DNA of 64,000 nucleotides from NCBI GenBank assembly GCA_905178155.1, contig CAJINV010000005.1, forward strand, positions 6,041,754 through 6,105,753, given 5' to 3'. Below are positions 1-64,000 of the stretch, piece by piece (position 1 is the stretch's first letter; each line of letters starts with the position of its first letter). Below the pieces are notes generated by a model. It was given only the letters and a program-made list of their open reading frames with translations. It had not been told where the DNA came from and made no database searches. The DNA comes from Amoebophrya sp. A120. Lineage: Eukaryota > Protista > Dinoflagellata. A program made the position numbers and the translations under genes.

Positions 1-3000
1 GGTTGCGGACAGACCGGCAGTGCGCGTAGAGCTGGAATAAAGAGGCCTGAGACTGCTTTGCGGTTGAAACCGGCGCGGATCGATAAGTTGAGCTGGAAGT
101 AGAGGAGGATGGCAAATTACTTTGACGGCCAGCAGGTCGTTGGGAAGTAGTATCCTGTGCAAAAGTATCGTACTCGTACTAATTGCAGCCATGCATGACA
201 GATCTATTTTGTAAGGGAAAACAGCATTACAAATTGCATTTTTGTTCTTGAGAAACAGAAAATTTGTCATGCAGTTTATACTAGTACGATGCTTTTGCAC
301 AGGATAAGTAGATTTTGTTGCCGATTTGCTCTTCCGACTACTTATGGGAGTGTCAGGATCGAAATCGTCAGAGTTGAAATAGTTTGTCATGCATAAAACC
401 GATACCAGTTGGAAGCCCACTTACCGAGCGGCGCATGACAAATTTTGGAAGCACCCGAATCCAATTTGTCATGCTGTTTCGGCGCAGAGGACTGCTTTTG
501 TCATGCTCCTTTAGCATCTCTATCCCAAACCCTAGATAGGCTCACAATCTGCCTCACTTGCCATCTTACCAAGAGAGGCACTTCATGATCATGCCTTGCA
601 TTTTATGCATGACAAAGTATTTCAACTTTGTCGATTTCAAACCTGACGCTTCCATACTACTTGCCTTCGAAATATTTCCGCCGCCAAAGGCAGTTGTTCC
701 CCCGGTCGTGTTCAGCGACAAATTTTCTTTCAACAAAACCGCATCCTCCAGCAACTCCAACGTATCGCAACTATTCCGGTCCCCCTCAATCTGCAGTAAC
801 CGGTGGGAAACGTACCCGCCCCGCTGGATGAAATAATTGATTCTCCGGTTCACAAACGCCGGCGTCCGCAAGAGCGCTCTCTCGCTCCACAATGCGCCGT
901 GGATGTTCGGCGTGTTCTCAGCAGTTGCTGACGTGGAGATGTCGCCTTGTAAACCAGGCTGGGAAGAAGAAGAGGACCCAGACAAAGAGTTCGTCGTGGA
1001 AAAGTAGTTGTAATTTGGAAAGAACCTCGCGGTGAGATTTTTACAATGCGGACACTGGCCGTTTTGCAGCTGGAGTTGCAAAGCCTGAGACCACGCAGCT
1101 GTAGAATTGTTTGTCGTATTCGTGTTCTTACTCACTGGTAGTTGACCATTTTGCTGCATTACCTGAGGCGTTGAGATCATAGATTGTTTGTTCATGATGT
1201 TGTCATTTTTCACCATCATCGAAGCACCAGACGTGAAATTATGATCCTCTTGCAGCTGCGGGGTGCTTGCGAAATTCTCCACCAATTCGTCGCCCGCAAA
1301 ATTGTTCTGGGTTGGTGTCGCCGAAAAATAGTTGATATTCGGCCTGTCGTCACTCAGATTTGTAAAGCCCGAAGCTGCACCTCCAGACCTAGGAACTTCA
1401 TTCCGATGCTGGCCCTCGACGTGATTTTCGTGCTGAAACGCCAACGCTGCCGCGAGAGCCTCTGGGTCATCAGCCGAGTAGGATCGTCGGGGATCCACCG
1501 GAGGAGCGAAGATTGGTCTGTCAACATTATCCGGATCAATTGCACTTGCGCCGCTCAAAGTGGCCGTAATTTCCTCTTCCAAAATGCTGGAGAGCAGCTC
1601 TTGCTCCACCGCCTCACCCTCGGCCGCGAAATGACCGGCGACAGGGCGGTGGTCCCGCTTGGAGTTGTTTCCACTCCGACTCGTCATGTTGGAGACAGAA
1701 GCCCCATTCATTCTGGTAGTCGTGTCACTTCCTCCAGCACCACGGCTAAATACGGACGGACTGGGGGTTGGCAGGACTGATCCTTTCGGTGCAGTGCTGC
1801 GCAGACGAGGATCAACTTCTTCGCGTCTTGTTGTACTGTCTATGTCCACATCGTCGCTGCTGTGCGTGTTTTTCCCTTGTATTCGCTTACTTACAAACTT
1901 CTTTGCGGACGATGGAGCATTGTCCAGTCTACTTCTCGCCTCGGGCCTATTTTCCGTCGCCGGAGAGAAGGACTTCTGGTGTCGAAACAAATTTGCGCGG
2001 TCGCGGTGGGACCGACACTCGAAGATTTGCAGCTGGAGGTAGCCTGGCTGGTCGTGTACAACACTAGTGTTCCCGTTTACTGCCGTTGTTCCCCAGGTAG
2101 CAGCGGCGCCGACGCCCGTCGCTCTTGTTGGGTGTTCGGAGATCTGCGAGCTGCTTTTCTGATTCTGTACTAACTGTGGCTCGTCAAAGTTGTAAGTCGA
2201 TCCAATACTCGCCGCACTACCCTTCTGCTTCAGCCGCGTCAACATCGATAAACCTCCTGCCCCATAATTGCCACCAGAGCCACTCGCAGCTCCTGAAGTT
2301 GTTGAAGCTGTCGTTGTTCTTGCCACAACCGATTGGAAATGCCGCCCGCAATGGAAATGCTTCGCGTCCTTCTGCACGTAAACCTTCGCACCAGCTGTGT
2401 TCACCGCCTGCATTGAGAAAATCTGAATCCCCAGCCGCTCCAAATCCACATCTTCGTGCTGCTTGGTTTCCCGAGTTTCATGCACATCTTTGGGAAACAG
2501 AATGATTTCCCGCCGGTGCAAGTTCTTCGCCGGATTTTTCACCACAGCTTCAGCATTTGCGCCTGTCTTCGAAGAACTGGTAGCAGTACCACCTTGATTT
2601 GCGTTGTGCTTTGGAGAAAGAATCGTCGGATCAAGTTTGATCCCAGCATTGGTGCTCGCTCGCTTCATCTTTCCACCCGACGATGTTGCAGCGCTCGCAG
2701 TATTTCCACTGGAAATAGATGAGGTCACAACATCAGCTGACGTCGAGGAAGCGGATAAATCATTCCCGTCCTCTAATCGCATGTACAGCGGCTCGTTGGT
2801 TAAATTTTCGATTTTAATCAAGTGATCATCCCCCACACGAGACGAGAAGTCCGGTTTTTGCAGTCTTATCTGCAACGCGTTGTGGTTATACGGCAGTCCG
2901 TATCAACTGTAAAAATGTCTGGGTCTGGAAGGTTCTGACAGTTGTCACGCACGTTTTGCATGAGCCATGATGTCCGTGATGCATACCCTAGCAATACAGA

Positions 3001-6000
3001 TTTTTTGAGGGCTTCTTGATGCCTATTCCGCATGACAAATGCCTTCTCAGCGTAGCAAAAATTGCATTCCCTTTGCTACTCATGCAATGCAGATTTTCTT
3101 GGAATCCAAATGCAGCATCACAAGTCGCATTCTTCCAGACCCAGACATTTTTGCACTTGATAGTCCGCTTTTCAGCTGCATATCCTTCGAGATCTCAACC
3201 CGAATCATGTCCGCTGGCGGAAAGATCTTTTTCCTGCGTTGTGGTCTACTACCTTTCGCGCCTGTGGCGGCTTCGTAACCTGCTGCAGCTACACCGCCTT
3301 TGTTCACGGAAGCGCGCGCTTTGATGCCGTCTGTACCTCCGGCGGACCCAGCTCCACTTTGATGTTCGTTCTGCTGCATCAGCTGCGTCACAGACATCCT
3401 CTCCCCAATAGTCGCTGGAAGCAGGCCCGCACTGTAACTGCGGTCACTGCTGGCGAGCACGTTGGTGTCTCGGGTGCCGATGCTGTCTGTGATAGTACTA
3501 CTTCTGTTTTGATGTAGCAGCTTCGTTTGTTCGTGAAAGGCTACATGCTTACTATTTTCCTTTTCGCTCTCGCTTACGCTTTTGTCCCCCAATTGCCTAC
3601 TTTCTTCCTGCTCCGAGTCGTCAAATTTCAGCTGCCTTGGCTGAACTAACGACGAGTCCTTGGATTTGTTATCATCCAGGCTGACGCTGACAGAAACACT
3701 GTTATCATCGTTGGCGGAGGAGGGCTGAGCAGGCTCGTCGTGCAGTTCGTGATCATCCCGTGACGCTTTCGGTTTGCTCCTTGGTCTCTCTGGCGGGAAC
3801 AAAACGTTGTCGTGATGTCGAGTAGTACGACCCGAACCTGGTTTGTCGTTGTGATCATGGAGATGTGCTTCAGTTTCTCTGTCTCTCCCTGACAAATTAT
3901 ACATGGAGCTGCTCAGAGACTGCTTTGTGGGCTGCTGGGTTCGTCGCCCGACACTGCTTTGCGGACTGCTGGGTCTTTGTCTTTCCTCGGCGACACCCCC
4001 GTCGGAGGAAGAGGAGGCTGATTTGCCGCTGCTGCTTGAAGAAGACAATACAGCGTCGTCATCGGACAAAACACTACTCGCTGTTGAGTCGGTGTCAGAA
4101 GTACTACTGCTGCTTTCCGATGAATCCGAAGAGGAAGTGGAGAAAGACGATTTTGATCCACCTCCACGCTTGGCAACTTTCTCCTTTTCGTCTCGAGCAA
4201 ATTTATCCCTTCTAGATGTACTGCCCGTGCTCCCTCCCAGCTGCAATCCCAGTATCAAGTTTCTGTTCGACTCTCCCGCGGACAAGCAGCAAGACCAGGG
4301 GACGTGGAAAGTTCTCTTCAACTCGTGATCATCCAAACCAGCTGGGAGTAACCGAAACATGTCCGTCTCCCACCACAAGCTCGGATCAGACTTGTGACTC
4401 ACCCGCAGTCGACAAAGCGGTGCCTCGTGGATGTCGCAGTCGGCCGCTGGGTTCACCGCGGTGGGGGTCTGATAGGGTAGAGGGATCGGCAACTCGTTTT
4501 GCTTCTTGTTCAACACACGTTTGAGGAGATTTTGCTGATTCAAGTGCTGCTCCTGATAGTGCTGATCGACAGCAGCTGAATGATGCTGCGCGGAAAGAGG
4601 CTGCTGGTGGGCAGAATGAGGACCTGGCGTCTGTGGTGCGCCGCCGTCGTGATTGTTGTGGTGGTGGTCGTGATGTAGCCGAATCTGCATGCTGTTCTGC
4701 GGGTGGTTTATTTGTTGCTGCGACATAATACCGCCCGCCCCGGCGTATCCAGCGATACCGACTGCGCCTCCAGAACCCTGTGCAATTCCTCCGCCACTTC
4801 CTCCCAGCGCTCTCTGAATTGCCGCAGCGGTAGCACCCGTCGCGCCAAATTGGTTCGCCGCAGATGAAGAACTACCTCCAGGAGCAGTGTGCTTCACGAA
4901 GAACAGACAGACGACCAAATCCGGATCGATCTCCTGAGAAATCGTAAACCGATCCACCACCGTCAACACCTTCGTCATTACCAAAGGCGCGGGGTGGTAC
5001 CGCACGCATAACCCTAGCCAAATCGACGGCTGCTCCTGCAGTTTTTGCTTGAGCAGTAGTTTCGCGATCAAGTCGTCTGTTTGCTTAATTTGAAGTTCAT
5101 GCTTCTCCTTCTCTTTGAGCTGTAATTGTTGCAATTTTGCCGCCTCTACTGGGTTTGATGTTGTACCACCTCCGCCCTGACCACTGTTGGTGAGAAGAGA
5201 TGATTCGTGCTGCGCGGAAGATACGAAAGCTTGTCCTGCTCGTTCGACCGCACTGCTACTTACAGAATTGAGTATCATCGACGCCCTATCTTGGCTCGAC
5301 GACGCAGCGAATCTTGGTGGCACCACTACACCGGTGCTACTGCTGCGGTTGGGATTGAGCGTTGCACTTCCTCTTGCTGCGGCAGAAAGATCATCACTGG
5401 ATGACCGGTAGGCATTTTTTGCCGTCTCCACCATCGAGGCTGACATTTTTGGACACCAGAACGCCCGGGCGACGCTCGGGGTCACGACCAGAGACTCTAT
5501 CGGGTGAATCGCGAGTATGAATTTTCCCTCTGGCAAGCACCAAGTGACCAGGGCGAAAACTCGCGTTTCTATCCTTTTCGTTGAAGACGCAGGTGAGTCG
5601 GTTCTTTTGTGATGCGCCGCCCCTGCTGGTAGTGCTGCTTTAATTCCATCATGTGCTTCAACATTTTTATCGTCGCGCTCTCTCCTCGCCGCATGAGCAC
5701 TGTTTCGGGTTAAAATGTCCAGTCTTTCCGGTTCGAAATTGCTATCTTCATCAACCAACACTTCGTCCACATCCCCCGTGATTCGCGGCTCAAAAACTGC
5801 CTTCGGAACCGAAGGTCGGTAGAAAGCGACTTCTTCATCGATCATGTCATTTTCAAAAACCGCCGAATTATCCGCTGGCGTCGGCCCGTCTCGCGGCGTG
5901 TCAAATTCCAACTCGTCTTGTTTCATCCTGTGCAAAAGTATCGTACTCGTTGTAATTGCAGTCACGCATTACAAATTTTTTTCTTAGGGTAAATCCGCAT

Positions 6001-9000
6001 GACAAATTTTATTTCTACTCACGCTGGGGAGATTTCTTGTAATGCTTTTATACGAGTACGATACTTTTGGTGCAGTTCATATGTTTCGAGATTTCCTGCG
6101 AGGCTGCGGACTCCATCTGCTGCTTGCTACTGTCGTTGTCGTCGCTTGAAGACGAAGTGTTCTTATCGCGATGGCGATCTTTCTTGTTATCAGCGGTTGT
6201 CACCGACATAACGGGCATAGACGCAATGTAAACTTCGGACACCAAACCAGTACACCCTGGCTCCCGAAGGAAATCGACCGGGTCTGCGGGGTCGTGGATC
6301 AATCTGTGCTGCTCTTCCAGCTGATTTTCCGTGATGAATAGCCGTTTCAGTCCGGTGGGTGGCAAATAATCACCACGATGATGATAATTCATTCCCAGCA
6401 CACCGCCAACAGTTGTGTTGTGAACAAAACCCTGAAAATCTTTTTCCACTTTCCACACTTCCCCATGGTGCGTTGTACTAGCAAGGAGTAGAAACTCCCG
6501 AGCTTCTGCTAATTCCTCCTCAATGTCAAACTCCTCGTCGAAACCCGGTAAATCCGCGGCTTCTTTCTGGTTTTTCTGCTCCACATCCTTCGGCGAAATG
6601 GGAATGGAGGACTCTGCGTGAGGAACTTGTTGGTCTAGGAGTACGTCCACAGCTTTGATGTTATTGCCCGTAGTTGTGGTTGCAGTAGCAGTGGTCTTGG
6701 GTAGTGTCGTTTCCGTTTCTCCATCCGAGGAACTCCGACCTGCTTTGTAGTTCCTTGCTGCGCGGGTCGTTCTCATCTCCCTCGAGCTTCTTGTCGTACT
6801 CGTGATATCGTCACTCAATTTATACACAATGTGCTCGCGCCGGTCCTGCGCAATAGACTCCAGAAGGACTACTGGCTTGTTGAGGAGCATCGGCAAATCT
6901 TGATACGTGGGCGCAGTAGGACCAGCTTCGGGCAGCTCTTCGCCTGGGGTTTTGTGGTGATGGTGATGATGTTCGTGATGGTGGTGGCCATGACCACCAT
7001 GATGACCGCGGTGTTCTGCATTCTCTTGCTGCAAAAGCAGTTCCATACCAATCGCGTCTCGTCTGTCCTTTACGCTTTCCGTGTGGTACAGAAAGTTCGC
7101 AGCGGCGATTAGCGGTAGGAAGAGATTTTGCTCCATCTTGGTCGTCAAGTTCACCCGTAGCGGTCGGCGGTCTCGTTGCAAATCACCCAGGTCTTTCACG
7201 GAAGGGAGCTGCTTCAAAAAATTATTATCCGCCCTTTCCGTCGGATAAAGGACCGCGTGGGTTTCCTTTTCATCTTTATTTTCAGAAGTGCTTCTGTCTT
7301 TCGCCAGACCCCGGGTTTTGGTTTCTGCCATCTCGGCGCCGAGAAGTTTCGCGTTTGTTTTAGCCCTGGGTATGACAGCGGGGCGAGAGGAAGCGTTAGG
7401 AGGTGGACTTCCAGTTCCGGAGGCAAGATCCTGTTCTTTTCCTATTTTCTGCCGCCCGGGGAGGTCTTCGCTGATATCGAGATCTTCGAGCGGATTCTTG
7501 ACAGGAGCCTCTCTACTTTCTTGAGTTCGATACTCATTTTCTTTCCCATTCACTTCTACTGGGCTTGTAATTCCACTTGGACTCGGACTGACAACACTCG
7601 CTGTTTCCCCAGCGGGGGACGACAACGGCGAAGACAACTCATCCTCCACTACATCGACCACTGCCACCCCAGCTGTTTTCCTTGCCGGCGGTACAAAAGC
7701 ACCAGAAGCTGCGCCCGTCCGCTCATACGCCGCTGTCGCAGTAGCCGTAGCTTGCGCGGTTGACATACCCAACATCCGCAAATACGCACCGCTCTGCGCG
7801 ATCGTCCCCTGTGCCGTCTCCTGAATGTCATTCACGAGCGCTTTCACTTTCGACAAAACCTTCTTCGCTTTGGACTTCTTTTTCTTCACAGTCGTGACAT
7901 GCCCCAAAGTGACCCCCTGGGACCCGAGTTTAAACGTGTTGTAGCTATAGGAAGATTCCGCACCTCTTTTGCACACCAATCTGGAAAACGCGGGCAATGG
8001 CGTCGCGCTTTTGAAGCCGGATAAATGCACCGAAAGGTGCATCTTCGTCCGGTTTTCCAACAAAAACGGCGTGTAGAAGGTGATCCCGTACCTCGTAGCC
8101 TCGATTTCCATGTCCAAAGCCGGAACGGATTTGTGCAAGTGCCGGTGCAAGTAATGCGGTAAGTGATGGTACCGGTGCAGTTTCGCAGACAATTCCTGCA
8201 GAGACAAAAAAGCGCGAGACGGCCGGGCAGCGAAAATGCTTGGGAGGAACACTTTCGAGGCTACTTGTGGCGCCAACGGGGCTCTCGTCGCGCCGTAGAA
8301 ATGGTGGTCGGGGACGAAATGCCTGGAGGTAGTGATTGTAATGTCATCGTTTTCTGGGGATTTGAAATTGTCAACCGTCGCAGCCCCGGAGAAGAGATCA
8401 GCGATCAGAATTTCTTCGCACTCGGTCCAGATGGTGGTGGACGTTTTTGACGTGCTGTTCCTGTTCTTCCCTTTGCTAGCGGTGCCATCGCTACTGGAAG
8501 ATTTGTTTTTTCGCTGCACATCATCTTCACTTTGTTTCTGTGCCGCGTCATTTTCCTTTTCCTGTTCTTTATTCCTGTCCCGAAGCTCACTAGTGGAATT
8601 ATACCACTCGACGAAGACGGAGTCCCGACCCACGTGTCTCACGATCCCGGACCTTGTCGTGTGTAAAGTTTCGTGGTTCGGATTCAAATTTGGCTTGAGC
8701 ATCTGCAACTGCAGTGTCAGTGCGTCTTCGGAGTGGTGTGTTGCGTGATCATCTTTGGACGGCTTGCGAATAGCAGAAACTAGTTGTGTGGTGCTGGCGT
8801 AGTTTGGCTGCAGTGCTGTTGATCGCGCAGTGAAAGTGCTGCCTAAGAACCGTGTTGACCCTCCACCGCCTACCGTTTGGTGCGTCTGTCGCTGCAATTC
8901 CTCGAATTTCACCGAGGCAGATGTGGAGGTACTGCTGTTCCCAGCAAAAGTTGAAAATGCACCACTGGTCCCGCCCTGCAGTTGTGACTTAGTGCCTTGA

Positions 9001-12000
9001 CCAGTGCTATTATTTTCCACAACATCAGTGGTCACGGTCCTTTGCTCGAGCAGACACAACCCGGGCGCAAGCCGACTGTTCCTGTTGGCATCAAAGCCTC
9101 CTGAAAGTGCGGGAATGCTGTTTTGATACTGCACTTGCCCATCAAGAGTTGCATCGAAATCCCCTCCGCCGCCTGCATTGCCAGCCGCTTGCTGTTCTAG
9201 CAAAATCAGGTCGCGCATCCTATCCCCTGAAAATTAACCATTTCCATCCACTTTTTGCATGACAAACACAGATTTCACTTGACGCGTTTCGCATGACTAC
9301 TTGGATGGGAGTGGTTAATTTTCAGGGAATACATCCAGTTTGGCGAAAACAAGCTGCCGCAGTGCCAGGCATCCGACGGCGCGTAGACTTTCACGTACAA
9401 AAACCGTTTCGCAAACGGTAAATGCAGCGTCTCGTTCTCGGATAGAATGAACGCCGATACGTTCAGAACCTGTTCCAAAATCTCATGGTCCTTTTCCGCC
9501 TGAGACTTTTGGAATTTCAAATTTTCAGCCGCCACACCGAAGATTTTTCCAGCAGCTTTGGAGAAGAGGTGGGCAGAGGAGCTTTTTGTTCCACCTCCAC
9601 TTGATGTTCCTGCTACACCTATTTCAGAATCGCCTTGCGGCAGAGAATTCTTACCCGCGCCTCTCAGCGCAAGCACGTCGTCATCGAAGTAGTCGTCGTC
9701 GGAGGAAGTACTGAATTCATCCTCTTTATTCTCATTTAACATCAACTGCGGCCTTGTACTGGAACCGCCTGATAGTACCGCCGTGCTAGTATGAGCGCTG
9801 TCCGTGGATTTGCTGCCTGCGAAGGAAGCTAACTTCGAATTCGTCAAATTCAAACCACTGGAAATATTGCCCACCGCCTTGGCTCGGAGTTGGAGGAAGC
9901 GGCTCCGTTTGTGCTGGGTCTCGGCGCTCGTACCAGCAGCGAATGCGGGTCTACTGTTCCTGGATCTACTCTTTTCTGGGTGGAGGTCTCTATTTCGCTC
10001 GCCAGGGATTGCTAAGTTATCGCCGGAAGTGTCGTAGTCGTCTATGTCAATGATCGCGGCAGCATTACTCAAGTCGTCATTGCTGCCATCGCCGCCGGGG
10101 CTCGTCGGGACAATCCCCGCTGCTTCCGAATCATCTCCGATGTTGAAACCCCTCGTCGTGCCAGTCCTACTGGAACTAGAAAGAGCACTTGCGCTGGCTG
10201 AACCCGCGTAGTGCTGCTCTCGACCCCCTCCCATAAGCGATTGCTGACTAGAAGCGTGCTTCGTTACTCTCCCACCGCCGAACAAATCGGCCGAAACTTC
10301 GTGCGTGGTTGCTTGGTTTTGCTCGGATGAAAGTTGGTTCACCACACGGTCGCCCACGATAGCGGAAGCCATGTCGCTGAAATAGGACCCGAAATGCTCC
10401 GCACGAAAGCGCTGGGAAGAGGTCGTGGAGGCGAAAAGGCGTAGATATGAGGTTTCTTCGGACTCCCAAATGACTCGGTGGTGCACAAAGCTATGATCTT
10501 TTGATGAGTCGCTAGTTGTATTTTTACCATGCTGCCCGCTTGTAGAAGTGCCAGTCTCATTTGCACTACTTCCACTCGCGGCTTGTCCGGTCGTGGTCGC
10601 AGGATTGTTCTCTTTCGCCGGACCAACCACCCCACCGCCTCCCATTCTCTCCCACGAGAAGCACACCCGGTCAATCTTCATCTTGTCTAAACTGCCGTGG
10701 TGACCAGTGCTGTTCTCGAAATTTTTTGCGAAAAAGACCTTTTCCAGCACGTCCGCAGGAATTTTGTTTTTCTCTCTATCCACCGCACCCGGAATCGGCG
10801 ATAATTGCACCACAATTGGAAACGGTAGCTTATTCTTCAACTCCGTGACCCCATTCACATGGACAATCCGCATTTGCGCAATCCCATCTGGAATCCCAGA
10901 CGGAGCGCTGCTCTTCCGGCTAAAGAGATTCGCGCCAGTTTCGAAGTTGTACGAGGCTCTTTTAGGATTATTCTTGCCAGTGCCTCCACCAGTCGCAGAT
11001 GCTCCACTTCCACCTCCATGTCGGTTCAGAACATTTCCAGGTACGTACGCCACGTCGGTACATTCAATATTGCCGACGAGCTTGAGAAATCGAGAAAACA
11101 GAATCGTGAAATTCTTCTTGTCGTCCTGCAGGTTCGTCTCTGCGGCTTTTGCGTTCAACAACTTCCCCAGATCCGTAAAGGGAAGCTCCTCGTAATACAC
11201 CTGTTCATAGCTGCCAAAAATTTTCGTGCGGATAAAACACCGCCTCTCCTTCCGAGCAAACCAGTGAAGCGGGATGTGGGCGTAGCTGTAAGGAGCAACG
11301 TGTAATGTCCAGAGCTTGCTGTCCCACGGGTCTTTGGTTTGATACCGATCTTCGGGTAGAAATTCTTCGGCAGCCGCAGCCTTCTCCTGTTTTATTTTGC
11401 TTTGTAGTCTTATTCCCGCATCTTTTTTACGAGTTGCGCTACTGCCCGGGCTTGTCTGCGGCGAGCTGGTGCCTCCTGCAGGCTTCGCTTGCACCACCTT
11501 CGACGCTGCTGTAGGCGAAGCACCAGCATCTTTGCCGCTATCCCCTGCACCTCCTTTCAGACTGGAAGGAGATGTCGCGCTTGCTGGGCTTTGGGCGTCC
11601 TGCTTCTGCTGTTCCTGGTCTGCAGCACCGCTACTATTTGCGGTGCCGTTGGTGGTTGATGTCGTTGCCCCACCAGTCACGTTCACCAGCTCTGTCCCGG
11701 CTGCCAGAACTAGTTCCGCTAACTGCGTCAGAGCGCTGGGCGCCGGGTGGGGTTCTATCCGCACCTGAAACGGGACTCCGGTGTGGTTGTAAATCATTAC
11801 CGTTGAAGTGATACGCATCGCGACAGTGGTTTTTGTGGTTGGCAGAGTTGTGGAGTTAGAACTGCTCGACGTCGTCCCAGCCAGCATCTTGCTGTTTCTT
11901 CCGTCAGCAAGAACTCTTTCGGTCTGTTCCTCGCTTCTGACACTGGTCGCTTTACTGTAGATCGAGGACTTCGCCGAGAGAAATCTACCACTTTTGTTCT

Positions 12001-15000
12001 GTCTTTGCAGTACTCCTTCCGGCGGACTGCTGCTTGTTCTGTCGATGTCCTCAATGGCGAGCATTCTCGAAGTTACCGGGAGAACACCAGATAAACCCGG
12101 GTGGAATTGTTGATGACAAAGTCCCGCTGCTTGTACCAGAACGACAGGACCGAGGTCCGCGAGAGTGTAAGCCCTTGGGCAGTGGTAATTCAACCTCCCC
12201 AATTGCATGCTAGGTTTGCACTGCAACCCGCCAATCTTGCTGATCGAGATAAACTCCTGCTCATTAACCGTTGGTGACGTTGCTTGGAAAAACAGCGTCG
12301 TCAGCGGCTGCTCGTTTTCATGCTGGTGCTGCTGTCTGCTTTTGCGGTTGTAGTAGCGCGGCCTGCTGTGCAAAGCGGTAGTGCTTCGCAGATTTCTGGT
12401 GGTTCGGCGAGCTGGCATGAAACCCGAGGGGCCAGTCGTTTTAGTTTTCCTTTGTCGAGAGGCGGAGGCCGTTTCTAGCGCTTTTCCTGTTTTGTTCGCA
12501 GTTCCTGTGACATCTGCTGCAGTCTCGCTTCGTGATTTTTCCGCCGCAGCCTCTGCTTTCGATTTCTCCCCCGGTGTAGCAGCAGCTGTAGCAGGATCCG
12601 CTGCAGGAGCCGTCTGCTTAGAAGCTTGTTCTGATGTTTTGTTCTGATGTTCATTGCCAGGGGGCATGTCAATCACGACATAATCGCCTTGCTCCTTTCC
12701 CTCACCGCCCCCGCCAGGGCTGTTTTCGACTTCCTCTTTGATTTTCGCGAGAGAAGTTCGCCTCCTCTTCCCAACAGCAGCCGGGGATTGCGTTTTATTC
12801 ACCGTAGTTCGTCCTACGTGTGGAGGCACAAAAATCCCGCCGACCTTCTTCCCAATGGCGAAAATTCGTCTTCTCGGCGTGCTAAACATCCTGCGCCACC
12901 GGTCCTCTTGAGTGCGAGTTCGAATCCCGCGAGTGGACACCGCCGCAGCGCCGAAGGTCGAAGATGCAGTATTGTTCAGATGAGCAGATGGGCGAAAGGC
13001 CGCAGTTCGAGGCAACAGCCTCGTCCTTCGCTTTCTAGATGTTTGGTCATGATCTTGCGCTCTGGTGATCATTTTACTCGATGCTGCCGAAGTAGAGCTG
13101 AGATCTATCCTCGCTCCGGACGAGCTTCGTGGGGGCAGTTTCTTCCCCATGACCGTAGCAGCCGATGTGTTTATGCTGCCTGTGGAAAACCTTCCCGGTA
13201 TTGTTCCAGCCCCCATCCCCATCTTGCTTCGGGTTCGACTCCCACTAGAACTCGCTGCTGTCCGGGCGTAATACGACTTTGCTACTGAAGAGGCAGCACC
13301 TGCGCGTGTTCTGTGAAGATCTGCTGAAGAAGAAGCCGCACCAGAAGTTGCAGCTCGTCCCGACGCTCCATCTATCCCACCAAACATCCGCTGCGCCTTG
13401 TGCAGTGCCCTGATATCGTCCAACAGCGAGTCAATCACACCAACACCGAGCGACAAGTCAAACTTCCCGTGCCGCCCAATTCGGTAGTGGGAAAACGTCT
13501 CGTCACTATTGAACCACTGAACGGAGCAAGTTCTAGAGTCTTTCCGAACCGCGACAACTTTGCCCTTTCCAAAAGTGTGCTGGTTTTCGTCCAGCTGCGT
13601 GTGGTCAAGGTTTTCAAAATCGTCCAGAAAATTCCAACTGTTCGTAGTGTTCCGGCCAGAACCCAAGCGACTGCTGGGCCGGAGGTACGTAAAGGGGCGC
13701 TGCGTAGTTGGTCTTCGTCCCCCTGCTGTGGATGCGCGGGGCAAAAAAGTTGTGGACGAACCTACTGGCCTCCTGCCGCTGTTGCCGTAGATACTTTTCG
13801 AGGACCCGGCTCCTGGAAACAAAGCTGTAGTTGCACGCCCTGTAGTTGACGGCGCTCGTTCCGTGATGCCGATGCTGTATTGTGACTTTAAAAATTCGTC
13901 TGGGGAAACAAACGTGATATCCTCATTTCCCCAGCACCAATCAGAGTTCGAGAGTTTCCCCTCGCTTGTCATCCCACTCACCGCTCGCTGCACGATCAAG
14001 CCAACTTTGCAGTTGTGAACGGTGACTAGATCTTTGTGCAGCGCGACGTCCCCAATCTGCATCAGCTCGAAGCCCTTTTTGAGCTGCGGGAAGTACTGCG
14101 GGTCTTCCGTAGCGATGGTTAAGTGTTGCAGGTTTCTTCTCCTCTTGTACTTGAAAACCGTTCTGTACAGCGGTATAGAAGTTTCTGGCAGTACTGACTG
14201 TCGTGCTGCACCATCTGCTGGAGGATTCCTGCTCAGGCTGCCGCCCTTGATCTCGAAGGTAGAACCTGCTATTGTTGTCCTTTTCGCAGCAGCTGGGAGT
14301 ATCGATTTCCTAAAAGCGTTCGCAGACTGTTTTCTGCCAAGAAGACCACCACTACTACTTCCAGCTACAAGTACACCCGACGTCGCACCAACACTTTGGC
14401 TCCTAGATGAACTGTTGTAGCTCGTCGTGGGCCCAGAGGTGCTGCCTCCAAATGCCCGCGCCGCTCGGTTCAACGAAGCCGCACGTCTTATGTTCGAGAA
14501 AATGTTCTCTGTCGCAGACGTGAGTTTCTTCGCTGCCCGGCCCTGCTTCGACCACGATAGAGGCTGGTGTTTCACTTCCATCGAAGTACTTTTACCTGTG
14601 GCACCGACACCACTACTAAGCCGTGACAGCGCCTTTGTAGTCCATCCCTGCTCGATTTGCTGTTGCGTTGCGACCCGGAAATCGTAGAAATCTTTCTGTA
14701 GATTTCGATTCGACCCACCCTCTAGATCCGCGGCTTCGGTCAGCACGAGCTGCTTGTTCTCATCTTCTTCGAAACTATTCGTGGTGATATCAAATGTAAA
14801 AATGTCTCCTGGGTCTGGAAGAATGCAAGATCTGTCATGCATAATTCGCATGACCCATGATGCCTGTAATGCATGACCTAGCATCGTAGACTTTTAGAGG
14901 GCTTTCAGATGCACGCTCCGCATGAGAAATGCCCTGTCCGTGTAGCACAAATTGTGCCCCTCTTGCTGGTCATGCAATACAGTTTTTTTTGGAATTCAAA

Positions 15001-18000
15001 GACAGCATTACAATACAAGTTGTCAGCTTCCAGACCCAGACATTTTTGCAATCCATAGGTGACATCGTAGAACAAATCATCCGTCAACATGTTCTTCAGC
15101 CGCTTCAAATATGACAGCGCACAACTCCCCCTCCCCCTCATTTGTCATGCAAAATGCCCGATCCACCCTTTGCCTCTTGGCACTGTCTGCGTGACAAGTT
15201 CTGGTAGCCCAAATAGCACTACAGGTCAGTCGTACAGCTTTGTCATGCAAAACCGGCACTCTTGCTGATGCTTGTATTGCCGTGCGTGCTATACTAATGA
15301 GGGGGAGGGGCGGGAGCTGTGCACTGTCATATCAAATCCTTCAATCTGTAAATCGGCACTGCGATCCGCTCCGGATACAGAACAAAGTCCGATGAAGTTG
15401 AAATCTCCAGCGCTGCCCGCGTTTGATTCAGTAGGGTGAATCCAGCACGCGAGGAGATTATTTGCGTGTTGTTCGCGGTGGAAAAGGTAGTCGCCGGTGG
15501 AGTGCTCCCAATCCGATCCGCTGCAGAAAATCCTCCCCCGCTGATATCAAGGGGAGCCTTCTTGTTCCCGGCCACAGCACCCAGTGCGGACGAGCCAGTC
15601 ATGTAGTCATCCGAGGACTTGGTAGCAGCGGTGCTTGCAGAAGCTGCCGTTGCCGAAGTCATAACAGAAGCTGCCTGTCTGGAGCCACTTGGACTGCCGG
15701 AGTTGGTTGCAGGAGCTGCAGCACGGGGAGACGTAGACGAGACAGGTCCCACTGTAGTTGCAGCCCCACCACCAGGATCCAGCTCTGCAGCAGGAGCCGA
15801 TGGCTCGTATTCCGTGACAATTTTCACTTCTGCCAACAAACTAACGCAGAAGAAAGCCAACGCTGGGTGGACGTTGACATTTATCCTGTTTGTGCGGAGA
15901 AACAGCGAAGGGCGTAGTAAACTTTCCACTTGCCCGAAGTAGAAACCGCCTGGGCCTCCCATTGACGCGTTTCTCGAAGCAGCTGCAACAGAAGTAGAAT
16001 TCGCTCCGAAAGAATGCGGAATGAAAACGGGTGATACATTCACCTTAAACGGCTCGACGACATACACTGGCTCCCCGCGGGTGACCGAAAACATGTCTAT
16101 CAAAACCGTGTATGGATGTGTCAGAGTTGAAATCGAAAAAGTTGAAATAACTTGTAATGCATGAAATCGATACCAGTTGGAAGCCCAATTTCTAAGCGGC
16201 GCATGAGAAATTTCAGTAGGGCCGAAATCCAGTTTGTCATGCTGTTTGGGTAAGGAAGACGCCTTTTGTCATGCTACTTTGGCAGCTCTATTTCTACCCC
16301 GAAACAGGCTCACAATCTGCCTCCCTTGCCTACTCCGCAAGACAGGCATTTTCTGCGTTGCATTTTATGCATGACAAACTATTTCAACTTTGACGATTTC
16401 AATCCTGACACTCCCATACCGTGCATCCCCCGTCTAGTGCGTTGATCGCTTCGACCAAGACCTTTTTCCGCTTCTTTCTGCTCCTTCTCTGCTGGTACGC
16501 TTGCTTCATCGCAGCTGTGCTGGGAGAACCTGGTGGAGAAGTTGACCCAGCATTTTGGCCGCGTCCGCGCGGCGAGGATCCAGCACGACCCGCACCTGGG
16601 TGACCTGCCAAATCCGGAATACTGGCTTGACTCTCGTTTTGATTTTTGCTTCCGGAGAAAAAGCTGCTGAAAAGCCCGAATTTTGAACCAGAGGCAGTTG
16701 CAGCTGGCTGTTTGGGGTAGTTGTACCCTGCACTGGAATCAAGAAAAGGCTGCGGACTGGAGGCACTGACAGCATTACTCCCTCCCGGCCCGCCTGGTGT
16801 GCTAAACATGCGAAAATCCCCCTGCTCCGCCGGCCCTCCGCTTGATGCCGTTGTGTGTTGCGCAATGACTCGCTCAGGGGAAGAGGCCGATCGTCCGGGA
16901 GGGGCTAGTAAAGATTTCCTCGTTCCTGTAGTTGAGTAAACTGGTTGAGCAGCAGCTCCTTGGATGAAGCTGTGCTGGTGAAAGCTCGTGCCACTAAGAT
17001 TCATTCCACCAGTCGTGCTCATCCCAGAATTCGACGCACTCGTTCCCTGACTCGCCTGCGTCGGCACGGGCGAAGCCACCGGGGCCGCCGGTGTGCCACG
17101 TGGGTTCGTCAAGAAGTTGCTGGCGGCAGTAGGGAGGAGGTTTTTGATAGAAAAAGCGGAATTACCGGAAGAAGACTTCCGGCGCTTCGACGCGGTAGTG
17201 CTGTCATTTTTTCCAGCCAATTGTCCCTGCGCGGCGCCGGCCTGATTTCCGCTTGAAGACTGCTGGTTGGTTGCGAATATTTGTTTATTCCTCGCCACTG
17301 CTAGAGCATAATTTCTCGCGTTGAACAGTTGATGCCCAACCACCCCTGGATCGTCTAACATAGCGCCATCGGGTCCATTGAATAAACTTGGACTCGCACT
17401 CGTCCCATAGCCACCATAATTTGCGTTCGTGGTAATTTCTGTCACAGTGATGCTGGTGATTTCCCGATTACTCCGATCTAACACGGGCGGGAAAAATCCG
17501 TGCAGAGCCGCTTGCTCGACCTTGAACTTCACCTGCTTCGTGTGGATGGACCCAGACTCCAACCCACCACCAATCTGCAACACGATCCCCTCGCCAAAAT
17601 CGATATCCAGCAACATTGGCCTTTGTTCCTTCAGTAGTTGCTGTGTCGTGGAAGAAGAGCTGTAGAACGGAGATTTCTTCTTGTTCCGAAAAGTTGTACT
17701 AGAGCTTGATGAACCGCCGCTGTTGAAAACAAGTCGGCTTTTGTTGAGCCCGAATTTTTCTTCTAACAAAAACTCCTCCTCTAAATCTCGGTCGTCGCCC
17801 AAAACCTTCACGCCGACTTTCTTCGCCAACCTTGTGGGAAAAAACATCGTCTCGTTTTTCTTCTGCACGGAGGTGTAGAAAGCCTGCTGTGGAACAATGT
17901 CCTCCTCACCGCTTTCCACCATGTCATCTAAGGAGAGCGAGGAACCCTCGCCGACTTGATGCTTTTTAAACCGTTTTTTCATCAGCATCTTCTTCTGAAT

Positions 18001-21000
18001 CGAAGAGGTAATCCGCGTCATACCCGTACGACCCTGCGTATGGGGCTCTCAAACGTTACATTCTCAAGTGTTACATGATTTGTCATGCAAAAACGCTATC
18101 ACTTTTCACAATTTCAAACCTTCTCCGCATGACAAGTTCTCGACACGCTAGATAGCATTGTAATCTGCTCCAAACCTGTAATGCAAAAGGAGCAAGCTTT
18201 TCCCTTTCACTTTTGCCATTCTTGCATTACAAATTTCATGTAACAGTTGAGAATGTAACAGTTGAGAGCTCCATACTGCGAAGTTGCAGGCTTTGCGTCA
18301 TGATCAGTTGGTCCTCGGCTCGCACCTTGAAAGAGGCCATCAGCAGTGCCACGACTTCTGGAGGCTTCTTCACCTGGAGTAGTGAGCCCGGCACCGTCCT
18401 CTACTACGTCATGGGGCGTGTGTCGTTTACTGTGTGAAGAGGCAGAGACTGGAAGTAGATGATAGCCGAAAGGTACACCGTCAATGACATCGTTAAGAAC
18501 CAAGCTTGGCGTTTGGTGGTCAGTACCAGAAAAAGGAAAAGCAGAATCCGCAATAAAATCCTCAGCTGCCACAATCTTTCCGGTTTGAATCGCTGCAAGC
18601 GTGGCGTGGCCGAAAGCGTAACTGCCAATGGTTGATCTCGGTACTACGGGCGCAGAGGACAAGACAGAGGCTCTTTCTGTTGCAGCGATAATTCCTCCTC
18701 TTCCGGACTGCCTGGTGACAATATTCCCACTAGAAGAGGTGGACGACGACACCAGGTCCAAACTCGCGCTGGCCTTGTTCACCAACTGCAGCCGTTTCAC
18801 TTCGACCCCCCTTTCGTTTCCAAAGGCGTACACCAACGGCGCGATTTTTCGCAGGAAGTCGAAGGTGACCGCGATTTCGATAAACCTCAAACTCAAAATC
18901 ATCTCTTTCTGGCTCCAATCTCCCTTCACCGTGTTTGCTTGAATATCGCAGATAGAAAGCACCACACTGTCGGCTGTTGTTTGCAACGATTCTATCCGTT
19001 GCCGGAGCTTCGCAGCTTTAGATAAAAACAGCGGCTCTTGCTGCTCTACAGCGTGATGAGCGCGGTGAAGATGAGCATGCTTCATTCGGTGGGCGGAAGC
19101 TTGGCTCCTCTGGGAATGCGTGGATACAGTGCGACCTGAAGCGCCCTCGGAATAAGCCCTGCTATTCTGCTGACTGCCATGCCTGCTCGTGGCCTTGTAG
19201 TTCATGCTGGATGATGTCGAATTCACAGAGGCGGTGTGATCAAAGTGAACCTTTTTCATCGTCTCATTTTCCTTGTCATCCAAAAACGTAACTCTGCGTG
19301 ATTTGTTGTTCGACGTGCTCCGTTTCATCTCCTGCAACGCCAGCATCTCTGGCGTGCTTGTGAGTCTGCCTTCTACCTCACCTCCAGAATTATCTTCGAA
19401 AGCTACTCCTTGAGGATGAAAATGCGGGTTCACGACAGAAAACGGCACGACACTCTGAATCTCCGAAGATGAAGGCGGGCTCGCTGGTGGTGCACTACCA
19501 GATGTGGAATTCCCTGCTCGGTACACACTGAAACAGTCGTGCAAATCCACGTAGAGTGCGTCCCGTCCAAAGCTGCAGATTTTTTTCAAATCCGCGGCCA
19601 AAAAAAAGCCGAGCTCGACACTTGCAGCTGCGCTACTTCCACCTGCCGCGCCAGAACGACCATTTGAGCCCGACGAGGACGGCTGACACAGCCAAAGCTC
19701 CACCGCCTCTAGAGCGATGGAAAGTTGCTTTTCCAAGGGCGGTAGTAATGGCGGAGTGATACTTGACGTAGCTGTACCTCTTCTTTTGTTCCCACCGGCT
19801 AATATCTTCTTGTTCTTCATTTTATCATCGAATAAAACAACGGGAAAAAAGAAGTCCTCCGGGTTTGCCAGCGTGCGCACGGTAGTCAACAAAACGTCTG
19901 GGTTTTCGGACAAAGCAGACGGCGAAGCCAAAACCCAAGCGGCGGTGTCTTCGCTCAACAAAACACTTTGCAGAAAGTCCGTTTCTACCTGCATCTGTTG
20001 GCTTATGATGCTCTGTATCAACTGCTGCTTGGTCAACTCCAATTTCGAAGCTGCTGTGCCATCTTTGTTTAAATTCCTGGCACCAGCACCCTTAGTACTT
20101 CCGAAGAGCGAACCGAGTCTCGTCGTGGCTGACCGCGCTTTCGCACTCCCCAAAAATGGCGTCAAGGAGGCCCAGTTCGGCGTAGCGTGGGTCGAGCTAG
20201 AGCCCATGTCAGAGGCTAGCTCAAAATTCGAGTCGGCGGCTTGCTTTCCGGATAGCAAATTTGGTTGCCGATTTGCCGCACTGGTTCTCGTCGTGCCACC
20301 TCCGGGGAGAATTGTAGACACGCTGGATAGGGAGCCTTGATTCAATCGCGCGTCGCCTTGTTGGTTTTGTTTTGCCCTTCCAAAAATCCGAGCAAAGAAA
20401 CCGCCGAAAAAACCATGCTGTTTCGGATTTTTCTGTCGCTCCTCGTCCACAGCAAAACCTCGTGAATCAGCGATCGTTTCCTGTGTAGAAGAGCTTCGGA
20501 AATCGTAGATCTGACGACTAACATTCTGCTGCTGCTGCTGCAAATCACTCGGACTGAAGTACAGCGGTGCGGGTTCGGATTCCGCGGCAGTGGTCAGCGC
20601 AGGTGTGAAGGAAGGATTATTGTAGTAATTGCCACCCCCCGAACGGCCAGTTGCGCCTCCCGGTGCAGCTGGAACCTCGAGGTAATCTATGGTGCCTGAT
20701 GTGATAGTAGCTCCATGCGCCGGAGGTAGTCCACCGCTAGCTGCACCACCACCAGCTCCACCAAGTAACGAAGGCGTAGTACCAGTTGAAGCAGGGCTAC
20801 TGCTCTCCTGCTCGTGCAACCACGGTTGATCGAGCAGGCTTGCGAAGGGCTTGAAATTCGGCTGCTGAGACGTGTTGGAACCGGCAGGCGTGGCGACGTA
20901 ATTATTGCCACCTGTAGCTCCGGTCCCAGAAAAAACCGCCCGCTTCGCGCTCGCACTTGGTTCGGCTTGTGCTGCGGAACCTCCTCCTGCTGCAAATGAT

Positions 21001-24000
21001 CCGAATGCAGCTTGCTGACCCTGGTTTTGAGCCGCTGCTGACGCTGGAAGGAGGTCTGACTTGGCGCTACTCGTTCCAAAACCTGGCGTAGCTTGCTCTG
21101 TCGCAGAACTTTGTGTCCCGCCCACGTGGTCCTCGCGCTCACCGTAGTGCCCTCGAGGTGAAGTAGATCTCTCCCTCGCCGTTCGCAGAAAGCACTCCCT
21201 CGGTGGCAAAAACGTCAATCGCGTCAATAACTCGTCCAATTCCTCAAATTGTGCCCACGTGGTGGATATCAAATGCAAAAATGTCTGGGTCTAAAGATGC
21301 AAGGTTTGTCATGCTCTGCTAGCATGATTCTCAGGTTTGTCATGCAGATCACCCAAAAGCGCCATTTTTCTGTCGTGCAGAAGCCCAGTTTGTCATGCAG
21401 AATAGCCAACACGACCGCAGCATCTCCAAAACCTGTCATGCTTGGTAGCCAATTGAGGCGTGCTCCTCTTTGTCCAACCACCATCACAAGTTCTTTCCAG
21501 ACCCAGACACATTTGCAATGCATAGTGGAGACAAACATCGCCGTTTTCTCTTCCGGCTCGTAGACCGGATGCAGGTGCTGTTTGGCGGTTTTTTCATCCT
21601 CCTCAAGTCGCTGATCACTCTCAAGTAAACTTCTGCCGTCCAATCCGCCCCCACTCCGTCTTGCCCTCTGCAGGGCCTTTACCGCCAACACTTTCGCTTC
21701 GTTTGTCGGCGACCTCCGCAACGGGCTCGCTCTGCGCAGTGGGTCCCGCGAAAATTCGTTCGCGAAGAGGTCATTTGCGCCCAGCTGGTCAGCTGCACGC
21801 TCCTTGTTTCCTTCAGCCGTCTTTCTCGCTCTTTGCTCTGGACTCCGAGTTCTGCGATGGTGCCCTCTATCGCTCTTCACCATACGTCTATTTCTGTCCC
21901 GTTTCGACTGCGCAGAAAATTCAAATTCTTCCTCCTCTTCGATCTCAGTAAAGCTGTATGGAACCTGCCTCAAGTCCAACTGAAAAATCACGTTTTCAGA
22001 GCCGAAAAAGGAAATCTGCACGGATTCCTTCTGTTTTTGATAATTCTCTACTCCGTCTTGCAACAAGCCCATGTTGTCTTTCGACCCGGTCCGCGGGTCC
22101 AAGTCCTTCACCATCGGGGAGAGGAATTTCAGCCCGGGCGTCACAGTGGAAATTCTCTTCAGCTTGTTCCAAAACCTTTCGCCAGCATGTTTCGCCAGAA
22201 TTTTAAACCGCTGCCTCTTGGATCGCTCTGCAGCAGCAGAGGCCCCCGTCGACGCAGAATTCAGAGAACCTCGGGTATCTTGCGTCTGTACAGCTGCCGT
22301 TCCTGATAGGTGCTGCTGATCTTGATTCATCCCAACGACCTCCGTGCCGCCCAATAACTGGTCTAGAAAGAAATCACTACCGGCGTTTTTGCTTCCCGAT
22401 TTGCTCATAGTGAGTTGATCTCTCGTACTAGCCGCAGGTGGCGCTGTCGCCGGCACAAAAATCGGCTTGTTCGAAGGGGGGCGCGGAAAACATGTTGGAA
22501 TCACCAGCACGTCGCCTGTAGTTGAAGTAGTGGCATCTTTTGTTTTGGAGGCATTTGTGTTTCCCGCTGGTGCGGTTTTACCGTCGTTATTTAGTACGTC
22601 ATCGCTTGCTCCACCACCTCCACCCACAGACTCATCTGTGATATCCACAGGAAATTTCCCGTGCACGTGCAAATGCCAATGCGGTTTCTGCATGACAAAA
22701 CTTTCGTTCATTTCTATTCAGCATGACAAGTGGCACGCTGTAAGTTGATAAAATTTGTGATGCATTTTGTACATGTACAGGAAATTTGTATTGCATATGT
22801 GAGTTTGGGATGCACGACCATGCCGAGCCGCCGGTACATCACCCGTTCTATTGGCGCGCCATCGAACAGCTGCTCGATATCGTCTAAGGAGTAACTCTTT
22901 GTGCTGGTTTTCCGTACGTGTTTCTCGATCACTTCCCGCTTTTCCTTGCTGAAACTCACAATCTCGCTGGTGGCGAACAGTAGACTTGGGTCTAAATCCC
23001 CCGCCGTGCACCAAACAGAGTGGTCTTTTTTCAGCACAAAAACCGTACATAACTGCCAGGAATCATCCACTACCTGCTGATCCGCGAAGAGATAGCTCTG
23101 CTGCTGCGCCAACAGCGTTTCCGGGTCCACGCGGCGCCACAGTGTGCCTTTCCACAGCAAGTCACTGTCGCGGAAGGTTTTCGTCGATCCGCCACTCCCA
23201 CCAGCGCCAGCTTCCGCTGCGTCCCCACTGTAGTCTGTAATTGCGAGCGGTTGCTGATGGTCGTCCACGTTTGCAGCATGTGTTTGACTCTCGCTGTCAT
23301 CGAAAGAAACAATCTGCAGCGATTTCTGCCACCCGGACACCGCTTGGCCAACCACCTGCAGGTTCGCGAGGAGCATATTTGACAAGCGGATTTGCAGCGG
23401 GGAAATTTTTATCTTCACATCATCGCTGCCGATGCCGTTGCCGCCTGGAAGCTGCCCGGTGTCGTAGGTTCTGGAAAACTTTCTCAGGGCGACGATGCTT
23501 GTTTCGGGTTTGTCGTCTTGCGAAGATGATGTTGTTGTATCAGGCACCACTGAAGAAGTAGTAGAAAACCCAGCCAGCTTTTCCAGCACTGAATCTTTCA
23601 CGAAAGGAAGCCTAACATTGCTATCCGCGAAACTTGCCCGGCTGTTGTAGGTGCCGACATTCCCTGCCGCTATGTTAGAAACTTCAGTTCCTACGAAAAT
23701 GTCGGCGAGGGTAAGGTTCAAATACTTCGTCTCCATCTCTTTAGACCTTATCATTGAGGGGAGCAGGTAGATGGAAGTTAGGTCTTGGTGAGAAGCACTA
23801 CCGGTCTCCGCTCGGGCCCCTTGACCTTGTCTCACAGGTCTTGTAGATGGATCCGAGTACTGGGGTGTCGGATAGGAGGTGGGATTAAAGCTTTTGTAGT
23901 TGCCGCCAGTCGTAGTTCCACCTCCCGATGAAAAGGTGTGCGGATAGTACAACTGTTGGCCGCCCGTTGTGCCGCCCGTGTTGGTTCGCGACAGTGATCC

Positions 24001-27000
24001 CAGATGCGCAGACGCCGCAGTTGGCGTGGCAGGGTAGAAGTGCTGGCTAGTCGTCAATGGGCTCGTCATCGGACCGGCGGCAGCCTTTGGTGTCGGACCA
24101 CCTCGGTAAGTAGATCCGGCAAAATTCTGCTGCTGCTGCTGCAATGGTGCCACCATCGGGGAAATAAACGTTCTCGCGTGATGCAAAATCGCAAGATCGG
24201 GCGGCAGAAAATCCAGTTGCTTCGTTTGCGAAAACCTAACATCGAAAATCTTATGTACTGCAAAGGTATTGTACTAGTAGAAATCGCATTACAAATTCGG
24301 TCAGCATGACAGATGAAATTTGTCATGCTGTTTTACCTTAGTATGGAGATTTGTAATGCCTGACTGTGATTACTACGAGTACGATACTTTTGCACAGGAT
24401 AAATCTGCACGGAAAGCAACCCCGCAGAACCCGCGCGGAATACCTCTTGTGCAGCCACTAATCCCTCCGCTTTGGCCTGTTGGACGAGAGCAGCACGCCT
24501 GTTCCGTTTGTTTCTTCGACGGCGCCGGCTGGGTGATAGCAGATTATTCGGAAGATCAGTGACGGCTGAACTCGTTTGCGGTGGGCCGAGGGAAAACATG
24601 AGGCAGGGTGTGTGGAACTGAGTGTGATCGAGCGATTGTTGGTGGGCAGGTACAACTAGTCGAGCTGCAGTTTGAAGCTGCGCCGTTGTAGCACCGACGA
24701 ATCCTGCTCCGGGCGAGCCTGGGATCTGCAACGCCGGAACCGCACCTCCCATCGGACTGGTTTTTTTCACGACCCCTCCCCCACTCCTGTGCATCGGTCC
24801 AACTTCAATGTCTTCGTCCGGAATCTTCGGTGTCGGCGCATTCACAACAGAATTCCGGAAAAACGTCGCGCTACTGCTCGAACTGGAAATCTCATCGAAG
24901 ACGGCAGTGTTGCTTGACGTGCTAGACAGGATGACACCGGGAGCAGTAGCTCCTGGCGCAAAGGGCCTACTGCTTTGTGCACCGAAAGTATTTCCCGCAG
25001 GCCCGTCGACATGGAGGTCCGCGTCCGGCTGAGTCGGCGGGTGAGGGTGACTTACTACTTGTTGTGGTTCGTCGTTTCCACGACCATTCGATCTCAAACC
25101 ACCGCCCCCGCTCGTCTGTTCTTCAACTACTGGGGCACCAGCGGGACCATCTATCGGCTTAAACACCGATGCCAGTGTGTCACAGTCCGGCAAAATGTAT
25201 CAAATGCAAAAATGTCTGGGTCTGGAAGAGTCGGGGTTTGTCATGCACACTTTGCATGACCCGTGAGGTCTGTGATGCAGGTCCTAGCATTACAGAGTTT
25301 TCAGGAGCCTCTTGATGTTTACCACGCATGAGAAATGCCCTCTTCGCGTGCCAAGAACTGGAGTCCTCTTGCTGCCCATGCAACGCAGATATTTTTAGAA
25401 TCCGCAAACAGCATTACAAGTTCCACTCTTCCAGACATCCAGGGATATTTGCAATGCATAAAATGGAAAACCGCAGCCGCAAACTCTGTTTTCCGAGGAA
25501 ATGCTTCGCGCGCAGCATCAGTTTGTGCTCAGAGGATTTTTCCGAGTTCGACGAGCGTCTATTGGTGCCGCTGTGAAGATGTATCTGATTCAAAAGCGCC
25601 AACGCACTACCAGGCGGCGGTATCACTAAGACCAGCAGCGGTAATATGGGTGTGTCAGGAAGAAAACGACACAGTTGAAATAATCTGTGATGCATGAAAT
25701 GTAAGGCACTGAGTGACTGTCTTGCAGGGATTGCAAGCGAGGCCACTTGTGAGCCTGTTTCGGGTTTGGGATAGAGCTGCTAAAGTAGCATGACAAAGGA
25801 TGTCTTCTACTTTGGCTAAACAGCATGACAAACTGGATTTCGATGACGTCAAAATTTGTCATGCGCCGCTTGAAAATTGGGCTTCCAACTGGTATCGGTT
25901 TTATGCATCACAAATTTTTCAACTTTGTCAATTTCAATCCTGACAGTTCCATAGGTAAATCCAGAGAGAACTTCTTCGTTTTGTTCACCAGTAGTAGAGG
26001 AGGCACTGAAGGTTGGGCTCCACCGGAAGCAGGGGGAGGAGAGGAAGTTGAAGCTCCTCCTGTTGTTGATCCGGTTCCAATACTACCACCCGCAACCCCA
26101 GGAGCATCTTTCAACACATTGAAGTGCGTGACAATCTCGGCCGCAGCTTTCATAGTCCCGTTCAGGAAATGGCTGCTGAGCGCGACAACGCTGGACTCCA
26201 AATAGACCGCAGTCACGTTTTCCTCATGTTGTGGAATCTCCGAAACAGCCCCCGTGCCCGTCGCACGACCGGAAACATCTGATGCAGCTAAAACTTCTGC
26301 ACGACCTTCCCGCTTGTGTAAATGGATCGTCAGCTGGTGCGGTGCTTTTTCGCCCAATCTCGGAAGGAGATTTTGCGGAATTTCGTTCTGGATAATCTCC
26401 GACGGGCGGAAGAAATCTTGATCTCCATCTTGCGGGGCAGCTGGGAGGTCCCCGCTCGGATCTTCAACCGCAACACTGTATAATCTCATGCCCAAATTCT
26501 CAAACGCGCTCCGAGTCGGCGTCATGAATCTCACTGTGTGCGTTGCCTCCTCTGTCATGCACAACTGCCAAGAGGAATCGAAGTTATCACCAAGAAGATC
26601 TTCCCGATTAACATTTTGTTCGGAGTCAGAAGCTCCTGCACTAGTACTCCGATTTGTTAGAGGATCTTGGGGTGGAAGAACCGGGCGAAGTAAGGTCTCG
26701 AGATCGTCGTGATCCTCGCCAGCATCTTCTTCTGGTAAGAGGTCTGGCACCTCCCCCTCTTCCGCGAGAATGTTCATTCTGGTATTCTGCGAATGAAAGA
26801 ACGGCGCTTTTTTGGAGAATGACGTTCCGATCTCGCTTGACAGCGTGGAAGCTTCTGTCACGTTTGTCAATCGAGAGGGCCCTCCTGCCGGGGCAAAAGC
26901 ACTATATCCCGCAGAGCCTTCCATGCGGCGATGAACCGGGTGAAGATGCTTGTTGTACGTTCCAGGCCCCTGCTCTTCCGGAACAGCTACGCGCTTGGCG

Positions 27001-30000
27001 CACGACAAGTGCAGGTAGCGAATCAACGACGACCCGCTGCTCGACGTTGCCCCTCCCGAAGCGCTTGCTCCATCGAAGAATAAAGCCTCGGGCTCTGAAG
27101 ACCGTGAATCGAATCTCGCTGTTGTGTGTATGTCTGCCCACTCCAAGCTGTAGGAAGAGGAACCAGGGATATCGTCTTCCTCTTCTGCAGCTGTTGTACC
27201 ACTATTTCGAACTGCTTTGACCCGAAAGACCGAGGGCACAGTTGCACTGGTTCCGAGGCTGCTCTCCTCAGTAGTTGAAGAAGTCGTAGCATATGAACTG
27301 CAAAACCAAAAGTATCGTATAATTCGTATAGATGCATTACAAATTTCCTCAGCATGAGAAATAAAATTTGTAGTGCGAAATTACCTTAGAAAAAGACTTG
27401 TAATGCATGATTGCAATACGAGTACGATACTTTTGCACAGGATATAGCAGGATCTGTTGCGATGTCCATTAACCCGACCTCTAACGCGGAAAGAGGGTCT
27501 GATCCAACCATATTCGCGTAGTTCCGCCGCACGGTCAGCCACGTATTCCTTGTGCCTGCGACTCTCAAAGCGTAGTGCTCGGATGAATGATCTTCACTGT
27601 CATCTGCATTATCAGCTCCTGAGTGGTCGTTTTTGATTGTAGTTGACACAGCACGTAGCTCGAACCACAACGGGGCTGCTTGTTTAGTACTTCCGGTTCT
27701 TGCGCCGCCAGTACCAAAAACCGCGCCTTTTTCGTCGTCCTGACCGTCGTTCAGCCTACCGTCTACTCCTTGCTGCGCTCCGGCTGGAACCACCCTCGGC
27801 GTCGCAAAGTTCAACTGCTTCGGCGAAAGCTGCGCAAGATCAGCTGAAGTGGTGGATAGCGTTGAGAGAAAGGGGCGGACACCAGAGGCTGTTGTACTTC
27901 TGCTGAGACTGGTTTTCGGCTTAATGGTTTCGCGACCGTCTGGTGCACCATCAGCTGCAAGATCTTCCAGCATCTGAGCGGAGATGAAAAAGCTCGAAGC
28001 TACTCCTGCATTGGCTGTGTCTCCAAACTGTATGCCAAGCACCATTCCGTCCAAAACATCGTGCGTCTTCCGCCAGAGAACCGGAATCATGTTGATGGCT
28101 GCCGGAAGACGAGGGGTGGCTGCTGTAGATTTAGCACTCACTTCTTTCGCTTTTCTCTTTATGTTCGGCGCAATCTTGTCAACCGAACCACCGCCTCGTG
28201 GCAAGTGCCAACAGGAGATGTCATCCACCGTGATACACTTCGACGACAACCCTGTCACAACTCCACCGCTAATATCCACATAATTCGAGAACTGTAACTC
28301 CCGGACGACAAAGCTGCAGATACATTGGTGCTTTAACTTCCGCCAGAGAGCGAGCTCAAAGCCCTCGACGCTGACGTTTTTCTCGACTGTGTGCACGTGA
28401 AAGTTGCGCATGGAGAAAAGGGTGAGGAGAGCCGCGTCGGAAAGCTGGAGATTTGGTGGAGGGGTGTAGAAGTAGGCGGTGGAGGAGCAGCCGTTGCTGA
28501 GGTTTATTTTCAGCCGCTTGCTTTTTTTTGATCTTTTCCTACCGCTTTCGCCTGGCGGCGGAGCAGCATTTGTCGTCGCAGCCTCGTTCTGCAACCTGAG
28601 CGAACGAAACAGGGTGGAGTGCTTTCCTCCGTCCGGGCTCAAAATAAGGATTATCTCTGGCACGTCCAGAGTCAAGTTCCACGGACGGTGGGGGGCAGGT
28701 GGTGGAGAAGGCTTGGCTTCGTGCTCTGGACGATTTATTTCTCCAGCAGCTGCATCTACTGGGTACTGGACAGGTGGACCACGCAACTCATGCGGATGCT
28801 GCATGCTGTGAAGTAGATCATCGTATCTTTCATTCCCCCGAATCGCCGCACCTCGCGGGCTGAGTTGGTCCCTCGGACTCAAAAACGCGTGGTCCTCGCT
28901 GGCGTCGCGGTACTCCGCGTCTTCGTTTAGGATCGGCATATGTTGGGTCGTCCCACCTCCCGCGCCAAAATCGTGAAGATGGTGCAGACTTGATGCAAAC
29001 GGCAGCGCAACATCCTGCTTCTCCGGCGGCGATTCGTCGAACAGATTGGGCTCGTTGATGAAATGTTCGTGCGAAGATGAACTACCGCCGGGACGGAGGT
29101 GGTGGTCTGAAAATGATCCAGGCGACAGCTTTGTTGACGCACCATTTTTGCTGTTCTCCTCCTCCTTCGCCGAGGCAATCAAGTCCTGGTACTTTGTGAC
29201 TGCCCTGGCGACTCTAATCAAGAAGCTTTGGTGCGGGGCTATCTGCAAGGCGCCGATCTCTAGCTGCGCGATGGAGGCCTCTCCTAGTACTGGTGTGGTG
29301 TCTCCTGGAAGCTGTTGACCAAATTCGCTCGTCGGTACTAGCTTCTTCGCTGCGGGCACGATGGTTGTTTTTAAAAAGTATTGCCTGTGCGACTCCTCTA
29401 CAAATTCTCCATTCTCTAGCCCCTTCTGTTCGTGGATCGTTCGCAACAGATTCCGGGAGACAATTGGCACCTGGATCCTTGGAGCCTGCTTCGCAGAGTT
29501 AGTGCTAGAGCTGCTTGATTCACTGTAGTTGCCCTCGTGAGAAGTGCTGCCCTTCGCTTGTTCCCCCGAACCAGGACCAGCTTCGGCTTGTGCGTCATAA
29601 TCCAGCAAGAACAAATCCCCAAGTTCCACCCGGTAAATTTTCCTCGCCGCCTTCCTATTCGTCAAGTTTTCTGCGAAAATTTGCGTTTTCGTCTTCAGAA
29701 ATTTGCTCAAAGCCGCATCTTGCGTAAAAAAACCCTCCGCTTGCTGCGACGGGTCGTCAACAGCTAAGGGTAAAACCCGTTGGAGCCTCAATTCCAAGTT
29801 CTGCAAGTTGACTGCACAGTATCCCACGAAAAAACTGTTTCACTGTGATAATTTTGCAAGATCCGCATCACAAGTTTGTATACACATGACAAAGAAAACT
29901 TGGCATGCGTGTTTCCTAAGGGAAAACACAGCTAAAAATCCAATGTCTTGCATGTGTAGCAAGACAAACACATTTGCGTTCCGTTCTATGCATCACAAGT

Positions 30001-33000
30001 TTACAGTGAAACAGTTTTTTCTCACGATACACAGACCTGCTTGTCCAAAACCAGAATCTCGGTGAACGAAATCAAAACGTCAAAGAGCGAATTCTCCGTG
30101 TTGATGCTCGTTGCCCTACTCGTTGTACTGCTTCTTGTTTTAGAAGAAACTGTCGTGGCTCTACCACTACTTCCACTCGTTCGCAGGGTGCTGCTGGATA
30201 CACTGGTGACAAAGCTGCGTCTTTTTGCACCAGCAGTTGCTCCAGTTGTAGAAGTACCAGCAGAATGATGAAAATCACCGCCTTGATGCTGTTCCAAAAC
30301 CTGCATCGCCGTTTTCCCTTGCGCGGCCACCATTGCGGCGGTGGGCGGGAGCTCTCTGTGGGCCGGATGGGGAATAGTGGTCATGGGGTTGAAGAGTTTC
30401 CCGTTCTTCACCAAAGTGCGCATCATGGACAACCCACCATTCGGTCCGTCGGACATGAGCAATCTGACAGTGATACGCGGAAATTGCAGGGTGAGTTTGT
30501 CACCCAGGATCGTGTTCTGGAGATAATTGTGGAAGTTGTCATGCTGAAGCGACAATCCAGACGGCGTCGAGTTGTGGTCACCTGTCATAATTCCTGGAGC
30601 CAACCTTCCGATCTCGATTAGACTGTCGGAGATTTGAATTCCACTGGCGTAGTCGTGACCAGACTTCCAAAGAGCGTGATACAGTTCCTCGGATAAGTTC
30701 ACGTCAGGGGCCGTGTTGTTTTTCGCACTCTTGTGATCTACGTAGTGCAAAGCGATTTGCCCGCAGGTACACCAATTGGTGCTGGTTTCCGAGAACGAAG
30801 TTGTCTGCTGTTGCCTCAGAGAATCAAAAACCGGCTTCTCCCCCTGCCACTCCCTCAACCCGGGGACGACATCTCGCAACCTATGGATTGCAAAAGTATT
30901 GCACTCGTATAAATGGATGACAAATTCCCCTAGCATGCGAAATGAAATTTGTAATGCGGATTTATTACCTTGAGAAAAAAAATTGTAATGCATGACTGCG
31001 AATACGAGTACGATACTTTTACACAGGATACAACCGGGTGTTGGACAAAATCTGCTCAAAATCCAGATTCGCGTCGTAGTCGAAGGGGGCGAAAAGTTTT
31101 TTCAACAGCTCAAAATCGGAGTTGAACCAGCGATCTAAAGTCTATCCACAGAAAAAAACCCATCCACATCCATTCTTGGCATGACAAACAAATTAATGAC
31201 TTGATACGTGTTTTGCATGACAAATTGGATGTGGATGGGTTTTTTTCTGTGCATAAAGTCTCCTGAATTTCCGAGGTGCGAAACCGGGTGTCGAGCTGGA
31301 TTTTGTTCGCGTGGACCAGTAGGACGGAGGAATTGTCGACAGAGTTTTTCCGCAAAAATATGCCGCGGTCTCTCGCCAATTCTTTCCGTCCTTGCGCGCC
31401 GCCGGTCGCAACAGTAGTAGACACAGCTCCACCAGCACTGCCATTTCCACTTTCTTCAACAGCATGATCTGAGTGGTCCTGGTTCAGCGTGACCAGAATT
31501 TCCTCCACATCCAGAGCGAAAAACGGCACAATTGGCTCGGTCTGCTTCCGTAATTTTTCATTCTTCTCCCACTCCAAAATCGATTCGACCAGAGATTTCG
31601 GAAATTTGTATTCGCTGTTGTCGTACACATACCCGGTTCCGTTCACCGCTCTCCGCGTGTTGCTCCTTTTCGTCGCAAGAAAAAACTGTTCCACTGCGAA
31701 CTTGTGATGCAGAAAGTGGATCGCAGAAGTGTGTGTCACGCTACACATGCAAGACAGTGGATTTCTAGCTGTGTTTTCCCGTAGGAACCCCGCATGGCAA
31801 ATTTCCGTTGTCATGTAAAACAAAATTGTGATGCAATACTTGCAAAATCCTTACAGTGAAACGCTTTTTTCGTAGGATACTTTTCAACTCGTCAACAATG
31901 TGGGTTCCCGAGTCTTCCGCGTACCATTCGTCGTCCTCTTCTAATTGAACGATAATTTTCTTCTCGTGCATGATCCCAGCACTCCCGGCGGTCGGGCTGA
32001 GACTGTCACTGTCTGCGCCGTCGTGGTGGACATGATCATGATCCATGGCGGAATCGATGTTGTCGTGGTCGTATTCCTATTCTGTACAAAAGTATCGTAC
32101 TTGTTACTCGTAGTAATCGCAGTCATGCATTACATTTCTCCATCCCAAGGTGAAAGAGCATGACAATTTCTATTTCTCATGCTGGCCGAATTTGTAATGC
32201 GATTTCTACTAGTACGATGCTTTTGCAATGCATAATTCCGATTCTAATTCCTTCGTCATGGCGAGAATCCTTTCCTCGGCGACCTTCTCGGAGATAGCCT
32301 GGCCGGCCGAGGAGAAGAAGGAGCTGAAGTAGCCTTGTATGCAATACAAATTTCCCGCACATGTACAAAATGCACCACAAATTTCCCTAAGACACTTGTC
32401 ATGCTGATTAAGATTGAAGGCGAGTTTTGTCATGCAAAAATAACCAGGAGCATTTGCACGTGAACGCGAAGGCGAAATATACTGGGGATACCTTGATGGC
32501 TCTCTGGTGCAGAAGCTGCAGTCCCCCCGTCGGAGGGAGTGGGCGTGTTGGTCAACGACGAGCCTCGAATTATGCGACGGCCCCCGGGAGATACATTAGA
32601 CGGCGACAAATCGTGGTCATCACGTGTGGAGCCACGGACACTCGGGCTACGGGATGGCACGGCACTCACAGCGCCACTTTGACGACCGGAGGAGACTGGG
32701 CCAGAATTACTACTAGATCCTGCTGGTGCATATTGCCCGTAGTTCACCATCACCGGTCTTCTGTACCCGTCTTCCAACATCTCAATGATGTCCATCCCAT
32801 CTCCTTCTTCGCTGTGCTCGGCGAGGAACGTGCCTAAAACGATTTTCAACACCGGCCGGATCTGCAGAAACGCCTTCCCCGTGAAAAACAAATCCTTGAT
32901 CACTGTTGGGCTGCCAGAAAACTTATCAGACGTGAAGATCCAATTCTTTTGCCCGGTGTTCGGAAGAAGCTCTGCGATTTTCGTGATGGTGGGCGTTTTG

Positions 33001-36000
33001 TTCGCAGAAGTTGTTGTGTTGTTTTCGCCACTAGTTCCGGCTTTCTTCACTGATTCTTTCGAAATCTCTTCTAGCAAAACCGCCGGCCCTTCTACCGCCA
33101 CCTGCTTTCCCTGGAGAAAGGATTTGCAATAAGTCACCCGCAGCCCGTCAGCACTTATACGCCAATGGGTGGATTTAGTTGGGTCTGTGCCTTTTAGTAA
33201 GCGGGAGGTGGAGGAAAAGAAATGTTTATTATTGTGCGCGACGGCGACGCTAGTAGCCGCGCCGCTGGTCGTTTTCGAATGCTTGTTCATCTGCAGGTAG
33301 AAGTTCTTGCTGTCCTTTGAAGACTGAAATACACCACTATTCTGACCAAAGAATATCCCACGAAAAAACTGTTTCACTGTGATGATTTTGCAAGATCTGC
33401 ATCACAAGTTTCTTTACACATGACGCAGAAAATTTGGCATGCGCGCTTCCAAAGGGAAAACACCGCTCAATAGTCAAGATCTTGCACGTGTAGCAAGACA
33501 AATAGTTCTGTGTTCCATTCTATGCATCACAAGTTCACAGTGAAACAGTTTTTTCTTGCGATAAAGAACGTGTCATCGTCAATCACCGGAGGGGAGAAGC
33601 TGCCGTCGTTAGCGTCAGCGAAACTCTCCGCGGTTTTGAAAAGCGGCACGCCACTCTGCAATTTTGTGGTGATATTGCTGCCTTCGTTTTGATGTTCCCC
33701 GAGTTCTTGTAGTTGCTCCCTCGGCGTTGTCATTTCTAGCTCTTCCCTCTCCGGATCGTGGATCGGGATTCGGTAAGAGTCCATGAAATCGTCGATTAAA
33801 TTTTCGTCGTCGTCATCATGGAACTCATCACCCTCACCTCGTCGTCGCTCCTTCCCGAGCTGCTGCATCATCATCCTTTCCTGCCTCTGCTGTTCAAAAG
33901 CCCACTTTCTCCTCGCTTTTTCTTTGCAAGCGCAGTTGCAAAGGCGGTCCCCCGGGATTAAATCTGCGGTCAGTTCCGGAATGAAAACCTCCACATGCTG
34001 GTAGAGAATAAAACGCCACCCTGGTGTTGTCGGGTTCTGTCGGTTTTTCTCGAGTTTCGCAAGGACGGAAATTGGTAGGACAGTGCTTGATGTCGTGCTA
34101 GTACTACCATCTTGTTGCGGCGTCTTTGACGGTTGTTTGGAAGAACCCAAAGATGAAGCAAAAACCGGTCGTTTCGCTTTCTTCATCACTGTGTTCCACC
34201 TGTTATTCGAGCAGTGATACAGCCCGACGTTCCCCAGTACCCTCTCCATCTCCGTGGGGAGTTTTAGATCCTTGCTGGCGGACGCTGACACCGGTACTTC
34301 GAACTCCAATCGCGCTTGAATCTCGCTGTCATGAGGCGCTGATGCGTCGCTGTCGGGGTAGTAGTCCGAGAGCTGAAGCTTTTGTTCCGTGGCGGCTATC
34401 TCTACGAGTCGGGGCGGGGGTTTTGTGCCAGAGGATAGCGAAGCGGAAGATGATCCTGGTCCAGTGTTAGTAGCAGCACTACCTCCGTCAACAGTTGTTC
34501 CTACCGTCGAGGATGTTGTCGATAACGCAGGAGCTCCACCACCACTACTTATCCGGAAAAACGACAACACCGCGTGCGCCGGGCGCCAGAGAGACGTTGG
34601 CACACCGAACCCAGCTTTATCGACGTGATGCGCAGGAGCGCCAGCATCGGATGCAGCTTGTTTTCCATTTCCCGCACGACCTCCTGTGATAATTCCCTTC
34701 TCATACTTCCGTACTTTCTCGACGAACTCCTTTTCCGAAGCTAGAGCGCGCAAATCCAAAACATAGTTCGTCGCAATCCGGTTCTCCATCTCATGTAGCT
34801 CCGCCTTCGCATAGCCGAACAAGTCCTGCATGGACCCGCTAAACCCGAAGTGGTAGTCGGAGTAAAGTATGGAAGCCTCAGAATGGAAATCCTCAAAGTG
34901 GAAATGATTTGTGATGCATGAAATGCGACACCAAAAAGACTGTGTTGCAGAGAACGCAATGGAGGCCGATTATTGTGCTTCTACGGGTTCAGAATTGGGC
35001 TGCTGATTAGCACGAGAGACGGGCACCCCTTTGCCTAACTAGCATGACAGACACGTTTTAAGTGCCCGGGAAATTTGTCATGCGCCGACTAGAAATGGTG
35101 CTTCGACTGGAGTCGTTTTTTTGCATCGCAAATTATATTCCACTTTGAGGATTTCCATTCTGAGGCTGTCATATAAAGCAGCAAATACTTCCTCGCCAAC
35201 TCTTCCGTCGGCGGCTTCAGCATCTCCTTGGGCGTCCCGAGGCCATACTGTGGCAAAGACATGATCTTCAACACTTGCGTGTACCAGAGGACCATGAGAC
35301 ACCTCCTTCCGTAGACCAAATGGTGAACGTAGTCGGTGAGAGACTCTTTGAGCGTGAACAGAGACTGAGATTTTGATGTTCCAGAACTAGTCAGGAGGCC
35401 CCCGCTTACGTGGTTCTTTTCCGACCGCAGAATCTTCAAGTTCACCCCCATGCCCGGATCTAAATTTCGCGATTTCCCAATGTAGAACTTGCTCCACTGC
35501 TTTAACAGAATCTCCATCTTTATCGGTTGATTCGTGATCCGCCAGTGCGAATTGTCGAAGTCCCCGCGCCAGAGATTCGTCTCCAAGTTCGTGCCCCAGG
35601 GAGGGAGAGGAGGGGAGGAAGAAGTAGATGTAGAATTATGTGCATGATAGTCCCTTGCCTGCTTTTCCTGCTGTTCCACGGTCGGCCAGGTACCGAAATA
35701 CGCGTCGACGTCGCGACAGAGGATGAGCTTCACCCACAAGTCGAGGTTATCCCGCGCTTTTTTGTCGAAACACGTCGCGTCGGAATAGGATTCGGAGAGG
35801 AACTCCTTCGCGTTTGCGGAAGATTTATTCGGAACTCCACCTGGTCCCCCGGTCGTGCTGGACGAAGTTCGGATGTTTAGTTTAGAACTACCTGCAGACG
35901 ACGATACAACCCCGGTAGAAGAGGCGGCATAAGGATTCTGGAAGTTCACACAAGCCCGGCATGGCCGATCCCAGGTGCACTCGTCATCTGATGTGGTGAT

Positions 36001-38050
36001 GATGTCGTGAAATCATTTTCATTCATCCGCGCATCCAAAAATAAAGAGCGCGAGCATTCGCATTGCAATCAAAACTATTAACAAAACTCTTCATCTATAC
36101 TCCCCGTCTCTTTCTGTCCGCAACACCACCGCATTTTCCTCCCTATGCATTGCAAATATGTCTGGGTCGGGAAGAGTGCAAACTTGTGATGCGCATTTCA
36201 CAAGACACACAAATCTCTCATGCACAGGTAGCATAAGTCCCCCACTTTCTGCCACCAAAATGGGGGATTTGCCATGCGGATTAGGCATTGCGGAGCCTTG
36301 ACCTTCTCGAGACCTGTGATGCTAGGGCTTCCATGCCAGGAGACCTTCTGTGTCATACAAAAACAGCATGACTCTTCCAGACCACCAGGACATATTTGCA
36401 TTTGATACTCCCACTGCTCGCCCCATTCTCCCCGTAGTACTCCCCCTCCGGTCGGACCAGCTTGCAATCCGATATGGCGCTCTCAATCGTTCTTACATTC
36501 TCAAGTGTTACATGAATTTGTGATGCAAGAATGGCAAAATTGAAAGGAAAACGCTTGCGCCTCTTGCATTACAGCTTTGCTGGCGCAGATTCATCTCAGC
36601 CCGTTTGGCCCTTCGAGTATTTGTCATGCGAAGCAGCTTGACCGGCGTGTGGATCCTGATTGTAAACTTGCATGACAAATTCGGGTAACAGTTGAGAATG
36701 TAACGTTTGAGAACACCATATCCGAGTTCACCAAGTTTTCCTCTGGATCGGAGAAGGATAAATACTTTATCCGAACCGCAAAAAACACCTTGCCCGAATC
36801 CAAGGAGAAATTCCTTGGGCAGTCATATGCATTGCAAAAAGCATCGTGCTCGTAGTATTGCAATACAAATTAGGTCAGCATGAGCATGACAAACAAAATT
36901 TTTTGTCACAGCATGGAAAACAAAATTTGTCATGCTGATGTAGCTTAAAAAATAAATTTGTCTTGCATGACTGCAATTAGTACGAGTAAGATGCTTTTGC
37001 ATGCACAGGATAAGTCGTCCAAAATCACCACATTCGCCTCGTGGACGGTCAGCCGCATGTACCGTTTCATCTTGATGAGCAACGCCTGGATCTGGTTAGG
37101 CTTTTTCTTGAAGTAGTCGGAGAGGAATCTTTGTTTGTATTTCTTCGCATATTCTGCCATCCTCCTCGCCTTCTCGTCCCATTTCGACGGCGGCAGGAAC
37201 TTCAACTCCAAGTGCACTCCGTGCACGTCGATTTCGAAGGGTTCTTTCTTCGGGGAGGTACTAGTACTTGTTCCGGCTTGATGTTCTTCTCCCTCCGTGT
37301 TTTCAAGTAAAGTCTCCCACTTGAACCTGACCGAGATCTTCCTGTATGGGAGTGTCAGGATTGATCGACAAAGTTGAAATGATTTGTAATGCATAAAATC
37401 GATACCAGTTAGAAGCCGAGCCCAGTTTCCAAGCGGTGCATGACAAATTTCGGCACCGTCTAAATCCAGTTTGTCATGCTGTTTAGGGACAGAAGGCGTC
37501 TTTTGTCATGCTACTTTAGCAGCTCTCTCGCAGACCCCAAACAGGCTGACCGTCGGCCTCACTTGCCATCCCTGCAAGAGAGGCACTGCATGCCTTCGCC
37601 TTGCAATTCCTGCATGAGAAATTATTTCAACTTTGACGATTTCAATCCTGACACTCCCATATCCTGATCGTCCCGCGCACCACCGTGAAGGGAAGAACAT
37701 CTGCGAAGAGGAGGGATAACAGCTCATCCGACAGCTTCACGTTCCACAATTCGATTGTCTATGGAGTGCAAAAGTATCGTGGTACTCGTATAAATGCATG
37801 ACAAATTCCCTCAGCATGAGAAATTAAATGCATTTGTAATGCGGATTTACCTTAAGAAAAGGATTTGTAATGCATGAGTGCAATACGAAGACGATACTTT
37901 TGCACAGGATATTGTCGGCCGGTCTTTGAAAAACTCGCCGGAAAAATTATTACCCCAATCGATTCCAATCGCTTTCTTCAGTAGCTTCTTCACAATCGGC
38001 AGGCGGAGGGCGAACACGCCTCCTAAGGAGGCGAAAAACTTGGAGGACAT
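1..38050 (-). CDS. VPS13: Giant VPS13-family (chorein) bridge-like lipid transfer protein; multi-exon, 3' end runs off the left edge
   Basis: After removing 28 introners and one GT-AG intron, the frame is continuous from ATG 38050 to position 1. The N-terminus reads IELWNVKLSDELL..LPFTVVRGTIRKISVRFKWETL (Chorein_N-like). VAB/SHR-BD-like repeat cores are present: GFTLLNQTRAALEI, VMIYNHTGVPFQV, ELKNKLPFPIVV, FYTPFLLENRTKMHL. Long S/T/G-rich insertions lie between these blocks. Confidence 0.85.
151..306. mobile_element. Introner family A (non-canonical intron in VPS13)
   Basis: TIR tatcctgtgcaaaagtatcgtactcgta / tactagtacgatgcttttgcacaggata; 5-bp DR agtag; removal restores the frame. Confidence 0.9.
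343..656. mobile_element. Introner family B
   Basis: TIR tatgggagtgtcaggatcgaaatcgtcagagttgaaat; DR ctact; junction KASSRKS. Confidence 0.9.
2901..3162. mobile_element. Introner family C
   Basis: TIR tatcaactgtaaaaatgtctgggtctggaa; DR gtccg; junction LKSGLPYNH. Confidence 0.9.
5924..6081. mobile_element. Introner family A
   Basis: catcctgtgcaaaag...gcagttcata; DR tgttt; junction EISKQDE. Confidence 0.88.
9221..9331. mobile_element. Introner family D (about 110 bp)
   Basis: TIR tatcccctgaaaattaacca / tggttaattttcagggaata; DR catcc; junction PNWMRDL. Confidence 0.9.
13455..14005 (-). other. Split MIB/HERC2-like domain within VPS13
   Basis: GLIVQRA..DWCWGNED, then after a low-complexity insert GKGKVVAV..CSVQWFNSDETFSHYRIGRHGKFDL, matching the MIB/HERC2 pattern DWxWGxQD...VxW...YRxGxxGxxDL. 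Confidence 0.7.
14788..15057. mobile_element. Introner family C
   Basis: Family C TIRs; DR ggtga; junction YDVTTNS. Confidence 0.9.
15110..15331. mobile_element. Introner family E
   Basis: TIR tatgacagcgcacaactccccctccccctcat; DR tcaaa; junction LKDLKR. Confidence 0.9.
16111..16418. mobile_element. Introner family B
   Basis: Family B TIRs; DR ccgtg; junction GCTVLID. Confidence 0.9.
18039..18275. mobile_element. Introner family F
   Basis: TIR tatggggctctcaaacgttacattctcaagtgttacatg; DR ctgcg; junction ATSQGRT. Confidence 0.9.
21267..21524. mobile_element. Introner family C
   Basis: Family C TIRs; DR gtgga; junction FVSTTWA. Confidence 0.9.
22642..22797. mobile_element. Introner family G
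   Basis: tatccacaggaaatttcccgtgcacgtgcaaa / tttgtacatgtacaggaaatttgtattgcata; DR tgtga; junction PKLTDES. Confidence 0.88.
24252..24401. mobile_element. Introner family A
   Basis: Family A TIRs; DR aatct; junction SVQIFDV. Confidence 0.9.
25198..25460. mobile_element. Introner family C
   Basis: Family C TIRs; DR aaatg; junction FSILPDC. Confidence 0.9.
25645..25953. mobile_element. Introner family B
   Basis: Family B TIRs; DR ggtaa; junction LDLPLLV. Confidence 0.9.
27292..27444. mobile_element. Introner family A
   Basis: tatgaactgcaaaa...ttttgcacaggata; DR tagca; junction DPATTS. Confidence 0.9.
29820..30029. mobile_element. Introner family H
   Basis: TIR tatcccacgaaaaaactgtttcactgt; DR cacag; junction QVCAVN. 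Confidence 0.9.
30882..31030. mobile_element. Introner family A
   Basis: Family A TIRs; DR caacc; junction SNTRLRD. Confidence 0.9.
31143..31255. mobile_element. Introner family D
   Basis: TIR tatccacagaaaaaaacccatccacatcca; DR aagtc; junction QETLDRW. Confidence 0.9.
31671..31879. mobile_element. Introner family H, opposite orientation to the copies at 29820 and 33354
   Basis: Reverse-complement match to family H; left terminus decayed to cgt; DR ctttt; junction ELKRSN. Confidence 0.88.
32078..32234. mobile_element. Introner family A
   Basis: Family A TIRs; DR attcc; junction LESEYDH. Confidence 0.9.
32338..32490. mobile_element. Introner family G, opposite orientation to the copy at 22642
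   Basis: tatgcaatacaaatttcccgcacatgtacaaaa...ggggata; DR ccttg; junction SHQGYF. Confidence 0.87.
33354..33563. mobile_element. Introner family H
   Basis: Family H TIRs; DR aagaa; junction DTFFGQ. Confidence 0.9.
34868..35173. mobile_element. Introner family B variant
   Basis: TIR tatggaagcctcagaatggaaatcctcaaagtggaa; DR taaag; junction LLLYSDY. Confidence 0.9.
35988..36100 (-). other. Conventional GT-AG intron in VPS13
   Basis: Donor gtatag, acceptor catcag; no TIR or DR; removal gives in-frame ETGNDECTW. Confidence 0.75.
36144..36407. mobile_element. Introner family C
   Basis: Family C TIRs; DR ctccc; junction SSGRKM. Confidence 0.88.
36473..36720. mobile_element. Introner family F
   Basis: Family F TIRs; DR tccga; junction VNSDCKL. 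Confidence 0.9.
36826..37012. mobile_element. Introner family A
   Basis: Family A TIRs; DR agtca/agtcg; junction LDDCPR. Confidence 0.87.
37345..37661. mobile_element. Introner family B
   Basis: Family B TIRs; DR tcctg; junction GTIRKIS. Confidence 0.9.
37760..37911. mobile_element. Introner family A
   Basis: Family A TIRs; DR ttgtc; junction RPTIELW. Confidence 0.9.
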
Positions 38051-38803
38051 GGTAGGTTTGTGGCTTGTGGCTCGCCTACTCTACGAGGAAGGATGTGAAC
38101 TGTTCAAATGTCGGCAAAAAAGTCCTCCTCGTCCTGCAGACGAGGCAGTATGGTTATGACCTACATCCTGGGTGGGGGGTCGCCTATGGGAAAAGAAAGT
38201 ATGTAGTTGAGTCAAATCACCACATCAAAAATTTGACTCGTCGTCAGTGGTATCTGAAAAAATTTGACGCACGACGGCACAGCGGTATCTGAAACCAAGA
38301 AAACACACTTCCACATCTGGTACCAGACAGAGCGGAACAAACAAAAGCTACGATTTCAAACCGGGATTGGAAACGATCAAAGCGACTTGCTCAGTTGGCT
38401 CCACCACATCACGATCGTTCAACAAACGGAAAAAGTTTAAAGAGGAGCGAATCAGGAGACAAAGCAAGATGAGAACATGTTCGTGCCGTCGTGAAGGAAC
38501 TACCGTGCGTTTGTTCCTCGTTTGGTCCTCCGGCTTGCTGAGCTATTCTTGTTTTCGTGTTGGTTTTTTTTTAAAGATGCTGACACGTCAGGTGAAATCG
38601 TGTTCCTCCTCGTGGTTCTCCTGTAGATCCTCTACTTGTGTGATCAAACAGCGCGGGGTAAGTGCTTACTACTGCGAGCGAAAGGTAATTGCGTCCACCT
38701 GTGAAAGATGTTCCTCAAGATCTTCAGCAGGTATGCGTACAGGGTCTGTTCTTCCAGAGCACCTTCTACTTCTTCCGCTTCTTGTTGACCACCACCGCCA
38801 TTA

Positions 38804-40581
38804 CTACATCCCGTACACAATGCTCAAAAACGTCCGCCCGTCCACGTTGAAGCCCTGCAACTCTTGCAAACAGCGCTTCGCGTGGTCTTCGTGCCTGAAT
38901 TCCACCTTCATGCGCTTTTGCGTCGTGAAGACCTGAAGTTCCTCCAATCCAGGGTACTGCTCGAACAGTGGTCGCATAATTTCCTCGGTCAAAAACTCGG
39001 TTAAATTGTCGATGATCAGCGTGCAGGTTGGGTCGCCAACCTGGGAGTTTTATTTTGCACATACGGGATGTACGGTTACTATTTACATGCTGCATCAGAG
39101 ATGCGTTTTCTACTTAAGCGGCAAGCTGCTGCAGAAACCCTCTCCTATCACGAAAAAAGACACATTATGCTCAAAAAAGCTAGAATATGAATACGTCCTG
39201 TCCGCTCATCGTTTTTGTTCCTGCCAAAAATCCTGCTTGCCCACTCAACTGCACCGCTGCCTTGTTTTTGATCGTGATTTGCTTCGCTGAGTTCGCGGAT
39301 TCCGCCACTTTCTGTCTTTTCGCCGAAGCGCCAATCATTTCAATCTTTCCCTCTTTGATCATTGCATTATCAGCTGCAAATATATCTGGGTCTGGAAGAT
39401 GAATGGAAGGTTTGTCATGCAGGTTTTGGATGCCCCAGAAGGTCTGGAATTATACGGGTCTAGCATCACAAATCTTAAGAAGGCTTCCCAATTATGCCTG
39501 ATCCGCATGAGAGTAGATCCCCTGTCCTTTCGGTCACAAGAAATGGGCATGCTTTATTGCTGTCCATGCATGAGAGATTTTCCTTTGCTGTGAACTGCGC
39601 ATCACAAGTTGATTGCAACATCCTTCCAGACCCAGATCGATATTTGCAATGCATATGCCTCGATGGATTTCGACTTCGCAAACTGCACGTACATATCCTG
39701 TGCAAAAGCATCGCACTCGTATAAATGCAAGTCTTGCATTACAAATCTTGGCCCCAAGGCAAATCTGCATTACAAATCTCGTTTCTCATGCTGAGGAAAT
39801 TTGTAATGCATTTATACCAGTGCGATACTTTTGCAGTTCATAGTACAAATCCCGCCCGAAAAACGGGAAGCCGTGGAGCCTTATCCTGTGCAAAAGTATC
39901 GTAGTCGTACTAATCGCATTCATGCATTACAAATTTCTTCCTCAAGTTAAATCCGCATTACAAATTTTATTTCTCACGGTGAGGAAATTTGTCATGCGAT
40001 TTATACTAGTGCGATGCTTTTGCATTTCATAAGCCTCGCTTTCGCCTGATTTGCGTTCATGTAATCGTCGAAGCAAACGAAGGCGATGGTCTTCATCAAT
40101 TGTTGTGGTTTGTCGTACTGTTTCCCGGTAACCGCGTTTTTCCCGATCGTCTTGGTCGTGATCCGCTTCTTGTTGATCACGATGGAAAAAATTTCCCCGA
40201 ACGGGTTGCAGAGCTCGTAGAGGTATGGATGGTAAAAGTGTCTGGGTCTGCAAGAGTCATGCTGTTCTTGCATGACACAGAAGGTCTGGTATGGGAGCAG
40301 TAGCATCACAGTTTTCGAGAAACTTTCGCAATGCCGAATCCGCATGACAAATCCCCCAGTTTGGTGGCAGAAACTGAGCAGCTTTGGCTACCTATGCATG
40401 AGAGATTTTTCTGTGTCCTGAAATGCGCATCACAAGTTTGCACTCTTCCAGACCCAGACATTTTTACATTTGATAAGAGGGCGTGTTGTAGGTCGTCTCT
40501 CTTGACGGACTGATCAATGTTGCCGAAGAACAGGGTTTGCTGGTCCTCCTCGGCCTTCCATTTTGGGGCCAGGTGGGTCAT
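38804..40581 (-). CDS. SNRPB2: U1A/U2B''(SNF)-family spliceosomal two-RRM protein (paralogue identity uncertain)
   Basis: Spliced product: TLFFGNIDQSVKRDDLQHALYELCNPFG...IAFVCF..ARLHGFPFFGRDLYVQFAKSKS (RRM1) and PTCTLIIDNL..LFEQYPGLEE..VEF..LQGFNV (RRM2), matching U1A/U2B'' signatures. Contains four introners and a GT-AG intron at 39041-39194. Confidence 0.85.
39368..39655. mobile_element. Introner family C
   Basis: Family C TIRs; DR tgcat/tgcct; junction IEAMIKE. Confidence 0.87.
39694..39842. mobile_element. Introner family A
   Basis: DR gtaca; junction DLYVQFAK. Confidence 0.9.
39882..40031. mobile_element. Introner family A
   Basis: DR agcct; junction ARLHGFPF. Confidence 0.9.
40224..40475. 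mobile_element. Introner family C
   Basis: DR agagg; junction HALYEL. Confidence 0.9.
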
Positions 40582-41449
40582 TTTCGTGGTTTTAGTTTTT
40601 TACTAGTGGAGCTTTATAGAGGTATGAAGGTCGATCTTTCCTCGTTCAATCAGGTGACACTAGTACGGTACTGACAAAGACTGTATAGAATAAAATGATG
40701 AAACTACTAGTCGCACTATCACACACTTACGTTGTACTAGTTGCCTACATGTGATTTCCGCTTTGCCCAATCACCAAAATGCCTCAAGACTGTCAAATAT
40801 CAAGAGAAAGGATTCAGCACCTTTTTTGTGTACAATGAAAAACTAAAAGATCTTGTTGATCGAAAAAATGGGATCAACTGCTGTGCAGGGACGAGAGAAC
40901 CCTTTCTAGTAATTTCTCCTATGTCCTCGCGATTGATGAAAAGAGATCGTAGCTTTCGTTTCGACGGAGTTGAAAAAACTGGAACTACGGCACAGATTCT
41001 TTATGAGCGAATAGCAAGCTACTGCTATTCGTTTATGTAAATCGGAATCAATGAGGATCTACTTTTTTCTTCGTTCCACTGCTCGCAATTAGGTATTCTT
41101 TCCTTCCGTGAACGTGATCTATATCTTCACAAAGATCCTAAATTTCTGCAGCAGTGCAACAATCTAGGAACAAAGAGCGTGACGACACAGGCGTGATGAG
41201 CGAAAAAGGGCCTCACGTTGAAAAGTTTCTTGTTTTAATTTGCGCTGTCGTGATGATGTGTCGCCTTTAAGCATGTGTCGCTCGTGCAAGTGCATCGTTT
41301 GTCGCTGATGCAACTGCAAGTTGAACATACATAATCATAAGCTCATACTGCTCTGAGGAGCAAAATGAAATGCTGGACTGCCAGCCGCTCCAGATGCGTA
41401 CGTACTGACCTCGTTTATCATTATCAAGCCCACTTCAATCATCTGAGTC

Positions 41450-44400
41450 TCATTTGATTCCCCTCAATTTTGCTGCTCCTCCACCGCCCATCTTCTTGCT
41501 GATTTCCGCGAAATCCCGGCAAGAAAAAACCTTTTGACAGCACATCGTGAACAGATTCCAGGTATCGACAGAAGAAGATGAATTTGAATCCTTGGTGCCT
41601 TGCAAGGTTAAGGTTTTAGTATTTGCCTTGCAGCACACCGGCTGGAGCATAAATTCCTCCCCCTCGGCACCGCAGAAAGGACAACATCTTCCATTTATTG
41701 CCGCCAGAACATCGTCGCTGATATTTTTGTCCAGAGCCACCTGCTCTTGCTCTTCGTCTTGCTCCACGTCAAAACTCGCGTGAAATAGCATGCGGTCCAT
41801 AGTGTTGGCGGCTTGGAGAAGTTCAAATGGGGGAATAGCATGCGAATTTTGCTCTGTCATGCGGGCAACCGATTCGAAGTGCGGCGGCGCCTGCTTCTCG
41901 TACTCCAGCCGGTTGAACAGGTAGTCATCTTGCTGCATGAAATCTGCGATGAAATCGATTGGTTTCGCGTCCCTGCATGACAAACTGCCTTCCACCTTTC
42001 CCGCTCCTCCTGCATGTGATGAAACTACTGGCTTGAAGAAATCTCTCCGCTTCCGCTTCTCCAAGTCGATTTTCTCGATGAACGTCCAGACTTCTTCGTC
42101 AACCGCCGAAATTGCGAGAAATTTAGAAGTTGTACTATTTCCGTCTTTATCATGTCCAGCATCTGCATCGCCCCTCGTCTGCTTCTCGAGAAAATCCAGA
42201 TCGATGTTCGACTTCAAATATCAAATGCAAGTATGTCTGGGTCTGGAAATTTGTGATGCTGGGTGGCGTATCATGAGAAGGCCACAAGTGCTGGCCCAGC
42301 ATGACAAGTTTTTGAGCTTTCAGGTGTTGCCTATTCTGCATGACAATCTGCGTTTCTGCATGACAGAAAAAGGGAGCTCTTGGGTAACGCGCATGACAGA
42401 TTTAAAACTCATGCCAGACAAGCATGACAAACAGCCATTCTTCCAGACCCAGACATTTTTGCATTTGATATCAAACAAGCCTGCACCTTCAGCTGAAACT
42501 TCGCAATTTCCTTTTTCTCTGCCATTGTCATTTTCAAATCCTTATCCTTCTGCCTCTCCCTCTTCCCCATGACCACCATCAACTGCTTCAGCGTCTGTTG
42601 CAGTTCCAGCATGGTTCTCGCGTAGCGGTGTTGTAATTGCAAGTTCTTCGTGTAGACCAAAGGGTGCCAAAAGCGGATTAACAAAACGACTCGGGCTTCG
42701 TTTGTGAAATTTTCCACCTCGTGCTCGAAGGAGTCGTCGAAAAGCAGGCATTTGGATTCCTTCCAACATTTCCAATAAGGTCCGACTCTTATGCGGCATA
42801 GAGGACCAGCCTTGTTATTGTTTTCGTTTTCCCCCTGATCTTTCGGCACCCGTATCCCCAAGTGGCACGTCAACCGTAAATTATTCGGCGCGCAGTGCGG
42901 TAAAATGTGCGACCCGGCGGATAATTCGGACAAGATGATTTCTCCGTACCCGTTTTCCGCCATTTCGACGAATTCCGGGATTAAATTCCGCAAGTACCGC
43001 CTCGTTTTGAACAGCGGACGGTTTCTGATGTAATCGTGGTTTTTCTTCAAAAAATTTTTCTTCGTTTCACAATCAAACAAAACGATCTCGCGCCATTTTC
43101 CGCCGGGTTTCAATACATCCCCGTCCTGCTGGCCGCCGGTGCGGTGGGAGCCGCCGACTTCGGCGTAGTGGCCTGGAAGCTGTTCGGCTTGTTTCTCCTC
43201 CACTTCAGCGCCCTCAACCTCCTGCATGGTCTGCCGGGTAAACACTAGAGCGTCCTTGTCGAAATTTCTTGCGTTGGAAATAGCAGCGGTCTTTGTGGAA
43301 GAATTGTTTTGTTTATCTTCCATCTCCTTTTCGTACTGCTCGAGCTCTTTCTTGATGAGTTTGTGCCCGTAATTTTCCAGGTCCTTGATCCAGTACTCGT
43401 TGGTTTGGGCGAGGAGGCTGTGCGGGTTCTTCCTGTCTTCGTCCCAGAAAGGCTTGGCGAAGATTTCTTCATCTTCGACGTGGCTGGCGGTCTGATCATG
43501 CTGCTCGTCCTCCCCTGCACAATAATTCTTGCCGCTGATACGCAGGTCCGAAGGACGAGCCTGCTGCAACCGTGGGAAGAGCACTCCAGGGCGCTGGTGG
43601 CCGAGCAAAAGGTTGGATTTCGAATGATAGGGAACCTCGGGTTCTTCTCTTGCAGCAGCACTTCCACCAAACACCAAGCGGTATCCAAGCTGCCCAATTT
43701 CGTAGGCGAAATCGTACGTTGGAGTTTTCGTACAATTTCTCGACGCCATTTGCCCTTTCGCCTCTTCAAAAATTCCGGCGAGCGTGAAGAAGTGCTGGAG
43801 GCCGAGAGGGAATGATGGTGGAGAGGCTGTAGAAATGGATTTGTCATGCTGGTCGCTCACCACTTGAGCAGCAGCAGCAGCAGCAGCTCCTGCAAAGCAA
43901 GAATTATGCTGAACCAGCCAGGCGATGCGGATCGCGTCGGTCAAAAGTAACAGGTTTATCGTGTGGGGCTTCAGAATAGAACTTAACCTCTTCTGGTCCT
44001 CTGCCGAGTAGTAGTCTGGTGTTTGTGTTTCAGTTTCGGTGGCGTCTTTTCCGTTTTCTTTGTTGAGATCATGCCCATGCCGCATGAGAAACAACTCATC
44101 CACTTTCTGCAGGACGTCGAGGCGTTCCGGATTGCTGCTGGCACTAGTCCCGTTCTTGCCCTGAACAGAATCAGCCACGATCAGGGCGTTTTCACTCTCA
44201 ATATTATCGGCGTTCTTGTCATGATGTCGTGCCATCTTCATCTCGAGATAAGCAATGAACTGTTTCTTGAAGCGAACCACTTCTGGCACCTCGTTCTCCG
44301 CCCAGCTGGTGTAGTTTTTAAAATTTCCCAAAAAGCGGCTCAACAGCCCGTCGGACAGGTCCTGGCTAGATAACCACAGAAGCCGCCTCATGAGGATCAG

Positions 44401-44952
44401 AAGCCTCGCTTCCTGGTGCATCATGGGGTCCTGGTTCAACATCTCCATCCGCGAGGAGGTTGGTTTGATGGTCTCATCGTCATGATTTTCTCCTGTAGGA
44501 GAGGAAGCCGAGACCACCAAGCTATTCAGTTCTTGATACAGTGCCTTGATCAAACCGTGCAACGCGGTGTCGCGCTCCGCCTGCCTTTTTCTTCTGCTAG
44601 CTTCCGACGAAGATTGGCCTGCCTGCGCTTGTAGCATTCTCATCTGCTGCTGTTGCTGCATTCTCAAAAGAAACGCCGTCCAGGCTTTCTCCGCAGTGAG
44701 GGACAGGAGATGTTGTACAGCTTCTTCTTGGGACTCTACTTTCTTGATGTCAACAGGAGCTGCACCTTGCCTGCCAGCAGCAAAAGCTTGTGATGCTGCT
44801 AATGCAGCTCCTGTATTTCCAACTTGCGGAAAGTAGTGCCGCGCCCATTCTGGGTCCCGGGTGAGGTGTTGCCAGGCCAGGTGTTGTTTTTCCCAACCTT
44901 GCTTGCCAGAAGATGGCGCTGGGAGACTCGCGCTGTGAGCAGAGAGAGGCAT
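41450..44952 (-). CDS. Aspartyl/asparaginyl beta-hydroxylase domain-containing 2OG-Fe(II) oxygenase with a Cys-rich C-terminal extension
   Basis: LSAGSHILPHCAPNNLRLTCHLGIRVP...CRIRVG..WKESKCLLFDDSFEHEV..ARVVLLIRFWHP is the Asp_Arg_Hydrox pattern. Joined to ORF 41450-42217 by removing one introner. Start codon is tentative. Confidence 0.82.
42219..42470. mobile_element. Introner family C
   Basis: DR tcaaa; junction ACLKSNID. Confidence 0.9.
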
Positions 44953-47457
44953 CTTTTTTTTGTGTCGGCTGTAATGGGCGTCAGAAGGTACAAAATAGAT
45001 TCCGACTCCCCTCGATGAGTCTGAGTGTGAATGTCTATGCCGGCTCTCCTGCTTATTGCAGCGATTGAAATTGATCCATGATATACAACCGACGTCTTCG
45101 TCTTGCTAAGCAAACAAGTAAGAAAATAGCTCCTGCAGATCTTTGAGGAGAAAAAATATCATGTTTATGTTACTTGATGTTCTCGAAGAAGATCCAGATC
45201 TTCATCTTTCTTCTGCCATGCCCATGATCCTCTGCCGCGTATTAAAGGACTACTTTCACTCGCATAAAGATCTTTATGTATTACTTCTAGCTCGGAGCAG
45301 GAGCGATTTCCAATCTATTAATTTTCCAATCGGAGGCGATCGCAGCAACTTGAACTTGGGAAGAAGATGAACTCATGATCAATGACAATGTGACGATCAC
45401 CATCTGTTTCAACATTCTGTAGGAGCCACTTTGCTGCAGCACTTTAGCTGCATGATGATCCTCCGTCCACGACGTTTTTGTTTGCCTCTCGATCTGTGGC
45501 TAGTACTCGACGCTCACCGTGATCTCTGGCTCTTGTTCTCCTGCTCCTGAAAGATGAAGCCACTTGGTCCTCTAGAAGGCACAAGAACATTTTTACACAC
45601 CATGCGCATCGCCACTCAGGTAGGCGGGCCCAGAAGGCGCTTCAAGGTTTCATTTTTTCGCATTTTCATCGTGCAAGGGGACGCGCGGGCTTCGCGAACT
45701 TTTGTTTTTTGTTTGTTTTTTCGCAAGAAAAGAAAGCGAGACGTCGAAGGCAAAAAAGGAAGCAATTGTGTTCTTCTATTGGTTCGCGTGGACGATTCTT
45801 ATTCTGTCGTTCTAGAAGTTAATGTTAAAGTTTGGCGGGTGCATTTTTTGAATTTAGTTCTTGATGTTACTAGCAGATTTGGATAGTGGAAACTTTCACA
45901 TGATAGCGTATCTTTTTGACTTTCTAACAACGGAATTTGCAGCTCGGTATCAAAACTCGTTCTTCATTCACGCGGGTGCGGGATTTTTTCTCGGATAACT
46001 CAGAAACATCTCGTAAAAATGGGAACAGGGGCTGCACGACTTGAAATATCTCTCTTCTCGTGCTAAAACTAAGGGTTAGACCACTCAAACGTAAAGGTGG
46101 ATTATCTTCTCTTCATCTAGTACTCTCTTGTCACTCTCACTCTTCTTGCTGTAATATCTTGTTCTGTGAGGCTTTTATTTATGTCATTCTAACGAGCAAA
46201 CTAGCTCGTCTAGCGAAAAAGAAAAACGAAAATCATACGTAAGAAGGGCAGATCCTGGCTTTGATTTTCATCAGAGAGTGATTCCTACGAAAACTTTAAT
46301 TTCTACGAAATTTGCGGTTGGAAGTCTCCGCTGAGGTAAAAAAAGCGTGCAAGGAGCGGGCGACCCGTTCCTCTCTCAATCAATCCCGGATTAGCAACAA
46401 CCGGGGTTGCACAGGTCAACACCGCAGACCTATCATATTGAAAAGCGCCCTACTCCTAGTACCGTCTCCGTCAGAAATACCAGAAACCAATATTATATTC
46501 TGTTTCTAGATGCAAATTAATTTGCAGCGAATAAAAACGGAACTTTATTATCTTGCATGAAGAAACTCAAACTAGGATTGCATCCTCAAAGCATCTCAAT
46601 CTCTTACATATACAAGCCCAGCTGTTGTTGCGGGGAGGTGTTTCGGCAACACAGTAGATTTTTTGGGCCACCTATTTTTTTGTCCTGAGGACGAATCACG
46701 AAATTTACACAAAGTACGAGTTGGACGATAACGAAATTTACACAAATTACGAAGGAGCACGACCAGGTGTTGAACGAAACAGATTGTGATTGAAGTAAGA
46801 AGAAAGCAGCGGAAATCTTGCTTCTCGCGATTACGAATCTTTCTATCTTTCGAACAACTGCCTGTTGCCCGAAAGGCAAAGGACCCCGACCAATAGCCCA
46901 CATTAAAGAACGTCGCACAGGGTCTAAATAATCAAGCATACTCATCCTGCGTGCTGGGGTTTCCGCAAAAATCGTTTTCGTTTCTGCACTGGGCCTAAGC
47001 CAATGATCTTTTCGACGAGTTCTGTTTCTTTTTTGTATAAAGTGAATCCAAATCCTTTGAGAGTCGTGTGAGCGGATAAAGAATTTGACGCTGGCAAAAT
47101 GCAATGCTGTGCTTCTGGTTTTAGGGGGTGAAACGGGGGAGAAAGTATGCGCTAAAATCGAAGGAAATCTTCATGAACTATCAAAATTATAAAGGAGCAG
47201 GCAGGGGTTCTGCCTCTCCTGCACGACATGCTCTGTTCAAGAACATAGACATAATTACATTTGATGAAGCACTAGCACTTTGTTCTGCCTCTAGTATTAT
47301 CGGGACCACGTGTATGTATCGTACAAGTACGTCTTTCTTTTTTGTAAATAAATCGAAATCCTTTTTTGTATAAAGAGAAACAATTCCTACCCGATGTTGA
47401 AAGCGGGCGCCGGGATGCAGGTTCCGTCGCCGGGATTTATGCACGTTTGTTCCTTGT

Positions 47458-49950
47458 CTAATTGACGACCGCCGGTATGCATGTGTTGTCGTCGGCATTG
47501 TACTATCAACTGCAAAAATGTCTGGGTCTGGAAACTTGTGATGCAAGAAAGGGAGTAGTGAACTCACTATAATGCGCTGCCAAGCATGACAAGTTTCTTC
47601 CATGGCTCTGAGTTGCGTACTCCGCATGAGAAACCGCGTTTTTGCATGACAGGGAGGAGGAGCTCTTCGCGGCCATGCAACGGAGAGCTCAGAGTCATGC
47701 CAGACAAGCATGACAAATCTCGCAATCTCCCAGACCCAGACATTTTTGCATTTGATATGTACTGGCACGCGCCACCGGACTCTTGCACGCACTATACCTG
47801 GGAAAGAAATATGTCTGGGTCCTCTGGAAGATGAGAAGTGCAAGGCTCTTTGTCAACATGATCGATGGTCAACTACATGATCTCGTGGTGGACCACACAG
47901 CTGGTCGGGAATGGACACAGAAGCATGATCACAGGTTATTTTTCTGCTCGAGCTTCCGAGTAAAATCAAACTAGGAACCCTAAACGACCTAAACCCTGAA
48001 ACCCTGGGAGAACCGGCCGCGACGGACGCCCATCTTGCCACGTGCGTCCCTACATGCATAGTTTTTTGAAAAAGAAAAGCAAAAAGAGAAGGATGAAGAA
48101 AAAAATCGAGCGAGGCGAGCGAATCTCTCGGCGGCCTATGAAGGACAATCCAGTGGCCAGCCGGAAGTCCAACACAGTAGGGCTTCAGCTGCGCTGGCTC
48201 TAAACCTGTACATAGTACAGACCTACGTACGTATGCGCCACACCTTCTCTCATCCGAGTACAAGACTCGTCCGAAGCTCAAGCAAAGCGAGAAAAAAGAA
48301 AGACGCAAGCGAGGCGCGATTCTACTCGGGCATGCGAATCAGGTAGAAGAAGGAAACCGAAAAAGGCGAGCTTGTCCGAGGACCGAAAAGGCATATCTCA
48401 TCCTCACAAAGCCGAAACTCAAATCCCTCGGCTTCACAAGGCACATGTAAACGAGCACGAACAAGACGACGACTGCGATCAGCCCAAAGGCGAGACGTTT
48501 TCTGCTCGAGCTTCCTAGTAAAAATGCCTATAATCGTCCCGCATGATGAGAAAGAGAAATTCGCCCATTACGCGTAGCAAGGCAGTACCATAATTACGCA
48601 AGAAGATTTTCGGCGCTCATCATGCAACACAGATTTATTCATTTTTGAACGGTCCAGCAGACGCAGCGAGCATGACCAAAAGTTGCATCCTTCGAGAAGA
48701 TCCAGCCATCATATGTGCAATTTGCATATGCAGCCCATATTGACGGGATCATATTTTTGCTCCAGCGCGGCGCAGTCCATGCACTGCTTCGCGTCAAAGT
48801 CCCACTTCCAACTTCCGTAGTTGGCGGGGTCCATTTTCAACGGTTGGTCTGACCAAGCACACTTTTGCTCGGTCGCAGCATTGCACGCATCCTTGTCTGC
48901 CAACTGGCGGCACGCGGTGCTTTGTCTGTCCCCGCCGCCGCCGGCCGAACCCTCTCCATCCGTTATCAAAATGAAAAATGATCCCCCCTCCCCATATCAT
49001 GCTGGATCTGTGTACACAAATGCGCTTTGTATTGCAGGAAGGCACTGCGGCCAGATACCCAGCCTAAGCAGAGGCGTCTGGGTCTAGTTGTTCAGCATGG
49101 CAAACGGCTCCCCTTTAGGCCAAACAGCATGACAAACGGCTTCCATAATGGGGCGGCAGCTTCTGCCCTTGTCTTCTTGCAACACAAATGTGATCTGTGG
49201 CCTCAAATCAGCAACACAAATATTCGGAAACGTACCTTTTCAATATGGGGAGGGGGAGTTTTTCCTTTCGATATCCGCAGGGGCTCCGCTACTCGGCTCC
49301 CGCGGTGGTTCCTCGGCGCCGGCGCCCGCCGTGCTCCCGGTTCCCCCGTGGCTTGAACCTCCCGCGTGGTCGCGAGTGTCAGTCGTCGTCGAATTGCTCG
49401 AGGCGCCGGATGAATCCGTACTATCACCGGAGCAACCAACCTTTTAATATCCAGTGCAAAAGTATCGCTCTCGTACTAATTGCACTTATGCATCCCGTTC
49501 CCAAGCAAGGTATTAAATCAGCATGACAAATTCCAACTGTCATCATGCTGAGCGAATTTGTATTGCAATCACTACTAGTACGATGCTTTTGCAGTGCATA
49601 GCTTTTCCTTCTTGGCGAAAACCTTCTGCAAGAAAGCCTTTTTTCCGGACGGGCGAACATGCTGGTTCAACGAGGACATGGAGCTTTGTCCTTGCTTCAA
49701 AGGACGAGGGACGACCGGGACGGCGTGGCGCCCGTTGTGCTTGTGCGCAGACACCACCTGATGTGTGTGTTGAGTAAGTAGTTAGTTTAATGTTGGGGAT
49801 GAGATTAAGATGACCAAGAAGGGGCGATCTACAAAATTTTTATTTTGTCCCCGCGTGTAGTAGTGCTTGAAAGGGGATCGGGATTGAGGTTGACAGTAAG
49901 CGTATGCGTAGCGCACAACAAATTGCAAAAGCCAAAGTTCTCGTCCTCAT
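47458..49950 (-). CDS. Small secreted protein with a G/S-rich linker and Cys-rich C-terminus (reconstructed)
   Basis: Signal-like MRTRTLAFAICC|VVSAH across a putative GC-AG intron (49758-49914). Removing four introners gives ...ACRQLADKDACNAATEQKCAW...CMDCAALEQKYDPVNMGCVQESGGACQYNADDNTCIPAVVN*. Confidence 0.6.
47504..47757. mobile_element. Introner family C
   Basis: Family C TIRs; DR tgtac; junction CQYNAD. Confidence 0.9.
47793..48728. mobile_element. Enlarged, degenerate family-C-like introner carrying a nested insert
   Basis: Left end tatacctgggaaagaaatatgtctgggtcctctggaag; right end cttcgagaagatccagccatcatatgtgcaatttgcata; DR cgcac/tgcag; removal restores the frame. Confidence 0.6.
47940..48523. 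mobile_element. Nested insertion flanked by about 26-bp direct repeats, with telomere-like repeats at one end
   Basis: ttttctgctcgagcttcc(g/t)agtaaaa at about 47940 and 48498; aaccctaaacgacctaaaccctgaaaccct at 47976-48005. Confidence 0.6.
48964..49273. mobile_element. Introner family I
   Basis: tatcaaaatgaaaaatgatcccccctccccatat / atatggggagggggagtttttcctttcgata; DR tccgt/tccgc; junction PADGEG. Confidence 0.85.
49448..49600. mobile_element. Introner family A
   Basis: Family A TIRs; imperfect DR ccttt/gcttt with 3 extra bases on the left. Confidence 0.8.
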
Positions 49951-51356
49951 GTTGTTGCAGTTGCTTTCACACAGGCACCAACAGGAGCTACTACAACCGC
50001 TCATACTACAACTCATCTACCCTCTGGAAACATCATCATCCTCCGGATTTTTATGCAGTGCCGGCCCTGGTAGTGAGAACTGAAAGACTTACAACTAGTG
50101 CGCTTTTCCTTCTTTTCTACAACTACAGCACGACTGTACTACCTGGTGCGGCCCTTGCAACGGCGCACAGGCTCCTGCGATGAGGAACGACCGGGCTGCG
50201 AGCGACATGTTGGGAAGGACAGGAGGGGAGAGAAGAAAATGCAGTCTACTTTGTCTCCTGATTCACTGGTTGTTTTTCACCGAGCCTCTTTTACTACTTG
50301 GCTATCTAGCTTTTGCCTCTACCAAACGGCGTCGAGTGAACTTCAACGTGTCTGGTACGTACTGCTCGTCGAGTGGAAACTTAAAATTCCGGGGTGTGGT
50401 ACAACTAGTAAGTACTGCAATAATTATTCCTGGGTAGAAGATGAGGAAGCAAATCTACTTAAAATTCTTCACTTTTATCCTTTTCGTGCCGTAGCGGAGA
50501 TTCGAATTATTCCGGGACGAAAGCACGAAGTTGCAATAGCCGAAAGTTTCACGACACGTTGATGTAAAACGCTTTTTCATTTGGACGAGTCCCACTTTTG
50601 GTTTTGATGTCATCGAAGCTAACAACATAATTTTAGGCCAGACAGGCAGAAACTGAAACGAACGTGTTTCTTTGATCAAGACGCGACGTTCGTAAAACCG
50701 ATACCGAAGGTGTGGGTCAGGAGCTGCAACAGACACGACTTCTTCGCCCACCTTAACCGAACTGGCCACCGAGGCGCCGCCAATGGTAAGTTATTTCCAA
50801 CAACCGCCGCCTTGATGACAGCATCATCATCGCGCGCGTGAAAGAGTCCTCAAGGTAATGTCTTTCTTTTGCAGTCAACATGCGAAACAAAAAGGACGAT
50901 CTTTTCGACGAGTTGCTCTTACTTAATATTACGGTTGAATTTTTGAAAAAGAAAAGTGGAACATGAAAAAGTAAAAAATTATACGCATGGATCTTTTCTG
51001 TGTGTTGGCGAAACGGGGAAGTAATAGTACTAGTATATGTACTGGAAGTCGATAAACTACATAAAACCTGTATGATGAAGTATGAATACTGTTCATGAGT
51101 AGGCAGCGGAACTGCACGACAAAACGCACTCTTGCATAGCAGTAAAAATGAGTTCATATCGGAATCGGGGTCATGCTGCTCGGAAAAAAAAACGTAGTGT
51201 GGAATGATTTCATCGGAGCGTTCACGTTGTGCTTGTGGTGCTGCGCTTAGAAAGTACGTAAGTAGCAGCTACCAGGAGAGACAAATGCCCCTTCTCACTC
51301 GCGGCCGTCACTTCTGATCTCACGCCGCCGCCTTCCCCTCTAGAATTTCCACGGCA
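49615..51356. repeat. Segmental duplication copy 1 (gene 5' end + intergenic region + gene 3' end)
   Basis: Aligns by eye with about 52670-54436 over 49615-50700 and 51175-51356; the middle part is not obviously alignable. Confidence 0.85.
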
Positions 51357-53071
51357 GCACTGATTTTAATATTTGGGAGCTCATTTTCCAAACTTGTCGT
51401 ATCGTTGTACTCCGTCGCCTTATTGTCCGCCCCGTAACCGAATATGACGGGCATGAGTCGCTCGACAACGTGGGCGCACTCGCTTCCGAAGCTATCACCG
51501 GCCGAGCATTCCTGGCCCACCTCCCGGTAGAGTTCCTTCTTCCTCTGCAGCAGGAGGACGCTCGTGGTGGACTGGGCGCCGTTCATTCCCGAGAAGTAGG
51601 TCCCGACCTCTTCCCAGGCCGGCTCCCGGATCCACGATTCGTACCAGGAGCGCAAGTTCATCGGCATCGGATCCACGATCGTACCGTTCGGCGACACCGG
51701 GGGACGAAACCGGGCCCGGGCCATCTTATGTCCGTTGTACTCCGCGATGGAAAAGGAGCCTGCATCGGCCAAATACCCAACAGGTTCCCAATGCGCCGAC
51801 GGAAAATTGTAGTGATTGAAGTAGGCCCGCGACTTCCCCACCGAGAGCGGATCCTGGCGAAAGGCGTTCCGAATTGTGTTAATTCGCTCCTTGTGGTGGT
51901 TGAAACAGGGAAACGGCAGGTAATGCAGACGGAGATAAGGCGACGCGCTTGCAGATCTGTTACGAGCAACTTCTTGCTCTTCGTCCACGGTGATAGCGCT
52001 TGGTCCCAATTGCTCCGAAGGTGAAGTCTGCAGAGGGTACAGTGCCTGGATCTCGTCGTACTTTTCGTACGTGTAATTTGCAAAGGACGCCATCTCGCGA
52101 CCGAGATTCGGCTGCTCCGTGCAGACGACCCGTCCGCCGCCGCTCCAGCGCGTAGCGGTGACGTCACTGCGGCCCGCCCAAAACCGCCCCGCCTGTGTCC
52201 CGACAAAGTGGTCGCAGGGCCCGCCTTGGCGGAATTTCGCTGCTGACAGGTGCCTCAGTGCGGTCGAGGTCGTTGAAGCTGTGGCCGCAGTCTCAGGCCC
52301 TAGTAAAAAATCATCGTCCTTCATGAGCAAATGCAGCTGGCAGCTCATGTTTTCCGTCTCCTCCAGTAGTTGTATGAGTTCCCGCTTCGCTGACTCCGAG
52401 TAAAAGTCGTCGACATAGAACGCAACAATCAGCCAGCACGGGTACAGCTTCTTCTGCGGTGCCGGGAGCAAAGTAGCAGTGGCATTAGAAATACTTGCAC
52501 TGGTCCTACTTTTCGCTGCGTGTCGTGACCCTACCGATTCTTGCTCCGGCGCAAGTCGTCCCCGGCCTGAAGATAATTCTAGTACGGTTTCGTTCGCCGC
52601 GGCGCGACCACCAGCAGTAGTTGTACCATGACGACCAGCGGAACGACCCGAAAATGAAACTCGTTTCTTCGCGAAAAACTTCTGCAAGAACGCGACAGGC
52701 TTTATTTCGTTTTTGTTTCCCGAGGCGGGGGGGGGGCGCGCTTCGTGGTCCCAACGGGCCACGTCGCTTGTGCTGTACTAGCGTAGACGAAGTTGTCGTG
52801 GAGCCTTGTCCTTGCTTCAAAGGAGAGACGACCGGGAGGACGCGGCCCTTCTTGTTGACCCTGTGCGCAGACACAACCTGATGTGTGTGTGTGTGTTAAG
52901 TAAGTACTATGGTCTTAGTTTAATGTTGGGGCTAAGAGAAGGGTCGATTTACAAAGTTTTTAATTTGTTCTCGCGTGTACATAGTAGTGCTTGAAGGGGG
53001 ATCGGGATTGACGTTGGCAGTAAGTGTATGTGTAGCGCACAACAAATTGCAAAAGCCAACGTTCTCCTCAT
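51320..53071 (-). CDS. Secreted DUF3431-like protein; apparent frameshift in a G10 run (possible pseudogene or sequencing error)
   Basis: PNLGREMASFANYTYEKYDEI and HVVERLMPVIFG match DUF3431 motifs. Exon 1 MRRTLAFAICC, putative GC-AG intron 52878-53038, frame changes at 52727-52736. Confidence 0.65.
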
Positions 53072-54436
53072 GTTGTTGCAGTTGCTGTTAAACACAAACA
53101 GGAAGCAGGCGCTACTAGTACAACCGCTCATACTACAACTCTACTCTCTGGAAACATCATCATCGTCCCACGATCTATGCAGTGCCAGGCCTGGTATTAA
53201 GAACTGAAATACTTACAACAAGTGCACAGCAGGACTGTACATCTACCTGGTGAGGTCCTTTCCACGGCGCACAGGCCCCTGCAATGAAGAACGACCGGGC
53301 TGCGAGCGACATGTTGATGAAAGGTGGCTCAGGTCCTCTTGAGGGATGGCGAAAGAGACGAGGGGAGGGAAGAAAATGCGGTCTTTGTCTCGTTATCCAC
53401 TGGTTGTCTTATTTCAATTCAGTGAGCGTCTCTAACTACTTGGCTATCCAAACGGCGTCGAGTGATCTTCAACGTGTCGGGTACTGGAGTGGCAACTTAA
53501 AATTCCGGGGTTGTGTGGTAAGTACTGCAATAATTCCTGGGTAAAAAAAGCAAATCTACTTGATCTTCACTTTTATGTACCTCTACCTTTTTCGTGCGAT
53601 AAGAAAGATTCGGATTCCAGAACGAAAGCACGAAGTTGCAATAGTAGACGAGTTGTAAAACGGTTTTTTATTTGGACGAGTCCGACTTTGTTTGTCATGG
53701 AAACTAACGTTCGGTCCGCCAGGCAGACACGATGAACGAACGTGTTTGAAGATGCAGACGACACGGAAAACCGAAAAAAAAGGCTCAACTACAGCAGCAT
53801 AGAAACCACTCACGCATGAGAGATGAACGCCCGTAGCAGGCACTTCTACCGTGGTACGTGCTAGCTTGCTACCACAAAACCGACGGTGACAGAAACGAAA
53901 TCAGAGTTGTACCGAGTAAAGTTGGAACGAATTTCGTAAAAATAAACGAAACGAAAACGGTTCAACCGAGCGACGGAAACAAAACATAATTTTTATATGA
54001 GCACAAACAAAATAAAGCTCAGCGGAGCCATCCGGAGGATGAAAGGCTGAGGCTTACGTGTTTATCACACAAATCGAGGACGTCGGGACGAAGGCAGAAA
54101 TTTTTTTGACTCAATTCGAATTGAACGTGTTGGTGTTCATCGACGTCAGACTTCTATCTTCGATTGTTCGGAAAAAATGTAAGTAGTTTGGTTTTGCATT
54201 GATTTCATGGAGCGTTCTTGTGCTGCGCTCAGCAAACAGGAGCTGCAAGGAGAAACAAATACCCCTTGTTCTCCCTCGCCGCTGCTACTACTTCTGATCT
54301 CACGTATTCCCTGAAAATGAAGCATCCCCATCCAATTCTTGCATGTTTTGCATGACAAAGAAATTGGATGTTGGGGATGGTAAATTTATAGGGAATATGA
54401 TCACGCCGCCGTCTCCCCCTCTAAAATTTCCACGGC
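52670..54436. repeat. Segmental duplication copy 2
   Basis: Paralogous to 49615-51356. Confidence 0.85.
54305..54397. mobile_element. Introner family D inserted at the stop codon
   Basis: tattccctgaaaat...gggaata; DR tcacg contains the minus-strand TGA; absent from the paralogous site at about 51320. Confidence 0.85.
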
Positions 54437-57400
54437 ATTTTTCAGCCCCTCAATCTCCTCCTCCCGCCGTTTCTGCCGTTCCTCAAACGAATCCGCCTTG
54501 GTTTCACACTCCTCCTTAATTTTCGCCACGTATTCCAAAGCCGCGTCCTCTATCCAGGAGAAAACACCCATCCCCATCCACTTTGTCATGCAAAACATGC
54601 ATAAGCTCCAGTGTTTGCCATGCAAAAAATGGATGGGGATGGATGTTTTTCCTGGATATCCTCCGCCTTCACCGCATTGGTTTCATCCTGCTCCGCGTCG
54701 TTGATTCCCGTGTTTAACTGTTCAATTTCTCCCTGGTAACCCTTAATCGTCTGCTTCGTCGTGGCCATATGGAAGCGTCAGGATTGAAATCGTCAAAGTT
54801 GAAAATAAAATTTTTGTATTGCATAAAACGCAATGCACAAGGTGCCTGTCTTGCAAGGGTGGCAAGCGAGGCCGACTGTAAGCCTGTTTGGGGTCTGCGA
54901 TAGAGCTGCTAAAGCAGCATAACCAAAGCAGTCTTCTCTGTCCAAGCAGCATGACAAATTGGATTTCAATACTGCCAAAATTTGTCATGCGCCACTTGAA
55001 ACCTGTGTTCCAACTGGCATCCATCTGATGCATGGCAAATCATTTCAACTTTGACGATTTCAATCCTGACAGATCCATATGCCAGTTCGACTTTGTAATC
55101 CTGCGTTTTCTGTTCAAACTGGGACTTCAACGACTGTTCTAAATTCTGCACGTCAATTTTGGACTTCGCGAAATCCGCCTCCGCGGTTTCCAACAGCGCG
55201 ATCACCGAATCGGCCACGTTGGTGGTGGACACCCGGGACTTCGTACTCGTTTGCATCTCTGTGTTAGAACTTTCCTGCAACAACAAGGCCGATTCCGTCC
55301 CCTCGGCGAAGTACTCCTGCAAAACCTGGATCGCCTTCCCGCACGCTTCTTCGTTCGCCATCGCGGTCGCGATCTCCTCCTCGTTTTGCTTCTTGTTTTT
55401 CGCCCGCATGGCGGTGATTTGCTCGACATCCGCGTTGATCTCTTCGATTCTCTTCTCCAGTTGTGAAATCGTTTTCTCCAATTTCGGATGCATGGCAAAA
55501 GTACCGTACTCGTAGAGGTAGAAATCGCAGCTATCGTGCCCATGCATCACAGATCTATCTTGGTGCGCTAACCAGCATTACAAATTTCCTTTTTCATGCT
55601 GACCAAATTATTTGTGATGCGATTTCTACTAGTACGAAAAAAAAATTTTGGAAGGCATATTTCGTCTTGTCTGCCATCGCTTTCTCTTTCCGCATGGTGA
55701 GTTTCTCGCGTTCCTGCTGCTTTTTCTTCAAGTCCTTCTGCCCCTTCGCAGATTCTTTTTTGCAGTACGCGTTCTTGTCGTTTTCTTCCGCCGTTTATGA
55801 GAGTGCACAAGAACTCCCCCCCCCCTCGTCATTTGTCACGCAAAATACCAACCCCAAGCGCTGCTGCGTGGTACTGTTTGCATGACAGATTCCGGAAACC
55901 CAAACAGTACTACAATAGACGCATGAACTTGTCATGCACAGGCTCCACAGGTGGTGGGGGTGTCTGTATTGCTTTCCATACAATTACAAATGAGGAGGAG
56001 GGGGAGTTGCACACTGTCATACCATTTCTTTCTCTAATTTCCCAATCATGTTCGAGATCATCTGTTTCACCTTCCCAAACGGGTCCTCCGCAATGCGGAT
56101 GGAGAGCTGGTACAGTTGCGTTTGCGTTTGGCTCGTCTGTTTGCTACTATTTCCATTTGATGTTCTTCCGCTTTGCTCCTGCTGCAGCCACTTCGCAGCC
56201 AGTTTCTGCAGGTAGATGCTCGCAGCGGTCTGTCGCTGCAGCTGTTCGGTTGTCGACTTTATTTGCGCTTTGGTGCCGCTAGTGAGTTGTGTTCTTGCCT
56301 GGACTTGCAGGAAAGATGATACCGCAGCGCCTGCTAGTTGATGTCCATCAAGAACTACATCACTACTGCTTTCTTGCAAGAAATCGGGTGCATTCTGCAA
56401 AATCTCCATTGCCGTGTTGAGCGCCTTTAACTCCGCAGCGAAATCCTCCTGTTCCTCGTGGAACTCCTTCGTCGCAATCCGGCACTTATGCTGTGCAAAA
56501 GTATCGCACTCGTATAAATGGCGCAGATCTTGCATTACAAATTTCTTTATCAAGGCAAATCAGCATTACAAATTTTATTTCTCATGCTAAGGAAATTTGA
56601 ATGCATTTATACGAGTGCGATACTTTTGCAGTTCATAGCACTTCGTTTCCGAGTCCTCCAATGTTTTCAAACACTTTTTGACTTCCTCCTCCAACACCGC
56701 AATCTTCTCTTCTGCCTTCGCCAGCTTCTCTTCATTCGTCGCTTTTTTCGTTTTTTCCCGCTCGATCAGCGTTTTAAGATTTGCGACGTTGTTGGTTAGT
56801 TGTTGAATCAACAATTGCTTCTTCATCGAGTTCTCGGACCATTCCTGTTGCCTTTGGTTCTTACTCGCGATTTCGTCTTGCAGGAACTTTTCAAACAGGT
56901 CATATCACAGGAAAAAGTGTTACCGTTAACGGAATAGAATTTGTGATGCAGCAATGCATCACAAAACGTGTCAGAATTTGTCATGCGTGGCATGCATATT
57001 GGGCTACATTTGTGATGCCTGACTGCAATCTGTGACAACCGTTAACGTTAACACTTTTTCTTGCGATAAGTCAATGACCCCACTCATCCCGGAATCCGTG
57101 TCCAACCCTTTATCGACCGCTTGGGGCTGCTGGAGAAGTAAAGCGCTGTACTTTTCCTGTTTTTTCAGCGAAACAGACGATGCTTTGGTGATCGCGGAGA
57201 GAGCGACTTGGACCGAATCTAATGCTTTCTCCTGGAGTTGCAGGAAGGATTTCTTTTCGCCAGATCCCCCTTCTTCCTCCGACGTACTACTTTTCGCCTG
57301 CTTCATCGTCAGCGCCCGAATCGCCCGTCGCACCATGTCGATGGTTTGGCTGGACTCTTTGTCCAGTTTTGCAAACTCTTGCTTCTCTTCCCCGAAAAGC

Positions 57401-57843
57401 TGTTTCTCACTCGCGAGCTGCTTCGTCACCTGTTGTTCCTTTTCTGATGTTGCGGAGATCACACTTCCAGCCTTTTCCACTAGAGATGATGCCTCCTGCT
57501 TATCCGCTTTTTGGGTTTTCAAACTTGTCTTCAAAACAGCGAGCTCCTTCTGTTCCTGGATTTTCGTTTGTTCGCATTCCTGCTCGAGTTCATCCTGCTC
57601 TTCCCTGGCAATTTTCGACTCTTTCTCTGACTGCTGCCGCATACCTTCCAACATCTTGATAACAGGCGCAATGCTGCCGCCGGGCTTGGTGGTCAGGGTG
57701 GCTTCGGTTGTTTGAAGCAAGAAAACACATGTTGCCGCGGCCAAGGAGCAAGCAACGGAACCACGACGAAACGAAGACATGGCGGTCATCTTCTTTGCTC
57801 CTAATGCTGGCCGATTCATACCACCAGGTCGTGGGGGCGACAT
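54401..57843 (-). CDS. Secreted long coiled-coil protein of the dinoflagellate SFLQ-motif type (uncharacterised)
   Basis: Signal-like VACSLAAATCVFLLQTTEA; motifs IAPVIKMLEGM, SFLQ, DPFGKVKQMISNMIGKLEKE, KNAYCKKE, SFEERQKRREEEIEGLKNAVEILEG. Six introners removed in frame. Start Met uncertain (57843 to 57780). Confidence 0.8.
54551..54658. mobile_element. Introner family D
   Basis: DR tcctc; junction KAEDAAL. Confidence 0.9.
54768..55079. mobile_element. Introner family B
   Basis: DR ggcca/tgcca; junction VELATTK. Confidence 0.9.
55487..55659. mobile_element. Introner family A, degenerate
   Basis: Decayed TIRs (gatgc...gcata); DR tttcg; junction DKTKLEK. Confidence 0.82.
55796..56021. mobile_element. 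Introner family E
   Basis: DR ccgtt/ccatt; junction EKE(M/T)AEEN. Confidence 0.88.
56487..56637. mobile_element. Introner family A
   Basis: DR gcact; junction ETKCRIA. Confidence 0.9.
56903..57068. mobile_element. Introner family J
   Basis: TIR tatcacaggaaaaagtgttaccgttaacgg; DR ggtca/agtca; junction VIDLFEK. Confidence 0.88.
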
Positions 57844-59082
57844 CTTGCAGAAGCAGTCGTGGCCACGAGGCTACGGAACGATTGTATATTAGCTGTGTCA
57901 GAACTCCACTTAGCCGTAGACGTCGCTCATCAGCACTCGTCACTCAAACATGCGGTCGCTCTCTCAGAATCGTAAATAAATCGGTCCTGTCAAAAATGGA
58001 CCTACACACAACTTGGGGATCTTTTACCGACATCACGCACACACAACTGTTTTTGCGTGTGACGTCCGCTGGCGCGAACATGACTCCACCGTGGAGCGAG
58101 TGCGATCCGCACGTCGCACCGCTGTTCTTTCGACGACCTACGCAACGCCGGGTTTGTAGTTTTTTTCTTTCTGAGACGAGAAGCAACTGAGGGACAAAAA
58201 TTTGTTTCGCTTTTTGTTTTGGAAATTGTCTATGAGGAATGCTGGTTGCGAAACTACTACATTTAGTGGGTGAAGTATATAAAAATGGCCGTCATCGGAC
58301 AAAGAGTTCTTTGCTAAAAAGCCGAAGAACTCCTCTACTGCCTAAAAGATTGGAACGTAGTTTATCGCACTACACCACAAAGAGCAGCTAAGTACAACTT
58401 CTACACTACAACAGCACTAGTAGAGCGAGCTCCGCTTTCAATTTCTAAATTCATCCCACGTGGCTGTTTGCGATAGCAGGTTCTAGATTTCGAGTTATCG
58501 CGTCGTGAAGATCATAAGAAAACCTATAATCAATCTTGTCTTCACACCTGTTCGCTACTGCAATAACCAGTGGGACTATGATGAAGAACTACTACCTCCT
58601 CGTTTCTAATATGCTAGTGTCTACAACCTCTACACCACTGCGACAAACAGGGATACTGCTTGCGAATAGCAGGGATGCGGGGGAAGAAACAAGTAGCTCA
58701 GCCCTAGGTGATGAATAAGTAGCTGCTGCCGCCCTTCTCACAACTACAGCTGTCGTTTGAGTTGCTTTTGGCTTGGGGCCTAGCAGGTTTTTCGGAATGG
58801 AAAAATTTCTAAAATTGAAGTAGTTAGACTCGGTGATATGCATGTCTGACAATGCACTTATCCAGAAGGACAAGAATGGCTTCGAAGATAAGTGTGATAA
58901 TTATGCAAAATTGTAATTCAGAAAAAAGTGTGTATTGTTGTTGTAAATTGAAAAAAATGTAACTAAGTAAAAACGGTAGTACAAAAAGAGTACTTAGCTG
59001 CAATAAATTTGAACGGACTGAACCCCAGTACCAAAAATCGAACAATCTATGATCTATCCATGACATGTTGACCAGAAAATCA

Positions 59083-60548
59083 TCATACCCAGTTATGCGC
59101 CCCGTCGTAGTCGATCGTCATTTCGCTTTCCTTCCTCCCCAGTAGCGTATTTGCGGCTTTGCTCTTGATGTAAAAGTAGATGAAGTCCGATAATATGAGC
59201 AGGTTAAAAAACTCCGTGGCAGTCGCCATGTTGTGGTTGTGTGGTGACCAGCCGTTCACCGTTGGGAAGAGCAGCCAGAAGGTAAGGGTGCAGAATTTTG
59301 CTATACCCTGGAACATGAGGAAGTCACCGAGAAGCACCGGAATCTTCTTTGTCTTGTACAGCATCAGGAGTTGGGGGAGGACGGACATAATCTGTAAGTG
59401 GTTTTTTGGTGGTGGGAATCATTCGGACTGAGAAACAGAAATTGAAAGCAGCAAAAACTTTTCGTTGTTGCATGATAGAAACAGACACAGATGAATGTCT
59501 TTTCAAAAAGGAAGTAGAGTATAAAAACTTCGTACATCTGCATGACAAAATCACTTCAAATTTCTCCGTATAAGTACTATACCTGAACAATCTCGCAAAT
59601 GCTGCAGAGCATGCACAAAGAGAACGCGAATGGCACGTCCCCATCCGCCGTGATGATCGAGCACCTCGTGACTGACCAGAAACAGGCCACAATCGCGGAA
59701 AACACCAGCAAGCCCCCGAACTGGACGAACAACGTGTCGTGGTATTGTTTGGGTAAAATCCGCTTCAGAAACGCCCGGCCGAAGACGTCATCCGCAAAAT
59801 CTTCTTTAATCGAATTACTGACACAATACAAAGCAACGGTGGTGACCACCCCCATAAACACCGCAAACCCGTCCACGATCAAGTAGATGAACGGGGGAAA
59901 AACCTCCGGGGAATAGTGGATCCCGAAAATGTGACTGCAGGAATGGAGACACCGGCCCGCGGCGAACCCGAGAAAAGACTGGAGGGACACACCCCTCGGC
60001 CCGCGTCGTTTTACCGAATGGAAGACGCAGTAGAAGGCGAAAAACCCGCAAACGTCGGAGACCAGGATGAGAAAGTCGAGGAAAAGGAGGCCGAAAAAGG
60101 ACGGTGGCGGCTCGTCTTCCTCCTCATGCTGCTGTTCTTGCTCCGCTGGCTTTTCTGATGTTGCTGGTGTTGCTTTGCCGAGAAGCTGATGCGCCTGGTA
60201 GAGTATCACATGCAAAAATGTCTGGATCTGGAAGATTGCGAGATTTGTCATGCTTGTTTGGCATGACAAAAAAGTTTGTGATGCGTGTCGAAGAAGAGAC
60301 ACTTCCGCCTGTCATGCAAAAACGCAGCTTCTCATGCGAAAAACGCAACACAAAGAACTGCAGATTTTTTTCATGCTTGGCTCTGCAGCATTACAGAGCA
60401 CTCACTATTTTTCCCAAGACAGCACTACAAGTTTCCAGACCCAGACATTTGTACAACCCATATAGAGGGTGATCAGGAGGGGGAGAACCCGCTGGGCGAG
60501 CCGCCTGCTCGTCGTGGCAGTAGAGATCATACTGCGGGGGGAGAGCAT
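59083..60548 (-). CDS. ERD2: ER lumen protein-retaining receptor (KDEL receptor/ERD2-like)
   Basis: Multi-TM protein with RGVSLQS, SVLPQLLML and LILSDFIYFYIK motifs; GT-AG intron 59392-59582; one introner. Confidence 0.85.
60204..60462. mobile_element. Introner family C
   Basis: DR tagag; junction ITLYQAH. Confidence 0.9.
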
Positions 60549-62868
60549 CTTCAGCTTCTGTTGTAGGAAGTCGTGGATGAGAAACTACGATGCTTCAAAA
60601 TTACAGCTGGGGTTCTTACTAGTACATACAGCTACCGAGGATTTTAGGATTTTTACACAGGAACAAGGACAAGGTTCAGAATAGGGGACAAGAATAAACT
60701 ATTTCCGGGTGGAAAAAGTCAAATTCTTGCTGTGTTGAGGTTGTATCATAGAAGAAGTGTGAAGTGGAAAAAAGTGTTTTCTTTCTTACGTTCATGTACG
60801 TCGCAGACGACAAGACTACAAAGCAACGAGAAGTGGTGGACGATCACGACGTCGTAGTACACGAGCGATGAATTCCTACTGGACGAGTTCATTATAATTC
60901 ATCCTGCTGAAGAACGAACCGACTGTACAACCAGAGCAAGGAAAATCAGACGATAAACTCAGGCTGTACGAGGAAAATCCGATGAACTTAGTTGCTGCAC
61001 GAAAACTACATGTTGCTGCACGAAAACTACATAGGCAAAGACGCATTACCGAGGAGTCGACAAGATTCAGATTGTGACATCTCGTTTTGAAAACGCATCA
61101 TGAACCGATGAGTGGGCAACTTGATTTTGGACAAAATTGAAACTGCCTGGTGTCCACACTTCACAGGAATCACGCCTGCGAACCGACAAGAGGAGCTGCT
61201 TCTAGGCGAGTGAATCGCGGTACATGAGAAGAACAGACCACCACTCGAAGTGATGCACATTGAGGGCTCAAGTTTCCTACAGGGGCAAAGGTAAAGCTTC
61301 ACTTGTTTTTCTTCTTTCATCAAATTACTGCTTCAAAGCCATTCTTCACAATCAACAAGCCTCCTAGAAGCACAAGAAGCTCACGTCGTTTGGTCTTGCG
61401 CACACAGCGCCCCCTTCGTGAAAAACGATGACATCAATGCTTTTGGTCTTGCGGTGAATAAGATGACAGGTTCTTTGTAGTCAGGCAGAAATCTCATGAG
61501 TTTGTAATGCTCAGTGCGCATGCCCCGCGTGGAAGCAACACTCACCAAACATAAAAATGCTCATCCTGGCGTTCTACGGCGGTCCTGGAATAGAAGCAAC
61601 ACAACCTTGCCTTTACAATGCATGGAAGCAAACGTGCTATTGATCAGTATGGCAGAATTCTCCATGTTCCTCAGGGTTCCAAACGGTTTTAACCGCGAAA
61701 AACTCGGGAAGAACCGCGAAGTAGGAAGGTAACATCCTTTTTGTTATGCTAGTAACGACCAATACCAACAATAGCATGGCAGAATCAAGCAGGCATAGCA
61801 AAAACACATCTCAGAAATCTCATGTAGACAAAGGTTGGACGGTTCAGCGAGAGCGCTCTGCGGAGAGCAAAACACCCCCTCACGACCTGATCCGATGGAG
61901 ATTTCATCCTAGCTTCAGTTCAAGTTCTTTTTCGCTTATCTTCTACGTAGTAATGCGAATGTAACTTTTCGTCGTGCTGTCGCGCAATACAAATATCAGA
62001 TGTCAATTCCTCCGCAGGCGGTTGAATGTAGCATAGAGCGGAAAAACCGTCCGCTTAACGCCGGTATCCAGTGCAATAGGAGAAACCACAGCACAAGATA
62101 GACATTCCAAAGTTCCTCATCATTTACATTTTGTTGTAGTGGAATCATACATGACGTTGACAAGGTCATTTACATTTTTTCGTGCGGAAACTAGCATGAG
62201 AAACGGAACATCAATTTGCCTTGTTCCAATGCCGCCCTGTGCCGCTAGGTTATTGAGAAAAATCCTACCAGCTACACAAAGGCCTGAAAATTTTTTATTG
62301 CGCTGAATGAATCCCGCAGTCACACGAAGAAGTGGTGAAAACGGGCTAGTAATAGCGCTGATTTCGTCGTACTCGGAAGGAGGATCGAATCGTCGTACTC
62401 AGAAAGCGATTTTCACATCGTGCACATGAGATCGTAGTCGTACTCGTAGAACACTTCATCTTGCGGATTAATACAGAATAAAGGTTTACTAGGTAGAAGT
62501 GCATGTGATCGCAAGGTGTGTGCGCCGCAAGGGAAGTCTTCAGAAGGGGAGATCCATCGGAGAATACGATAGTGGAAAAAAACTCGGAAGAGATTGTGAG
62601 CAAAGATGCGGCAGCGGACGCGAAGCGGTACTGAACTGGTCGTGGAGCACGGCGGAATCGGAACAGTCAAACAAGCGTAGCCGCCAGCTTGCCGCACAAG
62701 TCTCTGGTCGGGCGCCTCACGAACGGCGCAATTATACAAACACAGAAGGGAGAATTCTCGTTCAACAGCTGCACGCCCTTGCAGGAATACAACGGAAAAT
62801 AGCGTCAGTCTAGTGCTTGCAATACAACAAATTCGTCTGTTCAGAAAAGATGAGTGCTACCACCACCT

Positions 62869-63148
62869 TCAAGATAGACACCTTGAGTGCACTATGAACT
62901 GCAAAAGTATCGCACTCGTATAAATGCATTAGCATTACAGATTTCCTCAGCATGAGAAACATAATTTGTCATGCTGTTTTACCGTGGGATGGAGATTTGT
63001 AATGCATAGCTGCAATGGGTACGAGTACGACACTTTTGCAGTTCATATGCACCACACCACTCCCGTGATCCTCGTATTCGTTCGGCCAAACGCACATCTT
63101 GGTGAAATTTGGCATGCCAGCCAGCACCGCAGCGCCCTTCCACACCAC
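62869..63148 (-). CDS. 3'-terminal coding segment of an actin-related protein (rest of gene upstream or off window)
   Basis: After a cag acceptor and removal of one introner: VVWKGAAVLAGMPNFTKMCVWPNEYEDHGSGVVHSRCLS*, resembling the actin C-terminus [37 protein letters not shown]. Confidence 0.8.
62893..63047. mobile_element. Introner family A
   Basis: tatgaactgcaaaag...cttttgcagttcata; DR tgcac; junction VVHSRC. Confidence 0.9.
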
Positions 63149-63269
63149 CTGTGAAGGTTTATTTAGTGCTGGGGATCGATGACGACGAGGTGCAACAGTT
63201 TGCCATGCGATATCTGCATTTCTTCTTTCTCATGCTGACAACTATGCTATTGTGTAAGCTAAAGCTTTT

Positions 63270-63845
63270 GTCAGAAAGGACGCCACAAGGGTTTTTTCAT
63301 CACAATTTGCATTGCAAATAAGACAAAGCATTGCGAATCGATATGTGGTTCATCATGGTGAGTGCGCATGACAGGCACGCCGAATGTAGCCAGATACTAT
63401 CAGGAGGGGAATCCATCTTGCATCATCTCCATCACAGCCGAGAGGCCGCAACGAATCATGACAAAGCATTGCGATATAAAGGACGAGTCATCATGAATTA
63501 TTCTGGCCTTAGATTGTTGTGCACGCAGTGTTGCTCTGGGTCAAAGTGCGCGAATTCACAGACGATTAGTATGCCACAGAGTCAGGAGGGGAATCCATTT
63601 TACATCACCTCTGCACAAGACTTGCATCATGCGCAAATCATGACAAAGCATTGCGATATAAGAGGACGAGTCATCACGATAGTGGCAAAACTAGAAGACC
63701 TGGAGGAGAAATTGAGGTTACATATAGACGACTTATGTAGAACTATCAGGAGGGGAATCCTATTTTGCATCAACTTTGCCTTGATCAATACAACCAAATG
63801 CAAATCATGACAAAGCATTGCGATATAAGAGGACGAGTCATCATA
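63270..63845. repeat. Array of about 100-bp repeats separated by unrelated spacers
   Basis: Units tatcaggaggggaatcc...aatcatgacaaagcattgcgatataagaggacgagtcatca at about 63398, 63580 and 63744, plus a degenerate unit at about 63270. Confidence 0.8.
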
Positions 63846-64000
63846 GGAGGTCGACGCTGTACTAGGGACTCATATAACACACCACAGCATGATGAGACAT
63901 AAAGTTTGTAGTGCGGATTTACCTTAGAAAAAGGATTTGTGATGCATGATCGCAATTGCATAATTTGATCAGAAGCTAATACTTGCCAAAAGAGTTCTCG

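Follow-up and report, generated by a model that had tools for sequence, protein, structure and literature searches.

Introner elements in a 64-kb stretch of the Amoebophrya sp. A120 genome: strand-specific ends and a possible cut register

Genes and elements of the window

The window, i.e., the whole 64,000-nucleotide stretch of Amoebophrya sp. A120 DNA that was analyzed, is occupied largely by a giant minus-strand gene, followed by smaller genes; the elements inserted into them typically have inverted TAT...ATA ends and are flanked by a direct repeat of 5 nt (Table 1). The N terminus of the giant protein, which we take to resemble VPS13/Chorein_N, gave no Pfam match to Chorein_N or VPS13 in 30 exon pieces (including three separate pieces for Chorein_N), and the giant gene had no match at the curated level. 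Nor was a homologue found among 2,633 candidates of 3,179-5,000 aa, a weak negative as the protein is longer than that range. A sequence-only reading of this DNA had placed element junctions within Chorein_N, RRM, and actin motifs; the RRM in the U2B''/U1A-like gene was confirmed (E = 2.5e-18), the actin-like identity is weak (a 33-aa piece, best E = 0.033) with its element lying in the last codons, and the Chorein_N assignment found no backing in Pfam. Insertions can saturate a gene, as with the 28 in the giant gene and the four in the spliceosomal U2B''/U1A-like gene. The canonical intron at 59.5 kb was considered as a decayed element and rejected: its first AG leads to a stop codon, and an in-frame acceptor lies further on.

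Table 1. Features of the window (DR, direct repeat; ends in RNA sense)
Position	Strand	Feature	Remarks
2..38053	-	Giant gene	~10,600 codons, runs past window edge; 28 elements and one canonical intron
151..306	-	Element	~150-nt family, perfect DR
343..656	-	Element	~310-nt family, perfect DR
2901..3162	-	Element	~260-nt family, perfect DR
5924..6081	-	Element	Perfect DR; 3' end ATG
9221..9331	-	Element	~110-nt family, perfect DR
14788..15057	-	Element	Perfect DR
15110..15331	-	Element	Perfect DR
16111..16418	-	Element	Perfect DR
18039..18275	-	Element	Perfect DR
21267..21524	-	Element	Perfect DR
22642..22797	-	Element	Perfect DR
24252..24401	-	Element	Perfect DR
25198..25460	-	Element	Perfect DR
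25645..25953	-	Element	Perfect DR
27292..27444	-	Element	Perfect DR
29820..30029	-	Element	~210-nt family, perfect DR
30882..31030	-	Element	Perfect DR; one register permits GT-AG reading
31143..31255	-	Element	Perfect DR
31671..31879	-	Element	Perfect DR; 3' end ACG
32078..32234	-	Element	Perfect DR
32338..32490	-	Element	Perfect DR; GT-AG in proposed register
33354..33563	-	Element	Perfect DR
34868..35173	-	Element	Perfect DR
35988..36100	-	Predicted canonical GT-AG intron	Donor GTATAG; prediction only
36144..36407	-	Element	Perfect DR
36473..36720	-	Element	Perfect DR
36826..37012	-	Element	DR mismatch at base 1, synonymous
37345..37661	-	Element	Perfect DR
37760..37911	-	Element	Perfect DR
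38760..40581	-	U2B''/U1A-like two-RRM gene (P0001, 254 aa)	Four elements and one canonical intron
39041..39194	-	Canonical GT-AG intron, P0001 gene	Donor GTATTC; P0001 protein; second RNA contig's piece ends at border
39368..39655	-	Element, P0001 gene	DR mismatch at base 2; annotated protein has upstream-copy residue
39694..39842	-	Element, P0001 gene	Perfect DR
39882..40031	-	Element, P0001 gene	Perfect DR
40224..40475	-	Element, P0001 gene	Perfect DR
42219..42470	-	Element in Asp/Asn beta-hydroxylase-domain gene (41453-44951)	Perfect DR
47504..47757	.	Element	Perfect DR; coding frame not confident
48964..49273	-	Element	DR mismatch at base 1
49448..49600	-	Element	Broken DR; removal putative
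54305..54397	-	Short element just past stop codon	DR offset by 3 nt; kept in RNA contig
54401..57843	-	758-aa coiled-coil gene (P0002)	Six elements; spliced probable-RNA contig
54551..54658	-	Element, P0002 gene	Perfect DR; missing from RNA contig
54768..55079	-	Element, P0002 gene	DR mismatch at base 5; upstream-copy base not in RNA
55487..55659	-	Element, P0002 gene	Perfect DR; 3' end ATC, yet missing from RNA contig
55796..56021	-	Element, P0002 gene	DR mismatch at base 3; upstream-copy base in RNA and annotated protein
56487..56637	-	Element, P0002 gene	Perfect DR
56903..57068	-	Element, P0002 gene	DR mismatch at base 5, synonymous
59392..59582	-	Predicted canonical GT-AG intron, ER-lumen-receptor-like gene (Pfam)	Donor GTATAG; read by eye
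60204..60462	-	Element	Perfect DR
62893..63047	-	Element in last codons of actin-like gene	Perfect DR
63882..63957	.	Fragment	~150-nt family, ends missing

We count 45 complete elements of 93-317 nt (median 210) and a fragment (63882-63957), versus 46 elements in the sequence-only reading. The anatomical claims of that reading hold: in gene (minus-strand) sense all 45 start with TAT and 42 end with ATA, and the repeat is perfect in 37, carries one mismatch in six, and is broken in two (49448 and 54305). TAT..ATA pairs at most 400 nt apart with an exact 5-nt flanking repeat number 34, versus 0-6 per shuffle in 20 third-order Markov shuffles. When the arms were also required to be similar, there were 39 pairs versus 0-3, from which a 1155-nt pair at 57501-58655 was dropped as a likely chance match. 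In the arms, the TAT start is followed by seven variable nucleotides and then an A-run, A predominating at positions 11-14. The arms pair in 43 of 45 predicted folds, and the median fold z-score is -7.9, although ten mononucleotide shuffles per element are a weak control.

The elements fall into nine clusters and three singletons (median identity to the nearest copy, 0.81), and all 45 have relatives in a second assembly, which yielded 370 arm pairs and 202 confident coding copies (244 coding copies when pooled with the window). Interiors are unrelated between families and carry up to 972 nt of foreign DNA, which supports the conclusion that the signal resides in the element ends and that the interior is interchangeable. 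Orientation is mixed, with 32 copies of the largest family in the same sense and 38 in the opposite. The anatomy is of the MITE type (terminal inverted repeats, a target-site duplication of fixed length, and no coding capacity), and an empty paralogous site near 51320 has a single copy of the repeat of element 54305. No transposase ORF was present in long copies (eight long pairs from the window and a further 490 kb, six regions read); pairs of 4.2 kb, 6.2 kb, and 1,031 nt were judged to be probably chance pairings across host exons, not long elements. Viral contigs gave no match, and Rfam none at gathering score, neither to a self-splicing group I/II core nor to a known RNA family.

These elements had been discovered earlier. 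P0001 and P0002 (NCBI, labelled Amoebophrya sp. A120) are 100% identical to the window proteins, and the elements are the published A120 introner elements of Farhat 2021 (PMC7789003), a class already known; the sequence-only reading had named introners of this type, and these are the same elements, not merely similar ones. The part of that paper available to us gives 29,850 such elements in A120, making up 17% of the genome, defines them by a TAT + 7 nt + AAA arm and a 3-5 nt direct repeat, and leaves their removal unexplained. Arms, 5-bp repeats, hairpins, families, the failure to find a transposase, and non-GT-AG junctions are all shared, and there is no difference in kind.

Removal from coding sequence and RNA

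Deleting each element together with 5 nt opens a stop-free run of 10,354 codons across 23 elements, compared with 1,872 codons unspliced and 1,825-1,852 after frame-breaking deletions. Deletions of +2 or +8 nt likewise stay in frame (9,342 and 10,331 codons), and the ORF alone thus fixes the removed length only modulo 3. Element+5 removal also reproduces P0001 and P0002 at 10/10 element junctions, and the A25 orthologue aligns without gaps at 6/6 junctions; the earlier claim that deleting an element plus one repeat restores the ORF is borne out.

The RNA evidence comes from two contigs, a spliced one represented by three pieces and a second represented by a single piece; two raw RNA runs (X6 and X7) do not reach the genes of the window and are uninformative here. 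The spliced contig, an unbroken probable-RNA contig of 2586 nt (depth 158; its RNA status is a software guess), lacks four elements of the P0002 gene, its gaps being 409 nt (231+178) and 430 nt (317+113), i.e., element+5 each; with all six elements taken out, the contig begins 9 nt ahead of the ATG. Element 54305, which is short, sits in the 3' UTR, and has a displaced repeat, is retained in the RNA.

A hairpin with a direct repeat is a classic substrate for false introns, the 5-nt repeat contains a whole codon in any frame, and the RNA evidence here is all cDNA-derived. It might therefore be supposed that the elements stay in the mRNA, that the junctions are template switches by reverse transcriptase, and that ribosomes hop between matched codons. 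We regard this as very improbable: template switching should leave bases of the downstream copy, yet at position 3 the RNA shows that of the upstream copy; the elements are skipped by a single unbroken contig; and at least 23 hops in one protein are implausible.

Ordinary splicing at nearby frame-keeping sites has, in our judgment, next to no chance of being the explanation. The repeats supply no consistent GT or AG, as had been claimed: a GT-AG reading within the repeat is available to 2/45 elements and G[TCA]-AG to 7/45, and a GT-AG register is possible in 11/202 coding copies of the second assembly. Among the same 202 copies, there is no excess of G at repeat base 5, which would be the +1 donor base (64/202, equal to the flank rate), and no excess of AG (19/202 in the proposed register versus a 6.9% background); the elements lack the GT/GC donor and AG acceptor by which U2 introns are recognized. 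In-frame GT/GC-AG pairs do lie within 12 nt of 131/202 junctions, and of 28/39 in the window (from sequence alone), so that canonical splicing is ruled out solely at junctions for which RNA or annotation is at hand. However, 4/10 annotated junctions have no such pair, RNA lengths and boundaries equal element+5, and 65% of RNA-supported A120 introns are non-canonical according to the part of PMC7789003 at hand. These data support the conclusion that standard GT-AG sites are not used, and that the unit removed is the element plus one repeat.

Strand-specific ends and a possible cut register

An asymmetry between the ends was first noticed in three window copies and then counted in the second assembly, where the RNA-5' TA was changed in 0/202 confident coding copies and the 3' TA in 7/202 (p = 0.016); pooled with the window, the counts are 0/244 and, for the mirror 3' TA, 10/244 (p = 0.002). 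The 0 versus 10 split concerns terminal positions 1-2; when the third terminal base is counted as well, the second assembly gives two 5' and seven 3' changes (p = 0.18), and the only 5' changes among coding copies are two of TAT to TAC; an extension by strand vote gave 2 versus 10 of 289 (p = 0.039), with the two exceptions explained by eye. Arm positions 4-30 showed no 5'/3' asymmetry. Pairing of the terminal bases is dispensable, as shown by 3' ends of ATC, ACA, and ACG and the 5' TAC.

Strand-specific end conservation points to recognition of RNA rather than DNA. The sequence-only reading had offered programmed DNA excision as one of two branches, and removal like that of ciliate IESs, in a life stage other than that sequenced, would suit the MITE-like anatomy with its target duplication; Paramecium IES ends contain TA, recalling the element ends, and the sequenced DNA runs represent one sample. 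Nevertheless, this branch now seems highly unlikely. End conservation tracks the transcribed strand despite insertion in both orientations, no transposase ORF was found in the long copies, and DNA contigs run into or across elements at a single-copy depth of 40-47 with 0-1 differences, albeit from one sample and in contigs, which drop rare forms.

Where the two copies of a repeat differ, the product can reveal which bases were kept. At position 3 the RNA shows the base of the upstream copy, whereas at position 5 it does not, the tie-breaking behind this assignment having been checked on the second RNA contig. Where copy L029 has a mismatch at position 4, the F encoded by the upstream copy is present in the A25 orthologue P0005. 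Pfam and PDB comparisons shed no light on other mismatched repeats. The commoner codon comes from the upstream copy in 23/33 cases at repeat positions 1-3 (p = 0.035), whereas position 5 leans against the register (upstream commoner in 7/11, not significant). Imperfect repeats, few as they are, thus suggest a cut after repeat base 4, N|UAY…AUA-NNNN|; position 5 depends on one RNA boundary, position 4 on one residue of an orthologue, and the whole on a single contig. The NT-xx junction classes of Table S4 fit this register, but could reflect aligner preference and were not counted as support.

In this register, UAY corresponds to positions +2 to +4 of the lineage's predicted canonical donors, of which 18/106 are GTAT and 29/106 GTAY, versus 11.5% for interior GT (p = 7e-6); these introns come from a GT-AG gene parser that has no splice-site model and is noisy. 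All three canonical introns in the window begin with GTAT. No excess of A at -7 was found in the predicted canonical introns. The proposal that excision is defined by element ends rather than standard sites therefore stands as regards GT-AG, but needs amending in that the 5' end appears to supply donor bases +2 to +4.

A perfect repeat is kept in 156/202 coding copies, mismatches are evenly spread over positions 1-5 with 19/38 synonymous versus 26% expected if neutral, and the element with a displaced repeat is the one retained in RNA. Such observations would suit RNA removal guided by the repeat itself, with the joint falling anywhere within the 5 nt (homology-directed or of variable register). 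We consider this improbable, because single mismatches are not rarer in coding copies (32/188) than in those without an open frame (10/82), six copies with at most 2/5 matches, including one that lies within a probable GT-AG intron, still stay in frame when element+5 is deleted, and every RNA or protein case seen fits a single register.

A possible mechanism and its known relatives

We give roughly even chances to a relaxed spliceosome that removes the elements at fixed distances from the hairpin. Insertion, presumably by a DNA transposase, would duplicate 5 nt of target; the 5' cut would fall 1 nt before TAT, the donor N|UAY being the lineage's GUAY donor with its first base free; and the 3' cut would fall 4 nt after ATA, with no AG, at a position set by distance from the hairpin, so that one whole repeat would leave whatever its sequence. 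The branch point could, speculatively, be an invariant A located seven bases upstream of the 3' cut. To our knowledge, splicing with neither G+1 nor AG lies far from established spliceosome chemistry. Retention of element 54305 in RNA is not what a pure ruler predicts.

The same RNA-level ruler could be operated by a non-spliceosomal machine, an endonuclease with a ligase or a dedicated RNP, as has been proposed for euglenids. We hold this main rival to be rather unlikely, though it has points in its favor: G+1 and AG are not needed, the arms pair in nearly all folds, the Euglena signature also has unpaired spacers with the 5' one (N3) shorter than the 3' one (N5-6), and the available part of PMC7789003 reports that no U1 snRNA was detected in either A25 or A120. 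In favor of a spliceosome, that same text credits A120 with U2, U4, U5, U6, and 83/89 spliceosomal proteins. However, a separate machine needs no likeness to canonical donors, and yet the 5' bases and the TAC variant match GTAT/GTAC donors; moreover, the dispensable terminal pairing counts against it.

Other MITE-like introns differ in what is read. Euglenid nonconventional introns are also hairpin-joined, with arbitrary borders and longer 3' unpaired spacers, but they follow N3-CDG...CHG-N5-6|R, require pairing, leave as circles, and belong to an independent lineage (PMC12501133; PMC11282704); in the window elements, N|UAY and the 3' A are conserved, pairing is dispensable, the euglenid CAG/CTG signature is absent from the arm consensus, and the first base of the 3' exon shows no excess of purines. 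Fritillaria borealis introns are likewise MITE-derived with inverted repeats and target duplications, and reviews report their removal by an adapted U2 spliceosome, but their borders prefer AG-AC and AG-AT, whereas the window elements fix only +2U and +3A and leave the 3' dinucleotide free. Polarella and Symbiodinium introners are also inverted-repeat elements with target duplications that form introns in dinoflagellate coding sequence, but they recruit GH and AG from the duplication or element (10.1101/2020.10.14.339549); no register of the window elements is enriched for G or AG. The A25 introners, in what PMC7789003 makes available, also have inverted and direct repeats, with TT-xx as the main junctions and arms starting with TTA, and differ in their families, shorter length (mean of 120 nt for non-canonical introns), and repeat geometry. 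Such ends would also set U at +2 and A at +3.

The available part of Farhat 2021 (PMC7789003) calls the intron border unknown and reports neither a cut register from mismatched repeats nor a strand asymmetry; relative to that part, these two are new. Taken together, Amoebophrya may possess a third splicing code, to which we assign slightly less than an even chance: a hairpin-bracketed sequence would be an intron, only N|UAY and one A of the 3' arm would be read, and cuts would fall exactly 1 nt ahead of the stem and 4 nt past it, G, AG, and U1 all being dispensed with, rendering 5-bp-duplicating insertions scar-free in either orientation. A fixed register with three constrained bases would yield point predictions for the repeat base in mRNA, the branch site, and changes in U6/U5. 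A spliceosome that can dispense with G+1, AG, and U1 would, if real, extend what is known of splicing chemistry, and would account for the low cost at which a transposon can fill coding DNA.

Element set and related copies

Exact TAT..ATA pairs of at most 400 nt with a flanking 5-nt direct repeat numbered 34 in the window against 0-6 per shuffle (20 Markov shuffles), and adding an arm filter to the pair search gave 39 against 0-3; a 1155-nt pair among these 39 was removed from the set. Beyond the pair search, one extra element was added, followed by six more and one fragment via homology, for a total of 45 complete elements of 93-317 nt that occupy 15% of the window. The sequence-only reading had counted 46. 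All element-bearing genes in the window lie on the minus strand. In gene sense, every element starts with TAT and 42/45 finish with ATA. A perfect repeat flanks 37 elements, six have a single mismatch, and two have a broken repeat; the ends are paired in 43 of the 45 folds. The elements form nine clusters and three singletons (median nearest-copy identity, 0.81), and 43 of them fall within coding spans that account for 75% of the element-free sequence (p = 0.0004).

These are elements of a known class, the A120 introners of Farhat et al. 2021 (PMC7789003), because they match the published description. The accessible text of that paper gives arms in which TAT is followed by seven variable bases and then a run of A, direct repeats of 3-5 nt (the Fig. 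S19 legend has 5 bp), 29,850 elements, and 65% non-canonical introns; it also states that U1 was not found for A120 and gives the element border position as unknown. The link to Amoebophrya introner elements made in the sequence-only reading is supported. According to the portion available of Gozashti et al. 2025 (PMC12130899), most families in 19 of 58 A120 rows are classed as DNA elements of the TIR type, many of them non-canonical at their ends. No prior report of a cut register or strand asymmetry was found in the literature covered, subscription journals lying outside it, and the 2021 figures may show part of this.

A motif scan of metagenome contigs gave at least 141 loci, all matches listed sharing the assembly prefix JACKZZ01 (490 kb merged). 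Relatives of all 45 window elements occur there at 73-94% identity, and no gene sequence common to the window and these loci was found. Arm profiles that disregard the repeat as well as terminal bases 1-3, which recovered 33/45 window elements exactly and left 89 arms unpaired overall, yielded 370 pairs in these loci; 30 were removed (weak arms, shifted ends, or at least 480 nt), and the 340 remaining copies divided into 202 with a confident coding frame, 86 with no open frame, and 52 ambiguous. A strand model trained on the same loci assigned 39/39 window strands correctly.

Removal from coding sequence

Deleting each element plus 5 nt gives 10,354 stop-free codons spanning 23 elements, against 1,872 unspliced, and reproduces the junctions of the annotated A120 proteins P0001 and P0002; the earlier claim that loss of the element and one repeat restores the reading frame is therefore borne out. 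The frame is also kept when the deletion is +2 or +8 nt, so the removal length must rest on other evidence. This gene reaches 38053 with five further elements and one predicted canonical intron; the scanned exons gave no curated Pfam match (best, a weak MIB_HERC2, E=8e-4), and its N-terminus may be Chorein_N-like. The gene model gives P0002 (758 aa, coiled-coil) across six element junctions and P0001 (two-RRM) across four, as far as its canonical intron. The A25 orthologue P0003 aligns ungapped at six junctions. Because the P0001 and P0002 annotations were built from transcript alignments, they are not independent of cDNA.

The contig comparison covers 16 pieces, leaving the RNA evidence thin. 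In contig record 14 of the probable-RNA run X5, whose first base maps 9 nt ahead of the ATG, gaps take out 409 and 430 nt, each exactly two element-plus-5-nt units. Retention in transcripts, named beforehand as a refuting outcome, is not seen for those units in this contig. The contig does keep a 93-nt element that directly follows the stop codon and has its repeat offset by 3 nt. That such gaps reflect an RT artefact combined with ribosome hopping is very improbable. In the DNA run X1, contigs carry the elements at single-copy depth.

Features in the window and in JACKZZ01 loci (L numbers)
Sequence	Position	Strand	Observation
Window	2-38053	-	Gene of >10,600 codons, open at window edge
Window	38760-40581	-	Spliceosomal U2B''/U1A-like gene (P0001) with four non-canonical elements, all in first half
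Window	40444-40475		89 raw RNA reads of X6 (2026 run) match one element arm, flanks differ; a retained family member is thus transcribed in a different sample; X6 is without coverage of window genes
Window	48500-48712	-	ORF 48712-49443 stops at TAT, beyond which are motifs resembling an element; perhaps a decayed old copy
Window	49700-53700 and 54300		Local duplication (49700-51350 like 52700-54430) including coiled-coil gene 3' end; the unoccupied site of element 54305 is present in one copy
Window	63200-63900		Degenerate ~190-nt unit with tandem stops, in about four copies, lying upstream of the actin-like last exon; no TRF report
L001-L141			Filed among metagenome contigs; intron-rich eukaryote, GC 49%, same families, similar density
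L001	~300-1700		Membrane and nucleotide-binding segments (presumably ABC-transporter-like motifs) adjoin on opposite strands; inversion or misassembly
L019	~1930-2272		Intact element, broken repeat, within probable GT-AG intron; possible non-canonical to canonical step
L039	3861-4492		Foreign or simple-repeat interior, arms and repeats intact
L061-L063 merged	6023-6995		Foreign or simple-repeat interior, arms and repeats intact
L061-L063 merged	10925-11421		Foreign or simple-repeat interior, arms and repeats intact

End conservation and cut register

Among the 202 coding copies, the 5' TA was changed in none and the 3' TA in seven; over all three terminal bases, the counts are 2 and 7 (p=0.18). 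Pooling with 42 window copies (n=244) gives 0 against 10 TA changes (p=0.002). By base, the 5' changes are none at T1 and A2 and two at T3 (both to C), and the 3' changes are none at A(-3), three at T(-2), and eight at A(-1). With 87 further copies oriented by locus vote, the figures are 2 against 10 of 289 (p=0.039); judged by eye, the vote had the strand wrong for one of these two 5' exceptions, and the second is altered at both ends and lacks an open frame. The largest family occupies both orientations (32 against 38), so the asymmetry tracks transcription and not the element, and this sequence pattern points to recognition of the ends on the RNA strand. The bases opposite T1 and A2 are variable, which argues for selection on base identity rather than terminal pairing. 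Excision from DNA is hard to credit, since equal constraint on the two ends would be expected of an excisase, whereas the asymmetry follows the strand.

Copies of 481-972 nt have unrelated interiors, intact ends, and no long ORF; thus, the ends define the unit. The L039 and L061-L063 elements in the table, whose foreign or simple-repeat interiors are captured sequence, measure 496-972 nt. Repeat mismatches (38/1,150 sites, half synonymous) are not rarer in coding copies, a pattern consistent with young insertions whose intronic repeat copy is drifting, though it leaves room for a partial requirement for repeat identity. A variable joint guided by the repeat is unlikely.

Record 14 RNA has the upstream-copy base at repeat position 3 (element 55796), not at position 5 (element 54768); tie-breaking of boundary placement was checked on the canonical intron of X5 record 9. 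The annotated proteins have upstream-copy residues at positions 2 and 3, and at the L029 position-4 mismatch, the A25 orthologue has F, as in the upstream copy, not V. The commoner codon comes from the upstream copy in 23/33 cases at positions 1-3 (p=0.035), 7/10 at position 4, and 7/11 at position 5, the last two not significant; the position-5 lean counts against a cut after base 4. Taken together, the RNA, protein, orthologue, and codon evidence points to a cut after repeat base 4, N|UAY…AUA-NNNN|.

A gene parser knowing only GT and AG predicted 153 introns, of which 47 with element motifs were set aside. Donors of the remaining 106 read GTAT in 18 and GTAY in 29, against 4.9% and 11.5% of interior GTs, and the window's three canonical introns all start with GTAT. 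The fixed 5' bases and the sole tolerated variant (T3 to C) therefore correspond to donor positions +2 to +4. The 202 coding copies showed no enrichment of G at +1 or of AG at the 3' end, and GT-AG is possible in any register for only 11/202, in line with the earlier statement that the repeats supply no consistent GT or AG. Splicing at nearby canonical sites is the least probable account.

Models of removal

In the most likely model, to which we give about an even chance, a MITE is inserted by a transposase with a 5-nt duplication and then removed by a relaxed U2/U5/U6 machine. The transposase (none was found here) would duplicate 5 nt on insertion, the machine would use N|UAY as donor, and the acceptor would be set by distance from the stem. 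U1 is present in another Amoebophrya with canonical introns, according to the accessible part of PMC12005148. A separate, euglenid-like pathway is a distinctly weaker candidate, although well ahead of a repeat-guided joint; as excerpted, PMC12501133 likewise describes a base-paired motif in Euglena, its spacers being N3 and N5-6, and a review (PMC11282704, in part) has its nonconventional introns leaving as circles. The A120 elements differ from introners of Polarella/Symbiodinium, which recruit GH and AG in the available text of bioRxiv 10.1101/2020.10.14.339549.

What the first reader, a model, noticed from the sequence alone, without database searches (positions are those of the whole stretch)
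151..63047. One internal motif, GCAT(G/T/C)ACAAA, shared by about 10 otherwise unrelated introner families
Seen: families A-J differ in length and TIR sequence, yet each carries several copies of gcatgacaaa, gcattacaaa or gcatcacaa and their reverse complements, often about 35-45 nt inside each end (e.g. 193 and 263; 383 and 607). The motif is rare in exons and intergenic DNA. Inference: it is a common recognition site for one trans-acting factor, such as a transposase or a dedicated splicing/excision protein, so TAT/ATA ends plus this motif would form the system's code.
Basis: partly seen in the sequence, partly recalled or inferred. Interest (0 to 1): 0.85.

Follow-up and report, generated by a model that had tools for sequence, protein, structure and literature searches.

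The report
Shared DNA tag on jumping introns
In a marine parasite, hundreds of small mobile DNA pieces from unrelated families sit inside genes, are cut out of the RNA and share one 10-letter tag in either direction, which likely binds a single DNA-binding protein that may help the cell remove them.

Summary
The motif is real: 89 exact GCATNACAAA against 0.9 by chance, 82 of them inside 45 TAT…ATA elements (10 families, 5-bp target duplication). It recurs in 426 of 429 elements from another assembly that were picked without it. The elements are the published Amoebophrya A120 introners; RNA-type contigs skip 5 of them as element plus one duplication copy. I did not find the shared motif in print.

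It is read without regard to transcript strand. Families whose sites all point one way lie in exons in both orientations, so a single-stranded RNA splice signal is unlikely. Sites lie 30-50 bp or more inside the ends on a ~16-bp lattice. Each family also has its own terminal box, the likely transposase site. In exonic copies the box decays about neutrally (0.95 of interior) and the motif does not (0.66), which hints that the motif still works after insertion.

Best reading: a double-stranded DNA site for one common factor that helps the insert be removed from transcripts (0.4). Rivals: transposition only (0.27), chromatin or elongation (0.2). No transposase or binding protein was found, and a few elements lack intact sites.

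The parts
151..306 (.). Family A element (about 150 bp). Other members: 5924-6081, 24252-24401, 27292-27444, 30882-31030, 32078-32234, 36826-37012, 37760-37911, 39694-39842, 39882-40031, 49448-49600, 55487-55659, 56487-56637, 62893-63047
146..150 (+). 5-bp target-site duplication of the first element, left copy (right copy 307-311)
166..180 (+). Family-specific terminal box (end positions 16-30; short repeated half-sites), mirrored at the right end; inferred transposase site
193..202 (+). Shared motif, one mismatch, pointing inward
224..233 (+). Shared motif, exact, 31 bp after the first site
263..272 (-). Shared motif, exact, 35 nt inside the right end
343..656 (.). Family B element (about 310 bp); sites at 383(-), 433(+), 465(-), 497(-), 607(+). 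Other members: 16111-16418, 25645-25953, 34868-35173, 37345-37661, 54768-55079
2901..3162 (.). Family C element (252-288 bp). Other members: 14788-15057, 21267-21524, 25198-25460, 36144-36407, 39368-39655, 40224-40475, 42219-42470, 47504-47757, 60204-60462
9221..9331 (.). Family D element (about 110 bp; all sites point one way). Other members: 31143-31255, 54305-54397, 54551-54658
15110..15331 (.). Family E element; second member 55796-56021
18039..18275 (.). Family F element; second member 36473-36720
22642..22797 (.). Family G element (links to A at loose thresholds); second member 32338-32490
29820..30029 (.). Family H element; other members 31671-31879, 33354-33563
48964..49273 (.). Family I element (single copy in the window)
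56903..57068 (.). Family J element (single copy)
39363..39655 (-). Skipped in RNA-type contigs: C element plus one duplication copy. The imperfect duplication places the 5' cut 0-3 nt before TAT
39689..39842 (-). Skipped in RNA-type contigs: A element plus one duplication copy
39877..40031 (-). Skipped in RNA-type contigs: A element plus one duplication copy
40219..40475 (-). Skipped in RNA-type contigs: C element plus one duplication copy
42214..42470 (-). Skipped in RNA-type contigs: C element plus one duplication copy; DNA-type contigs run into both junctions
39041..39194 (-). Ordinary GT-AG intron removed in the same contigs; has no motif (control)
2..36012 (-). Host gene: 10,354 stop-free codons once 23 elements plus 5 bp each are removed

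Best explanation
GCATNACAAA occurs in several copies, in either direction, inside TAT…ATA transposon-like inserts that are cut out of the RNA together with one copy of their 5-bp duplication; it is likely a double-stranded DNA site for one protein common to all families, which likely still acts after insertion and would help the insert be removed from the transcript.

Steps. (1) Shown: inserts with terminal inverted repeats and 5-bp duplications lie in exons in both orientations, and removal restores the pre-insertion sequence. (2) Inferred: family-specific DDE transposases, probably integrase-like, read TAT…ATA and a family-specific box at end positions 16-30 and move the inserts. (3) Shown: the motif begins about 30 bp or more inside the ends, has a free 5th base, follows ~16-bp spacing steps and has no strand bias. 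(4) Inferred: a separate common protein (host-encoded, or a domesticated TnpA-like accessory protein) loads on these arrays. (5) Indirectly supported: the sites stay under selection in exonic copies after insertion while the box decays. (6) Untested: the bound protein recruits or times the non-canonical splicing activity as the polymerase passes, with the cut placed by the terminal bases and hairpin.
For: Universality. 45 of 45 window elements and 426 of 429 elements from 127 loci of another assembly, chosen only by ends, duplication and inverted repeat, including families absent from the window. Long derivatives of 631-972 bp keep only ends and subterminal sites around unique DNA.

Strand independence. 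76 sense and 90 antisense sites in the window. Of 284 exon-called copies, 42 have only antisense, 27 only sense, 212 both and 3 none. A 40-copy family whose consensus sites all point one way lies 14:14 relative to the gene, 12 uncalled. Isolated private changes are 0.018 in sense and 0.015 in antisense sites, both below interior 0.025.

Spacing. Best period 16.5-17 bp, p=0.002 against a family-level null; repeated in 7 new-family representatives, p=0.011-0.014 at 16-16.5 bp.

Separate box. End positions 16-30 differ by family and resist inherited change as the motif does (shared variants 0.039 and 0.036 against 0.129 interior).

Selection in place. In 320 exon-called copies, isolated private substitutions are motif 0.016, box 0.024, interior 0.025. 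Motif/box is 0.69 (95% over families 0.58-0.84) and box/interior 0.95 (0.83-1.07). Context-corrected ratios are 0.63 for the motif, 0.93 for the box and 0.88 for motif position 5; motif is below box in 14 of 19 subfamilies. Inner sites of uncalled copies are at the interior rate. The direction is the same in window and external copies.

Removal. 5 elements are skipped in RNA-type contigs. Six elements in RPB1 give gap-free alignment to a homologue with +5 and gapped alignment with +2 or +8.
Against: No binding protein or transposase was found (202 ORF scans against Pfam).

The site is not strictly needed. 4 of 474 elements have no good site, 3 of them exon-called, and 2 of those would break the frame if retained. 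An 873-bp element with intact ends has only one weak site and lies in a 276-codon frame. Expression of these genes is not shown.

The in-place signal is indirect. On the set ascertained by end identity, motif and box had the same private rate (0.019 and 0.020). In uncalled copies they are equal in conserved columns (0.020 and 0.019). Exon-called against uncalled copies differ little for the motif overall (0.020 and 0.024). Only 5 clearly non-coding copies were usable. Families with more sites are more depleted, not less (rho -0.65, p=0.03), the opposite of simple redundancy. Lower mutability of bound DNA would look the same.

No 10.5-bp phasing was seen in new families. Nothing here separates a splicing role from a chromatin or elongation role.
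Confidence: 0.4

Rival explanations
1. Transposition only. The motif is a subterminal site for a transposase or a TnpA-like accessory protein shared by the families and matters only when an element moves. Splicing depends on the ends and hairpin alone.
For: Inherited variants are far more depleted than private ones (ratios 0.25 and 0.67). Subterminal position and both orientations match known transposase or accessory sites (Lemi1 abstract; TnpA passages). Long derivatives keep only terminal sites. Elements without intact sites lie in open frames. One search showed no motif-box difference.
Against: The box, equally conserved across lineages, decays at 0.95 of the interior rate in exonic copies while the motif stays at 0.66. 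An element with intact ends and duplication has only one weak site. In CACTA elements subterminal motifs differ between families (PMC2613891 passages), whereas here families with different boxes share one motif.
Confidence: 0.27
2. The common DNA-binding factor acts in place on chromatin or transcription (anti-silencing, or passage of the polymerase through the hairpin-forming insert) and not on splicing.
For: Explains strand independence and in-place constraint equally well. TnpA-type proteins regulate transcription through cognate motifs (bioRxiv 10.64898/2026.08.24.746577 passages; PMC2613891). The motif also clusters in intergenic DNA at 61.5-64 kb.
Against: No methylation, chromatin or expression data here. 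The open problem in this organism is the removal of introns without fixed dinucleotides and with no detected U1 (PMC7789003), which this reading leaves unexplained.
Confidence: 0.2
3. RNA-level signal: a splicing protein or small RNA reads the motif in the pre-mRNA, or motif and anti-motif pair to fold the intron.
For: Opposed copies pair in predicted folds of 3 of the 5 RNA-verified introns. Many tolerated variants are A-to-G.
Against: No strand bias in number or constraint. 42 exon-called copies carry only the antisense form and one-direction families insert both ways. No motif-motif pairing in 2 of 5 verified introns, and no excess of wobble-preserving changes in stems (p=0.52). No Rfam match in the window.
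Confidence: 0.08
4. No function: the motif is a relic of common descent of the families.
For: Families share TAT and an A-run at positions 11-15; A links to G, and a few masked pairs align above shuffles.
Against: 113 of 120 masked pairs do not exceed shuffles. The motif is 3-4 times more conserved across lineages than its surroundings, while its own 5th base is not.
Confidence: 0.03

Closest known systems
Amoebophrya A120 introner elements (Farhat et al. 2021, PMC7789003; Gozashti et al. 2025, PMC12130899)
   Same: These are those elements. Ends of TAT + 7 nt + A-run, short direct repeats, non-canonical splicing. A window protein is 99% identical to an A120 record. 18 of the 22 A120 rows I saw (of 58) in the 2025 table are 'TIR DNA' with superfamily unknown, with similar lengths.
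   Different: The passages, section 16 and supplement text I saw describe only terminal and direct repeats. They report no shared internal motif, no lattice and no box-motif split. The 2021 paper argues against general transposase mobilisation. Figures were not visible.
En/Spm (CACTA) TnpA with subterminal repeats; Lemi1/Emigrant MITE
   Same: Works like: short repeated subterminal motifs beyond the terminal repeat, bound by a DNA-binding protein; in En/Spm it is separate from the transposase and also affects transcription of genes holding the insert.
   Different: Termini and duplication differ (TAT, 5 bp against CACTA, 3 bp). CACTA motifs are family-specific and bound TnpA blocks transcription; here one motif spans families with different boxes and seems favoured inside expressed exons.
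IS3EU/GingerRoot, IS481EU and Ginger2 integrase-like DNA transposons
   Same: TA..TA termini (IS3EU/GingerRoot), TAYGG in fungal IS3EU, TNT..AYA (IS481EU), 4-5 bp duplication (Ginger2), capture of host fragments. One A120 introner family has integrase-like homology.
   Different: The duplication is 5 bp, not 6 (IS3EU/GingerRoot) or about 4/15/25 (IS481EU); termini are not TG..CA; no transposase was found.
Euglenid non-conventional introns; Fritillaria non-canonical introns
   Same: MITE-derived, non-canonical junctions; in euglenids terminal pairing and repeats at the junctions (review PMC11282704 passages).
   Different: The passages seen describe no internal, strand-independent motif; the excised form (lariat or circle) is unknown here.

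Membership tests
Amoebophrya A120 introner elements | Inverted ends starting TAT, 7 variable bases, then 3 or more A | tested here: met
   42 of 45 window elements have TAT…ATA; A at positions 11-13 in 828, 863 and 892 of 948 ends, with B, E and F types deviating
Amoebophrya A120 introner elements | 3-5 nt direct repeats at the exon boundary | tested here: met
   5 bp; perfect in 37 of 45
Amoebophrya A120 introner elements | Removed from RNA at non-GT-AG sites | tested here: met
   5 skipped in RNA-type contigs of one study; 3 of 45 have any GT/GC..AG register on the minus strand
MITE (non-autonomous TIR DNA transposon) | Short, TIR, fixed-length duplication, many copies, either orientation | tested here: met
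   element bins far deeper than unique DNA in a DNA-type run
MITE (non-autonomous TIR DNA transposon) | Cognate autonomous element or transposase | tested here: inconclusive
   none in 202 ORF scans covering about 0.74 Mb; whole genome not held
IS3EU/GingerRoot | TA..TA termini | tested here: met
   definition
IS3EU/GingerRoot | 6-bp duplication | tested here: not met
   5 bp by flanks, frame, RNA and RPB1 alignment
IS3EU/GingerRoot | Integrase-like DDE transposase of that clade | not testable with these tools
   no transposase in hand
IS481EU | TNT..AYA termini | tested here: met
IS481EU | Duplications of about 4, 15 or 25 bp | tested here: inconclusive
   5 bp in the elements catalogued; the searches required a 5-bp repeat, so longer classes were not sought
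Ginger1/Ginger2 | TG..CA termini | tested here: not met
CACTA / En-Spm | CACTA termini and 3-bp duplication | tested here: not met
CACTA / En-Spm | Repeated subterminal motif in both orientations (works-like feature) | tested here: met
CACTA / En-Spm | Separate DNA-binding protein binds the motif | not testable with these tools
   needs biochemistry
Single-stranded RNA splicing signal | Present and constrained on the sense strand only | tested here: not met
U2-type spliceosomal intron | GT/GC..AG ends | tested here: not met
   3 of 45
Euglenid-type non-conventional intron | Excised as a full-length circle without lariat | not testable with these tools
   contigs only

The most novel reading that the evidence does not exclude
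Introns in this organism are defined on DNA: one sequence-specific protein bound to GCATNACAAA arrays marks any insert, in either orientation, for precise co-transcriptional removal. It would stand in for the undetected U1 step and give unrelated transposon families a shared licence to invade exons.
Probability: 0.3. Interest if true: 0.93.

Novelty: new variant of a known kind. Interest (0 to 1): 0.7.

Why it matters
How Amoebophrya removes tens of thousands of introns with no fixed end dinucleotides and no detected U1 snRNA is an open question, and the genome paper argued against general transposase mobilisation (PMC7789003). The motif gives a concrete 10-bp bait for finding the missing factor. 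It also gives a three-tier anatomy (terminal TAT, family box, shared motif) whose tiers behave differently after insertion and can be mutated one at a time. Even the modest reading names cis-sites for an unclassified TA-ended, 5-bp-duplication transposon group. The bold reading would be intron recognition through a DNA-bound protein.

Tried and rejected
Transposase search. Pfam on 32 window ORFs, 10 ORFs near long candidates and 160 external ORFs of 260 aa or more found host genes only. Long TAT…ATA candidates either enclosed several short elements or carried unique non-coding-looking DNA. Viral collection: two end patterns gave 0 hits. A motif pair gave 43 loci, 1 with any element-like frame, taken as chance. 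Genome search by locus handle was not possible and no whole genome is held.

A25 comparison.

RNA. The 2026 raw RNA runs covered only element ends from other loci. No listed holder is on record as RNA; the contigs used are judged to be RNA because they also lack a GT-AG intron.

Other tests that gave nothing or were dropped. No Rfam match. No wobble-preserving bias in stems. No 10.5-bp phasing in new families. No target-sequence preference. Deciding which duplication copy is exonic from codons was mostly uninformative: 32 synonymous, 34 non-synonymous, 1 stop; an earlier 4-case signal did not survive frame calling. The masking was incomplete and its residual densities are not used. One search stopped with an error after printing the rows cited. 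My note that the 873-bp motif-poor element was in non-coding DNA was wrong. Earlier scan findings: none. An RBFOX-type GCAUG reading (recalled) was rejected because position 5 is free.
Full report
SOURCE. A window protein is 99% identical to a record named Amoebophrya sp. A120, and the element ends match the published description of A120 introners (PMC7789003). No whole genome was held.

OBSERVATION. GCATNACAAA occurs 89 times against 0.90 in shuffles. I catalogued 45 elements of 93-317 bp: 42 with intact TAT…ATA, 37 with a perfect 5-bp duplication, 6 with one mismatch and 2 eroded. They form 10 families, with both orientations in most multi-copy families. 82 of 89 exact hits are inside them, and all 45 have a site at up to 1 mismatch. 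With motif and ends masked, families mostly do not align: 3 of 55 pairs were flagged and 7 of 120 exceeded all shuffles, each including the within-family control. A and G link at looser thresholds. The outermost site is 30-50 nt inside at 75 of 90 ends and 656 of 858 external ends; only 2 external ends have one closer than 30. It points outward in some families and inward in others.

THE ELEMENTS ARE INTRONS REMOVED WITHOUT TRACE. Removing element plus 2, 5 or 8 bp, but no other length from 0 to 8, restores long minus-strand frames. With +5, positions 2-36012 give 10,354 stop-free codons across 23 elements. In contigs of four RNA-type runs (one study, at most two samples; RNA is the tool's guess), 5 of the 10 elements in 36000-44200 are skipped as element plus one duplication copy. 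An ordinary GT-AG intron is missing from the same contigs; the other 5 elements had no bridging contig. Contigs of a DNA-type run continue into the junctions at unique depth, so this is RNA-level removal and not an empty allele; that run may be the window's own source. In RPB1 from the second assembly, 6 of 10 elements tested lie in alignable sequence, and each gives a gap-free match with +5 and a gapped one with +2 or +8. Only 3 of 45 have a GT/GC..AG register.

OUT-OF-SAMPLE TEST. Its relation to the window's strain is unknown. Of 459 candidates, 429 of up to 500 bp were kept after resolving overlaps, without using the motif; 426 have at least one site and 414 at least two, including families absent from the window. 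The profile is GCAT(G/C/T)A(C/G)A(A/G)(A/G), 14 bits. Long derivatives of 631-972 bp keep ends and subterminal sites around unique DNA, one of them inside RPB1.

DNA OR RNA. A codon-based caller gave 39 minus-strand calls, no plus calls and 6 blanks in the window. Among 284 exon-called copies, 212 carry both motif directions on the sense strand, 42 only the antisense form, 27 only the sense form and 3 none. A 40-copy family with consensus sites at 31, 62, 110, 143, 192 and 223, all one way, lies 14:14 relative to its gene. Private change rates do not differ between sense and antisense sites (p=0.19). Predicted folds pair motif with motif in 3 of 5 verified introns, and stems show no wobble bias. 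Spacing favours 15-18, 31-33 and 48-50 bp. The best period is 16.5-17 bp (p=0.002, noticed in these data first), repeated in 7 new-family representatives (p=0.011-0.014, 44 pairs), with no 10.5-bp signal there. I infer a protein site on double-stranded DNA.

WHOSE SITE. End positions 16-30 form a family-specific box of short repeated half-sites; in element 34868 the box is changed in the same way at both ends. Box and motif resist inherited change equally (0.039 and 0.036 against 0.129). On a homology-found set (549 copies; those with at least 3 of 5 duplication matches, in subfamilies of 8 or more, were used), 320 exon-called copies give isolated private rates of motif 0.016, box 0.024 and interior 0.025. 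Motif/box is 0.69 (0.58-0.84) and box/interior 0.95 (0.83-1.07), and the gap survives context and conservation controls. Duplication mismatches, 0.045 per pair, agree with a post-insertion rate of 2-3%. The box therefore behaves as a transposition-only site and the motif as one still in use.

AGAINST THAT READING. On the set ascertained by end identity, motif and box were equal. In uncalled copies they are equal overall. Only 5 non-coding copies were usable (ratio 1.14, 0.69-2.52). More sites go with stronger depletion. Bound DNA might simply mutate less. 4 of 474 elements lack a good site, two of them exon-called and frame-breaking if retained, and an 873-bp element with one weak site lies in a 276-codon frame. 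The site is therefore not an absolute requirement for moving or, if those genes work, for removal.

WHERE STRAND DOES MATTER. In exon-called copies the first T at the 5' end is changed in 0 of 304 and its mirror, the last A, in 9 of 303 (p=0.002), mostly to G. Position 3 shows the reverse, 5 against 0 (joint p=0.0005). Uncalled copies show 0 of 306 at position 1 where about 4.5 were expected, which I cannot explain. One RNA case puts the 5' cut 0-3 nt before TAT and one stop-codon case at least 1 nt before it. The cut may thus fall inside the duplication, on two cases only.

MECHANISM AND ODDS. A common dsDNA-binding factor that helps removal from the transcript 0.4; transposition only 0.27; chromatin or elongation role in place 0.2; RNA-level signal 0.08; relic 0.03. 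No factor was found in 202 ORF scans.

KNOWN SYSTEMS AND WHAT I SAW. PMC7789003: abstract, passages of sections 10-11, all of section 16, supplement text searched (no GCATGAC or TGTCATGC), figures unseen, including the clustering figure S25, which may bear on novelty. PMC12130899: passages, supplement searches, 22 of 58 A120 rows of one table. Passages only: PMC9860276, PMC10045372, PMC12730594, PMC6839031, PMC11282704, PMC2613891, bioRxiv 10.64898/2026.08.24.746577 (96). Abstract only: PMC1636448. Roy et al. 2023 was seen only as a reference. The elements are A120 introners and MITE-like. They are not filed under IS3EU/GingerRoot (6-bp test failed), Ginger or CACTA, though they work like a TnpA-plus-transposase design. 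I found no report of the motif in searches. One search for the motif strings hit 179 papers; of the 20 listed, none concerns this organism by title. The library lacks most subscription papers.

VERDICT. Real, general across families, and apparently unreported. Function after insertion is suggested, not shown. Interest 0.7.

Noticed in passing
window 2-36012 (-): A gene of at least 10,354 codons, running off the window, with 23 introners and no other interruption of frame; Pfam gives only sub-threshold MIB_HERC2 and DUF7484 hits.
   Followed up: no
element termini, window and L001-L127: Strand-dependent constraint at the ends: 5' first T never changed (0 of 304), 3' last A changed in 9 of 303, reverse trend at position 3; possibly the RNA-level signal. 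Uncalled copies do not fit.
   Followed up: partly
window 39363-39660; L078 element starting 3436: Two imperfect duplications together place the splice cut 1-3 nt before TAT, inside the duplication.
   Followed up: partly
L051 13016-13888: 873-bp TAT…ATA element with perfect 5-bp duplication, its own box repeated in an internal ~140-bp palindrome and only one weak motif site; inserted in a short repeat within a minus-strand open frame.
   Followed up: partly
L035 11017-11988; L073 765-1461; L023 3862-4492: Family-C ends around several hundred bp of unique sequence (pack-type derivatives); the first lies in RPB1.
   Followed up: partly
window 63396-63844: Three ~100-bp repeats about 175 bp apart, each with a one-mismatch motif site; a decayed family-A fragment follows at about 63880-63960.
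   Followed up: no
window 49679-50669 and 52799-53747: A ~1-kb duplication at 71% identity outside the long open frames.
   Followed up: no
L038 4890-5016: Family-D copy with disrupted sites that keeps the host frame open when retained; a possible exonised introner.
   Followed up: no
window 41453-45105 (-): Aspartyl/asparaginyl beta-hydroxylase domain gene with one RNA-verified introner; the A25 homologue is only 39% identical over the matched part.
   Followed up: no
window 34876-34955 and 40444-40475: 2026 raw RNA runs under the same species label hold element ends with other flanks but no unique window sequence.
   Followed up: no

Follow-up and report, generated by a model that had tools for sequence, protein, structure and literature searches.

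How did a gene come to carry the beginning of one neighbor and the end of the other around a core that resembles neither? The question is raised by a locus in a 64,000-nucleotide (nt) stretch of DNA from Amoebophrya sp. A120, a marine organism that parasitizes algae (the stretch is termed the window herein), in which three genes follow one another, all on the minus strand: U (a coiled-coil-type gene at about 57871 to 54401, for which no Pfam family reaches the cut-off), then M, and then D downstream. M is a chimera with a D-type start, a core from a resident family, and a U-type end.

Composition of the chimeric gene

The 5' sequence common to M and D (block B) extends over about 1.1 kb, with 80 to 92% of the aligned columns identical; the identities are 352/410 in the upstream region, 59/66 in exon 1, 304/339 in the intron, 96/120 in exon 2 up to FLQ, and 24/26 in the FLQKxFAKK segment, beyond which no significant homology remains (the score was equalled by 39 of 500 shuffles). 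The part common to M and U (block A) consists of the last 37 nt of M, 34 of them identical, and about 150 nt of untranslated region (UTR), with 104 of 126 columns identical in the proximal 3' UTR. A preliminary description of this DNA had noted both sets of similarities, and the alignments bear it out: seven of the eight compared segments of both repeat copies align far above shuffles (z, 11 to 36). The offsets of the two blocks are alike (about 3.0 to 3.1 kb), both have diverged by 8 to 20%, and the block B copies stand as direct repeats on either side of the M insert. Exon pieces of U in an RNA contig (X7-19, 2,605 nt) could be placed from 57871 to 54101. The introner-like element behind the U stop codon is missing in the block A copy of M and in L001, a metagenome contig from a sister strain. 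Coordinates are given in Table 1.

Table 1. Features of the U-M-D locus, in window positions
Feature	Position	Strand	Support
U, introner-bearing coiled-coil-type gene, tail donor of M	54401..57871	-	RNA contig X7-19
Block A copy 2, coding part: final 11 codons of U and stop	54401..54437	-	34/37 identical to 51320-51356
Introner-like inverted-repeat element directly behind U stop	54299..54400	.	unspliced in RNA contig X7-19
Block A copy 2, proximal 3' UTR of U	54160..54298	-	104/126 columns vs 51170-51319, z 15.5
U-M spacer middle, without homologue in copy 1	53790..54159	.	z 0.8 vs 50700-51169
Block B copy 2, D-type: M upstream region, 5' UTR, exon 1, intron 1, exon 2 start	52665..53789	-	80-92% vs 49609-50699
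M coding exon 1, 22 codons	53247..53312	-	RNA contigs; 59/66 vs D exon 1
M intron 1, GT-AG, 369 nt	52878..53246	-	joint in RNA contigs X3, X4, X5
Frameshift zone in M exon 2, net +64 nt vs D; exact base not placeable	52727..52755	-	
5' junction in FLQ box, where D-like sequence above about 52665 gives way to family-like sequence	52650..52690	-	24/26 vs D
Core, segment of resident multicopy orphan family	51357..52664	-	P0002 84-85% of aligned columns; paralogue contigs
U-derived final codons of M and stop, in frame with core	51320..51356	-	34/37 vs U; same tail in L001
Block A copy 1, U-derived proximal 3' UTR of M	51170..51319	-	104/126 columns vs 54160-54298
M distal 3' UTR, older relic of D distal 3' UTR	50898..51160	-	match to 47263-47005
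Block B copy 1: D upstream region, exon 1, intron, exon 2 to FAKK	49609..50699	-	
D exon 1	50208-50143	-	block B copy 1
D intron, GT-AG	50142-49758	-	database model of D (P0003); matches M intron 1
Introner in D, from about 8 nt beyond shared block end	49444..49601	.	
D distal 3' UTR	47005..47263	-	homologous to 50898-51160; RNA contigs X3-9, X7-16 cover

The core had been taken for the only unrelated part. It indeed has no relative in the window by blastn or tblastn, and its protein shows no resemblance above shuffles to D or to five frame segments of U; the middles of the two spacers, however, are also unshared, since 54159-53790 aligns with 51169-50700 no better than shuffles do (z, 0.8; z, 0.7 for the U-M spacer middle against L001). 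The distal 3' UTR of M matches that of D (161 of 224 columns; z, 9.6; none of 200 shuffles as good), still does so when the exact 17-mer is left out (z, 6.1), and ranks best among 118 window tiles. Past the 17-mer, homology between 50897-50700 and 47004-46830 is not significant (z, 1.2). Divergence falls into layers: 28% for this relic, 11.6 to 11.9% for block B, and 6.6 to 10.7% for the strain pair. The spacer middles are unshared, and the D-type relic is older (28%) than block B (about 12%); a single duplication of the whole intergenic unit, as had been proposed, therefore does not explain the locus.

The core and its two junctions

At least two paralogues of the core exist in this genome, and both junctions of M are points at which they depart from it. 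On the 3' side (51357/51356), paralogue contigs part from M at 51357, the microhomology with U is at most 3 nt, and the 3' loose end of the X7 paralogue contig translates as the C-terminus of P0002 itself. On the 5' side they part from M near 52652. In the FLQ box, which shares one frame with the core, alignment by eye of D, M, and one paralogue loose end gave 13/15 matches of M to D and 10/15 to the paralogue above 52665, and 11/15 to the paralogue and 4/15 to genomic D below it; over 52650-52679 the paralogue loose end matches M at 21 of 30 positions. Homeology or microhomology with resident donors is present at both junctions, at the 5' one as aligned by eye. Error-free DNA contigs (49574-51455 and 52623-54578) bridge both junctions, and RNA contigs also cross them; no single contig spans the whole of M, and X1 is possibly from the same sample as the window assembly.

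The preliminary description envisaged a retroposed or foreign core, and the results point away from both. The GC3 of the core (0.65) lies within the range of neighboring exons (0.58 to 0.67). HMMER searches of 1.84 billion proteins returned the cluster of M itself and no outside relative, and no shorter relatives of M were found among 1,898 candidates. None of 209 pattern matches in prokaryote genomes or of 16 in viral contigs was confirmed, and the PDB sequences gave a single chance-level match (E, 0.39). Judged by the sequences searched, among which there is no outside donor, the core is not foreign and belongs to a resident family, an unsequenced donor being conceivable. As to retroposition, precise intron loss is not seen, since at the site of the L001 introner the sequence of M is not that of the spliced introner-bearing allele, and the core junctions carry neither a poly(A) tract nor a target-site duplication, both of which age could have erased. 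The core of this strain's M is free of introners, as had been observed; this means little, however, because other core copies, including that of the sister strain, carry them and because, of the 33 gaps that separate introner-like elements in the window, 16 equal or exceed the core in length (the chance of none in 1,308 nt is about 0.46).

The DUF3431 (PF11913) identity of the core is a weak lead. Eukaryotic DUF3431 clusters are its top feature-based Atlas matches (0.89; 168/256 features; residues 105 to 475), which agrees with the label given in the preliminary description, and the Pfam HMM search returned no family for any of five proteins even at an E value of 10, with the PF11913 gathering score not reached; a function of DUF3431 is not established among the literature matches listed. 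An Atlas match of P0002 to MACPF (0.92; 152/256 features; model pLDDT, 0.26) was set aside, as it lies below the usual feature count and was unrepeated for the M core, and the AF2 model of the core protein was too poor for a fold search (pLDDT, 34.6).

Splicing, reading frame, and a sister strain

The 369-nt GT-AG joint of M was found in three of five RNA or presumed RNA runs (X3, X4, and X5), X7 and X9 having no coverage there. The GC donor proposed earlier lies inside this intron and is used by no listed RNA joint. Since RNA contigs splice the 369-nt intron, the hydrophobic exon proposed as a signal peptide shared with D is intronic and is removed; the actual exon 1 is weakly hydrophobic (best nine-residue hydropathy, 1.9 to 2.0). 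Exon 2 up to FLQ measures 187 nt in M and 123 nt in D, and this excess of 64 nt places the leader in a different frame from FLQK and the core: the spliced M mRNA reads through 145 codons from the first ATG and ends at a stop at 52508-52506. Four ATGs lie upstream of the first in-frame ATG of the core. The frameshift is present without a gap in DNA contig X1-4 and in RNA contigs and is thus not a consensus error; a sequencing error in the G10 run (52727-52736) is likewise ruled out by gap-free DNA and RNA contigs, and a second, small frame-restoring intron by RNA contigs that are unbroken over 52623-52875. M in this strain is transcribed and spliced but frameshifted, so the fusion protein is likely no longer made and M is likely a transcribed relic. 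Its RNA support comes from one study, in which X3, X4, and X5 represent one sample; X7 (no M-specific ends) and the raw-read run X9 (introner only, 2/30 bins) were excluded as expression evidence, and the contig comparison took in 6 of 11 listed runs, leaving aside X2, X6, X8, X10, and X11. Of the earlier idea that the core had received ready-made signals, the promoter-side kilobase from the D lineage stands, and the secretion part is not supported, given the spliced-out exon, the weakly hydrophobic exon 1, and the out-of-frame leader.

L001 repeats the series of core, U-type tail, spacer, and D exon 1 found in the window, which shows that the core-tail-D order predates the split from that strain (about 7% intergenic divergence). 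It is the only relative found and already carries M; it ends short of the 5' junction and the frameshift and, being one metagenome contig, might merge paralogues. Between the strains, the core has a dN/dS of 0.30 over 308 codons (Fisher p, 0.002), a constraint that speaks for a useful protein encoded by M up to recent times or even now, although conversion from working paralogues would look alike. Among 12 polarized amino acid changes, 7 are derived in the window, 3 are derived in L001, and 2 are ambiguous, too few to demonstrate relaxed selection.

The two strains also differ in an introner, which the core copy of L001 has and the window M lacks at that site, 51479-51468, where the peptide encoded by M and P0002 is another, though similar, one. 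The L001 introner end with its flank is identical at 30 of 30 positions to the DNA loose end of a paralogue in X1. Of the 34 listed paralogue alleles located in the compared blocks (a listed subset of the differences only), L001 shares 12, in clusters, and adjacent blocks differ in divergence (13/642 versus 11/183; Fisher p, 0.01); about 100 nt behind the L001 stop align to neither repeat copy. The introner was likely gained or lost here by conversion between paralogues, not by transposition; no Amoebophrya title on introner change by this route is among the literature matches listed.

Possible routes to the mosaic and comparable systems

The reading that we consider the most probable is that M is a mosaic of parts from three donors in the same genome, namely D, U, and a small dispersed family, that it was put together inside an old tandem D copy through repeated ectopic recombination or conversion, and that it is now frameshifted. 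The old tandem duplicate would have provided the shell, of which the 28%-diverged 3' UTR relic remains. A crossover within the FLQ box, over which D and the family still agree at about 70%, would then have replaced the interior of this copy with a family segment, which would explain the in-frame 5' junction. Younger copying, at about 12% divergence, may have homogenized the 5' kilobase of M and D, and at similar depth the last codons and proximal UTR of U would have replaced the C-terminus of the family, across microhomology of at most 3 nt. The core-tail-D order was in place before the L001 strain split off. Family copies would still be swapping patches. In this strain leader and core no longer share a frame, owing to the net +64 nt of exon 2; the ancestral fusion may have been a DUF3431-like protein that carried the leader, was possibly secreted, and lacked the hydrophobic end of the family. 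The paralogues are known from 30-letter loose ends only, so that the sequence and direction of these steps are inferred.

The relic could also have come with the family segment instead of a tandem D copy. In the corresponding account, which we regard as possible and rather unlikely, a segment from the FLQ box through the family's own D-like 3' UTR entered a duplicated D start by a single crossover or template switching, which duplicated the 5' kilobase of D, and the U end was patched separately. Conversion of block B is then not required, the two block B copies border the insert in direct orientation, and the family, whose paralogues agree by eye with M and D in about 70% of the FLQ box, may share an old D-like shell. 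Nevertheless, the relic sits where a tandem D copy would leave one, no close second copy of it is evident (at 90% likeness, X1 has a depth of 45.8 over 50740-51113, as for a single copy, a weak test, as contig depth is no copy number), and the U tail still demands a second event.

A single duplication of the entire U-end, spacer, and D-start unit around a retroposed or foreign open reading frame, as first proposed, is now quite improbable. It would account for the similar offsets and divergence of blocks A and B; local replacements do occur, as behind the L001 stop; and the window M lacks the introners of other copies in a genus that has retroelements, according to the part of PMC7789003 available. 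The proposal is nevertheless largely refuted by the D-type relic, since the copy 1 middle matches the D 3' UTR at an older depth and is unrelated to the other spacer middle; in addition, the core has introner-bearing resident paralogues and no outside donor, M is unlike a spliced introner-bearing copy at the shared site, and 51357 bears no poly(A) relic. Highly improbable, too, is that the core acts as a mobile cassette, its ends fixed, and gains new termini in each of the different genes it enters: two DNA contigs depart from M at 51357 and seem to continue differently, agreeing only 0.65 with their own consensus, but an intron, an introner, or an indel might account for the second continuation, homeology tapers off at the 5' edge with no sharp end, and no terminal repeats, target-site duplication, or mobility gene was found. 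An assembly artefact or three full-length paralogues can practically be dismissed, for although no single record spans the locus, the repeat copies are 8 to 20% diverged, DNA and RNA contigs cross both junctions, the 3' junction recurs in another strain, and the core cannot be aligned with D or U.

Compared with known systems, the three-donor mosaic has both familiar and unfamiliar traits. In Drosophila, chimeric genes arise by tandem duplication with both breakpoints coding, and secondary modification afterwards is common (PMC4069613, as far as available). M likewise has the arrangement of a tandem-duplication chimera, with the downstream gene's 5' part and the upstream gene's 3' end between direct repeats; it differs from those described in the available text in having a third, dispersed donor at the junction, unshared middles, and two age layers. 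In oomycete Crinkler (CRN) genes, an HVLVxxP recombination site separates the conserved N-terminus from C-terminal domains of diverse kinds (PMC2926784, in part). Like these genes, M, in a parasite, joins a conserved leader in frame to an unrelated domain at a short box; unlike them, it is one such junction with no sequence relation, and secretion, delivery, and a hotspot are only putative here. That the FLQ box might be a recurrent in-frame recombination site, with Syndiniales swapping leaders and tails of secreted proteins in a CRN-like manner and conversion also moving introners, is an analogy that we consider doubtful. No report of an FLQ motif in dinoflagellates was found in the literature.

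Terminal reassortment of type III effectors (Stavrinides, 2006) is said to place a promoter and N-terminus before another coding region. M has the promoter and N-terminus of one gene before another coding region as well; it differs in being eukaryotic, in including an intron, in having borrowed both ends, and in having its frame broken here, and any effector role is putative. Chimeric bacterial effectors are treated in PMC6460904, of which part was available.

U, D, the paralogues, and L001 carry inverted- and direct-repeat elements that agree with what the available part of PMC7789003 says of Amoebophrya introner elements; at the M locus they mark its history and were likely carried along by conversion, and they did not cause the chimera. 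The same part reports that most Amoebophrya proteins are without assigned function and fast evolving, yet gene order is conserved, and no such Amoebophrya chimeric or conversion locus is among the literature matches listed. M is likely a case of fairly ordinary gene shuffling and is of limited value: chimeric genes are nothing new, no function is assigned to this one, and its fusion is disrupted in this strain. The locus shows, at base resolution, one route to new orphan gene structures without moving the neighbors, and the likely change of an introner by conversion matters where introner presence is used to date events.

Composition of the middle gene and its core family

The window is eukaryotic and rich in inverted-repeat introns; Amoebophrya, a parasite related to dinoflagellates, bears introner elements according to PMC7789003, and the database proteins that match D and the core (defined below) carry the source name Amoebophrya sp. 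A120. Three minus-strand genes follow one another, an upstream coiled-coil-type gene (U), a middle mosaic gene (M), and a downstream Cys-rich gene (D). The top repeat in a self-alignment of the window was cut into eight segments, seven of which matched (80 to 92% of columns, z scores of 11 to 36), confirming the preliminary description, in which M was joined from both neighbours' ends. That account also had the intergenic unit duplicated as a whole, which is contradicted by the middles of the two spacers (copy 1 between M and D, copy 2 between U and M), where the alignment yielded no shared signal (z 0.8). Its claim that the core of M is unrelated to the neighbours held: no relative was found within the window, and comparison with D and U showed no resemblance.

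Features of the window
Feature	Position (strand)	Remarks
Top repeat	49679-50598; 52799-53689
Block A		U's final 37 nt and ~150 nt of UTR; common to U and M
Block B		~1.1 kb, D's upstream region through FAKK; common to D and M
Core of M	51357-52664 (-)
M intron	53246-52878 (-)	369 nt, GT-AG
Relic of D-type 3' UTR	50898-51160
Exact 17-mer	50898-50914; 47005-47021
Frame with Asp/Asn beta-hydroxylase domain	42409-45105 (-)	Unbroken, 898 codons; PF05118, E 1e-30
Gene like ER lumen protein retaining receptor	59083-60311 (-)	PF00810 at 59086-59418
~100-nt unit	63396-63844	Three spaced copies, 77-82% alike
Two same-family introners	39691-39846; 39880-40031	~34-nt gap
Introner-like element	54299-54400	Right after U's stop codon

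The beta-hydroxylase frame shows that long introner-free genes exist in this region.

The core is a member of a family resident in the same genome, not the possibly retroposed or foreign ORF proposed earlier. The database protein P0002 is 84 to 85% identical to it across aligned columns, has 72 additional residues (present in RNA), and retains its own C terminus where M turns to the U-type tail; the GC3 of the core is ordinary, and no outside donor was found in 1.84 billion proteins, prokaryote genomes, and viral contigs. A weak lead to DUF3431 comes from the core's Atlas score of 0.89; a Pfam search with the core gave no match, and its structure model was unusable. In the DNA run X1, 52168-52444 was covered by M's own contig plus two more. 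Paralogue contigs diverge from M at 51357 and close to 52652. At 51357, the two departing DNA contigs agree with their own consensus at only 0.65, so a second paralogue may have a different tail or an intron there. At the other junction, the paralogue's 5' loose end shares 21 of 30 letters with 52650-52679 in a by-eye alignment, and within the short FLQKxFAKK segment (FLQ box) M is nearer D above ~52665 and nearer the paralogue below, indicating a crossover within a homeologous box.

An older layer and the origin of M

The middle of copy 1 aligns colinearly with the distal 3' UTR of D (161/224 columns, z 9.6), a score reached by none of 200 shuffles and the best among 118 window tiles; without the shared exact 17-mer, z is still 6.1. 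The middle of copy 2 gave no such match (z 1.2). The 17-mer, retained in 3' UTRs that are ~28 to 30% diverged and also present in L001 (a metagenome contig from a sister strain), is a candidate 3'-end processing element: M and D RNA contigs both end ~60 to 90 nt beyond it, contig ends being a weak hint, and within the window only one other site (29032) has ≤3 mismatches.

We consider it probable that M arose by serial ectopic recombination. In an old tandem copy of D, an exchange at the FLQ box would have put a family segment in place of the interior; the 5' kilobase would then have been re-homogenised to D and the tail replaced with that of U, the frameshift coming last. We infer the order and direction of these events and the repair pathway; the donor identities, the junction positions, the splicing, the frameshift, and the presence of M in a second strain were observed. 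Duplication-born chimeric genes (PMC4069613) work likewise, and CRN modular genes (PMC2926784) resemble M in that leaders are exchanged at a short box; M falls outside narrower classes wherever membership was testable. That the FLQ box is a leader-swapping system is doubtful.

A less likely route has a family segment entering a duplicated start of D. The single duplication around a retroposed or foreign ORF that was first proposed is improbable: divergence is 28% between relic and D 3' UTR, 11.6 to 11.9% in block B, and 6.6 to 10.7% between strains, ruling out one event unless rates differ ~threefold, yet both regions diverge alike between strains (~7% each), and the core is resident. Marginally less probable still is a mobile cassette, which the disagreement of the two contigs at 51357 would favour. 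An assembly artefact, raised in the preliminary description, is very improbable because X1 contigs bridge the junctions (49574-51455 and 52623-54578, zero differences, reaching 99 and 43 letters past them), although X1 is possibly the window's source sample, and because L001, one of 487 hits of a metagenome pattern search, independently repeats the order of core (~96 to 97% identity), U-type tail, spacer, and D exon 1; L001 ends before the 5' junction, and no single record holds the whole locus. A stretch of ~100 nt after the stop codon in L001 (L001:1262-1365) matches neither window copy and is a local replacement postdating the strain split.

Splicing, reading frame, and exchange between copies

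The M intron was spliced out in RNA contigs from X3, X4, and X5 (a single sample from one study), and D's database model, P0003, has a matching intron. The signal exon and GC donor proposed earlier both lie inside the M intron, and in L001's D copy the ATG of that exon meets a stop 6 codons on, near the contig end. Ahead of the FLQ box, exon 2 measures 187 nt in M versus 123 nt in D, so the spliced M message encodes 145 residues and ends at 52508. A single separate open frame runs through the FLQ box, the core, and the U-type tail; its first ATG is 52348, with four ATGs upstream. M-specific 5'-end, core, and 3'-end pieces are present in X4 and X5 at contig depths of 19 to 28, compatible with, not proof of, one transcript. 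In D, low-depth RNA-type contigs are continuous and unspliced over 48225-48902, a stretch that P0003 omits, and the putative C terminus would include a possible transmembrane stretch (around 48480-48400).

Paralogue DNA loose ends at 51468 and 52434 both contain introner ends. L001's M carries an introner (L001:830-1091) at a site empty in the window's M (51479-51468), identical at 30/30 letters to the loose end at 51468; it was likely moved or removed through gene conversion. Between the two M genes, dN/dS was 0.30 across 308 codons (Fisher P = 0.002), a count that omits those next to the introner site and those at a single 6-nt gap. Their differences are unevenly spread (13/642 versus 11/183, P = 0.01), and L001 carries 12 of the 34 paralogue alleles among those listed, clustered, in a comparison of the best-supported rows. 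Both patterns fit patchy conversion, in which case working paralogues may be the source of the low dN/dS. The introner-like element after U's stop codon is retained in RNA contig X7-19 and thus acts like a MITE within the 3' UTR, not like an intron.
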